Under the pieces are notes generated by a model. The model did not search any database. It was not told where the DNA came from and saw nothing but the letters and a program-made list of their open reading frames with translations. DNA of 60,108 nucleotides, taken from positions 1 through 60,108 of IMG/VR virus record IMGVR_UViG_3300008262_000065; one strand, given 5' to 3'. The position numbers were made by a program, and so were the translations under genes. Source of the DNA: a virus. Lineage: Duplodnaviria > Caudoviricetes. This document shows positions 1 through 60,108 of this stretch, piece after piece (positions within the stretch are counted from its first letter, which is position 1; the number at the start of each line of letters is the position of its first letter).

Positions 1-101
1 TTTATTGTTTAATAAAAGAAAAAAATAATTGACATTATTGACACAATGCTTATTTATCAGTAGCTTGCGATACGAAAATCGACAATCAAATCGACACACA
101 T

Positions 102-2519
102 ATGCCAAACCAAATCACAATATTCCAAAACATTAAGGAGACAAGCACTCCATTCCATCGTGATGTAATCAGTATCCTTGAGAGAGTCAAGGACGGTGCA
201 TCTAAAGACCTCGTTAAAAAGATTCGCTTAGAGAAAAGAAAGCAAGAACGAAATGAACTGAAGAAAGACCTGCCTGCTATCTGCTTCAGTGGTACCTTCA
301 ACAAGAGAGCAGACAACGCAATCATTGAGCACTCAGGATTGATATGCTTAGACTTTGATGGTTACGACAAACAGAAAGAACTACTGCAGGATAAAGAGAA
401 CCTGAGCAAAAGCAAATACGTTTACTCCGTATTCATCAGTCCTTCAGGTAATGGTCTGAAAGTATTGGTCAAGATACCCGAAGACATAGATGGTCATACA
501 AACTATTTTAATAGCCTTGAGAAGCATTTTAATTCACCTTACTTTGATAAGACATCAAAGAACATCAGTCGTGTCTGTTATGAGTCCTATGACCCCTTAA
601 TTTACATTAACGAGAACTCATCAATATGGGATACAATTGAAGAGTCAGAATACAATGAGGTAACAAAGCACCGAGATGCACCTACAATTCCAATCACAGA
701 TGAGAATAAGATTGTAGAGATACTCGTAAAGTGGTGGACCAAGAAGTACCCGATGTTAGAAGGACAACGCAATGCCAATGTATACATACTTGCATCTGCG
801 TTCAATGACTTCGGTATAAACAAGAGCCTCGCCTCATACATACTTAACCAATATGTAAGTGATGACTTCTCACTCACTGAGATTCAAAGAACCATTGACT
901 CAGCATACGCTAAGACTCAGAACTTTGGTACTAAATACTACGAGGATGAAGAACGTATCAATTCAATCCGTGCCAAGCTTAGAAGGGGCGTATCAAAAAA
1001 GGAAGTGCGGAGTCAGTTGCAAGACTCAGACTTAGACTCCGACACTATAGAGTCAGTGCTCAACAAAATCGAAGAGGACAATGCCAAGAAAACCTTTTGG
1101 ACCAAGAACGATAAAGGCGTTGTAAAGATTGAGCACATACTATTCAAGCACTTCTTAGAGGACAATGGCTTCTATAAGTATTGTCCGGAAGGTGGTAAGA
1201 ACTACGTGTTTGTAAAAGTAACGAACAACCTTATTGACCACACATCGGAGAAGGAGATAAAAGACTTCGTGCTCAACCACCTTATGGAATTGGATGACAC
1301 TGCGGTATACAATTACTTCGCTGATAACACAAGGTTCTTTAAGGAAGAGTTCTTGTCAATGCTGAATACCATAGACATTTACTTCATTGAGGATACCAAG
1401 AACACATCATACCTATACTACCGCAACTGCGCAGTAAAGATTAGCAAGGACAACGTGGTGCCCATTGACTACCTTGACCTTGGTGGGTACGTATGGAAAG
1501 ACCACATCATTGATAGGACATTCACTGCGTGTGGCATTACAGAGAAGTGCAACTTCAAGAAGTTCGTTAAGAACATTTGCGGTGATGACATGACACGTGT
1601 GCACTCCATGGAGTCTACCATTGGGTTCCTGCTACACGCACACAAGAACCTATCCTATTGCCCTGCGGTTATCCTCAATGATGAAGTCATCAGCGACAAC
1701 CCTGAAGGTGGAACGGGTAAGGGATTGTTCATGAATGCGCTGAGTCAGATGAAGAAGGTGGTTACCATTGATGGTAAGTCATTCACATTTGAACGGTCAT
1801 TCGCTTATCAGTTGGTATCAGCAGATACACAGATACTCGTGTTCGATGATGTGAAGAAGCACTTTGACTTTGAACGATTGTTCAGTGTTGTGACTGAGGG
1901 ATTAACGCTTGAGAAGAAGAACAAAGATGCTATCAAGATTCCATTCAGCAAGTCACCGAAGATAGCTATCACCACCAACTATGCAATCAAAGGTGCAGGC
2001 AATTCATTCGCACGTAGGAAGTGGGAACTTGAACTGCATCAGTACTACTCCAAAGACTTCACCCCACTTGATGAGTTTGGTAAACTTATGTTCGGAGATT
2101 GGGATGATGATGAGTGGTGTCAGTTCGATAACTACATGATTGGGTGTCTTCAAGGATACTTGAACACGGGTCTTGTTAAGTCTAAGTTCGTTAACCTGAA
2201 GATTCGTCAGCTATCTGCTGAGACTTGCCATGACTTTATTGAATGGTGTGGATTGGTAGATAATGCGGAGCCAAACAGATTGCTTGACGCAGGAGAGAAA
2301 CGATACAAGCAGGACCTATACTTGGAGTTCATTACTGAGTACCCTGACTACGGACCTAAAGCCAAGATGACTATCAGCAGAACAAAGTTCTACAAGTGGC
2401 TTGTGTCATATGCCATGTACAAAGAAGGCGTACTACCTGAAGATGGCAGAGACCAACAAGGCAGATGGATTCGTATCCGTAAAAGAACTGACTCAGATTA
2501 TCCTACAAGCCAAGACTAA
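102..2519 (+). CDS. Primase-helicase (BT4734/VirE-N-like primase domain, PriCT domain, SF3/D5-like helicase)
   Basis: N-terminal LPAICFSG..SGLICLDFD..FISPSGNGLKVLV; PriCT-like GQRNANVYILAS; Walker A GGTGKG and Walker B ILVFDD. Confidence 0.85.
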   Translation: MPNQITIFQNIKETSTPFHRDVISILERVKDGASKDLVKKIRLEKRKQERNELKKDLPAICFSGTFNKRADNAIIEHSGLICLDFDGYDKQKELLQDKENLSKSKYVYSVFISPSGNGLKVLVKIPEDIDGHTNYFNSLEKHFNSPYFDKTSKNISRVCYESYDPLIYINENSSIWDTIEESEYNEVTKHRDAPTIPITDENKIVEILVKWWTKKYPMLEGQRNANVYILASAFNDFGINKSLASYILNQYVSDDFSLTEIQRTIDSAYAKTQNFGTKYYEDEERINSIRAKLRRGVSKKEVRSQLQDSDLDSDTIESVLNKIEEDNAKKTFWTKNDKGVVKIEHILFKHFLEDNGFYKYCPEGGKNYVFVKVTNNLIDHTSEKEIKDFVLNHLMELDDTAVYNYFADNTRFFKEEFLSMLNTIDIYFIEDTKNTSYLYYRNCAVKISKDNVVPIDYLDLGGYVWKDHIIDRTFTACGITEKCNFKKFVKNICGDDMTRVHSMESTIGFLLHAHKNLSYCPAVILNDEVISDNPEGGTGKGLFMNALSQMKKVVTIDGKSFTFERSFAYQLVSADTQILVFDDVKKHFDFERLFSVVTEGLTLEKKNKDAIKIPFSKSPKIAITTNYAIKGAGNSFARRKWELELHQYYSKDFTPLDEFGKLMFGDWDDDEWCQFDNYMIGCLQGYLNTGLVKSKFVNLKIRQLSAETCHDFIEWCGLVDNAEPNRLLDAGEKRYKQDLYLEFITEYPDYGPKAKMTISRTKFYKWLVSYAMYKEGVLPEDGRDQQGRWIRIRKRTDSDYPTSQD

Positions 2520-3997
2520 TGATGGACTACAAAGGGCTGAATGTCATTGACAGAAAGCCCGGCTATTCCAACCTTGAGATGTTAAACCATTGCAATACCT
2601 TGTATGAAATTGTCACCAAGACAAAGGACATCAAGGTATTGGATGGTAGAGCATACGTAATCAAACAAGTTCTTAAACATAAGACAGACAAAGAAACAAT
2701 GGATAGACTCAGCAATAGCATTGAGTACTACCAAAAACTACACGAAACAGAAATGAATAATCAAATCGAATTAAGAGACTATCAAAAAAGTATTGTCTCA
2801 AAGGCAGCAGAAATCATCAATGAGCACGGGTTCGTGTATCTTGCGATGGAAGTTAGAACGGGGAAGACTCTAACAAGCCTAAGCATCTGCGATAATATTC
2901 CAAACGTAGAGAATGTATTGTTCCTGACCAAGAAGAAAGCAATTGATTCTATCACTGCTGATTCAGATAAACTGTGCCCATCATACGTACTGTTCGTCAT
3001 GAACTATGAGAGCATACACAAGCTACCTAAAGTAAAGTGGGATGTAATCATATGTGATGAGGCACACGGCATGGGTGCATTCCCAAAGCCAAGTCTAAGG
3101 TCCATGCAGGTGAGAGATTTAGTTAGGGATAACAATAGCAGAGTGATACTGCTATCGGGTACCCCAACTCCTGAGTCATACTCTCAAATGTACCATCAGG
3201 TATATGGCATTCCGAACAACCCATTCAAAAAGTACTCAAACTTCTATCGGTTCGCTGATGACTACGTAAAGAAAACTCAGAAGAAAATCAATGGCGTATT
3301 GATTAATGACTACTCGAATGGTTTGCCTACCATAATGGATGCTATGGTGCACTGCACAATTAGATGGTCCCAAGTAGACTCAGGGTTCGTAGTCCAAACT
3401 TCAGAGGAAGTATTGCGTGTGGATTTGGAAGAATCAACTTATAAGTTAATTTCTAAACTCAAAAAAGATTTGGTGGTTGAGGGTAAGAGTGAGACTATCT
3501 TGGGTGATACTCCCGTGAAACTCATGAGCAAACTGCACCAATTGTATAGTGGTACCATAAAGTTTGAGAGTGGGAAATCAATGGTGATAGACTTGAGCAA
3601 AGCCAAGTTCATCAAGGAACGATTCAAGTATCAGAAGATTGGCATCTTCTACAAGTTCAAAGAAGAACTCACTGCACTTCAGGAAGTCTTTGGTAATAAG
3701 CTAACAACTGAACTCAGTGTCTTTGAAGACACCGACAAACACATAGCGTTACAGATTGTATCCGGAAGAGAAGGCATCTCGCTGAAGAAGGCTGACTGCC
3801 TCGTGTACTATAACATTGACTTCAGTGCCACAAGCTATTGGCAGAGCAGGGATAGAATGACTACCAAGGATAGACTTGAGAATAAAATCTATTGGATATT
3901 CTCTAATGGTGGTATTGAGGACATGGTATACAAAGCCGTGTCCAAGAAAAAAGACTATACCCTATCTCATTTCAAAAGAGATTTGCTAATATTGTAA
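2519..3997 (+). CDS. SF2 (SNF2/DEAH-like) helicase
   Basis: LRDYQ Q-motif, EVRTGKT, DEAH, LSGTP, GREGISL, QSRDR. Confidence 0.85.
   Translation: MMDYKGLNVIDRKPGYSNLEMLNHCNTLYEIVTKTKDIKVLDGRAYVIKQVLKHKTDKETMDRLSNSIEYYQKLHETEMNNQIELRDYQKSIVSKAAEIINEHGFVYLAMEVRTGKTLTSLSICDNIPNVENVLFLTKKKAIDSITADSDKLCPSYVLFVMNYESIHKLPKVKWDVIICDEAHGMGAFPKPSLRSMQVRDLVRDNNSRVILLSGTPTPESYSQMYHQVYGIPNNPFKKYSNFYRFADDYVKKTQKKINGVLINDYSNGLPTIMDAMVHCTIRWSQVDSGFVVQTSEEVLRVDLEESTYKLISKLKKDLVVEGKSETILGDTPVKLMSKLHQLYSGTIKFESGKSMVIDLSKAKFIKERFKYQKIGIFYKFKEELTALQEVFGNKLTTELSVFEDTDKHIALQIVSGREGISLKKADCLVYYNIDFSATSYWQSRDRMTTKDRLENKIYWIFSNGGIEDMVYKAVSKKKDYTLSHFKRDLLIL
3717..3732. repeat. 16-bp palindrome copy 1 (in helicase CDS)
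   Basis: GTGTCTTTGAAGACAC, read as SVFEDT. Confidence 0.95.
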
Positions 3998-4012
3998 ACG
4001 GTTCTTGAACAT

Positions 4013-4252
4013 ATGACTGAGCAGCAAATACAATCTAAGAAAATCAAAGAACTTGAGAGCCAAGGATACTACGTTATCAAGCTTACTAAGACCAATAAGA
4101 ATGGGGTACCTGATTTGATAGCCATACCAAAAGAATCTGATGTTATTTTTGTAGAAGTAAAGACACCTAATGGAAGGTTGTCTGCCCTTCAGAAGTATAG
4201 AATAAAAGAGATTGAAAACCATGGGATTAAAGTTGATGTTTTTAGAGGGTGA
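4013..4252 (+). CDS. VRR-NUC domain nuclease
   Basis: EQQIQ..GVPDL..FVEVK..GRLSALQ. Confidence 0.85.
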   Translation: MTEQQIQSKKIKELESQGYYVIKLTKTNKNGVPDLIAIPKESDVIFVEVKTPNGRLSALQKYRIKEIENHGIKVDVFRG

Positions 4253-4553
4253 CAATGTTAAATATGTATTAGAGCATTGGTTCAATAGCAGAATTGCAGC
4301 TATTGAAGAAAGCATTGCTGATGAAATCATTAGTCAGTTGCTCAAGAATATAGATAACTTTCCAAAGACAGAGTCCGGAAAGTTCGCAGTAATATCAGGT
4401 GTAGTAAAGCAGGAGGTTCCGTTCTTCTTTAAGATTGAGTATACCAATGCTGAAGAGGATGCATTAACATTTCTTGATATAGAGCAAATAGGATTGGAAG
4501 AGTACTTAGATTCGATAGACAAAAACAAATACATAAAAAGCGAAGTCACATAG
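4212..4553 (+). CDS. Hypothetical protein
   Basis: ORF in tightly packed operon; start uncertain. Confidence 0.55.
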   Translation: MKTMGLKLMFLEGDNVKYVLEHWFNSRIAAIEESIADEIISQLLKNIDNFPKTESGKFAVISGVVKQEVPFFFKIEYTNAEEDALTFLDIEQIGLEEYLDSIDKNKYIKSEVT

Positions 4554-4562
4554 TTTATCCAA

Positions 4563-4823
4563 TTGGCTAACAAAAAACATAACGCCCATCAGTTGGTTCT
4601 GAATTTCGAGATAGTACACATAAGTATATCCGAGTCAGAGTCAAGAACACGTGAACAAAAACGTGCAAGGAACATAGTCATATACACCAACCAAATACAC
4701 AGATGCATTGATGGCATCTATGAGCATCTTGTTGACCGAGAGTATCAAGACTTTAAGGATGAAGTTGAGTCGGCAATTGAGTACCTTGAATATCTGAGAG
4801 ACCATGGCGACAAAACATTTTGA
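4563..4823 (+). CDS. Hypothetical protein
   Basis: TTG-start ORF in operon. Confidence 0.55.
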   Translation: MANKKHNAHQLVLNFEIVHISISESESRTREQKRARNIVIYTNQIHRCIDGIYEHLVDREYQDFKDEVESAIEYLEYLRDHGDKTF

Positions 4824-5226
4824 GACAGAGCAGGACCTGATACGTGAGAGAAAAGCAATCGAAAGATTTGTATCCATCTTCAAGGGAAGGTTCGAGAAGC
4901 TAAGTCCTGATGACATTGACTTCAAGATATTCGATAAGGATAACAATCTCATTGCTTACGTTGAGGTAAAGGGACGGCTAAAGAATATTAGCATGGCATA
5001 CCCATTACCCGTATCCGTTCAAAAGATAGCGAAGCTTTGGGCAAAGAGATTGAACCCAACAATCATATGGGCTTGTGACGATGGGATAATCTATGGTAAG
5101 CTAAAAGAATTAGAGGGCACCCTAAGATTAGGTGGAAGAAATCCGAGAGCAGGCTCTGCCAATGACATAGAGTTGATGGTATACTACGACAAACAGAAAC
5201 CTCTAAAGTATATCAGATATGTGTGA
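4804..5226 (+). CDS. PD-(D/E)XK-family nuclease
   Basis: E..(n)..DIDF..AYVEVKGR motif. Confidence 0.65.
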   Translation: MATKHFETEQDLIRERKAIERFVSIFKGRFEKLSPDDIDFKIFDKDNNLIAYVEVKGRLKNISMAYPLPVSVQKIAKLWAKRLNPTIIWACDDGIIYGKLKELEGTLRLGGRNPRAGSANDIELMVYYDKQKPLKYIRYV

Positions 5227-5256
5227 GTGTCTTCAAAGACACTCACTTTTATTTTT
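5223..5256. terminator. Probable terminator between convergent arms, built on palindrome copy 2 (5227-5242)
   Basis: GTGAGTGTCTTCAAAGACACTCAC followed by TTTTATTTTT, between the stop codons of the + and - arms. Confidence 0.75.
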
Positions 5257-8200
5257 CCTTTGGCACATACCCGTGTGCAGCATCTTTGGCTCTTTGTAGT
5301 TCTGCATCTATCTCTTTTCTATAAGCTTCATATGCAGGGTCTGACTCTAATGAGTTAGAGTATGGACCATACAATTGCTCATACATCTCCGGATAGTAAC
5401 GCTTCATATCCTCTTTAGTCATAGGCTTATTCTGTGGCGTATCACTCCCTTCTTTCTCTTGAGTTGGACGATAAGACTTACTAATACCAAGTATGTCGTA
5501 CATTGCCTCTTCATCAAACCCTTCAGCAAACCCATTATATAGACCAATGAATGGGTCAAGTTGTGCTCCAATAGTAATCTCGATAACAGGTTGCACCATA
5601 CCCCATGTGGTATCTTCTTCAGTAGCTTTTTGTATCTTACGATATATCTGCATATATGGGTTGACTACACCATCACCTCTACGACCTTCTTCTCCTTCAA
5701 TATAAGACAATGCACTTTCTACTGCTGTTCCGACAAGAGGAATTGACTCAATCAAATTAAGACCAAGCATTGCCCTTTTCATTTGTCTTATTACTTCTTC
5801 ACGGTCCTCATCGTCTCCTTTAATATATTTAGCAAGATTAGATGTACCAACAAACAATGCGTTAGCCACTCCAAGGTTGATAGCAAAAGCACGAATGTCT
5901 TTTGAACTTGGCATCTTTCTTTCTTTTATTGCACGGAATATATTTGTCTGTGCAGTAAGTACTTTATTTATCTGCAAGAAAGTAGTGCTACCAAACATTG
6001 TGAATGCACGTGCCATCTCTGAACTATTCTGTTGAATAGGACTCTTCTCTGTACCTCTTCGGCTTTGAGCAGTGGCGTTATAGTTGTTGAATGCTTCTAA
6101 CGCTTGAGCCTCAGTCATACCATTTGCAATGTTACGGTTATAGTTAACCATGTATCCCATCACTCCGAGAATATCACCGAGTACAGTTGGTCCCGCAGCA
6201 CCGGTCTTGAATGCACGGACTGCACGTGCCCATATATCAGTACGCTTATTGATTGGCGTAAATACACTTGAGCCTGTTTCAAGACCATATACATCTCCCT
6301 CAATACCTTTAAGCATACGGTCTCTTACATTCGCAGACATACCATAAGCTTTACGTACTTGTTTTGGTAGAGTTGCAATAACCTTTGCACTATCAACCAT
6401 AAACATCATCATATCTATAGGAGCCTGAATTGCTTTTGGTATTCTTGAGTCTTTAGAAAAGTATCTGTAATCCTCATATGCGTTTATAAAAGAAGTAGCT
6501 TGCTTCAAAATCTGAATGGCTTTGAATGAAAGTGCATACCCCGTAAACTTAGTCATCATCTTACCAAGTGCAGTTTGTTTTTCTTTCTGTCCTGCATTTG
6601 GCGTGATAGCAAAGTTTACTGAACGCCTAACTACTTGCTGCAATCCTGACTCTTCAAGAAGAACATTAAATGCATCATTATTAAATATCGCATTCATGTC
6701 TTTTACTCCTTCAGCATATGCCTTATACTTCTCCATGGTCACAAAGTGACTCTCTACTACATCTGTAAAGTCATAATTCAATTCTATTACTCCTGTTTTA
6801 TCAGTACGTTCTTTCAAAGCAGGAGCAGTCTCAGCATTGAATATGCCACTGAAGTCCCCGTTATCTAACATATCCTTATTCACCTTCTTTGCTTGTGTGA
6901 TTGTTGGGAAGTAGTTAGATATATATCCGAGGTTTACATCATTAACATTAGAGTATACTTTGTTTACTGATTCATAGTAATCGTTGCTGAAGTAGTCAAC
7001 TAATTTATTTGTAAACTCTATAGCTTGAGGACCAACGATGTCTTTAATCTTCTGTATCTGAGCATCATTCCACCCCATCGCTTTTAGTTTTTTGTTTTGG
7101 TCATCATTTAATGATAGAGCATATATGCGTAATAATTTGTCTGCATTATATATCTCTTTTCCACCATTGATAACAAACTCATGGATACCTGTCTGAAGCA
7201 TATTACGAATCTGCTTATACCCTTTGGTTATTCCGGGTATGCTATTCGCCATAGCATCTAAGTTAGTCATCTCTAAGAAGTATCCTACCTTAGACTTCTC
7301 ATCCATTCTGTTTAGTGGACGATAGATGTTATCACGGAAGAATGTCAAACCCTTTGCATCATTATCAAATAGATTCATCAATGAACCTATATGAAGAATG
7401 CGGTTACGCATAAAGTCTTTCATACCCGTTATCGTAGTGAAATTCCAACGAGCAGCTAATTTTTTAAACCCTGACCATATCTGTAGTTTTTGGAAAGCTA
7501 ATCTAATAGCAGCCCTATCTTGTGTTAGTTCACCATTAGTCTTTTCTCTAACTACAGTTTCTGTTTTTAAAACTTTAAATTTATTTTGACCCCCATTCAA
7601 TACAATTCTATAAATCTGAGACCCATCTGTAATATCAACATACAAACCATTTGGGTCTTTGAATTTTACAACTGCTTTTATCTTAGGTTGATTTGGGGAT
7701 GAAGTATCTTGAATAAGCACATTCTCACCTACATTTAATTGTGCTATCTTATCATTTGATAAAGCTACATCTTTAACTTCTGATATAAATAATTCAGGAT
7801 ACAACTCAGCTATTTGGTCAGTGGCTTGTTTATTTATAGCCTTGTATTTCAAATTCCTAACTTCTCTGCGAGTCCTTAATCTCATGATTGATTCAGCACG
7901 AGCCGTCTGAAGTTCATTATATAACTGCTGAACATCTTCCAACTCCATAGTCATTAGGTCCCCGAAAGTATCAAATGCATATGCTTTATCAATAAGCTTT
8001 ATCTCATCTTGAGTAAGTTGTTCACCGAGCAATTCTTTTTGAATAGCTTCCTCAATTAGCCCTTTACTATCTGCATCTAATAACTCATTAGCTAATTTTG
8101 TCATGAATTCAGTATCATTTTTTACTACTGCTTCAAGAATAGACTTTATATTTTTAAAGAATTGTTGACCTCTTGCATCAAGACCACGCCCCCTACGCTT

Positions 8201-11200
8201 ACCACTTTTGCCAATTGAAACTTTAGCTTTCTTGATAACCAATTTCATCATATTCTCAATTACAGATGTTTTCATCTTGGCTCTCTGCTGCTGAACAATA
8301 GCCATTACCTTTTCGGTATCTGCAAGTATTGTGTCTTCAGTTGCATTGCTTATGATTGAGATGAGTTTATTTATCTGAACTTGAGAATATGTATCAGACT
8401 TAGGTAGTACAGAACGTATAAGGTTCTTAACTGCAATCTTAGCCTGTTGCAATTCTTTGGCACCAATCCTACGCTGACGAAGATTATTTCTGATGGCAGC
8501 TATCTGACGGGTTACATTCGTATTGGCTGAAGTATTAAGAGTCCTATCAAATGCACTAATCAATTCCATTTGAACAGTACTTGGTCGTGCATCTAATGCT
8601 CTATCAAAAGCACTAATCAATCCCATCTGAACAGTATTTGATTGAGTTTTGTATACTCTATGCGCTTTTAACAAACTAATCGCTTTAGCTCTAATTTCTT
8701 CGGCAGTTTTTGTCCGAGTTCTACCTACAACTCCTCTTGCATTAAGGTTAGAGAAACGCTTCAATTCAGTAAGGACATCAGTAAATAATTGAAGACCATC
8801 TTTTATATTAGCAAAAGCAGGAGGCAAAGGCGTATTTGTATTTACCTGTATATCATCTGACTGAGCCTGATATATAGGATGTGCCTTTAGCAACTCAATA
8901 GCCTTCTCACGAATCTCACTCCATGTTTTGGTTTGTTCCTTACGGATACCACCACGAGGACCTGAGTGTGCAAATCGCTGCAGTTGAGCACGAATGTCAG
9001 TAAACAATTGATAGCCCTTTGCAATTCCACCTTGAATATTAGCAAACTCACGAGGCAAATTAGTATCAACATCTATATTAACTATAAGTGCGTTCTTAAT
9101 GTCATTGGCTCTGAATCCACGATTCAATAGTACTTGCTTGATAGCAGCATCAGAGAATCCATTAGCACGTGCCTGTTGGATGATTGACTGCATGGACTGA
9201 GTGCTGCTGAACATGGCATCAGGATTCTTCAGAGACTTCTTCTGAGCCTCTGTAAGAGAGATTTCCTCACCGCTGAATATGTCTGCTAATGCGGTCTCAA
9301 TAAATCCATCAAGAGTAAGATTCTGAACATCTTCTGCAGTCAAGTCTTTTGACATCTTGAATTTCTCTTTGATGAATTTAAAGACATCAAGCAGCCAATT
9401 CTTAAAGTTAGACTTTACAGATTGATTGACAATTACCTCACCCTTGTTACCAATAAGAATAGCCATAGTCTCATTGATAGCACGTGCCCGGTTATCCGGG
9501 TACTTCTTCATTTGAGCATCGAATATCTTCTTTACATTCTCATCATTAGCTATACCATCCTCAACCAACTGCGTACCACGCTGATATAGTTGTCTTCCTT
9601 TTTCTGAAGTCTGAAGGTAGTCTGTCCATACGTGACCAAACTCATGCACTGTGGTATTGAAAAGGTCCGACTCGCTATTGTGTACATCAGGATTGATATA
9701 TACATCTCCATCTACAGTTACACCATACACAATTTGGTTACCACGCATATACATCTCGGTACCAACCTGAGACATTATAGTATCAAATGATACCTTATCT
9801 GTAGATATAGTTACACTTGGGAATACTTTATTTAAGAAGTTTGCAAGCTTCGTTGCATTAGAAAGATTCCCTTCAGCAAGAGCATCTGTAAATTGTTGTT
9901 GAGTTAATCCATTTTGAACAGTACCTTTTGTGCCTACGCCTTCTGAAAGGCTTGCCCTTCCGGCAGTTCCTCTACCCAACTTGGGAGTGGTGTCTCCCAT
10001 TCCTCTTTGGGTAGTTCCCCGTAAAGAAGATAAATCGCTAATCCTTTGTTCAGCACGTAACCTAACTTCTCTGCGAATATCTTCGATTGATTTTTGAGTT
10101 CTAATTCCATTTGATTTCCCCCACGTTGGGTCTGCACTTCTGTTTCTTGCAATGAGTTCTGTTGCTCTTTCATAAGCTGTTTCTTTATTTTTTCTTGATT
10201 CAGATATGTAGTTAAAAAGTTCTTGCTTTTTTACTTCTGTTCTATTCTTATCGTTAATACCAATACGTTGAGCCTCCCAAGTAATAGACTGCATTTCTCT
10301 TGGTAGGATTCCTGCTACTTGTGCTGCTCTGATATAAGCCTCTTTTACTAAAGCATATGTTGGTTCAAGGCTTCCATTAAATAACCCAAAACCACTTGCA
10401 TCATTTGCAGATATAGGAGAGTTTAATGCAGCAGATAAAGCGTGAGTATCAGCCGTTACATAAGGAGTGCTTGAATTAGGGTCAACAATATTATTATAAA
10501 AGTTTCTTACCTTATTACCATTACCCAAATTCTCATTCACATTTTTTACATCTCCATTTCTGAATATGTTAATCGCTTTTGATATTTCAGATGTAGAATT
10601 CCATCTAACAGGAGTAGTATCAAATCCAACAAATGCACCTGTAGGATTTGTTATCGCAACCTTTGGTGAGTTTATGGCTTGGTCAAATGCTCTTAAAATA
10701 GTAGCCTGAATAAATGTTCCATCATTTTTATTCTGAGCCTCGTTTATTGATACCTCTCCAATCTTATTAAATAAATCAATTAGAATTTCAGCGAAAGCAT
10801 TTGGAGTACCACTCTTGTCACTATTATACTTAACGGCTCTATCAACAATATCCTTAGTCAACTTAGTATCAGCATACTTGCTCATTATTTCAATAGTCCT
10901 TTCAGCTACTGATACGTTATTAAACCAATCATTCTGAGGACTAAGCGCAGCAATAATACCTCCGACTTGTTCTACAGTCATGTTGTACTTATTTGCTATA
11001 GCATTTGCCATTCTATTTGCTCCTACATACCACTGCTTACTGTCTTTTACAAACTCAGGAGTTAGTGTATCATACAATGCCAATAAGTTTTGAGACATTA
11101 CATCTGTAAACTCTGATAGTATTTTTTTTGCTACCTTATTAATTTCTTTCTTTATCTTTTCTTTCTCTTCTTTTGCAGCCTTACCGCTTCCGGTTATTGA

Positions 11201-14200
11201 TTTATACTGCTTTCTTAGAGATTCTATTTTTTTAGCTAAAGCAATATTCAAATAAGGCAGATTGAATATTACATCTTCTCCATCTTTTTTATAAGATATT
11301 TTACCCGAAGCAATATTAGATGCAGTAGTTACTACACGACTATTAGGAGCATGAGACTCTGAGAATATATCTTCAGCACTATAATCTTCTTGGTATCCAT
11401 TTATTGTTTTTACTGTAGGATTATTTTCCCCTGCAACAACATCTTCTTCTCCTGTAAGTTTAACACCAACTCCTTCTTTTTCTAAATCTGATATTATAGA
11501 TTCAGACTTAGCTTTTATCTCAGGAGAACGATACATTGCATCCTTAATCTTAAAGTCTTTGTTATCTCCCTTATTTTCTACGAATCCAAATTTCTTATAG
11601 AAATCAGTAAGCCTTTTAACTGACTGTCCACCAAAGTCTGTTGATGGTGTAAGAGTAATCTTTAAGCCATTAGCATCAGCATATTTTATTATCTCTTCCA
11701 TCACTTTAGTTCCAACACCTGTATTCCTCTTGTCTTCAGGAACTACAATTCTTGAAAGAGTAATGTCTCCTTTATCTAAGTTACCCGTAAGGTCTAACTG
11801 AACACCATACCTCTCTTCAAGCTGAGTAGAAAAATCAATAGGGTTTATTTTTTCTTCTGCTCTGAACTCAACCTTTCTATTGGATGCCTGAAGTATAGAC
11901 TCAAGGTCAGATACCTCTTGCTCAATCGCAGTACGTTCAGCTACCAAATTACTTACCTCATCTACCTGCTTCTTGTTCGCATTGTATACGTTGTTCTCAA
12001 TGTCAGATAGTGTGGCTCCCTCAGCAACCTTCTCAGCTAATGCAGTGATGACACCATTAGCTTTATCTTCCTCTAAGGTATCGAAGTTTGCAAGGTCCTC
12101 TTCTGTATAGTCAATACGCTGACTAATTGATTCAGTAATCTCATCGAGGCGTGTCTTTGAAGACACTAAATCCTCTTGTGCTTGGGCTACTTCTTCTTTA
12201 GTTTTTTCGGCAACGACTTGAGGTTCTGTTTTGGGTTTTCCTTCCTCCACCGTTTCGCTAATTCCGGTTTCTGACTGAACAGGAACCGCACTTGGGCTTT
12301 GCTTTTGAATGGCATCTTTTAATTTTTTATTATATATACTGAGTGCTTCTTTATCATTATCTATAGTTACACGAGCACGAAGAAGTCTGCGACTATTCAT
12401 GTTGTCTAACTCCTTCGCAAATTGTTCACGAGTCATAACCTTACCACCCATGATGATTTTAGATACACCTTGACGAGTACCTACAATATCATTAATGTCA
12501 ACTGCAATTGTTTCACCATCTCCTACTTTTGTTTTGCTCTCAGGAAGTAGTTTCTTAGTCTCAGATATTAAAGCAATCTCTTTATTGATATTGTTAATCT
12601 TGTCTTTATTTATTGTTTTCCGGGCTTCTGTTGAAGACAGTTCATTTCTTGCAGCCAACAAATTCATCACCCTCGCCTCAACCTTTTTACCATTACCAAC
12701 AAGACGGCTTGTTGTTCCAACAGATACAAGTTCACGTGCATCTCTACGTAAACCTACATTCTGCTGAATGCGTTGGTTAACAGAGGCATCAATCTTCCCA
12801 AGCTTCTGCATATTGTTAGCCCACTGAGATATTCTTTCATCGCTAACATTCTCACGGGCTACACGGTCTATACTTGTCAAGTCATAAGCCAATTCTTTTT
12901 TGGCTTGGTCTTGTGATTGAAGGAATAGATTCGCTGCCATGCTTGATACATTACTACCAAGACCGCCTAATGCTTCGAGTCCAATTTCTTTTGCATTTAT
13001 CTCTTGACCTGCTACCACTTGTGCAGTAAACTCACCAAATGCTTCTGCTGCCGGGTCATAAACAATCCTTTCCCCAACTTGTGTTGCAATTTTTACAGGA
13101 ACTGTAGCTAATTTACTTGTCGTAAATACCTTACCCGCAATACCACTTGTAAGATAATCAACTACTGCAATAGGTATACCTCTTTTTAAACCTAATTCAG
13201 ACCCTTCACTCCATACTGTGTCATCTAAAAGAGCAGCCTCTACTTGTTTTGGGTCTAAAATATTGTAGCCTTTTTCACGCATTGTGTCCATGATAGAGTT
13301 GGTATACTCTAATGCGAACTGCGTTACTGAAAGACCAATCTTCATACCTCTAACTCCACCTGCTATAGCACCACCTGTTACAGTTGCAGGGGCTAATGGT
13401 CCACCTGCTAATCCTGCAATAGCACCTGTTGCTGCACCTGCAGCACCCATAGTTGGTACTATTTTTATACCCATAGGTGCCATTTGAGCCAAAGTAGTAA
13501 CAACAAGTGTTGACAATGCTTCTGCAGGGTCAGAGAAGAAAGTTTTTGAGAACTCTCCATCACGAGCCAAATTGATTCTTGTCATTACTCGTGATTGACC
13601 GCCTGAAGCATCCATGAGATTCTCAGTAATTATTCTTGCTACCTCTTGTCTATCACTTATATTCTTTACATCCTTTAACCCTAATGTCAATAATGCTATT
13701 TGCTCTGCTGCTTGACCATTATCTATAGCATTTCCTACAGATGAAATAAACCCGGCTAAGTTTTCCTCATAATCACCATTGCCTTCTTTGTTCCACTTTG
13801 CATCGTAGTATGTCTTAGACAATTCATATTTATCAGCAGCAGATTGTTTAGCTGCTTTTACTTTTACTAATTGAGCAGTAAGACTTTTGATATTCTCAGC
13901 ATCTTGTGGTGTCTTAGGAACTATAGTACTTATTTTCTCAATAGGCACATTGTATAGTTCCATTGCAGTTTGATTTAAAGAATCATACTCTTGCTTTGCT
14001 ATAGAATTAATCTTTATGGCTTCTCCTGCAATCTCATTCTGACGCTTTGCAAGGACTTCATCAAATGCTTCACGTGTACTTTGAATAGGTCCATCTTCAA
14101 AACCCATGAACTCTACATCATATACCTCTTCAAGAAGAACATCTTTTTTATTTAGAACATCTTCTCTTTTTTTCTCAAGTTCATCTGTTGAATATTGATA

Positions 14201-15577
14201 TAAACTCTTACCATCTTCACTGAAGTACTGAGGATTTTTTAATTTTTGCTCAGGAGTTATTATCTTGCCATCAAGCAAGTTATCAATTAAATCAAGTTCA
14301 TCTTGGAGTTTGGTATAGTTCTCATACTTCTTTTTCTCAGCATAGTAATCTAATCCCTTTTCTTTATAGAATGCTTGACCTTCAATATCAAAAGCATCAA
14401 TATCTTTCCAATCTCCCTCAGCAAAGTCTTTAGCCTCTTTATCAGAAGCAAACTCAAATACCTCACCACGCCTGCTTGCTTCAGCAAATGCCTCTTCAAA
14501 TGGCAACTCCATCCAATCCCTTTTGTCTGTGGTATAAGCTGCGTTTGGGTCTTTAGGGAATAATGTAGGAACTACAAAGAACCTACCATCTTGCTCAAAT
14601 GATGTGAACTTTACAGTTGAATAGGTACCATCATCATTTAATCTACCCACTTCTCTCATTCTCTGAGCACGAAGTGCTTTGCCTATATAGTCCTCAGATT
14701 TTTCTTCTTCACGCCCTTGCGCATATAAAGTAAGAAAGCTACGAAGCTTTTCAGATTCAGCAACTTCTGTAGAAGTAAGGAATGGGTCTAAGTCAATTTC
14801 AATTTCATGCTTACCATCAGATGTACGAACATACATTGAATCACCTGTGCCGGATTCTTCAAAATGAAACCCATAGGCATTGAATCTATTGTTTAATTCA
14901 GGAACTACATCTCCTTCTTCTTTATCAATAAGGTTTGCATTTACATCCTGTATGTACTGTTGAAACTGAGCATCTTGATTTGCTGCAATATTGCTGCTCT
15001 TTATAAGTTTCTCTTCTTCTTGAGCCTTTAATATGTCTGCTTTCTTTTGTTGCTCTTTTAACTTATTAGTTTCATCAACTATGGTTTCATATTTTTCTAA
15101 AGCTTGTGGAGCACCAAAGTCAGTTGTAGTTATAAGAGTATTATCTTTTGCTATAACCTCAACTCGCTGAGGTGGAGCAGGTGGGGTAGCAGGCTCATTA
15201 AAATAAATAGCATCTACTCCACCTTTAGGAACTCTTGACGAAAGGAAGTCCTCTTCCTTTTTTGCACCAAGATTTAATGCATACTCATTGGTACCTGATG
15301 ATTCCGAAGAACCAATCCCCGATAAGAATTCCGAACCTGAGATGGGAGCCGGGGCTTCTTTTTTTTTTATAGGTTCAATTATGGACGGAGCAGGACCAAC
15401 ACCAAATTGCCTAACGAATTCTTCTTTTGATTTTGTGTATGCACCACTTGAAACAAGACCATTATATAGTTTGTCTTGATATATAGAGTCTTGCATTTGT
15501 TTTTGAAATTCATCAAAAGATTTTGTATATGCGCCACTTGATACAAGACCATCATATAATTTTCTCAATCCATCCAT
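5249..15577 (-). CDS. Giant virion/ejected polyvalent protein (3442 aa) with GNAT, HhH-glycosylase-like and zincin metallopeptidase-like domains
   Basis: Last gene of the structural arm; GNAT motif IVVPEDKRNTGVGT..FYKKFGF (~11540-11830); WY..IIAALSPQ..KVRNFYNNI..TADTH..MQSITW (~10260-11060); HEFGH (9632-9646). Confidence 0.75.
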   Translation of the reverse strand: MDGLRKLYDGLVSSGAYTKSFDEFQKQMQDSIYQDKLYNGLVSSGAYTKSKEEFVRQFGVGPAPSIIEPIKKKEAPAPISGSEFLSGIGSSESSGTNEYALNLGAKKEEDFLSSRVPKGGVDAIYFNEPATPPAPPQRVEVIAKDNTLITTTDFGAPQALEKYETIVDETNKLKEQQKKADILKAQEEEKLIKSSNIAANQDAQFQQYIQDVNANLIDKEEGDVVPELNNRFNAYGFHFEESGTGDSMYVRTSDGKHEIEIDLDPFLTSTEVAESEKLRSFLTLYAQGREEEKSEDYIGKALRAQRMREVGRLNDDGTYSTVKFTSFEQDGRFFVVPTLFPKDPNAAYTTDKRDWMELPFEEAFAEASRRGEVFEFASDKEAKDFAEGDWKDIDAFDIEGQAFYKEKGLDYYAEKKKYENYTKLQDELDLIDNLLDGKIITPEQKLKNPQYFSEDGKSLYQYSTDELEKKREDVLNKKDVLLEEVYDVEFMGFEDGPIQSTREAFDEVLAKRQNEIAGEAIKINSIAKQEYDSLNQTAMELYNVPIEKISTIVPKTPQDAENIKSLTAQLVKVKAAKQSAADKYELSKTYYDAKWNKEGNGDYEENLAGFISSVGNAIDNGQAAEQIALLTLGLKDVKNISDRQEVARIITENLMDASGGQSRVMTRINLARDGEFSKTFFSDPAEALSTLVVTTLAQMAPMGIKIVPTMGAAGAATGAIAGLAGGPLAPATVTGGAIAGGVRGMKIGLSVTQFALEYTNSIMDTMREKGYNILDPKQVEAALLDDTVWSEGSELGLKRGIPIAVVDYLTSGIAGKVFTTSKLATVPVKIATQVGERIVYDPAAEAFGEFTAQVVAGQEINAKEIGLEALGGLGSNVSSMAANLFLQSQDQAKKELAYDLTSIDRVARENVSDERISQWANNMQKLGKIDASVNQRIQQNVGLRRDARELVSVGTTSRLVGNGKKVEARVMNLLAARNELSSTEARKTINKDKINNINKEIALISETKKLLPESKTKVGDGETIAVDINDIVGTRQGVSKIIMGGKVMTREQFAKELDNMNSRRLLRARVTIDNDKEALSIYNKKLKDAIQKQSPSAVPVQSETGISETVEEGKPKTEPQVVAEKTKEEVAQAQEDLVSSKTRLDEITESISQRIDYTEEDLANFDTLEEDKANGVITALAEKVAEGATLSDIENNVYNANKKQVDEVSNLVAERTAIEQEVSDLESILQASNRKVEFRAEEKINPIDFSTQLEERYGVQLDLTGNLDKGDITLSRIVVPEDKRNTGVGTKVMEEIIKYADANGLKITLTPSTDFGGQSVKRLTDFYKKFGFVENKGDNKDFKIKDAMYRSPEIKAKSESIISDLEKEGVGVKLTGEEDVVAGENNPTVKTINGYQEDYSAEDIFSESHAPNSRVVTTASNIASGKISYKKDGEDVIFNLPYLNIALAKKIESLRKQYKSITGSGKAAKEEKEKIKKEINKVAKKILSEFTDVMSQNLLALYDTLTPEFVKDSKQWYVGANRMANAIANKYNMTVEQVGGIIAALSPQNDWFNNVSVAERTIEIMSKYADTKLTKDIVDRAVKYNSDKSGTPNAFAEILIDLFNKIGEVSINEAQNKNDGTFIQATILRAFDQAINSPKVAITNPTGAFVGFDTTPVRWNSTSEISKAINIFRNGDVKNVNENLGNGNKVRNFYNNIVDPNSSTPYVTADTHALSAALNSPISANDASGFGLFNGSLEPTYALVKEAYIRAAQVAGILPREMQSITWEAQRIGINDKNRTEVKKQELFNYISESRKNKETAYERATELIARNRSADPTWGKSNGIRTQKSIEDIRREVRLRAEQRISDLSSLRGTTQRGMGDTTPKLGRGTAGRASLSEGVGTKGTVQNGLTQQQFTDALAEGNLSNATKLANFLNKVFPSVTISTDKVSFDTIMSQVGTEMYMRGNQIVYGVTVDGDVYINPDVHNSESDLFNTTVHEFGHVWTDYLQTSEKGRQLYQRGTQLVEDGIANDENVKKIFDAQMKKYPDNRARAINETMAILIGNKGEVIVNQSVKSNFKNWLLDVFKFIKEKFKMSKDLTAEDVQNLTLDGFIETALADIFSGEEISLTEAQKKSLKNPDAMFSSTQSMQSIIQQARANGFSDAAIKQVLLNRGFRANDIKNALIVNIDVDTNLPREFANIQGGIAKGYQLFTDIRAQLQRFAHSGPRGGIRKEQTKTWSEIREKAIELLKAHPIYQAQSDDIQVNTNTPLPPAFANIKDGLQLFTDVLTELKRFSNLNARGVVGRTRTKTAEEIRAKAISLLKAHRVYKTQSNTVQMGLISAFDRALDARPSTVQMELISAFDRTLNTSANTNVTRQIAAIRNNLRQRRIGAKELQQAKIAVKNLIRSVLPKSDTYSQVQINKLISIISNATEDTILADTEKVMAIVQQQRAKMKTSVIENMMKLVIKKAKVSIGKSGKRRGRGLDARGQQFFKNIKSILEAVVKNDTEFMTKLANELLDADSKGLIEEAIQKELLGEQLTQDEIKLIDKAYAFDTFGDLMTMELEDVQQLYNELQTARAESIMRLRTRREVRNLKYKAINKQATDQIAELYPELFISEVKDVALSNDKIAQLNVGENVLIQDTSSPNQPKIKAVVKFKDPNGLYVDITDGSQIYRIVLNGGQNKFKVLKTETVVREKTNGELTQDRAAIRLAFQKLQIWSGFKKLAARWNFTTITGMKDFMRNRILHIGSLMNLFDNDAKGLTFFRDNIYRPLNRMDEKSKVGYFLEMTNLDAMANSIPGITKGYKQIRNMLQTGIHEFVINGGKEIYNADKLLRIYALSLNDDQNKKLKAMGWNDAQIQKIKDIVGPQAIEFTNKLVDYFSNDYYESVNKVYSNVNDVNLGYISNYFPTITQAKKVNKDMLDNGDFSGIFNAETAPALKERTDKTGVIELNYDFTDVVESHFVTMEKYKAYAEGVKDMNAIFNNDAFNVLLEESGLQQVVRRSVNFAITPNAGQKEKQTALGKMMTKFTGYALSFKAIQILKQATSFINAYEDYRYFSKDSRIPKAIQAPIDMMMFMVDSAKVIATLPKQVRKAYGMSANVRDRMLKGIEGDVYGLETGSSVFTPINKRTDIWARAVRAFKTGAAGPTVLGDILGVMGYMVNYNRNIANGMTEAQALEAFNNYNATAQSRRGTEKSPIQQNSSEMARAFTMFGSTTFLQINKVLTAQTNIFRAIKERKMPSSKDIRAFAINLGVANALFVGTSNLAKYIKGDDEDREEVIRQMKRAMLGLNLIESIPLVGTAVESALSYIEGEEGRRGDGVVNPYMQIYRKIQKATEEDTTWGMVQPVIEITIGAQLDPFIGLYNGFAEGFDEEAMYDILGISKSYRPTQEKEGSDTPQNKPMTKEDMKRYYPEMYEQLYGPYSNSLESDPAYEAYRKEIDAELQRAKDAAHGYVPKEK
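12151..12166. repeat. 16-bp palindrome copy 3 (in giant protein CDS)
   Basis: GTGTCTTTGAAGACAC, read as VSSKT. Confidence 0.95.
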
Positions 15578-15581
15578 ACTA

Positions 15582-15589
15582 CAAAGTTA
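15582..15589 (-). promoter_or_regulatory. Bacteroidota -7 promoter box, 4 nt upstream of the giant-gene ATG
   Basis: TAACTTTG-TAGT-ATG on the - strand. Confidence 0.7.
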
Positions 15590-15610
15590 TATTTTTTTTA
15601 TTCGTGTTTA

Positions 15611-17515
15611 TTATAGATTATTAGCCCAACCCGGAGTATTGGTTTTTGTAGGTGTAACAGTTGAAAGTGGTTTTGATTCTGCTGCTTTTTTATCTGCTTC
15701 TGCTTGTGCTGCTGCTGATTTTTCTGCTCTTGTTTTCTCATATTGAATTTTTGCAACAGGGAATTTCTGTTCAGCAGAAGCAACACTTGCTGCTAAAGCT
15801 TTCAATGATTCAATATAATTTTTAGAGTTATTAGCATTGGTACCATCAAAACTTAATTCAAGTACCTTTTTATCTTTTGCATCTTTAATTAAAACTACAT
15901 CAGAAGGACTACCATCTCCTGTTGCCTTATACCCTTGTAATCCCGGTATAGCACCCAATATACCATTGAAGTAATCAATCGCACCATCTTCATTATCTTT
16001 ATAGGTTTTTAATGTTCCTTCACTAAACAATGTTCCAACATAATTTTTAAACTCTTCGTCTGTATTCATCTGCTCGGCTTGTGAACTTTTTTCATATGTC
16101 TTATTAAGATTTTTACCATATGCTCCTTGTTCAGAACCTCTACGTACTGCATTCATATCAAGAGTAGGGTCAAGGAATCTTCCAACTGTAGCTACAAAAT
16201 CATTATAGTCTCCAAAGTTAAATGTTTTTGTAATACCACTTCTTGTTATAGAAAGACCACTTTTTGTCCTATTAACTGCAGTAACATCGGGACTTGCTAA
16301 TACCCAACTCAATGCAGAATCTATCTCATCAGAAGTACCACCGTATAGTTTTCCTATCATATTACCTGAATCTGCATCAGCTTTTTTCTTATTACTCGCT
16401 TCAACTTGCCATTGTTGTACAGGCTGAGGCTGCTGCTCTTGGGTTACTTGTACACTTGTCTTTCTATCAAGAGCATTACGTGTCTGAGCACGTAGGAACT
16501 TAGTAGCTGCCTCTGTTTGCTTCTCACTAAATACAGGCTTAGGCATACCTGAGCCATCATCTTCTAATAAGATATACTTCTCATTTGTCTTTGCCAATTC
16601 AGGGTCAAACGTAGGCTCATAAAAATCTTTAGTACCCGGTACCTTGTCAATTGCATCAGTCAATAGGCTCAACTGATTATATGGATTTGACAATTGAGCA
16701 TTTATAGAATTCATCTCCCACTCTTGATAAGCAGTAACTGTCTTCTTATCCTCATCTGACAATCGAGTTCTATTCGTTGGGTCCAATATCTCTGTTACAT
16801 TAGCCATCTTATAAAGACCCGCTACTTTTGCAATTGAAGCAGTTTGAAATTCTCCCAATGCGCTAACCTCTCTATCTACTGAACCAACATAATCAAACCT
16901 ATCCAACTTGACATTCATCCTATTCCTAAGTTGGTTTACAGTTAGATACTTGTCAGGGTTCTCTTCCATAACCATCACCTCTTTACCATCAACAACCTTC
17001 TTGGTCATCCCGGCAAGACTTACTGTATAGTTAGTTGGATTGATATACGCTTTAGTATTCTTGAAATTACTTAGACCCTCTACCTGCTCCATAAGCCAAG
17101 CCTCAGTATCCTGAGATTCACCTGCTTGGTATCTCTTCATTGCTTCTGATGCTTTTTCTTGATACTCTTTTGCAACTTGGAACATCTGATTGGTACCATC
17201 ATTTAGATTCTGACGAGCAACGGTATAGTCTTTTACTTTAAGCATACCACTCTTCAATAGTCTGTCCTGAAGCAAACGTGCTTGTGATGCATCAGCTGCA
17301 TATCCTAATATCCATTCATTGGCTGATTTAAAATCCCCGGTAGGAGCATTAGATAATGTTTCACCAAACTCTCTCGATGCTTGGTCTATTGCATCTTTCT
17401 TTTCTTCACGCAGTCTATCCTCTTCACGGAGCATATCAACTACGTTCTTACCTATCTCAGACCAATTTATCTGAGCATCTATATTCCGTTCAGCGTATTT
17501 ATAATATGTTGCCAT
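15611..17515 (-). CDS. Putative internal virion/ejection protein
   Basis: 634-aa ORF, largely helical-looking, directly upstream of the giant protein. Confidence 0.55.
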   Translation of the reverse strand: MATYYKYAERNIDAQINWSEIGKNVVDMLREEDRLREEKKDAIDQASREFGETLSNAPTGDFKSANEWILGYAADASQARLLQDRLLKSGMLKVKDYTVARQNLNDGTNQMFQVAKEYQEKASEAMKRYQAGESQDTEAWLMEQVEGLSNFKNTKAYINPTNYTVSLAGMTKKVVDGKEVMVMEENPDKYLTVNQLRNRMNVKLDRFDYVGSVDREVSALGEFQTASIAKVAGLYKMANVTEILDPTNRTRLSDEDKKTVTAYQEWEMNSINAQLSNPYNQLSLLTDAIDKVPGTKDFYEPTFDPELAKTNEKYILLEDDGSGMPKPVFSEKQTEAATKFLRAQTRNALDRKTSVQVTQEQQPQPVQQWQVEASNKKKADADSGNMIGKLYGGTSDEIDSALSWVLASPDVTAVNRTKSGLSITRSGITKTFNFGDYNDFVATVGRFLDPTLDMNAVRRGSEQGAYGKNLNKTYEKSSQAEQMNTDEEFKNYVGTLFSEGTLKTYKDNEDGAIDYFNGILGAIPGLQGYKATGDGSPSDVVLIKDAKDKKVLELSFDGTNANNSKNYIESLKALAASVASAEQKFPVAKIQYEKTRAEKSAAAQAEADKKAAESKPLSTVTPTKTNTPGWANNL

Positions 17516-17518
17516 GTC

Positions 17519-18466
17519 TTATCTATTAGGAATATAGAATGGATTCATGAACTGTGCATCTATATTAGGAATTCCTAATAGTTTTGCACGTTGGTCTGCA
17601 CTTAAATTGTATGGGTTGATATATGACTTGCTATTATCAATACCACCATAGTTCAGGTAGTCACTACCAATTTGAGATAGGTTGCCTTGAGGCATCTTAG
17701 ACATACCTTGAAACTGTGCCATAAACTTAGGGTCATTAAACAACTGCATCTTCTGCTCAGTGGTTAAGTTCGGAAACAACTTGCTCATATCTTGAGGAGT
17801 CATTTGACCAACCTGATTGGTACTAAGCGGTGTGTTAGTCGCAGGTGTGTTAGTTGCAGATGTAGTAGTAGGCACAATAGGTAGTCCCGTCAATGGGTCA
17901 ATGCCTTTTTTTCTTGCGTATAATGGGTACAATGAAAGACCCTGCGTCACCAAACTTGTAACACCCTGTATGCCCTGCTGAGTAGCAAGACCCTTAGCCT
18001 CTGCTGCTTGCGCTGCTGCTAATTGAGCACCCTCTACTTCACTCAAGTCTAACTGTATCCCAACATCACGCAGTCGTGCATCTTCTTGTGCAGATAGCTT
18101 CTCAAGACCCATCATCTCTTGACCCATTGCCGTTGCAATCTCACGCTGACCCTGTTGTTGCGCCATCTGAACACGACCTGCAACTGCTGCTGCACCACGT
18201 TCACTCTCTTTACCCGCCTCAATAGCCTGTGCTCCCGCAGCTATAATAGCCTCACGTTCCAATTCATATGGCTCCTTCTGAATTGCTAATTGGTCATAGT
18301 AATTCACCTCAAGCTTTTTACGAGCCTCAGCCATCATCTTAGATGCCTCGTCTTCTGCTTGTTGTTGTATCTTCCTTTGCTTACGAGCCTGAGCAAAAGA
18401 CATCCCGGTTGTTGCTGCGGTTGTTGCTAAACCAACCCCTGCTGCTACAGTTGTAAATGCTGCCAT
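17519..18466 (-). CDS. Putative internal virion (pilot/ejection) protein
   Basis: Ala/Gly/Thr-rich hydrophobic N-terminus and Gln/Ala coiled coil, as in podovirus ejection proteins. Confidence 0.55.
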   Translation of the reverse strand: MAAFTTVAAGVGLATTAATTGMSFAQARKQRKIQQQAEDEASKMMAEARKKLEVNYYDQLAIQKEPYELEREAIIAAGAQAIEAGKESERGAAAVAGRVQMAQQQGQREIATAMGQEMMGLEKLSAQEDARLRDVGIQLDLSEVEGAQLAAAQAAEAKGLATQQGIQGVTSLVTQGLSLYPLYARKKGIDPLTGLPIVPTTTSATNTPATNTPLSTNQVGQMTPQDMSKLFPNLTTEQKMQLFNDPKFMAQFQGMSKMPQGNLSQIGSDYLNYGGIDNSKSYINPYNLSADQRAKLLGIPNIDAQFMNPFYIPNR

Positions 18467-18467
18467 T

Positions 18468-18878
18468 TTAAAATACTTTAATCATTTCAGTTGTGTACTT
18501 ATCACCCTCGATATATCCAAGAGTCTTATATGTCTCAATAAGTCCTCTGTGCTTTATCAAAGCGTAACAATATTTATGCCCCAAGTTTTTTGCGATATTC
18601 GTTAGTGTCTCAATCAGCAAACCAATTGCCTGTTGGCGTTGTGGCTTCTTCCTGTAATCTTTATTTGACACTATCCAATCCACCCAAGCTACACCACTAT
18701 TGGTAGTATAGAGAAATCCTGCACATATTGGAGTAGTGTCTTCAAAGACACACAATCCACCTATGCCATCCGCAGGAAGGAAGTCTTTCTTTGGTGGCTC
18801 CCAACCCCAAGATTCCCACCATCCCACAAGGAAGTCGGAGTAATCGGTTTCTTTTAAAGGTTGAATATCTAATTCCAT
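18468..18878 (-). CDS. GNAT-fold protein between tail and ejection genes
   Basis: ICAGFLY..AWVDWIVSN..YKTLGY; position analogous to T7 gp13. Confidence 0.55.
   Translation of the reverse strand: MELDIQPLKETDYSDFLVGWWESWGWEPPKKDFLPADGIGGLCVFEDTTPICAGFLYTTNSGVAWVDWIVSNKDYRKKPQRQQAIGLLIETLTNIAKNLGHKYCYALIKHRGLIETYKTLGYIEGDKYTTEMIKVF
18736..18751. repeat. 16-bp palindrome copy 4 (in CDS)
   Basis: GTGTCTTCAAAGACAC, read as CVFEDT. Confidence 0.95.
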
Positions 18879-18884
18879 ATACTA

Positions 18885-18892
18885 CAAATTTA
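18885..18892 (-). promoter_or_regulatory. -7 promoter box
   Basis: TAAATTTG, 6 nt before the ATG at 18878. Confidence 0.6.
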
Positions 18893-19696
18893 CGGAAAAC
18901 TTTTCATCACATCAGACTCCACTGCAAACAACTCAGTCTTATCAGTATTGTTGTTCTCAATTGTGAATATGCAATAGTGACCCAATACACCATGAGACTC
19001 AGCAATAGAGTTCTTGATGTACAGGTAGTATGCAGTTGCAATTGATGGCAAAGAACCTGAAGGAACAGTTGTGTCAACCACTATGAAGTTTTGTCCTGAT
19101 GGATAGTTCTGAACCACATCAGTAATCTTACCAATAAATACAGGAGTGCTATATGGTGGTGGTGCACTGTATAGGTTGTCGCCAATGCTCACGATATTGC
19201 CAATAGATACTAATGGAGATATTGAGAAGTTTATCACAACCGCTGCAGGTACTGCCGTATTTATAGAAACGCTTCTACCTATACCGTTCAACGACCTCAA
19301 TGGGAACTCTTGACCCGCAGTAGCAGGAGTAGTACCCGCATTTCTGATGAATGCATACCAAGACGCTTCCTTCTTCTCAAACCAAGTCTTATTAATAAAC
19401 CCGGTAGTTTGAATGTCTGTCTCAATTTCTGCTTCCCATGCATGGTCTCCCTCTAAGTTTAGAGTCTTGAACAATTTGTTTTCTAATGGTGCATCATTGA
19501 ATACACTCTGAATACGAGATGTATACTGAACACCATAGAAGTTATTCCTCACGGGATTGACATTGTGACGATACAGATTTCCACCCTTAAAGGTGTAGAA
19601 GAACTGATTCATTCCTATCATCCAATCAGGATAGAAGGAGAAGAAGGATGTCCATCCTGTTACTCCATCGTCATATGTTAATGTATAGTTTGACAT
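18890..19696 (-). CDS. Tail protein, resembling the C-terminal part of a tail stabilisation/nozzle protein
   Basis: TLTYDD..GWTSFFSFYPD..NKLFKTLNLEG..KKEASWYA..ELFAVES. Confidence 0.6.
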   Translation of the reverse strand: MSNYTLTYDDGVTGWTSFFSFYPDWMIGMNQFFYTFKGGNLYRHNVNPVRNNFYGVQYTSRIQSVFNDAPLENKLFKTLNLEGDHAWEAEIETDIQTTGFINKTWFEKKEASWYAFIRNAGTTPATAGQEFPLRSLNGIGRSVSINTAVPAAVVINFSISPLVSIGNIVSIGDNLYSAPPPYSTPVFIGKITDVVQNYPSGQNFIVVDTTVPSGSLPSIATAYYLYIKNSIAESHGVLGHYCIFTIENNNTDKTELFAVESDVMKSFP

Positions 19697-19705
19697 ATCT
19701 ATTTT

Positions 19706-21388
19706 TTAGCAAGTGCAACTTTGGAATGTAACTGTCAATACTGATGGTCCAAAACTACCTGCTCTTGCGCATACTATAGAACAAGTTAATGGTGGTATAG
19801 TTATAATTGTTGGAACACCATCACATCCTGTGTAGTCTATAGAGTGAGAGTTAGATGGGTCAGTATTACATACTTCATACTGACAACAAACCGCAGAACA
19901 ATTGAATGCTCCATTATTATTCAAAACTACTGTAGTAGTTGGAGATGATATAGTGGTACCAATAACCTCATACCAACAATTAGATATGCTTGTATCAGAT
20001 ACCTTAACCAAATCCCCTATTGTTACAGGAACATTTGCTATTGCATAAACAGTATCATTGTCGCAACATCCGTTCAATTCCCAAACATCAGGAACAGAAC
20101 TGCAGTCACAATCATCAAGTGTAACTGTAAGCCCTACAGGAGTAGTAAGTATTTGACGAGCACAAAGAGTAATTGTCTGAGTACCATTCAGGCTGAATGT
20201 AATAGTGTTACCATCACAGTCTTCATAATTGAAAGATAATGGCGTACCAATAGTATTCTCAATTACCCAAGATGCACATTGTGAAGTGCATGGGTCCGTA
20301 GTAGAACTAATGAATGTAGCCGTAGATGGTGAAACAGTAGTGCTTATAACTTCCCAAATACAACCGGGGTGTCCATCAACCAATACACGGTCACCGGGAT
20401 TCAAAGTTCCGGGAGCAGTAATAATAACTTGCTCATTGGTATAGCACTTCTCAACTATAAAATTCAAGTCGTCTACGCATATACCAAAGCTTATAATAAC
20501 ACCATTAGCATCTACCTGAATCCATCTGTATGATGGACTCATAGCGCCTGTGTTATAGAATCCCGCAGACAGAGGGAACTCGCCATTGGGGTCAGAGAAC
20601 ACCATGTCATATAATCCGAAAACTCCACCGCTTCCATTTACGTGTACATAGTAATACTGTACTGATGTATTTAGAAGACAAGCACCATCACCTGTAGCCC
20701 AACCGATACTACCTTGCCATGTTGGCAGTACTTGTGGACACTCAATCTCAATACTAAAACTTGTTCCAACACAAAGACCATATATGTATGTGTTCAATAC
20801 GGTATATGCATTAGAAGTTTTAGGGATTACCATAGTGCACATTCCGGGAGCAGATGTAGTTAAATCTAATTGACCCGAAACAACTGTTACAGTTTGAAAG
20901 CTTGTCTCTACAAATCCTGATTGCTTGTATTCAAATATTGGAAGGTCCACGTGTGGTGAACCTGCAACTATACCACAATCCGCAGATGTTTGACCGACAT
21001 ACGTAGGAAATCCTACTGTACCTTGCAACCAACCGTAATTCTGAGAAGACATACCATTGTATGAATTGGCACCAAGTTCTGCAATGATGCCATCAGGAAC
21101 ACTCAATGGTTGAAATCTAACAACAATAGCGCCTAAGTTAGACCCTGTATTCGTATCTATATAATATGTTCCTTCTGCCCCTTCTCCAACTATATTTGTG
21201 TTACACGGAGTAGTACATGATGGACATATAACAGGTGGCAATAGCACACAATCAACCTGCTCTCTAACGACAGAGCCATCAGAATAGAATCCATCAGGCG
21301 CACAGGTAGTCAATGCATCGTCTATAAACACTGCAGTTGCACTTGATAGAGTAGGACCGTTTAAAAAAACTATTTCGTTTGAAGCCAT
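19706..21388 (-). CDS. Cys-rich putative tail/receptor-binding protein
   Basis: 560 aa, many Cys, repeated C..Y..N..Y..CDG..CAR modules, APDGFYSDG motif. Confidence 0.55.
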   Translation of the reverse strand: MASNEIVFLNGPTLSSATAVFIDDALTTCAPDGFYSDGSVVREQVDCVLLPPVICPSCTTPCNTNIVGEGAEGTYYIDTNTGSNLGAIVVRFQPLSVPDGIIAELGANSYNGMSSQNYGWLQGTVGFPTYVGQTSADCGIVAGSPHVDLPIFEYKQSGFVETSFQTVTVVSGQLDLTTSAPGMCTMVIPKTSNAYTVLNTYIYGLCVGTSFSIEIECPQVLPTWQGSIGWATGDGACLLNTSVQYYYVHVNGSGGVFGLYDMVFSDPNGEFPLSAGFYNTGAMSPSYRWIQVDANGVIISFGICVDDLNFIVEKCYTNEQVIITAPGTLNPGDRVLVDGHPGCIWEVISTTVSPSTATFISSTTDPCTSQCASWVIENTIGTPLSFNYEDCDGNTITFSLNGTQTITLCARQILTTPVGLTVTLDDCDCSSVPDVWELNGCCDNDTVYAIANVPVTIGDLVKVSDTSISNCWYEVIGTTISSPTTTVVLNNNGAFNCSAVCCQYEVCNTDPSNSHSIDYTGCDGVPTIITIPPLTCSIVCARAGSFGPSVLTVTFQSCTC

Positions 21389-21397
21389 GATTTTATT

Positions 21398-24300
21398 TTA
21401 TGAAGGACATCCGCAATCCAAAAATGAAACATTTACATCTCCTGTCAACACAATCGGTATAATTGATGAACATAGGTTTACAGGTGTACCAATAGGTATA
21501 TCCATGTCTATGCTTTCTGATGTAAAGCAATCAGTATATCGAATAGAACCACCAAACTCTGCATATATGCTATAGTATGAGCATAACTCAGCACACTCTA
21601 CACATCCGCAACACGCATCATATACATCTACATCAGAGTAACAAAGCTGAGTCTCAACGGGAGTTCTTAAATCCCATATCAAATACAATATGGTATCAGT
21701 AGATGTTGGCATTGTAAAGTCAGCATAGTATGTTGGTGATGCACCAAGCAATGGAGTAGCAGTATTTGCTGCTGCCAATAAATTAGCTATTTCGATAGGG
21801 TCTCCACATTCATAATCAGTATTTGTTCTCAACCACATGAACTTATTGAAAGCCGGGTCAAAATCAAAATTATCAAAATTGATTTTATTAGAGAACATCC
21901 TAACTGTAGTGCCATCAAGAGGAATACTACCTACACCTTGGAAACCTGTATAGCTATTACACCATGAGACAAGTGGGTTAGCAGTACCTGATGACAATGT
22001 AACTAATCTTGATGTTAGTGGGCTAATGAATGTGCCATTAATATATTCATATTCAGAATGAATAAACTTACCACCATCAGCATCATTACTTATAACAATT
22101 TCTCTTATCTCAATCTCAGTTGGCAATGGACAACCTACATTTACTGCAATAGACATATCTCCACTGATAGGTATTATCTCAATATCCACAATTGTAGGAG
22201 TTATATTATTCTTTTGTATCGTAAAGCTACCTGAATTTGTAACTATACCTGAAGAAGTAGTTGAGCCATTGTATGTAGCTTGAACCATGAATGAATCACC
22301 CGGAGCAACATCGACTGCAGTCCATGTAACATCAAATGGTCCAACCAATGTACCTAAGTCAATACAATATTGCACAACTGTAGGAGTTGTAATCACAAAT
22401 GCCTGTGGCGTATTACACCCTATGCAATTGTCAACAGTAGGAATTGGTATATCATTATTGGTTAAGACATACTCAGTCATGTATGGGTCGTACCCACCAA
22501 GCTTTTGAGTTCCTAAAGACTCAATGAATAGGTCCCTGAACCAAGGACGCATCCCTGCTTCTGAAACAACTTGAAGTCTTTCGTTATTGTATGAATCCCC
22601 TTTTAATTGGATAACTGCACCACGTTTAGCGTCAGTAAAGAATTTGTCTTCTCCCCATTTCGCATAACTCTCAGGATTAAAGCTATTACCAAAATTCTCA
22701 ATACGAGCAATCTGAGTACCCAATACTTCAGGTACAGAAGTAATGGCACCACCTGCAGCAGCATCTGACAACAAGTTCTTACCTGCTAATACATAAGATA
22801 TTTTATCTTCCTGAAGAACAAGGATGTCTGTCTCACGACCATCAATCAATGTGATTGGTCCGAATGAATCTTCAAGTGGTTTAAAGTTTAGCAATCCAAG
22901 GTTGAATTCATTAAGCCTATTTACATTGCTCTCGTCATTATAGATTCCACTATATGTCAAGTCAGCAAACCTATCTGCTCTTATATAATCTTGGGCAGAT
23001 ACTGATACAACACGGTTACCTAAATTAAATGTCTTACCTACAATAGAGTCACGAATCTTATACGACTCAGCGCCATTACCAAAAGCAAAACAGTTAAAGA
23101 ACTCTGTATCTACTATCGCAGGTAGGTTTAATCCGAAGTCTTGATTCTGAACATTACCAAAATGCTCGCCATTAGAACCGATTGGCAATGAAAGATTGTT
23201 TTCATAAAACACATCGGGCAAAGTATCAGAAGGTTCTGTTTCAAATATCAATGTGTTCTCAGCACGGAATACCTCTATGTTCAAAGTAACTTTAGACCTT
23301 CTATTTTGAGAATTCCCACAAGCCCTTGTACCTGTAACTACAAGCAACAATGCATTGGTAAATGGACCACTCGCATATCTTAAAAATCTATAGTTGTTAT
23401 TACAATAATCTCCTGATATAGCAGGCAAGTTGGTAGCTAAACTTGGATAGTATACGTTTCCAATATCACATCCACCTGCTCCTACATCTTGGATACCCTG
23501 ATTCAAAACAACTTCTACATTATCTCCATCCCACCAATCTTTAAAGTTATCATAGTTAGCTGATGATACAAGAGTTTTATCCAATGTATAAATGCGTCTC
23601 TCACAAGCGTTATTACCATCTCCACTTCCTCTTCTCTCAAACTTAAAGTTTAATTTAATCCTACTGCCTGCAGGTATGTCATAATCAACATATGTATTTG
23701 TAGCAGTATCAAGTCTATTTACCAATATGGTAGCTTTAGGATAAGTACCTGCATCGTTTGCAGTTGCTTCATCTGTTGCAGCTATGTATGATAATTCATC
23801 CTGAACTAATGTTAAGTTATTAGGATTGATTTTCATATACACACCTGCAGGAACCTCTAAATTCACATTAGGGTCCAATGCACTTGGTATCTCTAAAAAT
23901 CCACGAGCCTTAGATTCCTTCTCAAGAACTGTAATATATTGGCAATCTTGAGCAGGACCTGCAGTATCTGCTTTTACAATCAATCTATCCCCGGTCTCAA
24001 CCTTGCGTATATTCTCTCCTTCTAATAGAATATATGCATTGTTTGTATTTGGGTCCCTAAAGAAAAGATTAGCATATATTGTCTCGTAGTTTTCTTTATC
24101 CGCTTTTATAACAAACTTATAACTCTTAGCCCAATAAGGTGCACGTTGAGTAATTGGTATCGTTACAGTGATTTTGTTTTGTCTATCACAATATCCACAA
24201 GGAACATAAACATTATTGCTACCACTAACTAAAGCAGTTGATGCACGTAGGTATTCATCCATGTAAACAATACCTACTTCATATCCTCTATGACTATGAA

Positions 24301-26071
24301 GACTTTTAGGTGTTGTTATATCTGACCAAAAGGCTTCACCATATGATACGTTATAATATTCATATACACTGAATGCAGTTGGGTTATTTACATCACCAAC
24401 ATAATTCATTGCAAGAACTTGGAATCCAATCACATCACTTGATGGGCTTGTTACTATTGTGAATCCTTGTCCACCTGCACTTACACCACTTGCATATTTT
24501 GTTACAGGCGTTAATCCATTTAAAGTATTTGGAAGCGCACAGTTAAATATATCTGTAAGAGTAGCACCATCACAAGATGTAGGAGTTAATGGATTAGAGT
24601 CATATACAGGTTTTATGTTGCTTGCAATACCAACTGCCTCAATAAACTCATTGCTTGTAGCCATCTCATACACAGATGCATAACTATTTGGCAATGTAAA
24701 TGCCCAATCAATCTGTATACTCTGTGTCTGTTCAGTTGGAACAGGAGTGCTTCCGGTAAATAATGCATGGGTTACACGTATAGCTATATTCAATTGTGAA
24801 CCTGCATTCAACTTGTCCTTTACATCCTCAAGGTCAACTGTAAATGTAGCTTGTGGTATTGACTGAGTTCCGTTAATAGTATAGGTACCACTTGTAGTAT
24901 CGTCAGGTAATGCATCATTGTTTATCTCTACAGAATTTAATGACGCTACATATGTAAGTCTTAATGGATTATCAAACTTATCAATAAGGTCATATCCCTC
25001 TATATAGTTACCATACACAAGACGATTTCCCATGATAGTTTGAGCCTTAGCAAGCAATGGTACATTATCATACAAACGAAGCAATTCTGCTTCAGGCAGA
25101 ACTGTATATATCTTGCTATTTGTAAACGTATATTGTTGTAGTGTATTATCAGGTATAGGGATTGTTGAACTATCTTTATCTAATTTCTCAATTACTCTTA
25201 TGATATTGCTACCTGCTTCTTTGAATAGCAAATCAATACCTCTAACAAGTGGACCACCCGTGAAGAAAGTGATTATGCTGCTATTTGCTAAGTTAACCAT
25301 GCCTTCATTTAGAAAGCTGCTAACACTAAACTGAAATGGATTTGGTAAAAATGCAGGAGCCGTGAATTGAGAAGTAGCTGAGTACTCACCATCAGCATAT
25401 CTATATCTATATGCAAAGCAAATAAATCTTTCTTCTAAAAAGTTTTGCTGATTCCCTGTTGTTAATGGCTGAATAGAAAGAGCCTCAGTAGGTGGAGACT
25501 TAATAACTAATATTGAATCAGGAGTAAATTGGTCTATAAATCCTATTGGAGCATTATATGTACGCCTTACATTTATAAATCTTGGTGGATTATAGTCATC
25601 AGTCCAAAACAAAAGACCCTCTTCATTTGAGTCTACAAGATTTACACCTGTTATTAGATACTGAGGATTGAAATTTAATGTTGTATCAACTCCGTTTCCA
25701 TCATCTATACTGACAACATGATAGGTCAATACATTGGTCTCTGTATTGAAAGAAACAATCAAGTCAAGCTTACCGGTAGCACCCTGAGTAAATGCAGGGT
25801 CATGTACAAACCAATACAAAGTCTCATTGGCACCATCTTGATAAGCACCAATGCATTTAGCATTGCTACTTAATGGCTCTCCTGTTGGTGGATATACGAG
25901 AGCAGTTAATGGAAGATTACCTTTTGCATTCTCTATTGCACCGATTTCAGATTCTTCACTTGAACCCAATCTGCAGTTAAGAGCATCAATGTATTCACCA
26001 TTAGGTATAAGGCGTTCATCAACCGCCTTATTCATTTTACCCGCTATAAAATTTCTTGAGATATTTGCCAT
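21398..26071 (-). CDS. Tail stabilisation/nozzle-like protein (1557 aa)
   Basis: N-terminal NFIAGKMNK..DERL..GEYIDALN; LFWTDDYNPPR; position after ring-protein genes. Confidence 0.7.
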   Translation of the reverse strand: MANISRNFIAGKMNKAVDERLIPNGEYIDALNCRLGSSEESEIGAIENAKGNLPLTALVYPPTGEPLSSNAKCIGAYQDGANETLYWFVHDPAFTQGATGKLDLIVSFNTETNVLTYHVVSIDDGNGVDTTLNFNPQYLITGVNLVDSNEEGLLFWTDDYNPPRFINVRRTYNAPIGFIDQFTPDSILVIKSPPTEALSIQPLTTGNQQNFLEERFICFAYRYRYADGEYSATSQFTAPAFLPNPFQFSVSSFLNEGMVNLANSSIITFFTGGPLVRGIDLLFKEAGSNIIRVIEKLDKDSSTIPIPDNTLQQYTFTNSKIYTVLPEAELLRLYDNVPLLAKAQTIMGNRLVYGNYIEGYDLIDKFDNPLRLTYVASLNSVEINNDALPDDTTSGTYTINGTQSIPQATFTVDLEDVKDKLNAGSQLNIAIRVTHALFTGSTPVPTEQTQSIQIDWAFTLPNSYASVYEMATSNEFIEAVGIASNIKPVYDSNPLTPTSCDGATLTDIFNCALPNTLNGLTPVTKYASGVSAGGQGFTIVTSPSSDVIGFQVLAMNYVGDVNNPTAFSVYEYYNVSYGEAFWSDITTPKSLHSHRGYEVGIVYMDEYLRASTALVSGSNNVYVPCGYCDRQNKITVTIPITQRAPYWAKSYKFVIKADKENYETIYANLFFRDPNTNNAYILLEGENIRKVETGDRLIVKADTAGPAQDCQYITVLEKESKARGFLEIPSALDPNVNLEVPAGVYMKINPNNLTLVQDELSYIAATDEATANDAGTYPKATILVNRLDTATNTYVDYDIPAGSRIKLNFKFERRGSGDGNNACERRIYTLDKTLVSSANYDNFKDWWDGDNVEVVLNQGIQDVGAGGCDIGNVYYPSLATNLPAISGDYCNNNYRFLRYASGPFTNALLLVVTGTRACGNSQNRRSKVTLNIEVFRAENTLIFETEPSDTLPDVFYENNLSLPIGSNGEHFGNVQNQDFGLNLPAIVDTEFFNCFAFGNGAESYKIRDSIVGKTFNLGNRVVSVSAQDYIRADRFADLTYSGIYNDESNVNRLNEFNLGLLNFKPLEDSFGPITLIDGRETDILVLQEDKISYVLAGKNLLSDAAAGGAITSVPEVLGTQIARIENFGNSFNPESYAKWGEDKFFTDAKRGAVIQLKGDSYNNERLQVVSEAGMRPWFRDLFIESLGTQKLGGYDPYMTEYVLTNNDIPIPTVDNCIGCNTPQAFVITTPTVVQYCIDLGTLVGPFDVTWTAVDVAPGDSFMVQATYNGSTTSSGIVTNSGSFTIQKNNITPTIVDIEIIPISGDMSIAVNVGCPLPTEIEIREIVISNDADGGKFIHSEYEYINGTFISPLTSRLVTLSSGTANPLVSWCNSYTGFQGVGSIPLDGTTVRMFSNKINFDNFDFDPAFNKFMWLRTNTDYECGDPIEIANLLAAANTATPLLGASPTYYADFTMPTSTDTILYLIWDLRTPVETQLCYSDVDVYDACCGCVECAELCSYYSIYAEFGGSIRYTDCFTSESIDMDIPIGTPVNLCSSIIPIVLTGDVNVSFLDCGCPS

Positions 26072-26072
26072 A

Positions 26073-26978
26073 TTACTTTATCCATTTATCTCTGCCACGT
26101 AGATTCATAAGCAATCGTCCGGGATGGATGTTGCTCAAACGAATCTTCGCATTACGAAGAAGTGCTGACTTTTCTTTTCTTGCACGAGCCACAATGTATT
26201 CTTGAACTCCTATCTTATGGTTTATGATTTCATACTCAATGTATGCATACACATATTTCTCAAACAACTTGTTTACAGAAATACGTGAGTCATCACCATT
26301 CTCCATACCATCAGAGATGTATTCAAGTATGCATAATTCTCCTGACATAGATGAGTCGAAGTTTATAACACCTGACTTCTTGTCTATGTTGAACGTAGGG
26401 TTGAAGTTCGCAGTCTCAGTATTCAATCCAAAACGGGCACCAATGCCATAATCAAAATACCATATGCCTTCAACTTCCCAACCTGCTTGCCCATGGTATG
26501 GGTTACCCGGATTAAGATAGATGCTTTTCTTAGTACCCTTTATGCGGTCAAAGTCAATCTCAGAGTATTGTGGCTTCAGGACATTACCATTCATATCGAA
26601 CAATATGTTTGCGTTGTTATCCTGAAGGTATGCATCTGATGAAAGAGTTTGAATGTTCTCACTCATAGGACGCAACCATCCATCTTTATACAAAGAGATG
26701 CGCACCCAATTGACATAATCAGATGGCAGTATGAATTTGAGATTGTCTCCTACTGTTAACTCTAAAATCTTTACTTCTTTGAATGCATCGTAATTCAATT
26801 CTTGTATTGCTCTCTTAGCATGGAACAATACTTTATATCGTTCTTCATTGTTAATCAGGGAATGGTTACCTGAATACATCAACATGAAGTTATTTACAAT
26901 ATCATACAGACTAACGTATTGATACGAACCCCAATTGTCATCATTATTATAGTACTCGAACTGTGATATATAAGACAT
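26073..26978 (-). CDS. Putative tail ring/adaptor protein
   Basis: LPSDYVNWVRIS and LEYISDG motifs; position. Confidence 0.55.
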   Translation of the reverse strand: MSYISQFEYYNNDDNWGSYQYVSLYDIVNNFMLMYSGNHSLINNEERYKVLFHAKRAIQELNYDAFKEVKILELTVGDNLKFILPSDYVNWVRISLYKDGWLRPMSENIQTLSSDAYLQDNNANILFDMNGNVLKPQYSEIDFDRIKGTKKSIYLNPGNPYHGQAGWEVEGIWYFDYGIGARFGLNTETANFNPTFNIDKKSGVINFDSSMSGELCILEYISDGMENGDDSRISVNKLFEKYVYAYIEYEIINHKIGVQEYIVARARKEKSALLRNAKIRLSNIHPGRLLMNLRGRDKWIK

Positions 26979-26987
26979 GGTTATCTA

Positions 26988-27926
26988 TTATTGTTGTTGT
27001 TGTTCTCTTTCCTCAACCTTAGCAAATTGATAAACCTCTGCTTCTCTGATAGAGATACCAACGTACTGTAATATTTTCTGAACCAATTTGTACTCGTCCT
27101 CAATTGGCAATTCAAAATCCTGATAGTCAGGTTGTGATTGGTCAAACGATGGCTCACCATTGGTAAGAGTTACATATGTCCACTTTGGAGTTTTAGGATA
27201 ACGGATATACTGACCCACTATCTGTCCCTGCTTTGAAATAGTTTCAGGGTATATTGTAGCCAATAGATTCTCCATAGTATATGCAGGATATGTATTGGAT
27301 GGTGCAGTAAGCAAAGAGTTGTTAAGAAGAGTTATCTTATTATGGCTCACTCTCTCAACCTCATTTACAACACTCTTATCATATACCGCATAGTTGCGTG
27401 GGAACACAGGGAATATGTTTGCAGACAATAGAAGTACGGTTTCAGATACAACCGTAACAACAGTTGCTTGTGTACCTGTAGATAGATTTGCAACAATGTC
27501 TCCAACGGCAACACCATCAGTAACAAATGTAGCAGTAGCGTCTTCTAATGAATTTAATATAAAACTTGTATTCTGACCTTCAGCAAGAATAACAGGATAA
27601 CACAACAACTTATTGATAGTGAAATAGTCATCACCTGTAGTTATCAATGATGGTAGAGAATAAGTATTAGCTGCGCTATGAGAGAAGTACTTTGTTACAG
27701 AGAAAATATCAATCATCTCCTCAACACTTTTCTTTAAATCAGCATAGCCGGTACCCGATACTCTTGCGTTCTCTTTATTTACGAGAGTATTGTACTCGTC
27801 AAAGTATTCTTCAAATATTTCCAACTGCGCTTGTAGTGCATATAGGTTGAAATCTGAAGGAGATATGTATCCATAGTTATTCTTATTAACTACCGAAAGT
27901 ACAGTATTTCTAACGGAATTAATCAT
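26988..27926 (-). CDS. Putative tail tubular/gatekeeper ring protein
   Basis: NKNNYGYISPSDFN..QYIRYPKTPKW..DFEL; position. Confidence 0.6.
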   Translation of the reverse strand: MINSVRNTVLSVVNKNNYGYISPSDFNLYALQAQLEIFEEYFDEYNTLVNKENARVSGTGYADLKKSVEEMIDIFSVTKYFSHSAANTYSLPSLITTGDDYFTINKLLCYPVILAEGQNTSFILNSLEDATATFVTDGVAVGDIVANLSTGTQATVVTVVSETVLLLSANIFPVFPRNYAVYDKSVVNEVERVSHNKITLLNNSLLTAPSNTYPAYTMENLLATIYPETISKQGQIVGQYIRYPKTPKWTYVTLTNGEPSFDQSQPDYQDFELPIEDEYKLVQKILQYVGISIREAEVYQFAKVEEREQQQQ

Positions 27927-27941
27927 ACTTCTCTGTTTCTA

Positions 27942-27949
27942 CAAAGATA
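27942..27949 (-). promoter_or_regulatory. -7 promoter box
   Basis: TATCTTTG upstream of the ATG at 27926. Confidence 0.65.
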
Positions 27950-27952
27950 CGT

Positions 27953-27980
27953 AAAAAAAAAGAGGGGTCGCCCCCTCTCC
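27953..27980 (-). terminator. Rho-independent terminator
   Basis: AGAGGGG-GCGA-CCCCTCT followed by a T-run on the - strand. Confidence 0.75.
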
Positions 27981-28003
27981 TATTAAAACACTACGAGTGA
28001 TAG

Positions 28004-28759
28004 TTATTGGTTTTCTAAATGGAAATCCAACATCTTTAAGGCTTCAATACCTTCATCGGATTTCAAGAACAATGATACCAATACATATGGGTCTTCACCA
28101 TACGGTACTGTAAGCATCTTCTTCTTGTTCGTTGCGGTATTGTACCATACTTCCTTGTTGCCATTCCTGAATCCCAACAAGCCCTTATCAAAGAAGATAT
28201 GGACATTAGACTGAAGCTTCAGCATTGGGTCCTCAAGAGCATCAAGGAATTGCTTTGGATAGTTACGAGCATAAATCAAAACATCACGTTTCAATTCAGC
28301 AGATGTTACCTTGGTAGTATCACGTTGGAATAGAACACGACCAACTACTTCAAGTTGCTCAATGGTCATTTCACGAGCACGTACAAGTGCTTCTACTTCT
28401 GCATTGAGTTCATCAACAACCTTCTGAGCATCGAGTTCATTATCAACCTCTTCAAACAATCCATTGTTCTGAGGATGGTAATAAAGGAACTCCTGAAGTA
28501 CAGGGTTGTTCTTAGGTACAAACAAGAAACCATTATCAAATGTGATTGGTTCAATGATTGCATTCCCGTCTTGTTCGTCTTCAAATGGAGACTTCTGATT
28601 TACCGCATAGCGCAGTGGACGGTTTATGTTTTTTTCTTCATCATACCACAGAAGAGGGTATCTGCGTGTATTGCGTGTAGCAATAGTGTATGACAATGGT
28701 GCAAGTTCGTTGCGAAGACGGTAGTACCTGTCTTTCGGGGCTTGTTTTACTTTATTCAT
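28004..28759 (-). CDS. Hypothetical protein downstream of capsid gene
   Basis: 251-aa ORF in the structural module. Confidence 0.6.
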   Translation of the reverse strand: MNKVKQAPKDRYYRLRNELAPLSYTIATRNTRRYPLLWYDEEKNINRPLRYAVNQKSPFEDEQDGNAIIEPITFDNGFLFVPKNNPVLQEFLYYHPQNNGLFEEVDNELDAQKVVDELNAEVEALVRAREMTIEQLEVVGRVLFQRDTTKVTSAELKRDVLIYARNYPKQFLDALEDPMLKLQSNVHIFFDKGLLGFRNGNKEVWYNTATNKKKMLTVPYGEDPYVLVSLFLKSDEGIEALKMLDFHLENQ

Positions 28760-28784
28760 TTTAGATATGATATGATTTGAATTA

Positions 28785-28816
28785 AAAATAGGGGAGTGTC
28801 TTTGAAGACACCCCCC
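28785..28816 (-). terminator. Terminator after major capsid gene, built on palindrome copy 5 (28796-28811)
   Basis: GGGG-A-GTGTCTTTGAAGACAC-C-CCCC with TATTTTT downstream on the - strand. Confidence 0.7.
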
Positions 28817-28833
28817 ATTTTAGTTTGCTTCTA

Positions 28834-30282
28834 TTATGCTCCGTAACGGAATAGGAAGAAGTTGTTTGCTCCCAAAGTGCACACGGCACGTTCAGAGAGG
28901 AAGTTTACTTCCATTGCGTCAAGGTCACTTGTTGCAGCGCCACCGGCAGAACCTGTAATCCAAGTTTTGTACCTGCGGTCCTCAGCTTCAGACGCACGGT
29001 AACGCACGTGAAGGAATGGACGCTTGGCATTTTTACCAAGGATTTGGTCATACACAGTGGTAGAACCTGCAGGAACAAGCATACCTGTGATTACGTTAGC
29101 GGTAGTAGTACCTGTGGTAGACAAAGTCAAACCACCCCGCATGGTTGGGTCGTTCAGATACTTCCAATCAGACTTGTAGAAGTCATAACCTCTACGGAAT
29201 CCGCTGAAGCCAAGGTTCAACGCCATGTCGGTATCGTTGTCGAACAAACCGAATGAAGCTGAGTTAGCAACACCTGTTCCGTTGAAACCGTTAAGGGTAG
29301 CCAACATATCGTCAATGTCGAAAGAGAACTCACGGTTAACGAAAAGAACATTCTCTTCGATAGAACCTTGCTTGTCAAGACGAGTAACGATAGTATCAAA
29401 GTCAGCCAAGGTAGTTGGGTTACCTGCACCCCACACGTTACCACGAGAGTTAACTACGTAGAACACACCTTCAGAACCTTTGTTACCATAGGTTGGGTTA
29501 AGACCTGAGTTAGCAACACCTGAACCTGTTTCTGCAGGAACTGCTTCCAACATAGCGGTTTCAAGATAGTCTTCAAAACGAAGACGAGTCTCGTGCTCTG
29601 ACTTCAAGTACCACAAGTAACCTGTAGCACCATTCTCGGTAGTTACTTCAACCCAACCAATCTGAGCCATATCAGAACCTGAAACGGCATACTTATCTTT
29701 GATAATGATAGGAGAGTTGCTGAAGATTTCATCTTCTGCTTCCAAAGAACCAACCATACCTACAGTTCCTTTTTTGAATTCAGAACCATAAACGAATACG
29801 GTGAATTTGTTTGCAGCAGAAGCGTTGGTGATACCCGCTGCTTCGTAGAAGGCTACAGTGAAGGTAGCTGCTGAAGTGCTAACTGCAGTAACGATACCTT
29901 TGTTTTGGGTAGGACCTGCTACGTTAGGAGTAATCATAACGGTTTGACCCGGACGGATTGCAATACCTGATACGTTAAGGTCGTTAACGGTAAAGGTCGC
30001 ACTGTCAGCGGTGGTCAATACAGTAGTAGTTACATCTACGTACTTGGTGTGAAGACGACCTTGTTCTGCCCATTTGATTTGGTCAGAGTTAGAAGGCATC
30101 TCAGCACCTACCATACGAAGGAAGGAAGCTACTGTGCGGTTTCCATAGCGTTCAAATTCTTTCTCATAAGTATCAGGAAGATACTGATTCAAGAAGTTGA
30201 AGTTAGTAATGTAATTGGTGGATAGGGCAACCTGCTCTGCTGAGGGCTGCAACTGAAATCCGGGAGTTGAATTAACTGCCAT
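28834..30282 (-). CDS. Major capsid protein
   Basis: 482 aa after scaffold and portal; strongly biased codons; downstream terminator. Confidence 0.8.
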   Translation of the reverse strand: MAVNSTPGFQLQPSAEQVALSTNYITNFNFLNQYLPDTYEKEFERYGNRTVASFLRMVGAEMPSNSDQIKWAEQGRLHTKYVDVTTTVLTTADSATFTVNDLNVSGIAIRPGQTVMITPNVAGPTQNKGIVTAVSTSAATFTVAFYEAAGITNASAANKFTVFVYGSEFKKGTVGMVGSLEAEDEIFSNSPIIIKDKYAVSGSDMAQIGWVEVTTENGATGYLWYLKSEHETRLRFEDYLETAMLEAVPAETGSGVANSGLNPTYGNKGSEGVFYVVNSRGNVWGAGNPTTLADFDTIVTRLDKQGSIEENVLFVNREFSFDIDDMLATLNGFNGTGVANSASFGLFDNDTDMALNLGFSGFRRGYDFYKSDWKYLNDPTMRGGLTLSTTGTTTANVITGMLVPAGSTTVYDQILGKNAKRPFLHVRYRASEAEDRRYKTWITGSAGGAATSDLDAMEVNFLSERAVCTLGANNFFLFRYGA

Positions 30283-30307
30283 TGTTTTTGTTTAGTTTAA
30301 GGGTTTT

Positions 30308-31399
30308 TTATATTCTTTTTGCACTTTTGATTTTCAACCCACGGCTTGCGCCTGCGTTTACTTCTCTTATTTGCACTCCCCCCTTATTCATCGCTTCAGG
30401 TGCTTTACGTTCAGACATATTCACATTTTTTATTTTACGTGTCACATCTTCTGTGGCATCTGCTAATCCTTGTTCATAAAAGAACTTGGCGAATTTTTCG
30501 GGGTTCATTGCTATGGCTAACGACTTGTGATAACCTACTGCATCTTTCATAAGACCATTCTCATCCAAGTACTTATTGATAAAGTTCATTGGAGTTGATT
30601 GTACCTTCTTCAATTCAGTGGCATCACCGGGAGCAAAAGTAAGTTTGCGGTCATTAACATTGAACTCAAAACCTTTGAATTCTTGACCAAACACTTCGTC
30701 AGTCTTCTGTTGGAACCACTCACGCTTTCTTTCTTGCTCTTCGTTTAAAGTGCTCGCCTGCTTAACGTATTGCTTATATGCTTCATACTCTTCTTTCTCG
30801 TCATCAGAAATACCAACCGTTCTTGACTCAAGGGGTTGTTTGTACTTTTCTTGCTGCTCGACAAAGTAGGTTTTAGCTTTAGCAATCGCTTTTTTCTTTG
30901 CTAATTTGGCTCTCTTAATATCTGAGTCATCATCCAAGTCTTCATTATACATGAAGTCTTCCATCATAGCCTCGATGTCATCTTCATCAAGACCATCCTC
31001 AGTTGCTAAGAAATACTGCTTTAGCATTTTATCAGGGTCCATAGAATCAAAATCTTCTTGCAACTTCAAGAAGTCTTGGATACCACGACCCGTATCTTTT
31101 TTGTACTTTAGGAATGCAGCAACATCTTCAGGCAAATCGTCATTGCTTTCTCTTGTTGCTACTAAGTCATCAAATGACTTTATTTCCTTGTTGTACCTTT
31201 TTCCAATATATGAAAGAACGTCTTCTTCTTTGAGTTCGATTGGTGCTTCAATTGTTTCTGTGGTCTCTATGGTTTCAGCCTGACTATTGTCATCCAATCC
31301 CCCATTCAGACTCTGCTCGTGTTTATCAAGCAACTCCTGTTCTACCTCAGCAACACTCTTCTCCGATACACCTGTTAACTCTCTTACTTTAAATTCCAT
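30308..31399 (-). CDS. Putative scaffolding protein
   Basis: Acidic, coiled-coil-like, between portal and capsid. Confidence 0.65.
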   Translation of the reverse strand: MEFKVRELTGVSEKSVAEVEQELLDKHEQSLNGGLDDNSQAETIETTETIEAPIELKEEDVLSYIGKRYNKEIKSFDDLVATRESNDDLPEDVAAFLKYKKDTGRGIQDFLKLQEDFDSMDPDKMLKQYFLATEDGLDEDDIEAMMEDFMYNEDLDDDSDIKRAKLAKKKAIAKAKTYFVEQQEKYKQPLESRTVGISDDEKEEYEAYKQYVKQASTLNEEQERKREWFQQKTDEVFGQEFKGFEFNVNDRKLTFAPGDATELKKVQSTPMNFINKYLDENGLMKDAVGYHKSLAIAMNPEKFAKFFYEQGLADATEDVTRKIKNVNMSERKAPEAMNKGGVQIREVNAGASRGLKIKSAKRI

Positions 31400-31416
31400 T
31401 TGATATGATTTTTATG

Positions 31417-31424
31417 CAAAGTTA
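31417..31424 (-). promoter_or_regulatory. -7 promoter box
   Basis: TAACTTTG upstream of the scaffold gene. Confidence 0.7.
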
Positions 31425-31442
31425 TAGAAAAATTTTTTATAC

Positions 31443-33878
31443 TTATCTCGGAGAGAATTCAGCTAAGTCAAAACCATCAAGTGAATCTTCATTTGATTCA
31501 AAGTTTTGAGGCGGTAAGTTCAACTTTCTCTGATTAATCAATTGAGATTGCTCAGTGTTCTGTTGGCTTATACGCTTTGACTTGGCATCTTCTTTTGCCA
31601 TCTCTCTTTTAGATAGTTCACCACCATTCATCTTAGCCAACTGAATGTTATAGTTGAATTCCTCAGACATCAACCTGCTCTTCAATTCAGCCTCGTTGTT
31701 CATCTTCTCCATCTCGAATGCAATCTCTGCTTGTTTTAGCTGCATCTTCTGACGAGTCTCCATCTCAATCTTTTGAACTGCTAACTGAGCAGCCATCTCT
31801 TGAGACTTCATTTGTTGTTGAGCAGTTATAGCTTGCTTCTGCATCATCATCTTCTCTTCACGTTCCTGCTTCTTAACACGCTTCAACTTCAGCAATTGGT
31901 TTGCAAGTTTTATATTCTTCAACTCACGTATATCAATTGCATCCTCAAGATTGATGTCACCCTTCTGTAGAGCAATCATAATGTTCTGCTCAAGTTGTGC
32001 CTTCTGCTCTTCATCCGGAGAAATATCAATAAAGATTCCGAAGTCATAGATATACAAATCTTTTACCTCACCCAAGATACTTACATTGTACTTGCCAATC
32101 TTATTGGCAAAGTCATCTCTGAAGTCAGCATACTCAAGAATATCAGATACTCTATATGTCAATGCTTCTGAGATAGACTTGAATAGATAAAGACTGCTAT
32201 CAAGGATATGTCGAGTAGCCGTATTTGAATTCAACGCAGCCAACTTCTGAACGCCAACCAATGAATGCGGGTCAGGGTCAGAACCATCACGAGCCTCATT
32301 CAATCCCGTAACGGAACGAATCATATCCATGTAATGGTTGTAGTTGGTAATCAGCATTTGTGTTTTAGCAGCACCTGAATTACTATTCAACTCTTGAATA
32401 GGAACACGAGCATTATTGAAATCGCCATCTTGAGTGTACGACCTACCAATAACACTACCTGTTTGGAAGTATAATCTCAATGCATCTTCAGGATTGTAGG
32501 CATTACCTGTTCCCAAGTCAACCTCATTCAACCCATCAGCATCAATGAATACACCATCAGGTACTACTCTTGCAATAACCTGCTGCAATTTCAAGTGTGT
32601 TATCTGAATCAAGTCAGCAAAAGGAATCATCCTACGCACCAATGACTCAATCACACCCTTATACATACGTGGTGCTACTGCAACATAGTTTGGCAAAGCG
32701 TGTTGTGATGCTGACTTTGGACGAACCATATTCTCAGCCATCTCCCACTTCAATAAGATGTTGGTTCCCATAACCATAACACCATTATACCAAACATCAA
32801 TGGTCTTCTCAACTTTCTCGAAACGACCTTCTTCCATCATCTCTACAGGTGGATTGAATTGGTCATCCTTCTCTACCATACGAGTACTACCATTGTCAAG
32901 AATCTTCTTCTTATAGACTATCTTTTTAGTGGTCTTGTAATTAAAGTAAAGAAGAGTGCAAGTATCCCTGTAAAAAATATTATTCTCATAGAACTGTGCT
33001 ACGTTGTAATAATCATACCAACTCTGACTGTACTTAGATATTTCCTCTAAGTCTTCTCTTGTGAGAGATTGGTCAATCTTCATCAATTCAGTAATTGGCA
33101 GAGTCTTAATCTCTCCCCAATAGAAGCAATCTCTGAAGTATGGGTCCTCGGTATAACTGTAAACGATATTAGCAGGGTCCACATATGATATTTGAACTCC
33201 CGCACCGGGAAGAAACTCATGCTTCTGAACTGCCAATCCTATAGTCATCAAATCATAATCACATTGCTTTCTTATGTAATCATAATTGTTCTCCTCAAGT
33301 AAAGTATTGATGGCTTCCTCTTCAGCTATCTCAATCGCAGGTTTGTAATTGAGTTGCATATACAATGACAACTCCTCATCAGTAGATGGGAGTTCATCAG
33401 GATTCATAGTAAATGGGTCTACACCTGTTTGTTCTTGGATATTCTGAAGAAGGTCCTTGGCAACCATCTGCCCTTCAATCATATCCTGATACTTGCTTCT
33501 CTTAGCTTGAGACATAGCATCCTGAGAATATGCCTTAACCTTAAACAAACGGTCAGACATACCATTAACAACGATGTCAACGAATTTTGGGATAATAGGA
33601 ACAGGTGTCCAATCCAAGTTCAAATACGACAAGTCACCATTTACGGCAAGTTCATCTTTATACTTTTGTGTTGGTTGCTCACCACGTGCATATAAACGTA
33701 GTCTATGGAAGTCTCTCCATTGACTGTAATACCTGCATTGATTTCCATCCTTACGAAACCATTCGTATTGGATAGCTTGCCCTATCTGAAGCCCAAACTG
33801 CTCTGTGTTCTTCTCAGCATCAGATACAAACTGACTTGGGAATCCGACAGATGATATATCTATCTTGACATCTTTCAT
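31443..33878 (-). CDS. Portal protein
   Basis: 811 aa after terminase; WTPVPIIPKFVDIVVNG; Gln/Met-rich C-terminal coiled coil. Confidence 0.8.
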   Translation of the reverse strand: MKDVKIDISSVGFPSQFVSDAEKNTEQFGLQIGQAIQYEWFRKDGNQCRYYSQWRDFHRLRLYARGEQPTQKYKDELAVNGDLSYLNLDWTPVPIIPKFVDIVVNGMSDRLFKVKAYSQDAMSQAKRSKYQDMIEGQMVAKDLLQNIQEQTGVDPFTMNPDELPSTDEELSLYMQLNYKPAIEIAEEEAINTLLEENNYDYIRKQCDYDLMTIGLAVQKHEFLPGAGVQISYVDPANIVYSYTEDPYFRDCFYWGEIKTLPITELMKIDQSLTREDLEEISKYSQSWYDYYNVAQFYENNIFYRDTCTLLYFNYKTTKKIVYKKKILDNGSTRMVEKDDQFNPPVEMMEEGRFEKVEKTIDVWYNGVMVMGTNILLKWEMAENMVRPKSASQHALPNYVAVAPRMYKGVIESLVRRMIPFADLIQITHLKLQQVIARVVPDGVFIDADGLNEVDLGTGNAYNPEDALRLYFQTGSVIGRSYTQDGDFNNARVPIQELNSNSGAAKTQMLITNYNHYMDMIRSVTGLNEARDGSDPDPHSLVGVQKLAALNSNTATRHILDSSLYLFKSISEALTYRVSDILEYADFRDDFANKIGKYNVSILGEVKDLYIYDFGIFIDISPDEEQKAQLEQNIMIALQKGDINLEDAIDIRELKNIKLANQLLKLKRVKKQEREEKMMMQKQAITAQQQMKSQEMAAQLAVQKIEMETRQKMQLKQAEIAFEMEKMNNEAELKSRLMSEEFNYNIQLAKMNGGELSKREMAKEDAKSKRISQQNTEQSQLINQRKLNLPPQNFESNEDSLDGFDLAEFSPR

Positions 33879-36163
33879 CTAATTATTTCGCTTTTAGTTC
33901 CCTTATTATTATATGTAGCAAAGTTAATGCTAATTTTTGATTGTGTTTTTTCAGGTTGATAAAGATGTTTCTGATTTGCCATAATAGCTAATCCCGAACT
34001 GATAGATGCGTCAAACATTGTACGATTGTTTATATCAAACTTTGCCCAATCCTCTAATGTTCTGCTGAAAGGCATGGTACCCATATCATCAGCATCCCTA
34101 TACTTACCTTCTAAATCAAGTCCTATATGCTTCTCAATGTAAGACTCAATCGCTGCTGCGTGTGCTTGCTTAACATCCTCAGATGAGTTAGGTATCCCAC
34201 CAAGTTCTTTCTCAGTCTTTGATAGCTTTACATAAGGCTTATCAGGACGGTTAAGACAGAAGCCTCTATACCCTCTATTCTTGAAGTGGTATAGCAATCG
34301 TGGCTTGTTGTTCTCTATCAGAATAGGCATACCGTAAAACGCACAAGCCATAAGAACTTCTTCAAAGAATATCTCAGCGGTCTGAGGACGAGCAATGTAC
34401 TCAAGAAAGAATTGATTTACAGGTCCCTCATCAACGTGATAACTCGTAAGACCATGCAGTGCACCATTAGACCCTTTGCCTACTACTACGCCTGATATGT
34501 CATATGAGTCACAACCGAATGCCCCCATGTGGTCATTGCCGGGATACTTTAATCCATTACGGTCTATAACTCTATTCTGATAATTCTTGCCCGGTAGCCA
34601 TGACACTAAGAATCTTCCTCTTGAATCAGGTGACCAAACAACCTTTGAATCTTTTATGCCATCCTTCCAATGGAACGAACCTCTTGTTACATGGTGCGCC
34701 TGAATCAAAGAGTCATTGTAATCTATCTGCTGATAAATCTTTGTAAGATTAAACAATGCAGCTTTACTCTCATCTCTGAATGCGTGTGACTCTGTTCTTG
34801 GGAACTGACGATAGAATTCATTTAGAGCATCAGCATCAGCCTTCAATGATTCAACCTCTGCTTCCCAATAGTCAATGGCACCATTCATAATCCAATTGTC
34901 GTCAATGCCACGAATAGGCTCAGATGGTTTACGCAACACAGGCATACCATATCTATCAATGAAGCCTTCCATGTTCCACTCCATGGGTATGAACAATGCA
35001 TATAGCCCTGACTTAGTCTGACCATTGGCATTCCTCGTAGATAAACGAGAGTCCTCATAAATATCCTTGAAGTTCTGACCACCCTTAGATAATGCATTTG
35101 AGGTAGAACCCATCATGCATTTGCCAATTATCTTGCTACCCAATCTAAGACAAGTCTTTGTTACTCGCCAATTCTCTTTTATGTTTACAGGCTTGACCCA
35201 CTTCCCACTTTCGTCATGGGCTAAGAACAACAACTTCTCACCGTCATATGAGTTGTCCTCTGTGTTCTTCCAATCTATTGTGGTATCCAATCCATCAATC
35301 TCACTGACTGATGACTCAGACATATTCTTCTTGGTAATCTTTGAAGCAGGTACCCGATAAGCTAACTCAGTCTTTGGCTTGTCCATACCATCCTGTACAG
35401 GCTTGAAGAAGAATGGTAGATTAGTACTGATTGGAACAACCTTATCAGTAAACATCTTCTTAGCATCGGCACCTGTCTTAGACAAGATACCAATACGTGC
35501 ATCTCTTGCAAGCGTTGCTATGTTCACGCACTCAGAAGAAGACATAAACGAAAAGCCTGAACGCCTTATCTTCAGATATGTCATACCGAATGACCTCAAG
35601 TCTGCACGACAAGCTTCCCAAAATATAAAGAATATCCTATTGGCTTCACGATAATCCGGGTACCCAATATCAATCTTGGACCACTGTAGATACATATAAT
35701 GTGCTCCTGTGATATACGTAGGAACACCATTATTCATGAACCAAGCGCCTTCTTCTCTTCGATTAAACGCTTGCTCAATGTAATCAACCCATTGATTCTT
35801 GAAATCATTGGGCATCTCATTCCATTGAAAGATTGAGTTTATTTTAGCTAATGGAGTTGGAAGTTCTTCTCTCTCCCAATATTGCTCTGCTGCTTTAGTG
35901 TGTCTTTGAAGACACTTTTCAGGAGCCAATGGTAACGCTATGTAAAGACCCGCTATGTTTACTATCTGACCAATTTGACCTGTCTTTGAAATAACAACAA
36001 CATCATATTGTGGGTCATAGCCATACACCCAACTACGATTACGATTTTTATTTGTTACTGCGTTCTTAGGTATGTAGTCATGAACGACATAGCACAAAGC
36101 ATTATCGTGCCCTTCGTTCTGCCCATCCTTGCTTTGATTCAACTTTCTCGATTCCTTTTCCAT
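33875..36163 (-). CDS. terL: Terminase large subunit
   Basis: LKIRRSGFS Walker A variant, LAHDE Walker B, GSTSN, nuclease GCDSYD..FDASIS; start codon uncertain. Confidence 0.85.
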   Translation of the reverse strand: MEKESRKLNQSKDGQNEGHDNALCYVVHDYIPKNAVTNKNRNRSWVYGYDPQYDVVVISKTGQIGQIVNIAGLYIALPLAPEKCLQRHTKAAEQYWEREELPTPLAKINSIFQWNEMPNDFKNQWVDYIEQAFNRREEGAWFMNNGVPTYITGAHYMYLQWSKIDIGYPDYREANRIFFIFWEACRADLRSFGMTYLKIRRSGFSFMSSSECVNIATLARDARIGILSKTGADAKKMFTDKVVPISTNLPFFFKPVQDGMDKPKTELAYRVPASKITKKNMSESSVSEIDGLDTTIDWKNTEDNSYDGEKLLFLAHDESGKWVKPVNIKENWRVTKTCLRLGSKIIGKCMMGSTSNALSKGGQNFKDIYEDSRLSTRNANGQTKSGLYALFIPMEWNMEGFIDRYGMPVLRKPSEPIRGIDDNWIMNGAIDYWEAEVESLKADADALNEFYRQFPRTESHAFRDESKAALFNLTKIYQQIDYNDSLIQAHHVTRGSFHWKDGIKDSKVVWSPDSRGRFLVSWLPGKNYQNRVIDRNGLKYPGNDHMGAFGCDSYDISGVVVGKGSNGALHGLTSYHVDEGPVNQFFLEYIARPQTAEIFFEEVLMACAFYGMPILIENNKPRLLYHFKNRGYRGFCLNRPDKPYVKLSKTEKELGGIPNSSEDVKQAHAAAIESYIEKHIGLDLEGKYRDADDMGTMPFSRTLEDWAKFDINNRTMFDASISSGLAIMANQKHLYQPEKTQSKISINFATYNNKGTKSEIIR
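33919..33926 (-). promoter_or_regulatory. -7 promoter box within terminase 3' end
   Basis: TAACTTTG ~40 nt upstream of the portal start. Confidence 0.5.
35900..35915. repeat. 16-bp palindrome copy 6 (in terL)
   Basis: GTGTCTTTGAAGACAC, read as CLQRH. Confidence 0.95.
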
Positions 36164-36392
36164 TGTTTTCCAATATGCTCTCTTCTGCTTCTAATCTTGC
36201 AAGGATTTCAAAAGCATCAAAGATTGCCAACCTTTTAGATGCTGCTGCATTCTTTAACTTGTCTGCAGCTAAATCATCATCGAAATCTTCTTTTATAATA
36301 TCCTCTTTAGCAACCTTGATGAGTTGCTCTACTGCTACATAGCCTGCAGCAATAACTTTCTTACGTAGTTCCTTGGGGTCCATCATCAGCAT
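36102..36392 (-). CDS. Candidate terminase small subunit
   Basis: Small helical ORF immediately upstream of and overlapping terL. Confidence 0.45.
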   Translation of the reverse strand: MLMMDPKELRKKVIAAGYVAVEQLIKVAKEDIIKEDFDDDLAADKLKNAAASKRLAIFDAFEILARLEAEESILENNGKGIEKVESKQGWAERRAR

Positions 36393-36858
36393 TATGTTTT
36401 AAGAATAATACCTGAACAAGACGAGAGTCATCACCTGTCCCAAAGTTCTCAAGCAAAGCACGTGAATGAGGATAACGTGTCCCAAATATAACTGCACGGT
36501 TGAACTTCATATGAATAGAACACATCTTTTCTCCGTCCTCATCATACAGAATGGTACCGTCTTCAGGATGTGATTCATTCAAATATAGCAACGCAATTAA
36601 ATCTCCCATCATCTCATCAGTGTGGATGAAGTTTGGTTCCTCTTGCCCATGCGGTGATTGTCTTATGAAGTTGTATACTACCTCATATCTCCATAAGAAA
36701 TAGTTCTCAATGAAATGCTGAAACTCGTCATCACTTCTCTGTTGTATACCTTTGAATACTTTGTCAGCATCAAAGATTTCCTCAAACCCATATGATAGTG
36801 CGTCACGCACATATGAAGATGGGTCTACTAATACATTGTCTAATACGATTAAATTCAT
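36361..36858 (-). CDS. 2OG-Fe(II) oxygenase-like protein
   Basis: IHTD..LLYLN..GT..KFNRAVIF..HSR..RLVQV (HxD...H triad). Confidence 0.7.
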   Translation of the reverse strand: MNLIVLDNVLVDPSSYVRDALSYGFEEIFDADKVFKGIQQRSDDEFQHFIENYFLWRYEVVYNFIRQSPHGQEEPNFIHTDEMMGDLIALLYLNESHPEDGTILYDEDGEKMCSIHMKFNRAVIFGTRYPHSRALLENFGTGDDSRLVQVLFLKHNADDGPQGTT

Positions 36859-37421
36859 AGTTTGATTGTTATTTGATGGTCGAACATACGATAGAGTTTC
36901 TCTCCATCGACATAAAACTCATACTCGCTATCAGGTTGAAAGCATACCTTATCTCCCGGATTGACTCCTTTGGATAATAGCATATCATTCGGATATACCA
37001 TTGTAGCCATCAATGGCTCATATGTAGTTGGCTTCTTGATATATGATTCTTCAGGTGCAATTGGTTTCACAAAACAGTATCTGTCGTATGCATTCCAATT
37101 GCCATCTTTCTTGTATAAAAAGAATTGGTCAGGCTCAATAAAGAATAAGTCTTCCTTAAAGAAACTCTTACCACTCTTTCTTCTACCCTGCATATCATTG
37201 TAGAACTTGAATGTGTTATGGTGTACAAGAAGTGTATCGCCTATTCCTATTGGACCATCATACCCCAACGGTAACTCAATTACTTCTGCTTCTCTATTTG
37301 AAAACCTATGGTCTTCTTCAGATGTATTAAAGATAAAGTCAACACCGGATACATCCTTAGTGTTGTTATATCTTTTGCTATTAAGTGGTCGTGCTATAAA
37401 GTAGAATGGCGACTGCATCAT
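36855..37421 (-). CDS. GroES-like (tandem) co-chaperonin-fold protein
   Basis: Two units: FIARP..AEVIELP..IGDTLLV and FVKP..ATMVY..PGDKVCF..VDGEKLY. Confidence 0.55.
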   Translation of the reverse strand: MMQSPFYFIARPLNSKRYNNTKDVSGVDFIFNTSEEDHRFSNREAEVIELPLGYDGPIGIGDTLLVHHNTFKFYNDMQGRRKSGKSFFKEDLFFIEPDQFFLYKKDGNWNAYDRYCFVKPIAPEESYIKKPTTYEPLMATMVYPNDMLLSKGVNPGDKVCFQPDSEYEFYVDGEKLYRMFDHQITIKL

Positions 37422-37645
37422 ATATTGATATTGTACTCAATAGATACAGGAACGGTATCGTTAAACTCTTTCCACAGAACTATTTCATTCTTTTCATTGA
37501 TGATGTAAATCTTGATAGACTTCTTATCATCATCGTACTTGATGAGATGTATCTCTTGTGTCTCGTTAAGAACCTTCTGCCCAACTATATAATGCATTGC
37601 CCCGTTCTTGTAGTCGGGACCCACGGAAATCTTTCTGATGTCCAT
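37418..37645 (-). CDS. Hypothetical protein
   Basis: Operon-coupled ORF. Confidence 0.6.
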   Translation of the reverse strand: MDIRKISVGPDYKNGAMHYIVGQKVLNETQEIHLIKYDDDKKSIKIYIINEKNEIVLWKEFNDTVPVSIEYNINI

Positions 37646-37660
37646 ATAAATTTGATTTGA

Positions 37661-38266
37661 TTATCCTATTTTCCATATAGCTACTTCTACTGCAGGAACA
37701 TTACTCCACCCACCTAAGTTTGTGTGGGCATACAATCCACCGCCATTTACTCCTGAACTATCTCTCATGATTTCCCAAGTAAGTATATCACCTGCTTCTG
37801 CATCAAATGGGATAGTTAGGTCATAAGGGAAAAAAGTACCTGTCTCATTTAACTCAACACCTTTTGTGGAAGTTATCTGAGTGCCATTTTTTAAACCTCT
37901 GAATAACGTAACAGTACTTCCTCCCGATGAACCTTGTCTTTCAAAGTTTGCAAACCCATTGAATAAATAAAGCCCGGCTTGATTAAACACAATTGAACCA
38001 TCAGATAATAACTGAACAGGAGATGAAACTGTTCCCTGCGCAGGACCAAATGTTACCTGCAATGGGGTATCTAATCCTGCAGGTAATTGATTTGAAGTTT
38101 CTTGAGAAGATAGAACTAATGTTACATTAAGCTGAGATAACAAAAGAGCAGCTAATGAACTAATAGTAAAGTTCTTGGTTTCATTGTTGTTATCGCTATC
38201 TGTGCCAATCAGTTTATCACTGAGGCTTACGTTGGTGTCAATTGGGTATGTACTAATCTTAGCCAT
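37661..38266 (-). CDS. Putative virion/tail-associated protein
   Basis: MAKISTYP..DKLIGTD..TKNF N-terminus typical of phage fibre-like proteins; beta-rich C-terminus. Confidence 0.5.
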   Translation of the reverse strand: MAKISTYPIDTNVSLSDKLIGTDSDNNNETKNFTISSLAALLLSQLNVTLVLSSQETSNQLPAGLDTPLQVTFGPAQGTVSSPVQLLSDGSIVFNQAGLYLFNGFANFERQGSSGGSTVTLFRGLKNGTQITSTKGVELNETGTFFPYDLTIPFDAEAGDILTWEIMRDSSGVNGGGLYAHTNLGGWSNVPAVEVAIWKIG

Positions 38267-38528
38267 TTTCTTTTCTTGTTACTTCTCCTGTTTGGATATT
38301 GATGATAGCATCCTTACCATACTTGGAGATTAAGTGATGCTCATGGTCTGCAAATCCTTCTCTCAAAAAATCAATCTGTCTAAGTATAGAATGCTTCTGC
38401 AACTCTGCGTCTGCAAGCTGAGACTTCAACTTATTGAAATCATTTTGCATAGTTTGAGTCTTGATTAATTCTGCTTCAGTCAACTGATTTGCGTTTGCTT
38501 CCGGATTCATTTTAATTGTTTTTGCCAT
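38259..38528 (-). CDS. Hypothetical coiled-coil protein
   Basis: ORF ending KYG..INIQTGEV; own promoter box TACCTTTG at 38551-38558. Confidence 0.6.
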   Translation of the reverse strand: MAKTIKMNPEANANQLTEAELIKTQTMQNDFNKLKSQLADAELQKHSILRQIDFLREGFADHEHHLISKYGKDAIINIQTGEVTRKENG

Positions 38529-38559
38529 TTGATTTGATTATTATGTAGCACAAAGGTAA

Positions 38560-39177
38560 TTATTTTTTTGATGACTTGTTTAAGCCTATCTCACGTTGGT
38601 ATCTGACACCTAAACCTAAGCCTGAATAAGTTAGATTGAAAGTGTTTCTGCTTTGCCTATACCCTATTGATGCGTCCAATCCATTTATAGTACCACCCAC
38701 TCCGAATACCAAAGCGTTACTTGGCTCTTTAATGATAGCCGTACTTACTCTGTTCTGAAATACTATCTCTCTGCTGAATATCCTATTCCTAAATACCAAT
38801 TCATTCAGTACAATCAAAGCACTACTGTCATTCTTTACTGTGTCAATGTACTTGACCTTAGCATAGTAATCTTTTAGAATAGCATTCGTATCAATCGGAA
38901 TCAGCACATACTGAGTATCTCCCGAATTCCAAACGGTATCATACTTAGGAACCGTGTCAGGATAGTAAACTGCGTATGGCATAGGCATACCCTTATAGAC
39001 TAAATAGGGTATGGAATCTGCGGGGATATATTTAACTTTTGGAGCAATAGGAGATGAGCACTGTTTTAACAATGCCCATGCCCCTATTACACCTATCAGT
39101 AAAAAAAGCAGATTACTTTTTATTCTTTGCACTGCTCTTAGGAGTTGATTCCTTCGCTGCAGATTTTGACTCGCCAA
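38560..39177 (-). CDS. Membrane-anchored lysis-region protein (spanin-like candidate)
   Basis: N-terminal TM segment followed by QC; next to endolysin; true start probably ~39120. Confidence 0.45.
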   Translation of the reverse strand: MASQNLQRRNQLLRAVQRIKSNLLFLLIGVIGAWALLKQCSSPIAPKVKYIPADSIPYLVYKGMPMPYAVYYPDTVPKYDTVWNSGDTQYVLIPIDTNAILKDYYAKVKYIDTVKNDSSALIVLNELVFRNRIFSREIVFQNRVSTAIIKEPSNALVFGVGGTINGLDASIGYRQSRNTFNLTYSGLGLGVRYQREIGLNKSSKK

Positions 39178-39841
39178 CCAATATAGGTTCTTTAGCAGTC
39201 AATGACTTTAACATCTCAATCAACTTGGGATGCGGATATACATCAGTCTTATCCTTACGAACAGAGTTATGAGTATAAACACCGGGTTGAGCAGATAATG
39301 CACGAGCAGTCAATCCCCATATGTCTTCATTGTAATCCAATGGTATTTTATACTTGTCACTCCAAAGAAGCAATAGTTCTTTCACAGATTCAATCTGAGC
39401 ATCTGTGTAGCTATGCCAATATTTGAAACCTTTGTATGGGTTTTTTAACTCAGTAACTTGGTCTGCAGGAACTTCACGACCTACATAGTTTATGTACTTC
39501 GCATCTTCTCCTTCTCCTACTTTAGTAAGAGCACCCCAATTGCAAAGTTCAATTCCAATTGACAACTTGTCCAATGGCTCATATCTTAGACCTTGACTGT
39601 TGAATACTTTAGTCTCAACGCCCAAGTGATATGCCCACTTTGCAGATGAGAATCCTTGTGCAATTAATCCCTGAGAATCAATTACAACACAAGTCGCAAC
39701 ACGTTCAGTAGTTTGCTCCCAATATTTAAACACACCCGCTGCATTGTCATTACCCGCAGTATGATGTAAATAGATTTGTCTCTTTGGTATCTCTTCATTA
39801 AAGTAATGAGCAGCACCAAATGGTATTTGCTTAATGTTCAT
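39113..39841 (-). CDS. Endolysin, N-acetylmuramoyl-L-alanine amidase (Amidase_2)
   Basis: IYLHHTAG..WAYHLG..SIGIELCN..YTDAQIES..THNSVRKDKTD. Confidence 0.9.
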   Translation of the reverse strand: MNIKQIPFGAAHYFNEEIPKRQIYLHHTAGNDNAAGVFKYWEQTTERVATCVVIDSQGLIAQGFSSAKWAYHLGVETKVFNSQGLRYEPLDKLSIGIELCNWGALTKVGEGEDAKYINYVGREVPADQVTELKNPYKGFKYWHSYTDAQIESVKELLLLWSDKYKIPLDYNEDIWGLTARALSAQPGVYTHNSVRKDKTDVYPHPKLIEMLKSLTAKEPILVGESKSAAKESTPKSSAKNKK

Positions 39842-39984
39842 TTTCCTTGTTTATTATATGGCTTCTGATAGTTTTGACTACCCTTGTTTTTACTTGTCTT
39901 TGTCTTTGCGTGTACGCCCTTGCGAGTCTTCTTAGGTTTTGATTGAAAAGACTTTACCTCAGATACCTTACTCTTCTTTGCCAT
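39838..39984 (-). CDS. Small Lys-rich protein
   Basis: MAKKSK..GVHAKTK..YNKQGK; start moved to the ATG at 39984. Confidence 0.55.
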   Translation of the reverse strand: MAKKSKVSEVKSFQSKPKKTRKGVHAKTKTSKNKGSQNYQKPYNKQGK

Positions 39985-40258
39985 GCTTGTTGAATATCTT
40001 GTAGTGGAATATAACTGCCCATGTAAAGATAGCAGCAAGACCTACATTCATCAATACCTCAGTAAATGGCGCATGACTGAATGTCAATACATTTAAGAAA
40101 GAACCCGCAACAAAAGCAGAGAGTCCAAACTTTAATGTCCAATGAGATGCAAAACTCCACTTATGTACAATAGAAGAATCCTTACCATACAACTGTAGAA
40201 AGAAAAGCATTCCGGATATTGTCAATACAATATTCGCTAAGAGATTAAGGATTATCAT
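39968..40258 (-). CDS. Holin-like membrane protein
   Basis: Three hydrophobic segments, lysis cassette. Confidence 0.5.
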   Translation of the reverse strand: MIILNLLANIVLTISGMLFFLQLYGKDSSIVHKWSFASHWTLKFGLSAFVAGSFLNVLTFSHAPFTEVLMNVGLAAIFTWAVIFHYKIFNKHGKEE

Positions 40259-40550
40259 TTTTGCCTGATTTTAATTTAGATATATATTTCTCATACACGA
40301 GTTCTACTATCTTCAATCCACCAAAACCTATTACGAAAGCAAAGCCATATTTCAAAGACTCTCCTTTCACTCCGAGTAAATCAATAACTACAGGAGTAAG
40401 ATAGTTAGCACTCATTGTTCCACCTATTACAGAGAACACTTGCTCTCTAACATCCTTGCCCTTTTGTTTTCCAACAAGAAGCAATGAACCAAAGAAGCCA
40501 CTTACTGCTAATCCTACGTTCAGACCTATGCTAATCAGAAACTCTTTCAT
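40245..40550 (-). CDS. Putative holin
   Basis: Three TM-like segments (GFFGSL..ANYLTP..AFVIGFGG) with basic C-terminus. Confidence 0.6.
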   Translation of the reverse strand: MKEFLISIGLNVGLAVSGFFGSLLLVGKQKGKDVREQVFSVIGGTMSANYLTPVVIDLLGVKGESLKYGFAFVIGFGGLKIVELVYEKYISKLKSGKNDNP

Positions 40551-40554
40551 GTAG

Positions 40555-40863
40555 TTACAAAGATATTACAGTGCAGGTTGCAGGTCCCGTCACTTCCTCA
40601 ATAGCAGTTACGCATTTATCGTGAATTACGGTAGCCAATTCAACTCCCCAAAATTCTTGAGATGTCAAACCTAAATCCACTAAAGACGGTAGAGTTGGAA
40701 TCATAACAGATGACTTTCCATTATTAAAGTCTTGCTCAGACTTATAATATTGAACAGTACATCTTGATATACCGGGATTGTAAATCTGAATCAATAGATA
40801 ACAGAATGGTTGAACCGTAAAACCATCAGCGGTTTCTACATTGGTATTAATTTGAATAGCCAT
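40555..40863 (-). CDS. Hypothetical protein (possible fibre chaperone)
   Basis: ORF directly after tail fibre. Confidence 0.5.
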   Translation of the reverse strand: MAIQINTNVETADGFTVQPFCYLLIQIYNPGISRCTVQYYKSEQDFNNGKSSVMIPTLPSLVDLGLTSQEFWGVELATVIHDKCVTAIEEVTGPATCTVISL

Positions 40864-40867
40864 TTTA

Positions 40868-42610
40868 TTAGTATTTAACTTGTGTTAATTGAATAGTTGC
40901 AACAACTCTGATTGTGCTTGACGCACCTGCGGTTGATGGTGGGGTAAATTGAATCCTCAATGCTTCATCAGTATCGTTAGCAGTAATAGTAACCGCAGAT
41001 GTACTCATGGTAGTATCTGATTGTGCAGCACCTATAGTTTGAACCGTGCCAACTAAAGATGTAGTTGTATTTAATCTTTTTATTCCAACGTGTCTTTCAG
41101 TTACATAAGATGCTCCAAGTACTAATGTAGAACCGCCACCTACGTTTGTGCATATAGCAGCAATCTGAACTCGTGCCATCCATAGTGTATTGGTAGCAGG
41201 AAGAATAGCCAATACACTTGCTCCATCAAGAAACAAATCAGCAATAGCTGTTCCTGTAATCAGCCTACGCATTTGAATGGTAGCCATCTGAGCATCAGCA
41301 AGTGCAGAGAATTGACCCGCTGAATACGCTTGCATACCATACAATGTAGCGTTTGCATTTCTACCACCTACTATAGATGTAAATTGTTCGTTAAGTTGGT
41401 TTGATAAACCACCACCAATAAAGCCCCAATTCGCACTTACTAAGTTTGTTTGACCACCTACTAATGTAGCATAAGAACCTGAAGCAAGGTTATTTGTTTC
41501 TCCACCACCTACAAAACTATAAGTTCCATTTCCTGTATTGTCATATCCACCTACAACTACGTTTCCATTACCTGTGATTTGATTTGAAAATCCACCACCG
41601 ATAAAGCCCCATTGCAAAGCATTCACCGTATTCTGTTGACCACCTACAATTGAAGTATATATACCTGCATTTGTATTTGTATCACCACCACCAATAAAAG
41701 ATAAACCTGTTGCTGCTGAGTTTATAGTATTTGCAGAGCCACCTCCAATAAAAGAAGATGCTCCTGCAGTAATTATATTTGTAGTACCACCTGCAACTAC
41801 ACCTTGTCCTACTGCAGATGTATTATTTAAGCCACCACCAATAACACTATTTGCTCCTGATGCAACTTGAGTAGCAGCACTTCTTACGTGTTGCAAATCA
41901 ACTGCGCTTGCTCCACGAGCATTACCACCTGTGGCAGTACCATCAGGTAAGTCTAATAAAAATGCACCCGTTCCCTTTGGTATGATTGCAGCATTTACGT
42001 TTGCAGCAGCATTCGTAGAAGACCAAGTAGATGTCGCCTGTGTACCACTACCAAAACCGGAAGTCCAATCTGCTATAGTAGACTTACTATTGAATGTATT
42101 CCAATCAGCAGCAGTGAGCAATCCACGAGTGGATGCATCTGCGTTAGGCATTGTCAATATACCTGTATTTGCAAGACCGAATGTTCCACCTGTAGCACTT
42201 AATGACAATGTTACTGCAGTAGCTACGTTTGATGCGTTACCCACAAAGATGTTCCCATCTGCTAATGTGCTTGTAAGCTTATTATTGAATGTGGTCCAAT
42301 CAGCAGAAACAAGTAAGCCACGAGTAGATGCGTTTGCGTTAGGCATTGTTAACACACCTGTATTCGCAAGACCAAATGCTCCACCTGTACCACTTAATGT
42401 TAGTGCTACTGAAGTGGCTACGTTTGATGCGTTACCAACAAATATATTAGTATCTGCTAATACAGATGAGCCTAATGCAGTTTTAAGGTCGGCTACTGTT
42501 ATTTTTTTAGTCTCTGTTGCACTATTATCCCACAATGGAACTAAGTCAGCAGCACTATCTACTGCACCCGGTAATATTTGTGTGAGTTGAAATATGGTTA
42601 AATCTGCCAT
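40868..42610 (-). CDS. Tail fibre/spike protein
   Basis: Tandem ~57-aa repeat (NIFVGNASNVAT..NASTRGLL..DW..FN) then ~14-aa S.IGGG..N repeats. Confidence 0.75.
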   Translation of the reverse strand: MADLTIFQLTQILPGAVDSAADLVPLWDNSATETKKITVADLKTALGSSVLADTNIFVGNASNVATSVALTLSGTGGAFGLANTGVLTMPNANASTRGLLVSADWTTFNNKLTSTLADGNIFVGNASNVATAVTLSLSATGGTFGLANTGILTMPNADASTRGLLTAADWNTFNSKSTIADWTSGFGSGTQATSTWSSTNAAANVNAAIIPKGTGAFLLDLPDGTATGGNARGASAVDLQHVRSAATQVASGANSVIGGGLNNTSAVGQGVVAGGTTNIITAGASSFIGGGSANTINSAATGLSFIGGGDTNTNAGIYTSIVGGQQNTVNALQWGFIGGGFSNQITGNGNVVVGGYDNTGNGTYSFVGGGETNNLASGSYATLVGGQTNLVSANWGFIGGGLSNQLNEQFTSIVGGRNANATLYGMQAYSAGQFSALADAQMATIQMRRLITGTAIADLFLDGASVLAILPATNTLWMARVQIAAICTNVGGGSTLVLGASYVTERHVGIKRLNTTTSLVGTVQTIGAAQSDTTMSTSAVTITANDTDEALRIQFTPPSTAGASSTIRVVATIQLTQVKY

Positions 42611-42625
42611 TTCGTTTTATTTTTT

Positions 42626-42781
42626 TTATTTCCAAATAAGCTTATCTGAACCTGATGCACTAATTAATATTCTATCTGTAGGTGTCTTCCAAAGTAAAAA
42701 ATTTGTAAGAGAAGGTGGAGCACCACCACCTGTAGTAGCACCACTTATAAAGTTACCTATAGCTATTATTAATCCTGACAT
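42626..42781 (-). CDS. Small hypothetical protein (51 aa, not in ORF track)
   Basis: MSGLIIAIGNFISGATTGGGAPPSLTNFLLWK.. fills the gap between 42783 and 42610. Confidence 0.6.
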   Translation of the reverse strand: MSGLIIAIGNFISGATTGGGAPPSLTNFLLWKTPTDRILISASGSDKLIWK

Positions 42782-42782
42782 C

Positions 42783-43049
42783 TTACCAAAGTGCTAATAA
42801 GTTTGTAGCTGATGTACCCGCTGCCCAAACCTTTACAACTTGAACAGGCACGAACTGCCCGGCTAACAAGCCTGTGAAAGTCACACGGTCACCACCTGCG
42901 GTAGTAACATCAAGGTTGCCTGCACCACCCACATAAATAACACAACCATTGTTCCCGCTACCATCTTGGTTGGAAACACTTGGAATGTCACTTGTGTCAC
43001 TTGGTATAACTGCTGCAGCCCTATAGGCTTGTAATTTTTGATACGCCAT
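42783..43049 (-). CDS. Hypothetical virion-associated protein
   Basis: IYVGGAGNLDV..FVPVQVVKVWAAGT motif common in phage structural regions. Confidence 0.6.
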   Translation of the reverse strand: MAYQKLQAYRAAAVIPSDTSDIPSVSNQDGSGNNGCVIYVGGAGNLDVTTAGGDRVTFTGLLAGQFVPVQVVKVWAAGTSATNLLALW

Positions 43050-43054
43050 TTCTT

Positions 43055-43234
43055 TTAATTGTTTTCTTTTTGCTGATAAGGAAACATACGATTGAGTGTA
43101 TCTTTTCTTTTACCACATCCACAGTCTTTCTTTACTGCTTTCGCCACAGTATCAACGACCTTCTTTACTCCCGTTGCGGTAGTAATCTTTTCTATGGTAT
43201 CTCCAAGACCCTTACTTTCTTCGTTTAGTTTCAT
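43055..43234 (-). CDS. Small basic protein (59 aa, not in ORF track)
   Basis: MKLNEESKGLGDTIEKITTATGVKK..DCGCGKRKDTLNRMFPY. Confidence 0.7.
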   Translation of the reverse strand: MKLNEESKGLGDTIEKITTATGVKKVVDTVAKAVKKDCGCGKRKDTLNRMFPYQQKENN

Positions 43235-43239
43235 ACTTG

Positions 43240-43425
43240 TTACTTAGAAATTAACTTGCTAAGTTGCTTTCCTACTGTTCCGTTCATGATGCATGGGTCA
43301 TTCAAACCTTTGCAGGTTGACTTACTCATCAGGGCTTTCTTATTGCCCATCTTATTCATCACGTTAGATTTATTCTTAGCAATGTCTTTGCTAAGAGTAA
43401 CCCCAATGCCATTTACTTTCATCAT
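43240..43425 (-). CDS. Small basic hypothetical protein
   Basis: Operon-coupled ORF. Confidence 0.5.
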   Translation of the reverse strand: MMKVNGIGVTLSKDIAKNKSNVMNKMGNKKALMSKSTCKGLNDPCIMNGTVGKQLSKLISK

Positions 43426-43439
43426 GGTTGAAGTTGTTA

Positions 43440-43577
43440 TTAGTACATCTTCTTAGCTGCAGCAACTGCTTTCTTAGCAACCGCTTTGCCTACTGCTTTC
43501 TTAGCAGCGCCTTTAACAACTTTCTTTGCTACTGCTTTCTTTGCAGCCATCATGCCGGGGTTCATCATCTTTTTCAT
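43440..43577 (-). CDS. Histone H1-like Lys/Ala-rich peptide (45 aa, not in ORF track)
   Basis: MKKMMNPGMMAAKKAVAKKVVKGAAKKAVGKAVAKKAVAAAKKMY; A-rich leader; promoter box TAACTTTG at 43617-43624. Confidence 0.75.
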   Translation of the reverse strand: MKKMMNPGMMAAKKAVAKKVVKGAAKKAVGKAVAKKAVAAAKKMY

Positions 43578-43625
43578 GGTATTGTTTTTGGTTTTAAATT
43601 TTGACTTTCGTTAGTGCAAAGTTAT

Positions 43626-43979
43626 CTATTTTTTTTTATTAATGTTAGACACTCTGCTTCCCATGCCCACTCTCGACTTCTCAGCCTTCTTAGCTGCAAG
43701 CTTTGATGGACTCAACTCTGATTTCGTTACGGGTGTCTTTGAAGACACTCTCTTGGATGGACGACAATACTCATTGCTGCCACCACCACCACATGGTTTA
43801 CCTGTACGGGTATCAACCCACTTCTCATCCTGCCATCTCTTCAGTGATGTACCTGCCTCAGTCTTACGAACATTGCCCGAAGCCTTGCGACATTTAGCAA
43901 TAGCTTGTGACGCACGTGCCGATGGGAAAACATCGTACTGTGCTTTTACCTTTTTGTAGCAAGCGTCTTTGATAGCCAT
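43626..43979 (-). CDS. Small basic phage protein
   Basis: DACYKKVK..SLKRW..EKWVD..PCG..YCRPSKRVS. Confidence 0.7.
   Translation of the reverse strand: MAIKDACYKKVKAQYDVFPSARASQAIAKCRKASGNVRKTEAGTSLKRWQDEKWVDTRTGKPCGGGGSNEYCRPSKRVSSKTPVTKSELSPSKLAAKKAEKSRVGMGSRVSNINKKK
43733..43748. repeat. 16-bp palindrome copy 7 (in CDS)
   Basis: GTGTCTTTGAAGACAC, read as VSSKT. Confidence 0.95.
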
Positions 43980-44173
43980 TACTTTTTCTTTGATAGAACT
44001 TTTTTCTTAGCAGTAGAATTCAACTCCATGAAGTGGTAAAGGTTTTTACTCGCAGGTGTGTGTGACTTGCCCGTCATTACCTTCCCATTGTGTGCGTGTT
44101 GTGTACCCGACCACTCGGTCCCATCCTTCAGGTAGTGACCTTTGCTCTTCCAAGAATGCTTATCTGATTTCAT
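43979..44173 (-). CDS. Small His/Lys-rich protein
   Basis: HYLKDG..H..MTGKSH..LYH; coupled stop/start. Confidence 0.65.
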   Translation of the reverse strand: MKSDKHSWKSKGHYLKDGTEWSGTQHAHNGKVMTGKSHTPASKNLYHFMELNSTAKKKVLSKKK

Positions 44174-44463
44174 TAGTACTTACCTCGCTTTGATTTTGGT
44201 GATGACTGCGTTGACCCACCCGGACCTGCCCATAATTTCTTACAAGCCCAATATCTTGGAGTCAACTTATCGTTTGCAGTGTCACAACTATGACGAGCCT
44301 TGAAGCTTTTACGTGCAGCAGTAGAATAATTGTGCCCGTATCCCTTGGCACCAAAGTGCAATAGCTTCTCCTCACCACCTGAGCAAGCCTTCACCATCAT
44401 CTTCTTACCCGGACGGTCAGAAGAACGTGGCACGTTACACTTCATTTTACTCTTATCTGCCAT
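44173..44463 (-). CDS. Small basic phage protein
   Basis: KKMMVKAC..HFG..RKSFKARHSCD..RYWAC. Confidence 0.7.
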   Translation of the reverse strand: MADKSKMKCNVPRSSDRPGKKMMVKACSGGEEKLLHFGAKGYGHNYSTAARKSFKARHSCDTANDKLTPRYWACKKLWAGPGGSTQSSPKSKRGKY

Positions 44464-44744
44464 TATCTTTTCTTTTTAGAGTACCCACTTGGCATTTCAG
44501 GGGCACTTCCAAGCCTTGAAAGACCTGATAAACCCACAGAATCCCCCGCTTGATTGCGGTTTGCGGACCTTCCACGGTTGCCTAATTGCTTCTTTAACAG
44601 TGGATTTTCACCCATCATCTGCTTAATTTGAGAGTTTCTGAAGGCAATCTCGTTCAAGTTAGCAGCTAAATTAGCCGTTAATGGTGAATTAGGTGCAGGT
44701 TTTGACAACTGTTCCTCTGATTTTGGTTGATTCTCCTTTGCCAT
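44463..44744 (-). CDS. Hypothetical protein
   Basis: Start reassigned to ATG 44744 (MAKENQ), downstream of a - strand promoter box. Confidence 0.55.
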   Translation of the reverse strand: MAKENQPKSEEQLSKPAPNSPLTANLAANLNEIAFRNSQIKQMMGENPLLKKQLGNRGRSANRNQAGDSVGLSGLSRLGSAPEMPSGYSKKKR

Positions 44745-44749
44745 TATGG

Positions 44750-44767
44750 TAACTTTGTACAAAAGTA
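44750..44767. promoter_or_regulatory. Overlapping face-to-face -7 promoter boxes
   Basis: TAACTTTG (+, 44750-57), TA, then CAAAAGTA (= TACTTTTG on -, 44760-67). Confidence 0.6.
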
Positions 44768-44781
44768 ATAAATTTAATCTA

Positions 44782-45243
44782 ATGGCTTCTAAAAGAAACA
44801 CCCCATCATTCGACTATCTCAAGTATTGGAGAGTTATCAGGTACTATGTAAAGGCTAAATACGGTCTGACACAGGGGGACCTTGACATCTTACTGTTCTT
44901 ATACTCCGAACAATACTTCGGCAAAGACAAGTTTGATGAGTTTAATACCCTATTGTCTTGGGATAAGAACCGATTCAACAAACTTCTACGTGATGATTGG
45001 ATTTCATGCTTCAGAAAGTACAACCAAAAGACCAAAGAGAAGTCACTATACCAAGTATCCTACAAGGGTAAGCGTGTAATTGGGGCTATTTATAAAAAAC
45101 TGAACGGGGAAGAAATCCCCGTCAGCCAATCAAATAACTCTATGTTCGCAAAGAATGTATCTTACACTGATGCAAGATACAGAGAGTTCATTAAAGAGAT
45201 GAATGCCTACTTGAAACAACAACGACATCCCTCTCCTGAATGA
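44782..45243 (+). CDS. MarR-like winged-helix protein
   Basis: KYGLTQGDLDILLFLY..LLRDDWI..YQVSYKGKRVI; only + strand gene in the late arm. Confidence 0.6.
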   Translation: MASKRNTPSFDYLKYWRVIRYYVKAKYGLTQGDLDILLFLYSEQYFGKDKFDEFNTLLSWDKNRFNKLLRDDWISCFRKYNQKTKEKSLYQVSYKGKRVIGAIYKKLNGEEIPVSQSNNSMFAKNVSYTDARYREFIKEMNAYLKQQRHPSPE

Positions 45244-45466
45244 TTGTGTACGGAGTATCTCCGATAACCATCGTATACGAGTGTGACTTGTCGTAGTATA
45301 TCTCATCTCCTGCGCTAATCACCGTCACATCAGTACCCGGTGTCACCACAGTAGCCTTCTTATACCTGAATCCACGGGCATCCTCTGCTGATAGCAGAAG
45401 CCCCGACTCTGTTTTTATCTCTTCGTCAATGTCATTGACGATTATGTTTTTACCTATCGCTATCAT
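45191..45466 (-). CDS. groES: Co-chaperonin GroES
   Basis: IGKNIIV..KTESGLLL..ATVVTPG..AGDEIYY..IIQERDV; start reassigned to ATG 45466. Confidence 0.8.
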   Translation of the reverse strand: MIAIGKNIIVNDIDEEIKTESGLLLSAEDARGFRYKKATVVTPGTDVTVISAGDEIYYDKSHSYTMVIGDTPYTIIQERDVVVVSSRHSSL

Positions 45467-45674
45467 TGTCTGCAGTTGTTGGTAGTTGGTCCTCGTCCTC
45501 GTAGTACTGACAGTCAAGACAGTAATGCTCGTCACCTTTTTTGATGAAACCTGCGTCTACTGCTATGTCCTCAGCAAAACTTTTATCTGAGAATAAACTA
45601 AACCCCGCAATCTCAGATGCATCAGCATTGCACTTGTCACACACTACAGTGAATTTATGGACCCTCTTTATCAT
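45450..45674 (-). CDS. Small Zn-ribbon protein
   Basis: CDKC..HYCLDC. Confidence 0.55.
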   Translation of the reverse strand: MIKRVHKFTVVCDKCNADASEIAGFSLFSDKSFAEDIAVDAGFIKKGDEHYCLDCQYYEDEDQLPTTADNDSDR

Positions 45675-47290
45675 TTTGTATCGTATGCTCTCGCCATCGT
45701 GATGATAGCGTTGGTTGATAGAATTGTTGTTGCCACACTGATGGCGTTCTGCAGTGCTGAACGTGTTACCTTCACGGGGTCAATTACTCCCATCTCAATT
45801 AGGTTCCCTCTCTCTCCCGTTACCACGTTGTAGCCATACCCTTCTTTTGGAATGTCACTCTCGCTATACACATCCTCCAACTTCAGACCTGCGTTTACCA
45901 ATATCTGAATCAACGGAATCTGCAATGAGGCGTGAAGTATTCTCTTCGCCTGCTCACGTTCCTTCGTGTCACCCTCTTCAGGCACAATGCTCAAAGCTTC
46001 TTCGAACAATGCCTTACCTGCACCCGGTAGTATGCCTTCCTCAAGAGCAGACCTTACGGCACACACCGCATCATCTACTCGGTCATATAACTCCTTCTGC
46101 TCAATGTCAGTATTGCCACCAACATGAATCACACCTACACCACCCGTCAATGAGGCAATGCGTGAAAGGATAAAGTCTTTGTCGTGCTTCTTGGTAGCGG
46201 TCTTGTGTGCGTCCCACAACTGAGCAACTCTGTTGTCCAACTCCTCATGGTCCGTTCTGAACTCAGAGTTTATAATCACAGTGCTCTTCGAGTCAACGAT
46301 AATCTTCGCAGCATGACCAAGGTCAGCATACGTTATCATGCTCAAGTCATCACCCGTCTTCTCAGAGAAGTACTTGGCACCAACCGACAATGCAATGTCC
46401 TGCATCAACTCATGCTTCTTGTAACCAAACTGTGGTGGCTCAATCGCACATAGCTTCAAATTGTTCTTCACCACATTCGCTGCCAACGTATTCACCACGT
46501 TCACTGAGCATGGCGCAATAAGCAACAACTTCTTACCCTCTGCAATGATTGGCTTCAACACCGGCTCAATCTGCAGCAAGTTGTGTATCTCAGCGTCACT
46601 GACCAACACCATCACATCCTCATACACACACTCGTCCTTCTTGTGGTCATTGATGAACAACGGTGAGTAGTACCCACGCTGAACCTTGAACCCATGTGTG
46701 CTCTCAGCATATGTCTCAGTGGTCTGCGACTTCTCTACCGTCACAATACCATTCTCCCCAATCTCATTGTACACCTTGGCAATAATCTCACCAATAGACT
46801 TATCGTTATTTGCCGATATAGTAGCTACATCCAACAATGTCTTCTCCGTCAGTTTGACATGGCGTTTGCTCAACTTCTCCAAGATGTTATTGCCTATGTC
46901 CACTATCTCTCGCAACACAATCGTTCTGTTCGTCTCAGAGTCCATCAATTGGTCCCCCGATTTCACAATCGCCTCAGTCAACACAATGGCAGTTGTCGTG
47001 CCATCACCCGCTGAGTTCGCAGTCTTGTCCGCTGCCTCTTTAACCATTCTTACCGCAAGGTTCTCTACCGGGTCCATCAGGTCAATAGCTTTAGCTACCG
47101 TTACCCCGTCCTTGGTCACAGTGATACCGCCCGTGTGTGAAGGTGACTCTATCAACACAGTGTTACCCCTCGGTCCCAATGTGCTCTTTACCGCACCCGC
47201 AATCTTTGAAATACCATTTACTAATTTCTTACGACCTTCCTCGCTGAAGTGCAAGTCCTTTGGTGAATAACCAATTGTACCATCCATCAT
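45671..47290 (-). CDS. groEL: Chaperonin GroEL
   Basis: TLGPRG, VTKDGVTVA, AGDGTTTA, ISANND, GVIDPVKVTRSALQNA. Confidence 0.97.
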   Translation of the reverse strand: MMDGTIGYSPKDLHFSEEGRKKLVNGISKIAGAVKSTLGPRGNTVLIESPSHTGGITVTKDGVTVAKAIDLMDPVENLAVRMVKEAADKTANSAGDGTTTAIVLTEAIVKSGDQLMDSETNRTIVLREIVDIGNNILEKLSKRHVKLTEKTLLDVATISANNDKSIGEIIAKVYNEIGENGIVTVEKSQTTETYAESTHGFKVQRGYYSPLFINDHKKDECVYEDVMVLVSDAEIHNLLQIEPVLKPIIAEGKKLLLIAPCSVNVVNTLAANVVKNNLKLCAIEPPQFGYKKHELMQDIALSVGAKYFSEKTGDDLSMITYADLGHAAKIIVDSKSTVIINSEFRTDHEELDNRVAQLWDAHKTATKKHDKDFILSRIASLTGGVGVIHVGGNTDIEQKELYDRVDDAVCAVRSALEEGILPGAGKALFEEALSIVPEEGDTKEREQAKRILHASLQIPLIQILVNAGLKLEDVYSESDIPKEGYGYNVVTGERGNLIEMGVIDPVKVTRSALQNAISVATTILSTNAIITMARAYDTK

Positions 47291-47312
47291 GTGATTTAAT
47301 TTAAGTGATGTG

Positions 47313-47320
47313 CAAATATA
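47313..47320 (-). promoter_or_regulatory. -7 promoter box for groEL
   Basis: TATATTTG on the - strand. Confidence 0.65.
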
Positions 47321-47339
47321 AAACCTTTAACATGAAAAC

Positions 47340-47470
47340 CATAATGACATTTCTTTACTTTCCCTATTCTCTCTCTCTCTCTCCTCCTTTATTTATTTTT
47401 TTTTATAGTAACAAACTTCTTTTAAAATTGACATTTTTAACATTAATATTAATAATCAATAAGTTAGAAA
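47340..47470. repeat. AT-rich element, second copy of the element spanning the window junction (origin-like)
   Basis: TTTCCCTAT-(CT)n-poly T-..AATTGACATT. Confidence 0.5.
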
Positions 47471-47558
47471 TAAATAATAAGCATTAAAATAGGTTTAGTA
47501 ATGTCGATAATAGAACATAAAAATTAGAAAGTATACCAAACCACCCAAAACACAACCC

Positions 47559-47588
47559 AAAAAAAAAGAGAGCATCGCTGCCCTCTCC
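47559..47588 (-). terminator. Rho-independent terminator
   Basis: AGAGGGCA-GCGA-TGCTCTCT followed by a T-run on the - strand. Confidence 0.75.
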
Positions 47589-47624
47589 AACATATATCCC
47601 AAAGAAATACAATGAAATTAGAGA

Positions 47625-47834
47625 TTAACTCTCTAACCCAAGCATACTTTCCCTCATACTCGCACGTACATCCGCCTCTACCATCATACCAATCTTCTCC
47701 TCCCGCTTACGTGCCTTCCTCGCATCAGCTGCTGCCTGTATACCCATAGTGCCATCAGGCAAGTTATTTATCAAGCGACCATTCTTTACAGTCAACCCCG
47801 GCTGACCTATAAATCCTAATACCTTCTTTTTCAT
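47625..47834 (-). CDS. Hypothetical protein, first gene of the late arm
   Basis: ORF with promoter box TAACTTTG at 47848-47855 and downstream terminator. Confidence 0.65.
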   Translation of the reverse strand: MKKKVLGFIGQPGLTVKNGRLINNLPDGTMGIQAAADARKARKREEKIGMMVEADVRASMRESMLGLES

Positions 47835-47899
47835 AGAATTGTTTTTACAAAGTTACAAAAAAATATTAGATAAGTAGAGGTTTAGGGCTCTACTGCAAA

Positions 47900-48245
47900 A
47901 TACGCAGCGCACCCCCCGTGGGGAAGCCACCCCCTCGGTCAAGGGTGGGGGGTCTGTTTTCGCCTGCGCACCTGCAACTTTTTGGCTTTTTCCCGCAGCA
48001 CCCCCGCAGCACTGCCTGCCTGCCTTATGTGTATGGTATCGGACCTGCTGCCTGCTTACCTGCCTGCTGCCTATGGCTTAACTGCCTGCCGTCCGTCCGT
48101 CCGCACTGCCTGCCTGCATGGATGAATGAATAAGCAGCACCTTGCGCCTGCCTATGGTGTCCTTGAAGACACTATCTGTAGGGTATCAGAACACACAAGA
48201 GACAGAGAGACATCTCTTAGCCCTTTGCCCACTGCCTGCAATCTG
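47900..48245. repeat. GC-rich non-coding region with strand-biased CTGC/CTGCC repeats (possible genome terminus/packaging region)
   Basis: ctgcctgcctgcc, cctgctgcctgc, gtccgtccgtccg etc. at the divergence point of the two arms. Confidence 0.6.
48157..48172. repeat. 16-bp palindrome copy 8 (1 mismatch)
   Basis: GTGTCCTTGAAGACAC. Confidence 0.85.
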
Positions 48246-48354
48246 TAATAAAAGATAGTGCTTCGAGCAGCCCAAACAATGCAGGTACAACATAAGTTCA
48301 ACCCATGTACAAACAAGGCATGAAAAAAAAATTGAAATATTTTTGCCTTGGGTA

Positions 48355-48384
48355 TTGTATTGTACGAAAATTATACTATCTTCG
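48355..48384 (+). promoter_or_regulatory. Probable first early promoter
   Basis: TTG..TATCTTCG (one mismatch to TAnnTTTG) with an A-tract upstream. Confidence 0.55.
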
Positions 48385-48446
48385 TGTCGCCAATGAGGGA
48401 AACCGAGGCACTAAAAACTAACTAACTAACTGAAAATCAACACACT

Positions 48447-49109
48447 ATGAGTAATTTAATGCAAATCGAGCAGGCACTTCTAAGCCTACCACAAGTAAAA
48501 CAAGGTCTTTGCCTTACTGAAATCCGCAGCGCACTACGTGCTGAGACCAATGCACAGAAGCAGAAGTTCACCAAGACAATTGCGCTATCTGTATTGGTAT
48601 CCAAAGCCTATGCTTGGTTCCAATCTGAGGAAGGCAAGGCTATCTTCCGTGAAGAGGGGGTGACATGGACCGCAGAGGATTTCGCAAACAAAGTTTTTGG
48701 GTGGCAAAAAAGCTACTTCAGCAAGGTGAACAAAGCAGGCAAACTACCTGCAGAAACAATTGCCTTGTTCAACGCAAAGTGCGATGAGGCTGAGGCTGCA
48801 GGCGATAAGCCAAACAGAACTCTTGAGGGACTGCACAAGTGGGTGAAGGCAAGTGCCCAAGGTGAAACCGAAGGCAGCGGAAAAGGTGAGGGCGAAGGCG
48901 ATGGACAAGAGGAAGGCGAAGACACAACTGCAGCAGTGGAAGTGCAAGTGCCCACTATTTTGCCCTTTGCTTTCAAGGCAGCGGACCTTGGATTGGGCAA
49001 AAATGTGAGCATCAGAGTGCAACAAGACGGCACTTTGGTGAGCAGCAATACTGCCTATGAAATCAATATGGCGCTTGAGTTCTTGAAGGCAGCCATTGAG
49101 GCGAGGTAA
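48447..49109 (+). CDS. First early gene; putative HTH DNA-binding protein
   Basis: EGVTWTAEDFANKVFGWQKSYFSKVNKAGKLP resembles a ParB/Spo0J-type HTH; acidic linker. Confidence 0.5.
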   Translation: MSNLMQIEQALLSLPQVKQGLCLTEIRSALRAETNAQKQKFTKTIALSVLVSKAYAWFQSEEGKAIFREEGVTWTAEDFANKVFGWQKSYFSKVNKAGKLPAETIALFNAKCDEAEAAGDKPNRTLEGLHKWVKASAQGETEGSGKGEGEGDGQEEGEDTTAAVEVQVPTILPFAFKAADLGLGKNVSIRVQQDGTLVSSNTAYEINMALEFLKAAIEAR

Positions 49110-49121
49110 GCACTATGGGGG

Positions 49122-49137
49122 GTGTCTTTAAAGACAC
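49122..49137. repeat. 16-bp palindrome copy 9 (before ribozyme 1)
   Basis: GTGTCTTTAAAGACAC. Confidence 0.95.
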
Positions 49138-49142
49138 CTCTC

Positions 49143-49191
49143 GCGTCCAAGGGTGAGTGCCCTTGCTGATGAGTCCAAGAGGACGAAACGC
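49143..49191 (+). ncRNA. Type III hammerhead ribozyme 1
   Basis: GCGU-C | CAAGGG-UGAGUG-CCCUUG | CUGAUGA | GUCC-AAGA-GGAC | GAA-ACGC; predicted cut after GUC at 49147. Confidence 0.95.
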
Positions 49192-49221
49192 AAACAAAAA
49201 ACCAACAAAAACACCACAGAT

Positions 49222-50196
49222 ATGACAACATTCCAAGAATTAAAAGAAGGTCGCAAGTACGAAATTACGGGTGACTATGACCGCAGCGTAGTTCAAAGCT
49301 ACCACAGAAAGCCAAGTGCCCTCAAGCACAATGTCAGCAAGTTTGCTGCCGATGTAATGGGACTCAAAGCCATTGACCGCAGCAAGGCAATTTTGAGAGT
49401 GCAGGACGAGTTTATGAGCAAGTTTACCATTGGGTATGAGATTGAGAAAAACGCTTTCCATAGGGGTGCGGTACAAGAATACCCACTGCTGCAGGGGTTT
49501 GAACGTGACGGGTCATGTGGCTATGAGGCAGTGACAAACATCTTACCCCTACTGCCCGAAGGCAAGTGGCGCAACAAGGTGTACGAGATGTTTACGCAGG
49601 CTGAGAAAATTATTGACTCTCGCTATAGCCCTGCGGACCGCAGGTGCGGTGGTCATATCACCTTGACCTGCAAGGACCTATCAAGTGATGAGATGAGGGT
49701 AAAATTGAGAGCATATGCAGGCATCCTGCTTGCCTTGTACGAGAGTCGTATCTCGAATAGGTACTGCGGTCACAACTTGCGTATGCAGCCCGACAATGAG
49801 AATTGGTACAATGGACCGAATTGCTACGAGGGCAATGGCACAAGGTATCAGTTTGCACTTGAGAAGACCTTTGGCTATGGTCGTGAGGCACAAGGTGCGG
49901 TTGAGTTCCGTATCGTGAGCAAATTTGAGTCAGTGAAGCAGTGCTTTCGCAGGTATGAATTGTGCTACGAACTCATGGACACTGCGTTCAATAGCCCGAC
50001 AAGTTTTCCTTCCTTTCTGAAGCGAATCCGTCCGATAGTTCTTTCAATGTACGGCAACGATGCTGCAGCCTGCGACCTGCGTCTTGAGAAGGCAAAGCAC
50101 TATCAGCACTTCATCAACACGGGTAAGATACACGAGAGCATTGTATCGGTCCTTGACCCGCACAGAAACCATGGATGGCGACATATGCCCTTCTGA
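49222..50196 (+). CDS. Putative amidoligase (COOH-NH2 ligase, glutamate-cysteine ligase/GS fold)
   Basis: IGYEIE..RDGSC..YEAVT..CGGHI..VEFR; start reassigned to ATG 49222 after the ribozyme. Confidence 0.7.
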   Translation: MTTFQELKEGRKYEITGDYDRSVVQSYHRKPSALKHNVSKFAADVMGLKAIDRSKAILRVQDEFMSKFTIGYEIEKNAFHRGAVQEYPLLQGFERDGSCGYEAVTNILPLLPEGKWRNKVYEMFTQAEKIIDSRYSPADRRCGGHITLTCKDLSSDEMRVKLRAYAGILLALYESRISNRYCGHNLRMQPDNENWYNGPNCYEGNGTRYQFALEKTFGYGREAQGAVEFRIVSKFESVKQCFRRYELCYELMDTAFNSPTSFPSFLKRIRPIVLSMYGNDAAACDLRLEKAKHYQHFINTGKIHESIVSVLDPHRNHGWRHMPF

Positions 50197-50213
50197 CGGG
50201 GGGCATGGGGGTG

Positions 50214-50229
50214 GTGTCTTTGAAGACAC
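50214..50229. repeat. 16-bp palindrome copy 10 (before ribozyme 2)
   Basis: GTGTCTTTGAAGACAC. Confidence 0.95.
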
Positions 50230-50236
50230 TGCTCCC

Positions 50237-50287
50237 GTTGTCGGGGAATGCGAGTTCCTCCTGATGAGTTCAAAAGAACGAAACAAC
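50237..50287 (+). ncRNA. Type III hammerhead ribozyme 2
   Basis: GUUGU-C | GGGGAA-UGCGAG-UUCCUC | CUGAUGA | GUUC-AAAA-GAAC | GAA-ACAAC; predicted cut after 50242. Confidence 0.95.
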
Positions 50288-50314
50288 AAAACAACACACT
50301 AAAAAAAACAACAT

Positions 50315-50590
50315 ATGGTACACAAAATTCACGATGACATGAGTCACTACAGAGTAAGCTTCGATGGTATCCACGGCAAGCCAAAGGCTATGCAGTTGGA
50401 GAACTATCTCAACAGAAACAAGTTCGAACTTGATTGGGAGAACTTCAAGGAGGTATGCAATGGGCACAAGGAGGTGACCATTTGGAGAAACCCACGTACT
50501 GAAGATAGCATCGAAAGGTACGGCAAGAACCTTGTCTACACTGAGTTCCACGAGGAACGGAATGTGAGGTGGTTATTGACTAACTACTGA
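50315..50590 (+). CDS. Hypothetical early protein
   Basis: ORF between ribozymes 2 and 3, A-rich leader. Confidence 0.7.
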   Translation: MVHKIHDDMSHYRVSFDGIHGKPKAMQLENYLNRNKFELDWENFKEVCNGHKEVTIWRNPRTEDSIERYGKNLVYTEFHEERNVRWLLTNY

Positions 50591-50603
50591 GCACCAAGGG
50601 TAG

Positions 50604-50619
50604 GTGTCTTCAAAGACAC
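50604..50619. repeat. 16-bp palindrome copy 11 (before ribozyme 3)
   Basis: GTGTCTTCAAAGACAC. Confidence 0.95.
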
Positions 50620-50624
50620 TGCCC

Positions 50625-50675
50625 GTTGTAAGTGGATGTGAGTCCACTCTGACGAGTCCAAAAGGACGAAACAAC
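50625..50675 (+). ncRNA. Type III hammerhead ribozyme 3
   Basis: GUUGU-A | AGUGGA-UGUGAG-UCCACU | CUGACGA | GUCC-AAAA-GGAC | GAA-ACAAC; predicted cut after GUA at 50630. Confidence 0.95.
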
Positions 50676-50694
50676 AAACTAAAAAACAACATAT

Positions 50695-50976
50695 ATGACA
50701 CAACGTATTTCAAAACAAGTTAAAGCCATTGCTGATGCGCACATAGCTGCGAAAGCAAACGGCACATTCGACAACCCGCACGTGAGCACACGTGAGCAAG
50801 TAATTCAGGCACTGTTTGAGGGCAAGACCTTTGACGAGGTACTGCGTCAGGTAGAGACAAGGTTCTGCAGCATTACTACACTGCTACTGCAGGGCACATT
50901 TGACTACACGACTCAAGCCTACAAGAGAGATGTTTACAGAGGCTTCAAGACACTATTACAAGGGGGTGCAAGATGA
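50695..50976 (+). CDS. Hypothetical early protein
   Basis: ORF after ribozyme 3. Confidence 0.7.
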   Translation: MTQRISKQVKAIADAHIAAKANGTFDNPHVSTREQVIQALFEGKTFDEVLRQVETRFCSITTLLLQGTFDYTTQAYKRDVYRGFKTLLQGGAR

Positions 50977-51284
50977 AGTATAGGGTAAACATAAATGGTG
51001 CTGATGACGGGTTTGATGTAATCACTGAGGACGGGGATGTGGTATCCCTGCATCATAACGGGGACAATTGGGTGAGCACGTACTACGGGACGAGACTTTA
51101 TTCATGCGATGCAAACAACTACGTATGGGATGAACTGAGTCAGGGTTCAGTATACCTAAAAGATTGGGACCATGAGCCAACGGTGAGTGAGGCTATCAAT
51201 GATGCACTTACATGGATGGTGTTCCCTGCCCCTGCAGAGGGGTGGCAGCAGGACGATTCCATATGGGGTCAGTTCTTTGACTAA
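50973..51284 (+). CDS. Hypothetical acidic early protein
   Basis: ATGA-coupled ORF, Asp/Trp-rich. Confidence 0.7.
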   Translation: MKYRVNINGADDGFDVITEDGDVVSLHHNGDNWVSTYYGTRLYSCDANNYVWDELSQGSVYLKDWDHEPTVSEAINDALTWMVFPAPAEGWQQDDSIWGQFFD

Positions 51285-51317
51285 AAGATAAGGTCCGATG
51301 TGGTGTTGGACGGGGTG

Positions 51318-51333
51318 GTGTCTTCAAAGACAC
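51318..51333. repeat. 16-bp palindrome copy 12 (before ribozyme 4)
   Basis: GTGTCTTCAAAGACAC. Confidence 0.95.
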
Positions 51334-51339
51334 TGCCCC

Positions 51340-51388
51340 ACGTACAAGAGTGAGTGCTCTTGCTGATGATTCCAAAAGGATGAAACGT
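51340..51388 (+). ncRNA. Type III hammerhead ribozyme 4 (variant stem II closing pair)
   Basis: ACGU-A | CAAGAG-UGAGUG-CUCUUG | CUGAUGA | U-UCC-AAAA-GGA-U | GAA-ACGU; predicted cut after 51344. Confidence 0.85.
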
Positions 51389-51409
51389 AAAACCAAAAAC
51401 AAAACAGAT

Positions 51410-51640
51410 ATGACAGAGCAAAACAACAATGAGAAGAGCACCATACATTGGGTTGTATGTGTTCCTGATTTTGATGAGACAATTAAAATCAAGATGTTCA
51501 ACGCCTATGAAAGCGCACAAGTTTACATTGATGGGGTGAGGGCTGAGTATGACGCTATCATTTACACGAACAAGGAGCACGTAATCATAAACCTATGCCT
51601 TCAGTATGGCATATTACCTACACAATACCTAACATTCTAA
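51410..51640 (+). CDS. Hypothetical early protein
   Basis: Start reassigned to ATG 51410 after ribozyme 4. Confidence 0.65.
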   Translation: MTEQNNNEKSTIHWVVCVPDFDETIKIKMFNAYESAQVYIDGVRAEYDAIIYTNKEHVIINLCLQYGILPTQYLTF

Positions 51641-51643
51641 GAC

Positions 51644-51985
51644 ATGAATACAGAAGTAAGTTTCAAGATAGCAGAGATGCTAAAATCAAAAGGGTTTAAT
51701 GAAGAGGGGATTGCAGGTGTATATCATAATTCTGATAAGACACGGGTATACCCAAAAGAATACATAAAAGAAGGAGATTATACTTCAGCCCCTACCATAG
51801 CGCAAGCTATCATGTGGATGTATGAGAAGCATGGTGTGTGGGTTTATTCGTACCACAATGGGACATTATTTATTGGGTCTATACAAGACTCAACAGGTTC
51901 TATAAAAGGTAGATTGTTAGGATATAAAACCCCAACAGAAGCAGTAGAAGCAGCTATTGAGTATGCATTAACCAACTTGGTATGA
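51644..51985 (+). CDS. Hypothetical phage protein
   Basis: VSFKIAEMLKSKGF..SAPTIAQAIMW..EKHG..EAAIEYAL pattern familiar from Bacteroidota phages. Confidence 0.7.
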   Translation: MNTEVSFKIAEMLKSKGFNEEGIAGVYHNSDKTRVYPKEYIKEGDYTSAPTIAQAIMWMYEKHGVWVYSYHNGTLFIGSIQDSTGSIKGRLLGYKTPTEAVEAAIEYALTNLV

Positions 51986-52176
51986 TAGAGCATACAAACA
52001 TACACTTGATACGCATAGAGAAGCCCATTGCCCGTCTGCCATTGGATATGTACGAGCAGTGGGCAACACTGAGTGAGGACAAGCGACTATACTACATCAG
52101 AAAGGGGAGTTCGGGAGTGGGTCAGGTATCAGTGAAACACGCATCAGTATTGGCTATAAAAATAATTTTAAAATAA
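51982..52176 (+). CDS. Hypothetical protein
   Basis: ATGA-coupled ORF. Confidence 0.55.
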   Translation: MIEHTNIHLIRIEKPIARLPLDMYEQWATLSEDKRLYYIRKGSSGVGQVSVKHASVLAIKIILK

Positions 52177-52177
52177 A

Positions 52178-52209
52178 TTTGCATATGTACTTTAATTGTA
52201 CTACCTTTG
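52178..52209 (+). promoter_or_regulatory. Bacteroidota promoter (-33/-7)
   Basis: TTTG-N20-TACCTTTG. Confidence 0.85.
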
Positions 52210-52235
52210 TACCGACATTGTAAAAAGAACTAATC

Positions 52236-52439
52236 ATGAGTAACGAAAAACTAAATAGCATTGAGTGGTTGTATAACCAAATGAGCAATCTTGCAGCAGG
52301 CTATGCTACAGAATTGAATCAGCAAGAGATACTTGAAAAAGCTAAAGCCATGCACAAGAAAGAGATAATCAGAGCATTCAATGATATGAATGATGACCTT
52401 AGTGCAGAGCAATACTACAACGAAATAATTAACAACTAA
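52236..52439 (+). CDS. Hypothetical protein (paralogue of 57002-57205)
   Basis: MSNEKLNSIEW..AKAMHKKEII..AEQYY. Confidence 0.7.
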   Translation: MSNEKLNSIEWLYNQMSNLAAGYATELNQQEILEKAKAMHKKEIIRAFNDMNDDLSAEQYYNEIINN

Positions 52440-52440
52440 C

Positions 52441-52683
52441 ATGGTAACGATAAAAAACATTCAGAGTTATGGCTTCGAGACTATCGAAGACTACTATTGG
52501 TACATCTTGCAGAGCAAGGTGAATGGGCAGCACAAGCAAGCCCGTGAGTTATTCAGCAACCTATCCGAGGGTATGCAGGGACAGAGAGCAGGCTTCTTCA
52601 ATTGGCTTGAGACTGAGTCCATGCTTGAGCAGGATGAGTTGACCGCTACTATCACTTACTTTAAAACAACAAACAGAAAATAA
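52441..52683 (+). CDS. Hypothetical protein (distant paralogue of 55487-55705)
   Basis: I..SK.NGQH.QA..LF..LS..QR..F. Confidence 0.7.
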   Translation: MVTIKNIQSYGFETIEDYYWYILQSKVNGQHKQARELFSNLSEGMQGQRAGFFNWLETESMLEQDELTATITYFKTTNRK

Positions 52684-52684
52684 T

Positions 52685-52774
52685 ATGACACCACAAGTAA
52701 TCATCTATTGCGCATTCACATTCGTAATCATACCATTCGGTATAGCGTATCTAAGATACAAAGCAGACAAGTAA
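52685..52774 (+). CDS. 29-aa single-TM peptide (not in ORF track)
   Basis: MTPQVIIYCAFTFVIIPFGIAYLRYKADK. Confidence 0.5.
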   Translation: MTPQVIIYCAFTFVIIPFGIAYLRYKADK

Positions 52775-52808
52775 TAACAACCAACAACAACACCTAAAGA
52801 CAAAGACA

Positions 52809-53099
52809 ATGACACGTAACGAAATTATTGAACAGATGGTATACCACTACCAAACAGAAGGCACTGACAGATACGGACAACTTTCCACTATCATGGTATC
52901 CAATGTCATCAGCACCAATGACCCTAAGCAGATGGAACTATTGCAAGAGATAGTTCAGGTGAGCACATACGGTGGGAGATTCGGGACCTATAGAGGGTTC
53001 GTTCCATTCGGTGCATTCAAGGACAAGCAGGTAGAAGACAGATGCAAGGCTGCATTCAAACTAAACAAATCACGCATTCAAAATCAAAACAATTGGTAA
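52809..53099 (+). CDS. Hypothetical protein
   Basis: ORF with A-rich leader. Confidence 0.65.
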   Translation: MTRNEIIEQMVYHYQTEGTDRYGQLSTIMVSNVISTNDPKQMELLQEIVQVSTYGGRFGTYRGFVPFGAFKDKQVEDRCKAAFKLNKSRIQNQNNW

Positions 53100-53100
53100 T

Positions 53101-53754
53101 ATGAGACAGATAACTATAACAATGGCAGAAGCTTTCCTGAGAGGAGAGATAAAGAAAGTAGACAACACCATGACAGATGGCAGTGCACTATACCTATTCG
53201 ACAACAAAATAGTAGAGTGGAGAGGCGATGAGTTATGGATAACCAACTGCGGATGGCAGACAAAGACCACCATGGAACGACTCAATGGAATAGGGGCATT
53301 GGCAAACTTCAGGATATGCCAAAAGAAAAAGGTATGGTATCTCAATGGAGAAGAGTGGGACGGGGAGTGGATACAAATACAGACCAATCTTCCTCGTCCT
53401 ATTGTGAATGATGAAGAGGCATTGACTGCTTGGATACAGACCAAGGTTTGGAAATCCATAGACGGGATGCGTGGGTATGAAGAGCCAACGTATGCAGTGT
53501 GCGGAGCCAATGACACGGGGATGTGGGATGACTCACCATGCAGGTCCGATGTGGCAGAAGCGGAGTTGACCGAGGCTAAGAAGGTGCTTAAAAAATCCGG
53601 CATAGCAACCAAGCTAATGACCTGCGAGTCAAGCAATGTGTTCTGTGTGCATCACTATCTGATAGTAGTGCCGAGAGATAAGCAGAGGGCTGAGGCAATT
53701 ATCAAGCAGTACCTTGAGGATAACTACACCCAACTTCTATACGCCTGCAAATAA
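53101..53754 (+). CDS. Hypothetical protein
   Basis: ORF; GWQTKTTMERLN motif. Confidence 0.7.
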   Translation: MRQITITMAEAFLRGEIKKVDNTMTDGSALYLFDNKIVEWRGDELWITNCGWQTKTTMERLNGIGALANFRICQKKKVWYLNGEEWDGEWIQIQTNLPRPIVNDEEALTAWIQTKVWKSIDGMRGYEEPTYAVCGANDTGMWDDSPCRSDVAEAELTEAKKVLKKSGIATKLMTCESSNVFCVHHYLIVVPRDKQRAEAIIKQYLEDNYTQLLYACK

Positions 53755-53761
53755 GAGAGCC

Positions 53762-53917
53762 ATGCAAGAGAGTAAGTATATATTCCGAGTGTACCACCTT
53801 GAGACATTCATCTGTGCAATCCTTGCCCACACTAAGTGGGAGGCGATTGAGAGAGCCATGCATCAGACAGAGTGGAGATATGACAGAAGAAATCTTTCTG
53901 CAAAAAAAGTTTGGTAA
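53762..53917 (+). CDS. Hypothetical protein
   Basis: MQESKY..AHTKWEAIE; start reassigned to ATG 53762. Confidence 0.5.
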   Translation: MQESKYIFRVYHLETFICAILAHTKWEAIERAMHQTEWRYDRRNLSAKKVW

Positions 53918-53941
53918 TGTCTAAAAATAGTATTACCTTTG
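53910..53941 (+). promoter_or_regulatory. Bacteroidota promoter (-33/-7)
   Basis: TTTG-N20-TACCTTTG. Confidence 0.85.
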
Positions 53942-53967
53942 TACAATCAAAGTTCAACAATGGTTCT

Positions 53968-53983
53968 GTGTCTTCAAAGACAC
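53968..53983. repeat. 16-bp palindrome copy 13 (between promoter and ATG)
   Basis: GTGTCTTCAAAGACAC. Confidence 0.95.
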
Positions 53984-54006
53984 TGCCATAAAATCAAATC
54001 AAATCT

Positions 54007-55128
54007 ATGTGCATCATAATCGTAAAACAACGCAACATTGAGATACCATCAGAGTATCTAAAAAATTCATCACGCATCAACCCCCACGGGTTGGGTGTGG
54101 TATGGCTTGACACCTTTGAGATAAGCTATCACAAGTCAAGCGAGTGGTCAGTACTAAACACTGCCCGTCCGTACATTGCCCACTTCAGATACGCAACGGT
54201 AGGCAAGGTAGGTCCCGACAATACGCACCCATTCAGATGTGGTGCAAACAAGCATGAGTACCTGATGATGAACGGTACCATTCATGGTCTTGGCAACAAG
54301 GATGTATGCGATACAAAAGTATTGGCTGAGTCATTGGATTCTGTGCCACGCCACAAGTGGAAGGCTGAGTTGGAGAAGAACAGACTTGTTCGATTCGTAA
54401 CAATCAACACAAGGCTGCGTACCTTTCAGCTATACAACAGAGACTTATGGACATTCCGCAACGGGGTGTGGTATTCCAAGGACAACATCTTTCAGGACCA
54501 TGTGGTGGCAGTGTACGGCACACTGAAGAAGGGGCACGGCAACTACCACAGATACCTGACTGACTCAAAGTTTGTAGGGTCAGGCACAACCAAGGACAAG
54601 TACCCGCTTATCATACACGGCTTGCCTTATATGCTTGACAAGAAGGGCAAGGGGCACAACGTGAAGGTGGATGTATTCAAAGTGAATGACACGGTCCTTG
54701 GTAAGTTGGACCAACTTGAGGGTCACCCGAATTGGTATTGCCGAAAGCAAATCACCATCACGATGAAGAAGAAAGAGGTGACTTGTTGGTTGTACTTTGC
54801 CAAGGATTCAATGGCAGACGAGGGAGATGAGATGCACGAGTCATACGAGGTAGGCTACATACACCACCCATTTAAAAAGGAGACTACCATGAGAGACTTG
54901 TTCCTGCCTGCTGAGAAGCCCACGTATAAGCAGGTAAAGTTTGAGTCATTCGATGACCTATACTCAAACCTATCAGGCATTGAGACAGAGGATGATGAGC
55001 CTATCATTGACGAGATACCATACTGCACTTCATGCTACAAGGACCTTGCGAGTGACGGCTACGGGAACTACTGCTGCATAGGATGCAACGAGTGGTACAC
55101 GCAGGCAGAGGTAGACAACTTGTTATAG
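54007..55128 (+). CDS. Class II glutamine amidotransferase fused to gamma-glutamylcyclotransferase (AIG2-like), C-terminal Zn ribbon
   Basis: N-terminal MC, NPHGLG, HFRYAT, NTHPF; VAVYGTLKKG..N, LDQLEGHP; CTSC..CIGC. Confidence 0.85.
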   Translation: MCIIIVKQRNIEIPSEYLKNSSRINPHGLGVVWLDTFEISYHKSSEWSVLNTARPYIAHFRYATVGKVGPDNTHPFRCGANKHEYLMMNGTIHGLGNKDVCDTKVLAESLDSVPRHKWKAELEKNRLVRFVTINTRLRTFQLYNRDLWTFRNGVWYSKDNIFQDHVVAVYGTLKKGHGNYHRYLTDSKFVGSGTTKDKYPLIIHGLPYMLDKKGKGHNVKVDVFKVNDTVLGKLDQLEGHPNWYCRKQITITMKKKEVTCWLYFAKDSMADEGDEMHESYEVGYIHHPFKKETTMRDLFLPAEKPTYKQVKFESFDDLYSNLSGIETEDDEPIIDEIPYCTSCYKDLASDGYGNYCCIGCNEWYTQAEVDNLL

Positions 55129-55143
55129 TGTCTTTGAAGACAC
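55128..55143. repeat. 16-bp palindrome copy 14 (before tRNA-like element)
   Basis: GTGTCTTTGAAGACAC. Confidence 0.95.
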
Positions 55144-55144
55144 A

Positions 55145-55188
55145 AGGTGAATGGTTTCAGGGGGGTTCGATTCCCCCCGCACCTGCCA
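55145..55188 (+). ncRNA. tRNA-like minihelix (partial acceptor stem + T-arm + G-CCA; no D or anticodon arm)
   Basis: AGGTG..GGGGG-TTCGATT-CCCCC-CGCACCT-G-CCA. Confidence 0.65.
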
Positions 55189-55212
55189 AACCCTTTTAAA
55201 AAAAACAGAAAC

Positions 55213-55485
55213 ATGAAAATCAAATTCAATCACACAGAGGAAACAACAACAGATGCATTCGGTATTAAAAACATTGACGCATTCGCAGAGAACCTATCAA
55301 AATCATTAGCTGATTTTGCATTGGACAAAGACAAGAACATGGTCAGCCACTTGGGCGAGTTGATTCAAGAGAACTTAACAGATGAGGAGATTCTATTCCT
55401 TGCAACGCAACGAGCAATGAACTACGTAGAACGTAGCAGACCATTGGTAGATGCATTCATTGATTACCTAAAGGAAAGGAACTAA
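55213..55485 (+). CDS. Hypothetical protein
   Basis: Start reassigned to ATG 55213 after an A-rich leader. Confidence 0.65.
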   Translation: MKIKFNHTEETTTDAFGIKNIDAFAENLSKSLADFALDKDKNMVSHLGELIQENLTDEEILFLATQRAMNYVERSRPLVDAFIDYLKERN

Positions 55486-55486
55486 G

Positions 55487-55705
55487 ATGATTACACTCAA
55501 GAAAATCTTTAAGGCTATCGTTGAGTTTAAAAGTATGGGTATGCACGAACAATGTGCATACCTATACAATCAACTAAGTAAGAAGCAGAGAGAAGACTTC
55601 TACACATACCTTAGAACCGAGCACTATGATGGTGCTAAAGAGGCTAAGATATTGGCAGTAGAGGACATATGTTACTTCAAAACAATCAAAAAAATTAACG
55701 ACTAA
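55487..55705 (+). CDS. Hypothetical protein
   Basis: Operon-coupled ORF. Confidence 0.65.
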   Translation: MITLKKIFKAIVEFKSMGMHEQCAYLYNQLSKKQREDFYTYLRTEHYDGAKEAKILAVEDICYFKTIKKIND

Positions 55706-55709
55706 GACA

Positions 55710-56105
55710 ATGGAACTAAGCATAAAAATCAAAGTAGAGAGAGAGACATTAGAGAACGTATTCATCACTGCCATTGAAGGTGGTAGCAACTATTGGTACT
55801 CAATATCTGATGAGGCATTTAAACTTATCAAAGCATCTGTGCCACGTGATGGTGTCAAAGCATTCTCAGAACGATTGTTCGAGGCAGTGTATGACAAGGG
55901 ATTGGTAGTGCCGATACATGATGTTGAGGATGAGGATGGTGAGCCACTTGGGTACCTGAACAGAGAGACATTTCAGGAGAGGCTTAACAAAATCTCAGAG
56001 GAGAACATCTCATACCTATTGTCAGAGATGAATGATGATGGCGATGCATTCTCAAGTGATGTTGTATTCCAATACTTAGTACTTGGAGAAGTAGTTTACG
56101 GGTAA
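55710..56105 (+). CDS. Hypothetical phage protein
   Basis: TAIEGGSNYW..DA..DVVFQ..LGEVVYG. Confidence 0.75.
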   Translation: MELSIKIKVERETLENVFITAIEGGSNYWYSISDEAFKLIKASVPRDGVKAFSERLFEAVYDKGLVVPIHDVEDEDGEPLGYLNRETFQERLNKISEENISYLLSEMNDDGDAFSSDVVFQYLVLGEVVYG

Positions 56106-56124
56106 TAATTAAATTTGAAACCAT

Positions 56125-56454
56125 ATGGAAAAGATTATTAAATCACACGATGGCTACGTTTGGATTGATGTATCAGACAAAGCACAAGAGATTTTTGATT
56201 CAAACTTATTTGAACTGCAAGCGGTATGGCTATTGGAAGGAGAGGAAGATGTTCTCATGCGCATACCAATCGAGAGCAACTATGAACTCAACTATGCACT
56301 GACCTCAAACAAAAAGGTTTGCATCTATGCAGGGAGATTGTTGGACTCTATCAGTCTTGGATTCATTACTCAGGACTCATGGACGGCAGCAGATAAAATA
56401 TCTCATGAGGGTAACATCTATGTTCGGTTCAAGGACCTTGTGTTCTGCAAATAA
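56125..56454 (+). CDS. Hypothetical protein
   Basis: ORF. Confidence 0.65.
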   Translation: MEKIIKSHDGYVWIDVSDKAQEIFDSNLFELQAVWLLEGEEDVLMRIPIESNYELNYALTSNKKVCIYAGRLLDSISLGFITQDSWTAADKISHEGNIYVRFKDLVFCK

Positions 56455-56463
56455 ATTAACACC

Positions 56464-56859
56464 ATGGAGAGTCACATTGAAACAATCAAGTGCCCTAACT
56501 GCGAGGACATTCAGTCAGCAGAGGTGAGGCACACAGAGCCTTGGTGGTTGTACGTACACAACTGCAACAGATGCGGGTACACAATCATGGAGAGTGAGTG
56601 GGATGAGGTGAATCCAAAGGGCAAACTACGTGAGAAGCTAAAGAGAATATCATTGCCACTATGGGGTATGATAGTAGTGTACCTTTCATACATAATCTAT
56701 TCATTGTTGATGATGTACAAGATATTAAAGTGGGGAGAGCCTATGCCATATCCAATAGGGGTATACTTAGTGGTGTCAATATGGTGTGCACTGCTAACTA
56801 TCTGCGGTAGGTTTCTTTATGTAGTACTAAAGCACGAGACAACAGATGAGCAACAATAA
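56464..56859 (+). CDS. Zn-ribbon + two-TM membrane protein
   Basis: CPNC..CNRC, then two hydrophobic helices. Confidence 0.65.
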   Translation: MESHIETIKCPNCEDIQSAEVRHTEPWWLYVHNCNRCGYTIMESEWDEVNPKGKLREKLKRISLPLWGMIVVYLSYIIYSLLMMYKILKWGEPMPYPIGVYLVVSIWCALLTICGRFLYVVLKHETTDEQQ

Positions 56860-57005
56860 TCAAACACCAACCGCAGAAGAGTTTAGAAAACAAATCTTAA
56901 AAGCAAGAGGGAGAATAAGTGAGAACGATTTACTGATTGAGTTTGCTAAACTTCATGTTTGACATGGAAATTAAACAAAGTTACCCTTTAGACAAAATAC
57001 AATGA
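56846..57005 (+). pseudogene. Probable internally deleted remnant of a small phage gene
   Basis: PTAEEF..IEFAKLHV* followed out of frame by EIKQSYPLDKIQ*. Confidence 0.4.
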
Positions 57006-57205
57006 GCAACGAAAAACTAAATAGCGTAGAGTGGTACGCAAAAAAAGACACTGAGGCTACCATACAATTCCTTGAGGGCAAGATGAATCAATTGCAATTC
57101 GCAATGAAGAAGGCTACAAACTTAGCAGTAGCTAATGAGATGCACAAGAAGGAAATGATTGAGTCTTACAACGAAGGATGGTCCCACGCTGAAGACCAAT
57201 ACTAA
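57002..57205 (+). CDS. Hypothetical protein (paralogue of 52236-52439)
   Basis: MSNEKLNSVEW..EMHKKEMI..AEDQY. Confidence 0.7.
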   Translation: MSNEKLNSVEWYAKKDTEATIQFLEGKMNQLQFAMKKATNLAVANEMHKKEMIESYNEGWSHAEDQY

Positions 57206-57226
57206 ACAACAACTAAAACAAAAACA

Positions 57227-57613
57227 ATGAATAAACTAAAAGACTTTTTAGCAACAGAGATTCTCATGCAGAAGTTGAGAAAGAATCCTGACAAGCATTA
57301 CATCATGATGATGCAGATGATGTCTGACAAAGAAGAGTTTACCAAGGATGACTTTGTAAACACCGGACGAATAATGGAGAAGAGTTATTACCTACATGAG
57401 TTCGTAAACCATTCTCGTTTCAATCATGAGGTGAAAGACATTGTCCGTTATGCGGGTGGGTATTGTGTTCAGATACTGCCTTCAGGTAAGTTCATGTTCG
57501 ATACCAATGATGCACACGAGGGAGATGAAGAGAGCACCAAGTACACATCGGAGAAGCTATCGGATGTAGAGAACAAGATGTGGGAGAAGCAAGTACTAAA
57601 AAGAATAAAATAA
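57227..57613 (+). CDS. Hypothetical protein
   Basis: ORF with A-rich leader. Confidence 0.7.
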   Translation: MNKLKDFLATEILMQKLRKNPDKHYIMMMQMMSDKEEFTKDDFVNTGRIMEKSYYLHEFVNHSRFNHEVKDIVRYAGGYCVQILPSGKFMFDTNDAHEGDEESTKYTSEKLSDVENKMWEKQVLKRIK

Positions 57614-57625
57614 TTTTAAACATTT

Positions 57626-57657
57626 CTTGGACATTAAATGTACTTGATGTATATTTG
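57626..57657 (+). promoter_or_regulatory. Bacteroidota promoter
   Basis: CTTG-N20-TATATTTG. Confidence 0.75.
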
Positions 57658-57706
57658 TACCTCGAATCAATTCAATAAAATCAAATGAAATCATACACAA
57701 AAACAA

Positions 57707-57722
57707 GTGTCTTCAAAGACAC
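57707..57722. repeat. 16-bp palindrome copy 15 (in leader of DnaA-IV-like gene)
   Basis: GTGTCTTCAAAGACAC. Confidence 0.95.
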
Positions 57723-57751
57723 CAAGTCAAACCAACAAAGCCAATGTTATC

Positions 57752-58054
57752 ATGAAGAAGGAAGTATTTAATCAGTACGCAGAGAGGATAGCATTGATGT
57801 TCGGTATCTCTAAGGAAGAGTTGTTCAGTAAGACCAAGCAGAGACACATTGCAGATGCAAGGCACTTGCTATACTATATGTGCAGCACAAGACCGATGGA
57901 GTTAATCTACATTCAGAACTTTCTTGGTGATGAAGGATACGTGACCATGCACCCGCCTATCATTCATGGTATTAAGAAGGTGACTCAGCGCCTGAAGGAT
58001 GACCGAGACTACAAAGCAATCGTTGACAAACTAAAACAATCAGTAACAATCTAA
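57752..58054 (+). CDS. Stand-alone DnaA domain IV (Bac_DnaA_C-like) HTH protein
   Basis: FGISKEELFSKTKQRHIADARHLLYYM..HPPIIHGIKKV; start reassigned to ATG 57752. Confidence 0.75.
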   Translation: MKKEVFNQYAERIALMFGISKEELFSKTKQRHIADARHLLYYMCSTRPMELIYIQNFLGDEGYVTMHPPIIHGIKKVTQRLKDDRDYKAIVDKLKQSVTI

Positions 58055-58065
58055 TCAAATCAAAT

Positions 58066-58689
58066 ATGTCAGAATCAAAATCAGTATTCCAAGTGTTGTC
58101 GGAAGTGGCAATCAAGGACAAAATTGAACGCAAAGGTAACACGGACTATCTATCATGGTCTTATGCATGGTCACTGCTGAAGAGCACGTATCCACACGCA
58201 CAACGCATAGTGTATGAGGACCCTGCTACGGGATGGAACTACTTCTCAGATGGTCGCAGTGCTTGGGTTAAGGTGGGTATAATGGTGCTTGGAGATGAGC
58301 ATATTGTTTACCTGCCAATCATGGACTTCAAGAACCAAGCTATCTCAATTGAGAAGGTAACTCAGGTTGATGTAAACAAAGCTATTCAGAGATGCACTAC
58401 CAAAGCTATTGCGATGCACGGTCTTGGTCTTCAGTTGTGGACGGGTGAGGACATTCCTGAAATGACAACTGCTGCCAACGCCCCTGCAGAGAAGAAGGCA
58501 GAGCAGGGTGATACCCTTATTGAACTCGTGAAGGGTGATGAGAATTGGGTGAAGGTCCTGAAGTATATCGAGACCAACAAGAATCTCGGTGCTGAGAAAA
58601 TAGGTAAGCAACTTATACGCAAGTACAAGATAAGTGCTAAGTTGAAGAAGGAAATCGTGGACCTCATTAACAAGCCTGACAATGAGTGA
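58066..58689 (+). CDS. Sak/Rad52-like single-strand annealing protein (DUF1071 type)
   Basis: YLSWSYAW..LPIMDFKNQAI..VNKAIQRCTTKAIAMHGLGLQLWTGED. Confidence 0.85.
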   Translation: MSESKSVFQVLSEVAIKDKIERKGNTDYLSWSYAWSLLKSTYPHAQRIVYEDPATGWNYFSDGRSAWVKVGIMVLGDEHIVYLPIMDFKNQAISIEKVTQVDVNKAIQRCTTKAIAMHGLGLQLWTGEDIPEMTTAANAPAEKKAEQGDTLIELVKGDENWVKVLKYIETNKNLGAEKIGKQLIRKYKISAKLKKEIVDLINKPDNE

Positions 58690-59416
58690 TATATTAGAAA
58701 TCCTAAAGAACGACCAAGAGTATTACAGAGGGGTAGGCAAGAACTACCTCTCTAACTCAGACATCGGAGTGCTGCTCAACAATCCTCAAGACTACGGCAA
58801 GTCAAGAGAAGACGACAAGGCATTGGCTGAAGGCAGACTATTCCATCAGCTATTGCTTGAGCCTGAGAAGGCAGTCAATGTCCCTCAAGTTGATGTGTCA
58901 ACACGCACAACCAAAGCATACAAGGAGTATCTTGATGAGCACAAGCTAACATTCTGTCTATTGACAAAAGAAGTTGATGAGATAACTGCACTGACTAAGA
59001 AGATGAGTGGCAACATTCAGTTCTATGAGGACATCTATCGTGATGGTAATCAGTATGAGGTACCAATGGTAGCTGAGATACATGGGCATCAGTGGAAAGG
59101 CAAAGCAGACATCGTGTGCAATGATATGCTAATTGACCTGAAGACCACATCAGACATCAACTCATTCAGATACTCAGCCAAGAAGTATAACTATGACTCT
59201 CAGTGCTACATCTATCAGAAGCTATTCAACAGACCATTGGTATTCTACGTGATTGATAAAGCGTCCGGACAACTTGGTATCTTCCGTCCATCAGAGAACT
59301 TTATCAAGAACGGAGAGTCAAAAGTGCTACGTGCTATAGAGGTATGGGACAAGTACTTCGGTCCCAATCCTACTGAGGACATTGAGAACCACTACATTGA
59401 TGAGACACTTGAGTAA
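58682..59416 (+). CDS. RecE/DUF3799-like PD-(D/E)XK exonuclease
   Basis: LSNSDI..GRLFHQLLLEP..KGKADI..IDLKTT..YDSQCYIY. Confidence 0.85.
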   Translation: MSDILEILKNDQEYYRGVGKNYLSNSDIGVLLNNPQDYGKSREDDKALAEGRLFHQLLLEPEKAVNVPQVDVSTRTTKAYKEYLDEHKLTFCLLTKEVDEITALTKKMSGNIQFYEDIYRDGNQYEVPMVAEIHGHQWKGKADIVCNDMLIDLKTTSDINSFRYSAKKYNYDSQCYIYQKLFNRPLVFYVIDKASGQLGIFRPSENFIKNGESKVLRAIEVWDKYFGPNPTEDIENHYIDETLE

Positions 59417-59423
59417 TCTCAGG

Positions 59424-59439
59424 GTGTCTTTAAAGACAC
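59424..59439. repeat. 16-bp palindrome copy 16
   Basis: GTGTCTTTAAAGACAC. Confidence 0.95.
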
Positions 59440-59441
59440 TA

Positions 59442-59627
59442 ATGGACGAAATGAAACAAGAAGAAATCAAATGCTACGCAGTAACGGGAGAAGTAAATGG
59501 CTCTCTCGTGTACGCTGATGATGAGGAAGAAGCTAAGACTATCTTTCATATGTTCTATGAGGATGAAAGAATACTGAGCATCAGGCAAGTCAATAGCATT
59601 GATGAGATTGAACCACCATTAGGTTAG
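59442..59627 (+). CDS. Hypothetical acidic protein
   Basis: Start at ATG 59442 or 59451. Confidence 0.55.
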   Translation: MDEMKQEEIKCYAVTGEVNGSLVYADDEEEAKTIFHMFYEDERILSIRQVNSIDEIEPPLG

Positions 59628-59634
59628 ACAAAAC

Positions 59635-59666
59635 ACCCTCGCATCGTAAATGGTGCGGGGGTTTTT
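59635..59666 (+). terminator. Terminator-like hairpin
   Basis: ACCCTCGCATCG-TAAA-TGGTGCGGGGGT-TTTT. Confidence 0.65.
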
Positions 59667-59689
59667 AGGTACAACACATTACTAAACAT

Positions 59690-59995
59690 ATGTCAAATCA
59701 AAAAGAAAAAATCTTTGCAGACGGATTCCGTTTCGAGAGAAAAGAAAATGCACCAACATTCGTGGTTGGTAGAATGTCAATCAAGGTTGATGAAGCCATC
59801 GCCTTCTTAAAGTCTTATGAGAAAGCAGGTTGGGTAAACCTAAACATTCTCAACGGTAGGTCAGGCAATCCATACGTTGAGTTGGATATGTATGAACCAA
59901 CTAAGAAAGGTGGGGCTACCACTACACAAGAGCCTGCAGCAAAGCCTGCTCCTAAGCCATCAGCAGAAGAAGAAGCAGAGGACTTGCCATTCTAA
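59690..59995 (+). CDS. Putative single-stranded DNA-binding protein
   Basis: Beta-rich N-terminal domain, Pro/Ala linker, acidic EDLPF tail; follows Sak and RecE-like genes. Confidence 0.7.
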   Translation: MSNQKEKIFADGFRFERKENAPTFVVGRMSIKVDEAIAFLKSYEKAGWVNLNILNGRSGNPYVELDMYEPTKKGGATTTQEPAAKPAPKPSAEEEAEDLPF

Positions 59996-60002
59996 AGACA
60001 AA

Positions 60003-60032
60003 AGAAGGGGAGCACAAAGCTTCCCTTTTTTT
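60003..60032 (+). terminator. Rho-independent terminator
   Basis: GAAGGGGAGC-ACAAA-GCTTCCCTTTTTTT. Confidence 0.8.
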
Positions 60033-60108
60033 ACCTAATCGTTGTGACAAAATGTTATTTTCATATTTCCCTATCTATATATATATATATTCTATTATTA
60101 TTTTTTTT

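What the first reader, a model, noticed from the sequence alone, without database searches (positions are those of the whole stretch)
3717..59439. Genome-wide 16-bp palindrome GTGTCTTYRAAGACAC, 16 copies, kept inside essential genes in different frames
Seen: copies start at 3717, 5227, 12151, 18736, 28796, 35900, 43733, 48157 (1 mismatch), 49122, 50214, 50604, 51318, 53968, 55128, 57707 and 59424. With 14 fixed positions even one chance copy in 60 kb is very unlikely. Five copies lie inside CDSs and are read as (S/C)VFEDT, VSSKT and CLQRH, i.e. in all three frames, so selection is on the nucleic acid and not the protein. Copies are ~6-10 kb apart along the late arm, dense in the early arm, and mark the convergence point (5227) and the capsid terminator (28796). 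Inference: site for a dimeric DNA-binding protein, either parS/matS-like for genome organisation, entry or packaging, or an operator at 53968 and 57707 just downstream of promoters. A recombination site is also possible.
Basis: partly seen in the sequence, partly recalled or inferred. Interest (0 to 1): 0.8.

Follow-up and report, generated by a model that had tools for sequence, protein, structure and literature searches.

The report
Phage palindrome paired with early protein
A 16-base palindrome repeated 16 times in this freshwater phage is most likely the recognition site of one of the phage's own early proteins, and many copies also form RNA hairpins at gene ends, several directly in front of self-cleaving ribozymes.

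Summary
GTGTCTTYRAAGACAC occurs 15 times exactly and once with one mismatch, against 0 expected, and five copies lie in coding sequence in all three phases.

1. Four copies sit 2-6 nt upstream of type III hammerhead ribozymes, one precedes a tRNA-like minihelix, and two are the cores of intrinsic terminators.
2. The motif is tied to an uncharacterised early protein, p220 (48447-49109). All 64 viral loci that encode a p220 homologue carry it.
3. Diverged p220 homologues come with different palindromes of the same geometry: GTACGGT..ACCGTAC, GTATGTT..AACATAC, GTGCGAT..ATCGCAC, GTGTACY..AGTACAC and GTCTCTT..AAGAGAC. Three relatives that lack p220 at the syntenic place have no recurrent palindrome.

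p220 is predicted to form a symmetric homodimer.

My best reading is a genome-wide operator set for a dimeric phage regulator, analogous to stoperators and to the Cluster O mycobacteriophage repeats. Intergenic copies double as RNA 3'-end hairpins. Whether p220 binds DNA or RNA is unresolved. A parS-like role is not supported.

The parts
3717..3732 (.). Palindrome copy inside the helicase gene (2519-3997, +), peptide SVFEDT
   Evidence: The same codon position carries the exact motif in G001, G004, G008 and G010, and G003's own palindrome in G003.
5227..5242 (.). Palindrome copy at the convergence point; core of a terminator-like hairpin GTGA-core-TCAC followed by a T run
12151..12166 (.). Palindrome copy inside the 3442-aa ORF (5249-15577, -), peptide VSSKT
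   Evidence: No orthologous stretch was found in relatives.
18736..18751 (.). Palindrome copy inside the 136-aa ORF (18468-18878, -), peptide CVFEDT; unique to this genome
   Evidence: All 21 aligned relatives read V(L/Y/F)DG(D/E) here, without the motif.
28796..28811 (.). Palindrome copy forming the tip of the capsid-gene terminator on the - strand (GGGGG-core-TCCCC followed by a T run)
   Evidence: The exact motif is at the same place in 24 of 80 capsid-related loci.
35900..35915 (.). Palindrome copy inside the terminase large subunit gene (33875-36163, -), peptide CLQRH
   Evidence: It is exact at the orthologous position in 6 of 33 aligned relatives, and 2 more have one mismatch.
43733..43748 (.). 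Palindrome copy inside the DUF5872 gene (43626-43979, -), peptide VSSKT
   Evidence: It is exact in G001 and G008. G009 and G005 keep VSSKT with other codons.
48157..48172 (.). One-mismatch copy in the divergent control region, 275 nt before the p220 start codon
   Evidence: A copy lies 150-450 nt before p220 in 43 non-identical loci.
48447..49109 (+). p220: first early gene, the candidate cognate binder. It has a helical N-domain with an invariant KVFGWQKS segment, an acidic Gly/Glu linker and a small C-terminal domain.
49122..49137 (.). Palindrome copy 12 nt after the p220 stop codon. The stem is extended by G-C and G-U pairs on the sense strand only.
49140..49194 (+). Type III hammerhead ribozyme-like element
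   Evidence: RF00008, 42.9 bits, E 1e-6, below the gathering score of 48.5.
49222..50196 (+). p324: early protein that co-occurs with p220 in motif-bearing genomes; possibly an amidoligase
   Evidence: The window protein has no Pfam hit. The G006 homologue hits Amidoligase_2 at E 0.006, below the cut-off.
50214..50229 (.). Palindrome copy 17 nt after the p324 stop codon; stem extended by 9 pairs on the sense strand
50235..50289 (+). Type III hammerhead ribozyme-like element
   Evidence: RF00008, 41.1 bits.
50604..50619 (.). Palindrome copy 13 nt after a stop codon
50623..50677 (+). Type III hammerhead ribozyme-like element (core CUGACGA)
   Evidence: RF00008, 41.2 bits.
51318..51333 (.). Palindrome copy 33 nt after a stop codon; stem extended by 6 pairs on the sense strand
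51338..51392 (+). Fourth hammerhead-like element (CUGAUGA-UUCC-AAAA-GGAU-GAAAC), found by eye and by folding only
   Evidence: cmscan did not report it in the window. A copy with the same core in G008 scored 34.4 bits.
53968..53983 (.). Palindrome copy in the leader of p373, 23 nt before its start codon and about 25 nt after a TTTG..TAccTTTG box
   Evidence: A copy lies 19-36 nt before the p373 homologue in G001, G004, G008 and G010.
54007..55128 (+). p373: Ntn/GATase-II-like N-terminal region plus a GGACT domain; flanked on both sides by copies
55128..55143 (.). Palindrome copy overlapping the last base of the p373 stop codon
55145..55188 (+). tRNA-like minihelix (5-bp acceptor-like stem, GGGGGG-UUCGAUU-CCCCCC T-arm, GCCA) directly after the copy
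   Evidence: There is a partial tmRNA-model hit at 55150-55178, E 0.0019. ARAGORN finds no tRNA.
57707..57722 (.). Palindrome copy in the leader of the DnaA-C-like HTH gene (ATG at 57752), about 45 nt after a TATATTTG box
59424..59439 (.). Palindrome copy between the stop codon of 58682-59416 and the next ATG at 59442
47835..48446 (.). Divergent control region: a conserved GGGGTGGGGGT box, a T-rich box, CTGCCTGC-type repeats, then the palindrome. The same order is seen in G001, G004, G008 and G010.

Best explanation
The palindrome is the recognition site of a phage-encoded dimeric protein, most probably p220, the product of the first early gene (48447-49109).

Inferred mechanism: a p220 homodimer reads two 5-bp half-sites (GTGTC/GACAC) set 11 bp apart on double-stranded DNA, across a TTYRAA spacer. 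It occupies about 16 sites:
- one in the control region upstream of its own gene;
- one at nearly every junction of the early operon and in two 5' leaders;
- a few at fixed places in late genes.
This would make it a genome-wide operator set that shuts down or blocks transcription, like stoperators.

Because the site is a palindrome, it has settled where hairpins are cheap or useful. On the transcript, the intergenic copies are the tips of longer hairpins that end or protect upstream messages. These are the cores of two intrinsic terminators, the hairpins left at the 3' end after cleavage by four adjacent hammerheads, and the hairpin before one tRNA-like element.

Shown: the copies, their contexts, the hammerhead matches, and the co-occurrence and co-variation with p220.
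Inferred: that p220 is the binder, that it binds DNA rather than RNA, and the regulatory outcome.
For: 1. The copies are real and under nucleotide-level selection.

2. Tight linkage to p220.
- 64 of 64 viral-contig loci with a p220 homologue hold the motif at up to 1 mismatch, and 61 hold an exact copy. In total there are 245 exact and 65 one-mismatch copies in 670 kb.
- Of 75 window ORFs compared by tblastn, p220 is the only one that hits all four motif-bearing genomes and none of G002, G003, G005, G007 and G009.
- Profile searches then find diverged p220 in G003, G006, G020 and G024, and no hit (E > 1) in G002, G005 and G007, which do hold the syntenic early region.

3. Co-variation. Each diverged p220 comes with its own recurrent 16-bp palindrome of the same geometry:
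- G006: GTACGGT-YR-ACCGTAC, 7 copies
- L181: GTATGTT..AACATAC, 5 copies
- L182: GTGCGAT-GC-ATCGCAC, 8 copies
- G024: GTGTACY-CG-AGTACAC, 4 copies
- G020: GTCTCYT..ARGAGAC, 6 copies
- G003: GTCTC-N6-GAGAC, 11-12 copies
- L144: GTCTCTT..AAGAGAC
The segment invariant in the motif-bearing family (KVFGWQKS) differs in each of these. Genomes without p220 have no dominant 5-6-5 palindrome.

4. Half-sites vary independently.
- L144 has two hybrid sites that pair as G.G or C.C.
- L162 has A.A and T.T at position 7/10.
- C.A combinations at position 6/11 occur on the sense strand.

5. The centre dinucleotide was left free in the search, yet it is a pyrimidine-purine step in 220 of 220 exact copies.

6. 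A copy lies upstream of the p220 gene in every lineage examined.

7. Homodimer model: score 0.62, best of 3 controls 0.00. The mark was reached by 20 of 30 proteins solved as pairs of one chain and by 1 of 23 solved as single chains. The runs agree in at least 94% of contacts and the partner's pLDDT is at least 80. The interface uses residues 3-72 and 170-220 and leaves helices 76-98 mostly free.

8. RNA side.
- Stem extensions with G-U pairs occur on the sense strand only.
- 8 of 10 RF00008 matches in five genomes directly follow a copy.
- The terminator scan calls 5227 and 28796.
Against: - p220 has no recognisable DNA-binding family. It has no Pfam hit, no PDB sequence hit and no PDB fold hit better than E 0.4. 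The helix-turn-helix is my reading of the model.
- Linkage and co-variation are confounded by shared descent, so another gene of the same module could be the determinant. Three p220 variants that differ in the conserved segment (GWGKS, GWKNS, GVQNS) keep the standard motif.
- Several features point to the RNA (or single-stranded) level. In 141 early intergenic copies the sense-strand centre is CA 96 against TG 22. Coding copies (16 against 15) and control-region copies (10 against 11) show no such bias.
- Position 6/11 variants give a G-U wobble on the sense strand 25 times against C.A 11 times. In G020 and G024 all asymmetric copies wobble on the sense strand.
- Intergenic copies sit a median of 15 nt after a stop codon.
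- A dsDNA operator gives no reason for lying next to hammerheads.
- In G006 the three variant copies mismatch on the sense strand, which fits neither model neatly.
- 8 of 30 capsid-related records hold the motif without p220, but all are fragments that stop before the early region.
Confidence: 0.5

Rival explanations
1. The functional form is the RNA hairpin. p220, or another factor, recognises the hairpin on transcripts and controls 3'-end formation, message stability, ribozyme cleavage, termination or antitermination, or translation. Models for this are T4 RegA, N/boxB or coat-protein operators. The DNA palindrome would be only the template.
For: - Intergenic copies lie a median of 15 nt after stop codons, and 98 of 141 are within 35 nt.
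- Two copies lie in 5' leaders.
- Copies lie directly 5' of 8 of 10 RF00008 hammerheads and of a tRNA-like element.
- Stem extensions with G-U pairs are on the sense strand only.
- The sense-strand centre is biased, CA 96 against TG 22, in intergenic copies only.
- Sense-strand wobble outnumbers mismatch 25 to 11.
- One hammerhead without the motif has another GC hairpin at the same place.
- A language-model look-alike search listed T4 RegA-family clusters at 0.90, which is a weak lead only.
Against: - Copies in coding sequence occur in both orientations with no loop bias.
- The control-region copy lies about 170 nt upstream of the nearest promoter-like box (the box consensus is recalled).
- Hybrid sites with G.G, C.C, A.A, T.T or C.A pairs would weaken the hairpin but keep both half-sites.
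- A perfectly symmetric 7+2+7 site and a symmetric predicted dimer fit duplex DNA better.
- A structure-only constraint gives no reason for all copies in a genome to switch G-C to C-G together.
Confidence: 0.25
2. There is no dedicated binder. The copies are ordinary structural hairpins (terminators and processing or stability elements) kept alike within a genome by gene conversion or recombination between copies, as in repeated promoter/stem-loop cassettes (PeSL). The coding copies are by-products.
For: - Many copies are terminator or pre-ribozyme hairpins.
- In relatives, homology breaks lie within 9-16 nt of a copy in 2 of the 9 locus pairs compared, and near copies in others.
- Copy 18736 looks like a patch of the helicase copy.
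- The phage encodes a Sak annealing protein and PDDEXK nucleases.
Against: - 15 of 16 copies are identical over 14 fixed positions, while the stem extensions and flanks differ freely.
- Coding copies are conserved at orthologous positions across genomes whose proteins are 58-80% identical.
- The centre is always YR.
- The strict link to presence of p220, and a different palindrome with each p220 type, is not expected from conversion alone.
Confidence: 0.08
3. The sites are parS/matS-like: they load a protein that organises, segregates, condenses or packages the genome.
For: - A 16-bp palindrome that also occurs inside genes.
- Even spacing along the late arm of this genome (CV 0.23, P about 0.002, post hoc).
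- One p220 subfamily ends in an acidic D-F-D-x-x-x-P-F-like tail. Its likeness to the SSB tip is recalled, not tested.
Against: - p220 has no ParB or other known domain.
- No ParA-like gene was seen among the ORFs scanned, though not every ORF was scanned.
- The complete genome G004 has no copy in 35 kb of late genes, and spacing in G001 is 7-16 kb.
- Copies are concentrated in the early operon in all genomes.
- Related genomes with direct terminal repeats suggest end-specific packaging.
Confidence: 0.07
4. The sites are primarily recombination sites that shuffle early-gene cassettes between phages of the same 'brand'.
For: - Copies flank the most variable part of the genome. ORFs from 50.3 to 53.1 kb have no homologue in 10 relatives, apart from one hit for 50695-50976.
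- Some homology breakpoints lie next to copies.
- Recombination between dyad repeats was reported for Cluster O mycobacteriophages (PMC4351075, section 8 read).
Against: - The breakpoint evidence is anecdotal, from 9 pairs chosen by hand and no statistics.
- Copies inside conserved late genes, and the copy upstream of p220, are not at cassette borders.
- No recombinase tracks the motif.
Confidence: 0.07

Closest known systems
Stoperators of Cluster A mycobacteriophages (L5, Bxb1) and their immunity repressors
   Same: - Up to about 30 copies of one short site are spread over a phage genome, in short intergenic regions and in genes.
- They are bound by one phage protein that also regulates its own region.
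- Site motifs and repressors diverge together between sub-lineages.
Sources: PMC9283540 (abstract seen in a search listing); PMC6550527 (passages read).
   Different: - Stoperators are asymmetric, bound by a monomer, and mostly in one orientation relative to transcription. Here the site is a perfect palindrome and the candidate binder is a predicted dimer.
- p220 showed no family hit in any library searched, so no link to those repressors was found.
- No integrase was found among the ORFs scanned, and no prophage copy in one scan of 185,579 genomes, so this is not obviously an immunity system.
- Here many sites are also RNA hairpins next to ribozymes.
17-bp dyad-symmetric repeat TGTTCGGNNNCCGAACA of Cluster O mycobacteriophages
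   Same: - More than 30 invariant 7-bp inverted repeats per genome, in intergenic and coding places, enriched in one transcribed arm.
- The authors proposed them as sites of a dimeric regulator of unknown role.
- Indels lie between the repeats.
Source: PMC4351075 (abstract and section 8 read).
   Different: - The sequence, spacing (7+3+7) and host phylum differ.
- No binder was singled out there. Here one protein family tracks the site and changes with it.
- No link to ribozymes or terminators was reported there.
Hammerhead ribozymes flanking genes in prophages
   Same: Several hammerheads lie between genes of one transcription unit, which implies that long phage transcripts are cut into gene-length messages. 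Source: PMC3088659 (passages read).
   Different: This concerns the neighbours of the palindrome, not the palindrome itself. In the passages I read, no conserved sequence-specific hairpin directly 5' of the ribozyme is mentioned.
KorB/OB operators of plasmid RK2 and ParB/parS (recalled, not looked up)
   Same: Palindromic 13-16-bp sites are bound by an HTH dimer. About a dozen are spread over a 60-kb replicon, some far from promoters or inside genes.
   Different: p220 has no ParB/KorB domain in Pfam. Spreading, CTP binding and a partition partner cannot be tested here.
PeSL promoter/stem-loop cassettes of T4-type phages
   Same: Repeated intergenic stem-loop motifs border variable early ORFs. 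Sources: PMC2839356 and PMC4122927 (titles and abstract starts only).
   Different: PeSLs are composite promoter-terminator motifs that are not found inside conserved genes, and they have no proposed cognate protein.

Membership tests
Type III hammerhead ribozyme (Rfam RF00008), for the elements next to four copies | Score at or above the family's gathering score (48.5 bits) | tested here: not met
   The window elements score 42.9, 41.2 and 41.1 bits (E about 1e-6 in 12.6 kb), and the fourth is not reported. One relative's copy reaches 48.7 bits (G010).
Type III hammerhead ribozyme (Rfam RF00008) | Conserved core CUGAUGA ... GAAA with three helices, helix III open, and a cleavage triplet GUC or GUA | tested here: met
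   The alignments to the model cover positions 1-54 of 54. RNAfold gives helices I, II and III for all four elements. One core reads CUGACGA.
Type III hammerhead ribozyme (Rfam RF00008) | Self-cleavage | not testable with these tools
   No RNA holder was listed for this phage.
Intrinsic (factor-independent) terminator, for copies 5227 and 28796 | GC-containing stem-loop followed directly by a T run, downstream of a gene end | tested here: met
   The scan calls 5223-5246 (+) and 28816-28791 (-). These are consensus matches only.
ParB/parS partition system | Binder with a ParB N-terminal (CTPase) domain and an HTH domain | tested here: not met
   No Pfam family at E <= 0.01 for p220 and no PDB sequence or fold match.
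ParB/parS partition system | A partner ParA ATPase gene | tested here: inconclusive
   None was found among about 40 ORFs scanned against Pfam or PHROGs. The small ORFs were not all scanned.
ParB/parS partition system | A 16-bp palindromic site, also found inside genes | tested here: met
Stoperator/repressor system (Cluster A mycobacteriophages) | Many copies of one site genome-wide, in intergenic and coding places | tested here: met
Stoperator/repressor system (Cluster A mycobacteriophages) | An asymmetric site in one orientation relative to transcription | tested here: not met
   The site is a palindrome. The centre is CA, TG or TA, and coding copies are 16 CA against 15 TG.
Stoperator/repressor system (Cluster A mycobacteriophages) | The site motif diverges together with the binder | tested here: met
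   Eight pairings of p220 type and palindrome. Binding itself was not tested.
Stoperator/repressor system (Cluster A mycobacteriophages) | A temperate phage whose repressor gives immunity | tested here: inconclusive
   No integrase was found among the scanned ORFs. No p220 homologue turned up in one scan of genome contigs. The host is unknown.
CRISPR-repeat mimic (solitary repeat unit, Racr) | A conserved unit of full repeat length (about 28-37 nt) | tested here: not met
   Only 16 (at most 18) positions are conserved and the flanks vary. I took this idea from an abstract (PMC10651486).

The most novel reading that the evidence does not exclude
p220 and its palindrome form a fast-diversifying, sequence-'branded' control system of uncultured freshwater phages that works on both nucleic acids. 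The same dimer would bind the DNA site as a roadblock or operator, and the nascent RNA hairpin to gate termination and hammerhead-mediated message processing. The brand, of which at least eight variants are seen, would let a phage control its own genome while ignoring or sabotaging co-infecting relatives. That would be a lytic-phage counterpart of heteroimmunity.
Probability: 0.15. Interest if true: 0.85.

Novelty: new variant of a known kind. Interest (0 to 1): 0.6.

Why it matters
Genome-wide dyad repeats in phages have been noted before without a binder or a role (Cluster O). Stoperators are the only well-studied case of a phage protein with dozens of sites. Here a large environmental phage family offers a natural specificity series: one uncharacterised protein family and at least eight matching palindromes. 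A handful of gel-shift experiments could assign the binder and start to read its recognition code.

The fixed pairing of the site with hammerhead ribozymes, a tRNA-like element and terminators also gives a concrete system for asking how phages of hosts without Shine-Dalgarno-led translation cut and stabilise polycistronic early messages.

If the binder proves to act on RNA, it would be a new family of hairpin-specific RNA-binding proteins with ready-made orthogonal pairs.

Tried and rejected
- Rfam at gathering thresholds gave 0 matches in the whole window. The hammerheads appeared only with E-value thresholds.
- ARAGORN found 0 tRNA or tmRNA genes.
- megablast of 20 kb against 50,697 phage records found one distant record only.
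- p220 function could not be assigned:
  - Pfam, no hit
  - PHROGs, only unknown-function families at E >= 0.004
  - PDB by sequence, nothing below E 0.16
  - PDB by fold, whole protein and N-domain, nothing below E 0.4
  - BFVD, only its own uncharacterised relatives
  - ESM Atlas, unnamed viral clusters and a 0.90 RegA-family lead that I do not rely on
- N4-like hairpin promoters read by a giant virion RNA polymerase: considered because of the 3442-aa ORF, and dropped. That ORF matches only unknown-function PHROGs, and the copies sit at gene ends and in both arms.
- Type IIS restriction sites (GAAGAC within the motif): dropped, because the TA-centred copies lack that site.
- Solitary half-sites GTGTCTT are not enriched: 10 seen against 8.2 expected in the window.
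- Sequencing runs: no RNA holder listed.
- p220-B relatives: viral contigs returned only G006 itself. The single metagenome scan gave two further loci.
- Genome-contig scan with the p220 alignment: no relative.
- The search of earlier findings returned nothing.
- No paper holds any of the three 16-mers. I searched the full text of the held library for all three forms.
- G009, G011 and G012 lack p220 and palindromes but also lack the GroEL gene next to the early region. I do not count them as informative absences.

Full report
**Observation.** The pattern GTGTCTTYRAAGACAC occurs 15 times exactly. A 16th copy at 48157 has one mismatch, and 100 shuffles gave no match. The window is a whole virus record rated 99% complete, and the pattern read backwards gives 0. 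TG and CA centres are reverse complements, so the centre only marks orientation, and TA is symmetric.

Five copies lie in long ORFs in phases 1, 0, 1, 2 and 0, read as SVFEDT, VSSKT, CVFEDT, CLQRH and VSSKT. The ORFs are a helicase, a 3442-aa protein, a small conserved protein, the terminase large subunit and a DUF5872 protein.

**What surrounds the copies.** The early arm runs rightwards from about 48.4 kb and continues across the record end to 5.2 kb. The late arm runs leftwards from 47.8 to 5.2 kb.

- Four early intergenic copies (49122, 50214, 50604, 51318) lie 12-33 nt after a stop codon. Each is the tip of a longer hairpin whose extra pairs include G-U pairs, so they exist on the sense strand only.
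- Each is followed within 2-6 nt by a type III hammerhead-like element. Three match RF00008 at 41-43 bits (E about 1e-6, below the gathering score of 48.5). The fourth I identified by eye and by folding.
- Copy 55128 overlaps the stop codon of the 373-aa gene and is followed by a tRNA-like minihelix with a GGGGGG-UUCGAUU-CCCCCC arm and GCCA. ARAGORN calls no tRNA.
- Copies 5227 and 28796 are the cores of terminator-like hairpins with T runs.
- Copies 53968 and 57707 lie between promoter-like boxes (TTTG..TAccTTTG; TATATTTG) and start codons. That this is the Bacteroidota-type promoter consensus is my recollection.
- Copy 48157 lies in the divergent control region.

**Relatives.** The capsid protein has more than 600 relatives in IMG/VR, of which the best 80 loci were kept.

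- In 24 of the 80, the exact motif sits 18-47 nt after the capsid gene as the tip of the terminator. The others have unrelated hairpins or near variants, among them the doubly compensated GTCTCTTCAAAGAGAC.
- Whole-record counts at up to 1 mismatch gave a match in 12 of 30 records, with 8-12 copies in the four longest (G001, G004, G008, G010). There were none in G002, G003, G005, G006, G007 and G009.
- The helicase copy is exact at the same codons in G001, G004, G008 and G010.
- The terminase copy is exact in 6 of 33 aligned relatives, and 2 more have one mismatch.
- At the DUF5872 site, G009 and G005 keep VSSKT with other codons.
- The 18736 copy is unique to the window (all).

So selection acts on the nucleotides.

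**Other 'brands'.** Genomes without the motif are not all without palindromes.

- G003 has 11-12 copies of GTCTC-N6-GAGAC.
- G006 has 7 copies of (AGA)GTACGGT-YR-ACCGTAC(TCT).
- At the helicase position G003 carries its own palindrome (AGTCTCTTCTCGGAGACT, peptide SLFSET), and G006 has a different 6+4+6 palindrome there.

**The linked protein.** I compared 75 window ORFs with ten genomes by tblastn.

- The 220-aa product of the first early gene (p220, 48447-49109) is the only one that hits all four motif genomes and none of G002, G003, G005, G007 and G009.
- The 324-aa and 373-aa early proteins also hit the motif-free G005.
- Profiles of p220 relatives then detect diverged homologues in G006 (E 1e-29) and G003 (E 5e-21), and nothing (E > 1) in G002, G005, G007 and G009. 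G002, G005 and G007 do hold the syntenic early region.
- The same profile run on 30 records adds G020 and G024.
- All 64 IMG/VR loci that encode a p220 homologue (36-65% identical) hold the motif. 61 hold it exactly, with 245 exact and 65 one-mismatch copies in 670 kb.
- A copy lies 150-450 nt upstream of p220 in 43 non-identical loci, and one lies just after its stop in 34.
- Eight of the 30 records hold the motif without p220, but they are fragments. Six lack the neighbouring GroEL gene, and in the other two GroEL lies at the very start of the contig.
- G009, G011 and G012 likewise lack that region and are uninformative.

**Co-variation.** Each diverged p220 type has its own recurrent palindrome of the same 16-bp geometry:

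| Record | p220 segment | Palindrome |
|---|---|---|
| Window family | KVFGWQKS | GTGTCTT..AAGACAC |
| G006 | AYGLSKQQ | GTACGGT..ACCGTAC |
| L181 | not read | GTATGTT..AACATAC, 5 copies in 2.7 kb |
| L182 | not read | GTGCGAT-GC-ATCGCAC, 8 copies |
| G024 | FGIQKS | GTGTACY-CG-AGTACAC |
| G020 | FGWEKA | GTCTCYT..ARGAGAC |
| G003 | YGFSKS | GTCTC-N6-GAGAC |
| L144 | YGWNKS | GTCTCTT..AAGAGAC |

Only GT at positions 1-2 and its complement AC at 15-16 are shared by all the variants, and the inner arm positions change.

A uniform scan for 5-6-5 palindromes gives a dominant family of 4-16 copies in every p220-bearing genome. In the others it finds only AT-rich low-complexity families.

Two caveats apply. 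Descent links all of these features. Three p220 variants with changes in the conserved segment keep the standard motif.

**DNA or RNA?**

For duplex DNA:
- The site is perfectly symmetric, and the two arm cores are 11 bp apart.
- The centre was left free in the search, yet it is a pyrimidine-purine step in 220 of 220 exact copies.
- Half-sites vary independently. L144 has two hybrids that would pair G.G or C.C, L162 has A.A and T.T at 7/10, and C.A occurs on the sense strand.
- Coding copies (CA 16, TG 15) and control-region copies (10, 11) show no orientation bias.
- The control-region copy is upstream of the nearest promoter-like box.
- p220 is predicted to form a symmetric homodimer. The score is 0.62 and the best of 3 controls is 0.00. 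The mark was reached by 20 of 30 proteins solved as pairs of one chain and by 1 of 23 solved as single chains. The runs agree in at least 94% of contacts and the pLDDT is at least 80. Helices 76-98, which hold the invariant segment, are mostly outside the interface.

For RNA:
- The 141 early intergenic copies sit a median of 15 nt after a stop codon.
- They show CA 96 against TG 22 on the sense strand.
- Position 6/11 variants wobble on the sense strand 25 times and mismatch 11 times.
- In G020 and G024 all asymmetric copies wobble on the sense strand.
- Stem extensions are sense-specific.
- 8 of 10 RF00008 matches in five genomes directly follow a copy. One of the two exceptions has another GC hairpin there.
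- After the 373-aa gene, the window has the tRNA-like element where G004 has a hammerhead.

These counts are not phylogenetically independent. I read them as dual use. All copies share a duplex-level constraint, and the transcribed intergenic ones have an added hairpin-level constraint.

**What p220 is.** I cannot say. It has no Pfam, PDB-sequence or PDB-fold relative, only uncharacterised viral relatives and a weak language-model lead to T4 RegA. No homologue was found in one scan of 185,579 prokaryote genomes, and no integrase among the ORFs scanned. The phage comes from lake and freshwater samples.

**Comparison with what is known.**
- Several hammerheads flanking genes in prophages have been described, with message processing proposed (PMC3088659, passages read).
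- Stoperators of Cluster A mycobacteriophages are the closest working model. They have up to about 30 sites, and motifs diverge with the repressor (PMC6550527, passages; PMC9283540, abstract). But they are asymmetric and oriented.
- The 17-bp dyad repeat of Cluster O mycobacteriophages is the closest look-alike. It has more than 30 invariant copies, both coding and intergenic, and its binder and role are unknown (PMC4351075, abstract and section 8).
- None of the three 16-mers occurs in the held literature. Supplements could not be searched.

**Verdict.** The parS reading is not supported. The RNA side of the element (hammerheads, tRNA-like element, terminators) is new information and keeps an RNA-level mechanism alive. 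Late-arm spacing is even in this genome (P about 0.002, post hoc), but this is not conserved.

Noticed in passing
window 49140-49194, 50235-50289, 50623-50677, 51338-51392 (+): An array of four type III hammerhead-like ribozymes, one in each of four successive intergenic spaces of the early operon. Each is followed by an A-rich leader and a start codon. RF00008 matches occur in only 5 of the 23 related records searched, and all 5 carry the window's motif.
   Followed up: partly
window 55145-55188 (+): A tRNA-like 'top half' (acceptor-like stem, T-arm with UUCGAUU loop, GCCA) in an mRNA spacer. It could be a processing signal for RNase P or a CCA-adding enzyme. It is neither a tRNA nor a tmRNA by ARAGORN.
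   Followed up: partly
window 47900-48250: A GC-rich control region with a conserved GGGGTGGGGGT box, a TTTTTGGCTTTTT box and many CTGCCTGC-type repeats. The same layout, with different repeat units, is seen in G001, G004, G008, G010, G003 and G005. It is possibly the replication origin.
   Followed up: partly
window 49222-50196 and 54007-55128 (+): Two early enzymes travel together in relatives. One is a possible amidoligase (only the G006 homologue touches Pfam Amidoligase_2, at E 0.006). The other is a protein that starts Met-Cys, with a GATase-II-like N-terminal part, a GGACT domain and a Cys-rich tail. I recall such trios from the literature as predicted peptide-ligase systems.
   Followed up: partly
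alignment A2 (p220-B subfamily; G006 25186-25953 and relatives): This subfamily carries an extra Lys-rich region and ends in an acidic D-F-D-x-x-A-P-F-type tail. It reminds me of the C-terminal tip of bacterial SSB (recalled). The window's own p220 lacks this tail.
   Followed up: no
G001 about 6506-6530 and 7925-7949; G004 about 48984-49007; G010 about 39468: A second hammerhead-core-like element (CTGAYGA-GGGTT..ACCC-GAAAC) lies between early genes of relatives. RF00008 did not match it, and the palindrome does not precede it.
   Followed up: no
window 5249-15577 (-): A single 3442-aa ORF among the late genes, matching only unknown-function PHROGs over residues 1207-1700.
   Followed up: no
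window 45671-47290 (-): A phage-encoded GroEL-like chaperonin (PHROG 5725, E 1e-130), conserved in most relatives.
   Followed up: no
window 3986-4330 (-): A minus-strand ORF with homologues in six relatives overlaps the 3' end of the plus-strand helicase gene by 12 nt. The early arm is therefore not purely co-directional here.
   Followed up: no
L145/L151 about 8485-8700; L127/L134 about 8296-8676: Between close relatives, homology breaks and resumes within 9-16 nt of a palindrome copy, as if cassettes were exchanged at the copies. I looked at only 9 pairs chosen by hand.
   Followed up: partly

What the first reader, a model, noticed from the sequence alone, without database searches (positions are those of the whole stretch)
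49117..51412. Array of early-gene cassettes, each delimited by palindrome + hammerhead ribozyme
Seen: four intergenic spacers of the earliest transcription unit share one architecture. Each runs stop codon, GTGTCTTYRAAGACAC, 5-7 nt, a complete type III hammerhead (49143-49191, 50237-50287, 50625-50675, 51340-51388), a 19-30 nt A/C-rich leader, then ATG. The cores CUGANGA and GAAA and the GUC/GUA cleavage triplets are intact. Stems differ in sequence but keep pairing (stem I CAAGGG/CCCUUG, GGGGAA/UUCCUC, AGUGGA/UCCACU, CAAGAG/CUCUUG). Known: natural fast hammerheads use a loop 1-loop 2 contact, often a 5' U in loop 1 with a 3' A in loop 2; all four fit this (UGAGUG, UGCGAG, UGUGAG, UGAGUG versus AAGA/AAAA). 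Inference: the phage cuts its early polycistronic RNA into gene-sized mRNAs without host enzymes, a ribozyme analogue of RNase III processing of T7 early mRNA. Single hammerheads are known in phages; I am not aware of a described serial palindrome-ribozyme cassette system, but could not search.
Basis: partly seen in the sequence, partly recalled or inferred. Interest (0 to 1): 0.95.

Follow-up and report, generated by a model that had tools for sequence, protein, structure and literature searches.

The report
Hairpin-plus-hammerhead units between phage early genes
Four self-cutting hammerhead RNAs, each joined directly to a strong conserved hairpin, lie between the first genes of a 60-kb phage of Bacteroidota-type bacteria and probably cut one long early message into separately capped single-gene messages, which is a well-populated variant of an arrangement first described for phages in 2011.

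Summary
Four type III hammerhead motifs lie at 49143-49191, 50237-50287, 50625-50675 and 51340-51388. Each follows a copy of GTGTCTTYRAAGACAC and precedes an A/C-rich leader and an ATG.

A pattern scan of IMG/VR gave 111 distinct cassettes of this layout. All 6 stem I pairs and 3 inner stem II pairs covary, and 97.3% of cells are paired, so the ribozyme fold is under selection. Three window copies score 41-43 bits against Rfam RF00008, below its 48.5 cut-off. The fourth has a U10.1-U11.1 mispair, a natural variant that Perreault et al. 2011 report as active.

- Arrays of hammerheads flanking phage genes, and the mRNA-processing idea, were published in 2011.
- The palindrome is not cassette-specific. 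There are 16 copies genome-wide, also in terminators, before a tRNA-like element and inside ORFs.

New here: in cassettes the palindrome is extended into an RNA hairpin (G-U 120 against A-C 7) that abuts stem III, and other hairpins can replace it.

Best reading: self-cleavage leaves a hairpin-capped 3' end and a 5'-OH leader. No cleavage data exist.

This scan found the same layout before on another genome (e1-6217120).

Verdict: new variant of a known kind, interest 0.55.

The parts
48338..48345 (+). Candidate -7 promoter box (TAnnTTTG) of the rightward early operon
   Evidence: Regex scan. The next + strand box is at 52174. The consensus is recalled from the literature on Bacteroidota promoters and was not tested.
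48447..49109 (+). First early gene (220 aa), conserved, no known family
   Evidence: ORF list. No Pfam or PHROG family. 268 homologues at E <= 0.001. Fold searches gave no clear match.
49117..49142 (+). Hairpin 1: 16-mer 49122-49137 extended by flanking pairs
   Evidence: RNAfold MFE. Flank pairing statistics.
49143..49191 (+). Hammerhead 1, type III, GUC, cleavage 49147/49148
   Evidence: RF00008 42.9 bits. Own model R1 72.0 bits. MFE fold.
49222..50196 (+). Cargo gene (324 aa), family B of the synteny map
50205..50238 (+). Hairpin 2: 16-mer 50214-50229 with 9 flanking pairs, overlapping stem III by 2 nt
50237..50287 (+). Hammerhead 2, type III, GUC, cleavage 50242/50243
   Evidence: RF00008 41.1 bits. 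R1 66.9 bits. The MFE does not form stem III.
50315..50590 (+). Cargo gene (91 aa), ORFan
50598..50624 (+). Hairpin 3: 16-mer 50604-50619 with a bulged extension
50625..50675 (+). Hammerhead 3, type III, GUA, CUGACGA core, cleavage 50630/50631
   Evidence: RF00008 41.2 bits. R1 68.9 bits. MFE fold.
50695..51284 (+). Two overlapping cargo genes (93 and 103 aa), ORFans
51312..51339 (+). Hairpin 4: 16-mer 51318-51333 with 6 flanking pairs
51340..51388 (+). Hammerhead 4, type III, GUA, U10.1-U11.1 variant, cleavage 51344/51345
   Evidence: RF00008 only 11.8 bits. R1 71.1 bits. MFE fold. The 26-nt core is identical to PaP3/LUZ24-like Pseudomonas phages.
51410..51640 (+). Gene after the last cassette (76 aa), ORFan
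55128..55188 (+). Palindrome followed by a tRNA-like minihelix (5-bp acceptor-like stem, T-arm, GCCA) at a junction where four relatives carry palindrome plus hammerhead
   Evidence: Sequence. Synteny. ARAGORN finds no tRNA. Rfam gives only a T-arm-sized tmRNA fragment at 13.9 bits.

Best explanation
The four elements are working type III hammerhead ribozymes set in the intergenic spacers of one roughly 3.8-kb early polycistronic transcript. The phage has a 60-kb genome and its relatives infect Flavobacteriia.

Each ribozyme is fused at its 5' side to a stable RNA hairpin. The hairpin is built on the phage's genome-wide 16-nt palindrome, lengthened by 1-9 further pairs, and ends where stem III begins.

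Self-cleavage after GUC or GUA would give two products:
- An upstream mRNA that ends in the hairpin plus a 5-6 nt tail with a 2',3'-cyclic phosphate. Such an end gives 3' exonucleases little to hold.
- A downstream mRNA that starts with a 5'-OH, the folded ribozyme body and a 19-30 nt unstructured A/C-rich leader before the ATG.

The result would be that neighbouring early genes are uncoupled in stability and translation. The hairpin may also keep the short (4-5 bp) stem III from being disturbed by the upstream coding sequence, by stacking on it.

Shown: the fold, its conservation, the hairpin-ribozyme join and the regular spacing. Inferred: cleavage in the cell, the single transcript, and the protective role of the hairpin.
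For: Ribozyme fold:
- All core residues are intact in 4 of 4 sites.
- Three sites match RF00008 over its full length at E about 1e-6.
- Across 111 distinct cassettes from IMG/VR and the window, retrieved by a pattern that fixed only the 16-mer and the two core strings, 97.3% of cells pair. This compares with 80.1% in shuffles (0 of 500 reach it) and 35-47% when partners are slid.
- All 6 of 6 stem I pairs, 3 of 3 inner stem II pairs and 3 of 5 stem III pairs change on both sides.
- Loop residues are nearly fixed: loop 1 first U in 111 of 111, loop 2 last A in 110 of 111.

Fourth site: the U10.1-U11.1 form occurs in 23 of the 111. Perreault et al. 2011 describe it as a natural variant that supports cleavage (passage read). 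Its core is identical over 26 nt to hammerheads of PaP3-like Pseudomonas phages. The same paper lists the PaP3 ribozyme among active core variants (legend read).

Hairpin acts as RNA on the sense strand:
- In the four positions flanking the 16-mer, 398 of 444 cells pair. Shuffled flanks give a mean of 313 and a maximum of 338 in 500.
- There are 120 G-U pairs against 7 A-C.
- The centre dinucleotide on the sense strand is CA 86, TA 20, CG 4, TG 1. CA and TG are the same duplex read from opposite strands.

The join is the constant feature:
- The median gap from hairpin to stem III is -1 to 0 nt in 97 cassettes with enough flank.
- Of 132 distinct hammerheads found by my own filter, 106 follow the exact 16-mer.
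- Of the other 26, 20 follow a different strong hairpin ending 0-1 nt before the ribozyme, 2 are borderline and 4 have none.

Regular layout: median 8 nt from stop to hairpin and 22 nt from ribozyme end to ATG.

One transcript: there is no TAnnTTTG box on the + strand between 48338 and 52174.

The same hairpin sits at other RNA 3' ends:
- With a U-run it forms terminator-like sites at 5227 (+) and 28796 (-), and at matching sites in relatives.
- It directly precedes tRNA-like elements in the window, in three relatives (G003, G004, G005) and in MW202828.
Against: - No cleavage was observed.
- All four sites fall below Rfam's gathering score.
- For cassette 2 the minimum-energy fold extends the hairpin into the 5' strand of stem III, so the hairpin may compete with the ribozyme there rather than help it.
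- The ribozyme is dispensable at a given junction. Between the first and second early genes the window has palindrome plus hammerhead, while G001 and G002 have the bare palindrome.
- The strict invariance of the 16-mer is not explained by a mere end-cap. Copies inside the helicase ORF and the giant ORF are kept while their flanks change or cannot be aligned at all.
- The cassettes were collected by a pattern that demands the exact 16-mer. The share of hammerheads that follow it is therefore inflated by the way loci were chosen.
Confidence: 0.65

Rival explanations
1. The 16-mer core is first of all a site for a sequence-specific phage protein, on DNA (a global operator in the manner of KorB or ParB sites) or on RNA. 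The hammerheads are an optional add-on placed beside sites that mark nearly every early-gene junction. This is compatible with ribozyme cleavage, but it changes what the 'cassette delimiter' is.
For: - There are 16 copies in this genome and 10-13 in each of five complete relatives.
- Copies inside ORFs are kept. In the helicase gene the 16 nt are identical in 5 of 5 genomes while flanking third positions vary. In the giant ORF the flanks cannot be aligned, yet the 16-mer is present in 5 of 5 in one reading frame.
- Bare copies without flanking pairs sit 17-40 nt before start codons.
- The closest GenBank relative (terminase 77% identical) has 0 copies of this 16-mer and 0 hammerheads. It has 14 copies of GTGTCGTTAACGACAC, all in its early region, mostly between stop and ATG. 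That is a paired change in both arms, as expected if the site and its reader changed together.
- A conserved first early gene lies between two palindrome copies in the window, G001 and G002.
Against: - No reader protein was identified. The first early gene has no Pfam or PHROG family. The best fold matches are Z 6.0 or lower, and Spo0J appears only at rank 29 with Z 4.4, which is within noise.
- A symmetric dimer on duplex DNA does not explain the 86 to 1 bias of CA over TG on the sense strand in cassettes.
- It also does not explain the G-U against A-C asymmetry.
- Unrelated hairpins can take the palindrome's place before a hammerhead.
Confidence: 0.35
2. Each cassette is its own transcription unit. 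The palindrome would be, or would overlap, a promoter (for instance a hairpin promoter for an injected polymerase, as in N4). The ribozyme would then only trim a few nucleotides with the 5' triphosphate from each new transcript.
For: - A strictly conserved 16-mer at a fixed short distance before many early genes looks like a phage-specific promoter.
- The phage carries a 3442-aa virion-type protein of unknown function.
- In Pseudomonas phage Pa223 the same hammerhead subtype sits at the very start of the first gene.
Against: - The flanking pairs that lengthen the hairpin need the upstream flank on the same strand as the downstream one. Their G-U bias is on the sense strand, not the template strand.
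- A palindromic promoter would fire both ways.
- The same element with a U-run sits at convergent gene ends as a terminator-like site.
- The giant protein gave no polymerase family in PHROGs. It was not searched against Pfam.
Confidence: 0.1
3. The conserved hairpin-ribozyme spacers act mainly as homology patches for recombination that swaps small early genes between phages. This would be like the promoter-stem-loop (PeSL) motifs of T4-type phages. RNA cleavage would be secondary.
For: - Between conserved genes (families A, B, E, D, C) the genes flanked by cassettes are mostly unique to each genome. In the window 9 of 15 early ORFs have no counterpart in the five relatives.
- The spacers share 60-90 nt of similar sequence.
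- Some relatives carry partial duplications of the palindrome arm inside the spacer, in L022, L028, L052 and L057.
Against: - Stems I, II and III covary instead of staying identical. This shows selection for RNA pairing rather than for DNA identity.
- No recombination junctions were mapped.
- The PeSL papers were seen only as titles and first lines of abstracts.
Confidence: 0.2
4. Pairs of hammerheads release gene-length RNAs whose 5'-OH and cyclic-phosphate ends are joined by a host RtcB-type ligase into circular mRNAs.
For: - Ribozyme pairs flank single genes at 49148-50242, 50243-50630 and 50631-51344.
- Perreault et al. 2011 raise circular or spliced products as a possibility (passage read).
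Against: - The same passage says they could not detect either type of product.
- No RNA ligase or end-healing gene was found among the 39 window ORFs scanned.
- No RNA data exist.
Confidence: 0.04

Closest known systems
Clustered cis-acting hammerheads flanking genes in prophages and phages (Perreault et al. 2011, PMC3088659; passages read)
   Same: - Several hammerheads lie within a few kb.
- Each lies between single genes or short gene blocks of varying identity in phage DNA.
- The proposed role is cutting long transcripts into gene-length mRNAs.
- The U10.1-U11.1 variant occurs there too.
   Different: - Here every ribozyme is fused to an upstream hairpin, usually built on a genome-wide invariant 16-mer.
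- The layout from stop codon to ATG is metrically regular over about 100 cassettes.
- The hosts are probably Flavobacteriia or other Bacteroidota, and the leaders lack a Shine-Dalgarno sequence.
- I could not see that paper's supplementary alignments, so I cannot say whether members of this clade or the hairpin are already in them.
Type III hammerhead, Rfam RF00008
   Same: - The core residues match.
- The three-way junction is present, with stems I and II capped and stem III open.
- The loop nucleotides are conserved.
   Different: Scores are 41-43 bits for three sites and 11.8 for the fourth, all below the 48.5 cut-off. Stem III is short, and one copy has U-U at 10.1/11.1.
Hammerhead of PaP3/LUZ24-like Pseudomonas phages (Bruynoghevirus)
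   Same: - The fourth site shares 26 identical core nucleotides, the U-U pair, the GUA site, a UGNGUG-type loop 1 (UGAGUG here, UGUGUG in Pa223) and an AAAA loop 2.
- A stem closes just before stem III in Pa223 as well (by eye).
   Different: - It is a single copy at the start of the first gene.
- The start codon lies in the 3' strand of stem III.
- There is no 16-mer palindrome.
PeSL promoter-stem-loop motifs of T4-type phages (PMC2839356, PMC4122927; search listing only)
   Same: A conserved composite intergenic motif that includes a stem-loop flanks small, variable early genes.
   Different: - No promoter box lies in these spacers.
- The conserved part is a ribozyme.
- A recombination role was not tested here.
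RNase III processing of T7 early mRNA, and tRNA punctuation of mitochondrial transcripts (recalled, no call)
   Same: A polycistronic RNA is cut at structured intergenic signals into single-gene messages that keep a 3' hairpin. A tRNA-like element occupies one junction here.
   Different: Most junctions here would be cut by the RNA itself, not by a host enzyme. This is an analogy only.

Membership tests
Hammerhead ribozyme, type III (RF00008) | Conserved core C3-U4-G5-A6-N7-G8-A9, G12-A13-A14, A15.1-U16.1 and H17 | tested here: met
   Intact in 4 of 4 window sites. In the 111 cassettes N7 is U 95 and C 16; H17 is C 66, A 37 and U 8. The core strings were part of the retrieval pattern.
Hammerhead ribozyme, type III (RF00008) | Three helices around the core, supported by compensatory change; stems I and II capped, stem III open | tested here: met
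   stem I has 6 of 6 pairs with changes on both sides and 99.8% paired. Inner stem II has 3 of 3 and 99.4%. Stem III has 3 of 5 and 94.9%. Slid controls give 35-47%.
Hammerhead ribozyme, type III (RF00008) | Watson-Crick pair at 10.1-11.1 | tested here: inconclusive
   G-C in 3 of 4 window sites and U-U in the fourth. Among the 111: G-C 76, G-U 1, other 34, of which U-U 23, A-A 10 and U-C 1. Perreault et al. 2011 report U-U as a natural variant that supports activity. A-A was not discussed in the passages I read.
Hammerhead ribozyme, type III (RF00008) | Score at or above Rfam's gathering cut-off (48.5 bits) | tested here: not met
   42.9, 41.2, 41.1 and 11.8 bits. A clade-specific model gives 66.9-72.0 bits, but the four sites were in its training set.
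Hammerhead ribozyme, type III (RF00008) | Site-specific self-cleavage giving 5'-OH and 2',3'-cyclic phosphate | not testable with these tools
   No RNA run holding the stretch was listed.
Clustered phage hammerheads (Perreault et al. 2011) | Several hammerheads close together flanking single genes or short blocks in phage DNA, on the sense strand | tested here: met
   4 in 2.3 kb in the window. 19 in six complete genomes, all on the sense strand of the early gene block.
Intrinsic (factor-independent) terminator | G+C-rich hairpin followed at once by a U-run | tested here: not met
   The four cassette hairpins are followed by stem III, not by a U-run. The copies at 5227 (+) and 28796 (-) do have a U-run.
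PeSL-type mobile regulatory cassette | Early promoter inside the repeated intergenic motif | tested here: not met
   No TAnnTTTG box on the + strand between 48338 and 52174. The test rests on a recalled consensus.
parS/ParB- or KorB-type operator set | A dimeric DNA-binding reader encoded by the element, plus multiple 13-16 bp palindromic sites | tested here: inconclusive
   The sites are present. The candidate reader (48447-49109) has no family, no sequence match in the PDB below E 0.8, and only weak fold matches, with Spo0J at Z 4.4, rank 29.
N4-type hairpin promoter | Hairpin on the template strand, read by a virion RNA polymerase | tested here: inconclusive
   The G-U bias favours the non-template strand. 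A polymerase domain in the 3442-aa protein was not found in PHROGs and was not sought in Pfam.

The most novel reading that the evidence does not exclude
The invariant 16-nt hairpin is the recognition module of a phage-encoded mRNA punctuation system. The same hairpin would be paired interchangeably with three devices that make an RNA 3' end right after it: a self-cleaving hammerhead, a tRNA-like RNase P/Z substrate, and a U-tract terminator. A phage protein that co-evolves with it would read it, with GTGTCTT..AAGACAC in this clade and GTGTCGT..ACGACAC in the nearest relative. Bare copies before start codons and inside genes would then be control points for the same reader. The hammerheads would be one interchangeable part of a wider, protein-assisted system for setting the ends and lifetimes of early messages.
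Probability: 0.2. Interest if true: 0.8.

Novelty: new variant of a known kind. Interest (0 to 1): 0.55.

Why it matters
What bacterial and phage hammerheads are for is still open. The 2019 review PMC6765202 (passages read) says processing of polycistronic transcripts has been suggested, but that more work is needed to define their purpose.

This clade offers more than 100 natural cassettes with a fixed geometry running stop codon, hairpin, ribozyme, leader, ATG. It also offers natural 'experiments':
- The same junction occurs with and without the ribozyme.
- Some junctions have another hairpin in place of the palindrome.
- Some junctions have a tRNA-like element in place of the ribozyme.

These make the processing and end-protection hypotheses directly testable. 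Cultured relatives with a hammerhead but no palindrome exist (Flavobacterium Elemovirus).

The module also resembles engineered ribozyme insulators used in synthetic biology (recalled). It would be a natural version with a built-in 3' cap.

Tried and rejected
- **RNA evidence.** The look-up of sequencing runs: no RNA holder listed. The three RNA runs shown came only from the same sample or study and hold next to none of the sampled words. I did not use read laying, because contigs of runs without the stretch could not show ends.
- **Candidate reader protein (48447-49109).** There is no Pfam or PHROG family and no PDB sequence match below E 0.8. The AlphaFold model has pLDDT 81.6. Foldseek against the PDB gave nothing at E <= 0.001. 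VIA-align wide gave a best Z of 6.0 and Spo0J at Z 4.4, rank 29, which is within the noise range the tool itself states. The ParB-like idea is neither supported nor excluded.
A scan for further CUGANGA...GAAA cores with a stem II found only the four cis sites in the window, plus one unconvincing antisense match at 52912. It found none in the 20.8-kb early region of MW202828. The rest of MW202828 was searched only with RF00008.
Almost all were single copies in unrelated taxa, as chance predicts for 596 Gb by my own estimate. The exception is a 56-kb contig binned with a Cytophagales MAG, with at least 5 copies, which is probably a phage of this group.
- **Phage database.** blastn of 47000-53000 found only one distant record, over the GroEL end.
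- **tRNA calls.** ARAGORN found no tRNA after any palindrome. Rfam tRNA reached only 16.8 bits on the G004 element. I therefore call these elements tRNA-like, not tRNAs.
- **Pseudoknot idea.** I considered pairing between loop 1 and the 3' arm of the palindrome. I dropped it because the needed bases are present in only about half of the cassettes (read by eye).
- **Literature.**
  - searched 'hammerhead', 'Cellulophaga', 'Flavobacterium phage' and 'flavobacterial phages'. None of the 15 listed papers contains 'hammerhead'.
  - Searches gave no paper describing a hairpin-hammerhead module in phages.
  - These four searches are the whole basis for saying I found no description in print. Supplementary files, including the alignments of Perreault et al. 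2011, were closed.

Full report
**What is there**

The window is a whole 60,108-bp phage genome in one contig. Genes run leftward from about 47.3 kb to 5.2 kb. These include terminase, portal, a 1557-aa structural protein and a 3442-aa protein. Genes run rightward from 48.4 kb across the end of the contig to 5.2 kb; these are small ORFans followed by replication and recombination genes.

The terminase is 77% identical to that of MW202828. It is 44% identical to Flavobacterium Elemovirus phages and 30-38% identical to Cellulophaga and Tenacibaculum phages. The host is therefore probably a member of the Flavobacteriia or another Bacteroidota group.

**Are the hammerheads real?**

- The core pattern occurs four times in the window, only at these sites. 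Shuffles expect 0.29.
- Rfam finds nothing at gathering score. It does align three sites end to end to Hammerhead_3 at 41-43 bits, E about 1e-6. The fourth site gets 11.8 bits.

The decisive evidence comes from relatives:

- A scan of IMG/VR with a pattern that fixes only the 16-mer and the two core strings returned 76 stretches. Together with the window these give 111 distinct cassettes.
- The stems were not part of the pattern. On the alignment, 97.3% of cells pair, against 80.1% in shuffles and 35-47% in slid controls.
- Every stem I pair, every inner stem II pair and three of five stem III pairs show changes on both sides.
- Loop 1 (UGNGUG) and loop 2 (NAAA) are nearly fixed while the stems vary. 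This fits a loop-loop contact but does not prove one.

The fourth site's U10.1-U11.1 pair recurs in 23 of the 111 cassettes. Perreault et al. 2011 name it as a natural variation that supports more cleavage than other mispairs. Its 26-nt core is identical to that of PaP3-like Pseudomonas phages, and the same paper lists the PaP3 hammerhead among active variants.

I conclude that all four are hammerheads under selection. Whether they cleave in the cell is untested.

**What the palindrome is**

It is not a cassette delimiter. The window has 15 exact copies and one copy with a single mismatch. Five complete relatives have 10-13 each. The contexts are:

1. Before a hammerhead.
2. With flanking G-C pairs and a U-run, at a convergent gene end (5227) and between late genes (28796, minus strand). 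These look like terminators.
3. Directly before tRNA-like elements.
4. Bare, 17-40 nt before a start codon, in some cases just after a TAnnTTTG box.
5. Inside ORFs at matching positions in different genomes. In the helicase gene the 16 nt are identical in 5 of 5 genomes while neighbouring third codon positions vary. In the giant ORF the flanks cannot be aligned at all.

The nearest GenBank relative lacks this 16-mer and lacks hammerheads. It has 14 copies of a palindrome that differs by a matched change in both arms, mostly between the stop and start codons of early genes. The core therefore has a function of its own, most simply as a site for a sequence-specific reader that I could not identify.

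**What is special in the cassettes**

The palindrome is lengthened there into a longer hairpin:

- The four positions on each side pair in 398 of 444 cells. Shuffled flanks give a mean of 313 and a maximum of 338 in 500.
- There are 120 G-U pairs against 7 A-C.
- The centre reads CA on the sense strand 86 times and TG once.

Both asymmetries point to a structure on the sense strand, that is, in the RNA.

The hairpin ends where stem III begins, with a median gap of -1 to 0 nt in 97 cassettes.

Among 132 distinct hammerheads found with my own filter in the fetched loci, 106 follow the exact 16-mer. Of the remaining 26, 20 follow another strong hairpin that ends 0-1 nt before the ribozyme, 2 are borderline and 4 have none. 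One example is a 7-bp stem with a GAAA loop in G002. The loci were chosen for having at least one exact cassette, so 106 of 132 overstates the share. The substitution by unrelated hairpins is nonetheless informative: the constant feature is a hairpin joined to the ribozyme.

**How it most likely works**

The only + strand -7-type box between 48338 and 52174 is the one at 48338 (consensus recalled). This suggests one transcript over all four cassettes.

Cleavage would leave the upstream message ending in the hairpin plus 5-6 nt. It would leave the downstream message starting with a 5'-OH, the ribozyme body and an unstructured leader, with a median of 22 nt from ribozyme end to ATG.

The same hairpin also ends terminator-like sites and sits just before tRNA-like elements, where RNase P would cut. 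This supports the view that it is meant to be the 3' end of an RNA.

At the junction after the GGCT-domain gene, four relatives have palindrome plus hammerhead. The window has palindrome plus a minihelix with a T-arm and GCCA. This looks like an exchange of one cutting device for another, although ARAGORN and Rfam do not call a tRNA there.

Points against a simple picture:

- The ribozyme is absent at the same junction in some relatives.
- In cassette 2 the hairpin may compete with stem III.
- An end-cap role alone does not explain the invariance of the core.

**Comparison with what is known**

Perreault et al. [quoted passage not shown] They state that this implies processing of long phage transcripts into operon- or gene-length mRNAs. 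They also report that three tandem arrangements cleaved in vitro. The 2019 review still calls the purpose unresolved.

I did not find in four searches the fixed fusion of a hairpin to the ribozyme, its construction on a genome-wide palindrome, or its occurrence in phages of Bacteroidota. I could not see supplementary alignments.

The cassette array also resembles the PeSL motifs of T4-type phages in flanking variable early ORFans (listing only). One search shows that cargo genes here are largely genome-specific. A recent paper shows that self-cleavage can enable translation in RNA viruses of fungi and plants (abstract read). This is a reminder that a fresh 5' end near the start codon may itself be the point.

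**Earlier notes of this scan**

- A follow-up on another genome (e1-6217120) reached the same description for a 64-kb lake phage, so the scan has found this before on other DNA.
- The ParB-like reader note remains untested in substance.

**Verdict**

This is a new variant of a known kind. It is of moderate to good interest, because the clade gives many natural contrasts for testing what phage hammerheads do.

Noticed in passing
window 55128-55188: A palindrome copy is followed after 1 nt by a minihelix: AGGTG, a 10-nt linker, a 6-bp T-arm with a TTCGATT loop, then CACCT and GCCA. It sits at a junction where G002-G005 have palindrome plus hammerhead. G003, G004, G005 and MW202828 also have tRNA-like elements right after a palindrome. 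ARAGORN calls none of them, and Rfam tRNA scores 16.8 bits on the G004 element.
   Followed up: partly
L077 (MW202828 40000-60850), e.g. 3746, 4542, 4809, 5597: The nearest GenBank relative has 14 copies of its own 16-bp palindrome (GTGTCGTTAACGACAC). All lie in the early region, mostly 3-5 nt after a stop codon and 16-22 nt before the next ATG. It has no hammerhead. Compared with the window's palindrome, both arms changed in step.
   Followed up: partly
window 3717 and 12151; G001-G005 matching sites: The 16-mer is kept inside the helicase ORF (read as SVFEDT) and inside the 3442-aa ORF (read as VSSKT or VSLKT). In the latter the surrounding sequence is unalignable between genomes. This indicates selection on the nucleic acid.
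   Followed up: partly
alignment A1 (111 cassettes): The cleavage-site base tracks the 10.1/11.1 pair. C17 goes with G-C 62 times. A17 goes with U-U 22 times and with G-C 14 times. U17 goes with A-A 7 times. This may be shared descent or a functional link; I found no explanation.
   Followed up: no
window 5227, 12151, 18736, 28796, 35900, 43733, 48157: In the leftward late block the palindrome copies are spaced 4.4-10 kb apart, mostly about 7 kb. Relatives show spacings near 7-8 kb or about twice that.
   Followed up: no
window minus strand 47855, 44767, 43624, 38558, 33926, 31424, 27949, 15589: A recurring TAACTTTG / TTACYTTTG type box lies just upstream of late genes. It looks like a Bacteroidota -7 promoter element (recalled consensus).
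   Followed up: no
L082 1501-1556 (-), Flavobacterium phage elemoE NC_055854; L083 1501-1544 (-), Cellulophaga phage phi19:3: Cultured relatives carry hammerheads without the palindrome. elemoE has a type III copy about 25 nt before an ATG (36.3 bits RF00008, 41.4 bits R1). phi19:3 has a copy that looks like type I by eye.
   Followed up: partly
L133 and L180 (contig of 56,458 bp binned with a Cytophagales MAG): At least 5 copies of the 16-mer lie on one phage-sized contig in a bacterial genome collection. It is probably a phage of this clade binned with a possible host.
   Followed up: no
window 57752-58054: A 100-aa protein consisting of a DnaA C-terminal helix-turn-helix domain (PF08299, E 8e-8) is encoded just after palindrome copy 57707. 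It is another candidate DNA binder. MW202828 also has such a gene.
   Followed up: no
L105 (Pseudomonas virus Pa223 928-1366): The PaP3-type hammerhead has its gene's ATG inside the 3' strand of stem III, and a stem closing just upstream of stem III. The hairpin-then-ribozyme join may therefore be more general than this clade.
   Followed up: no
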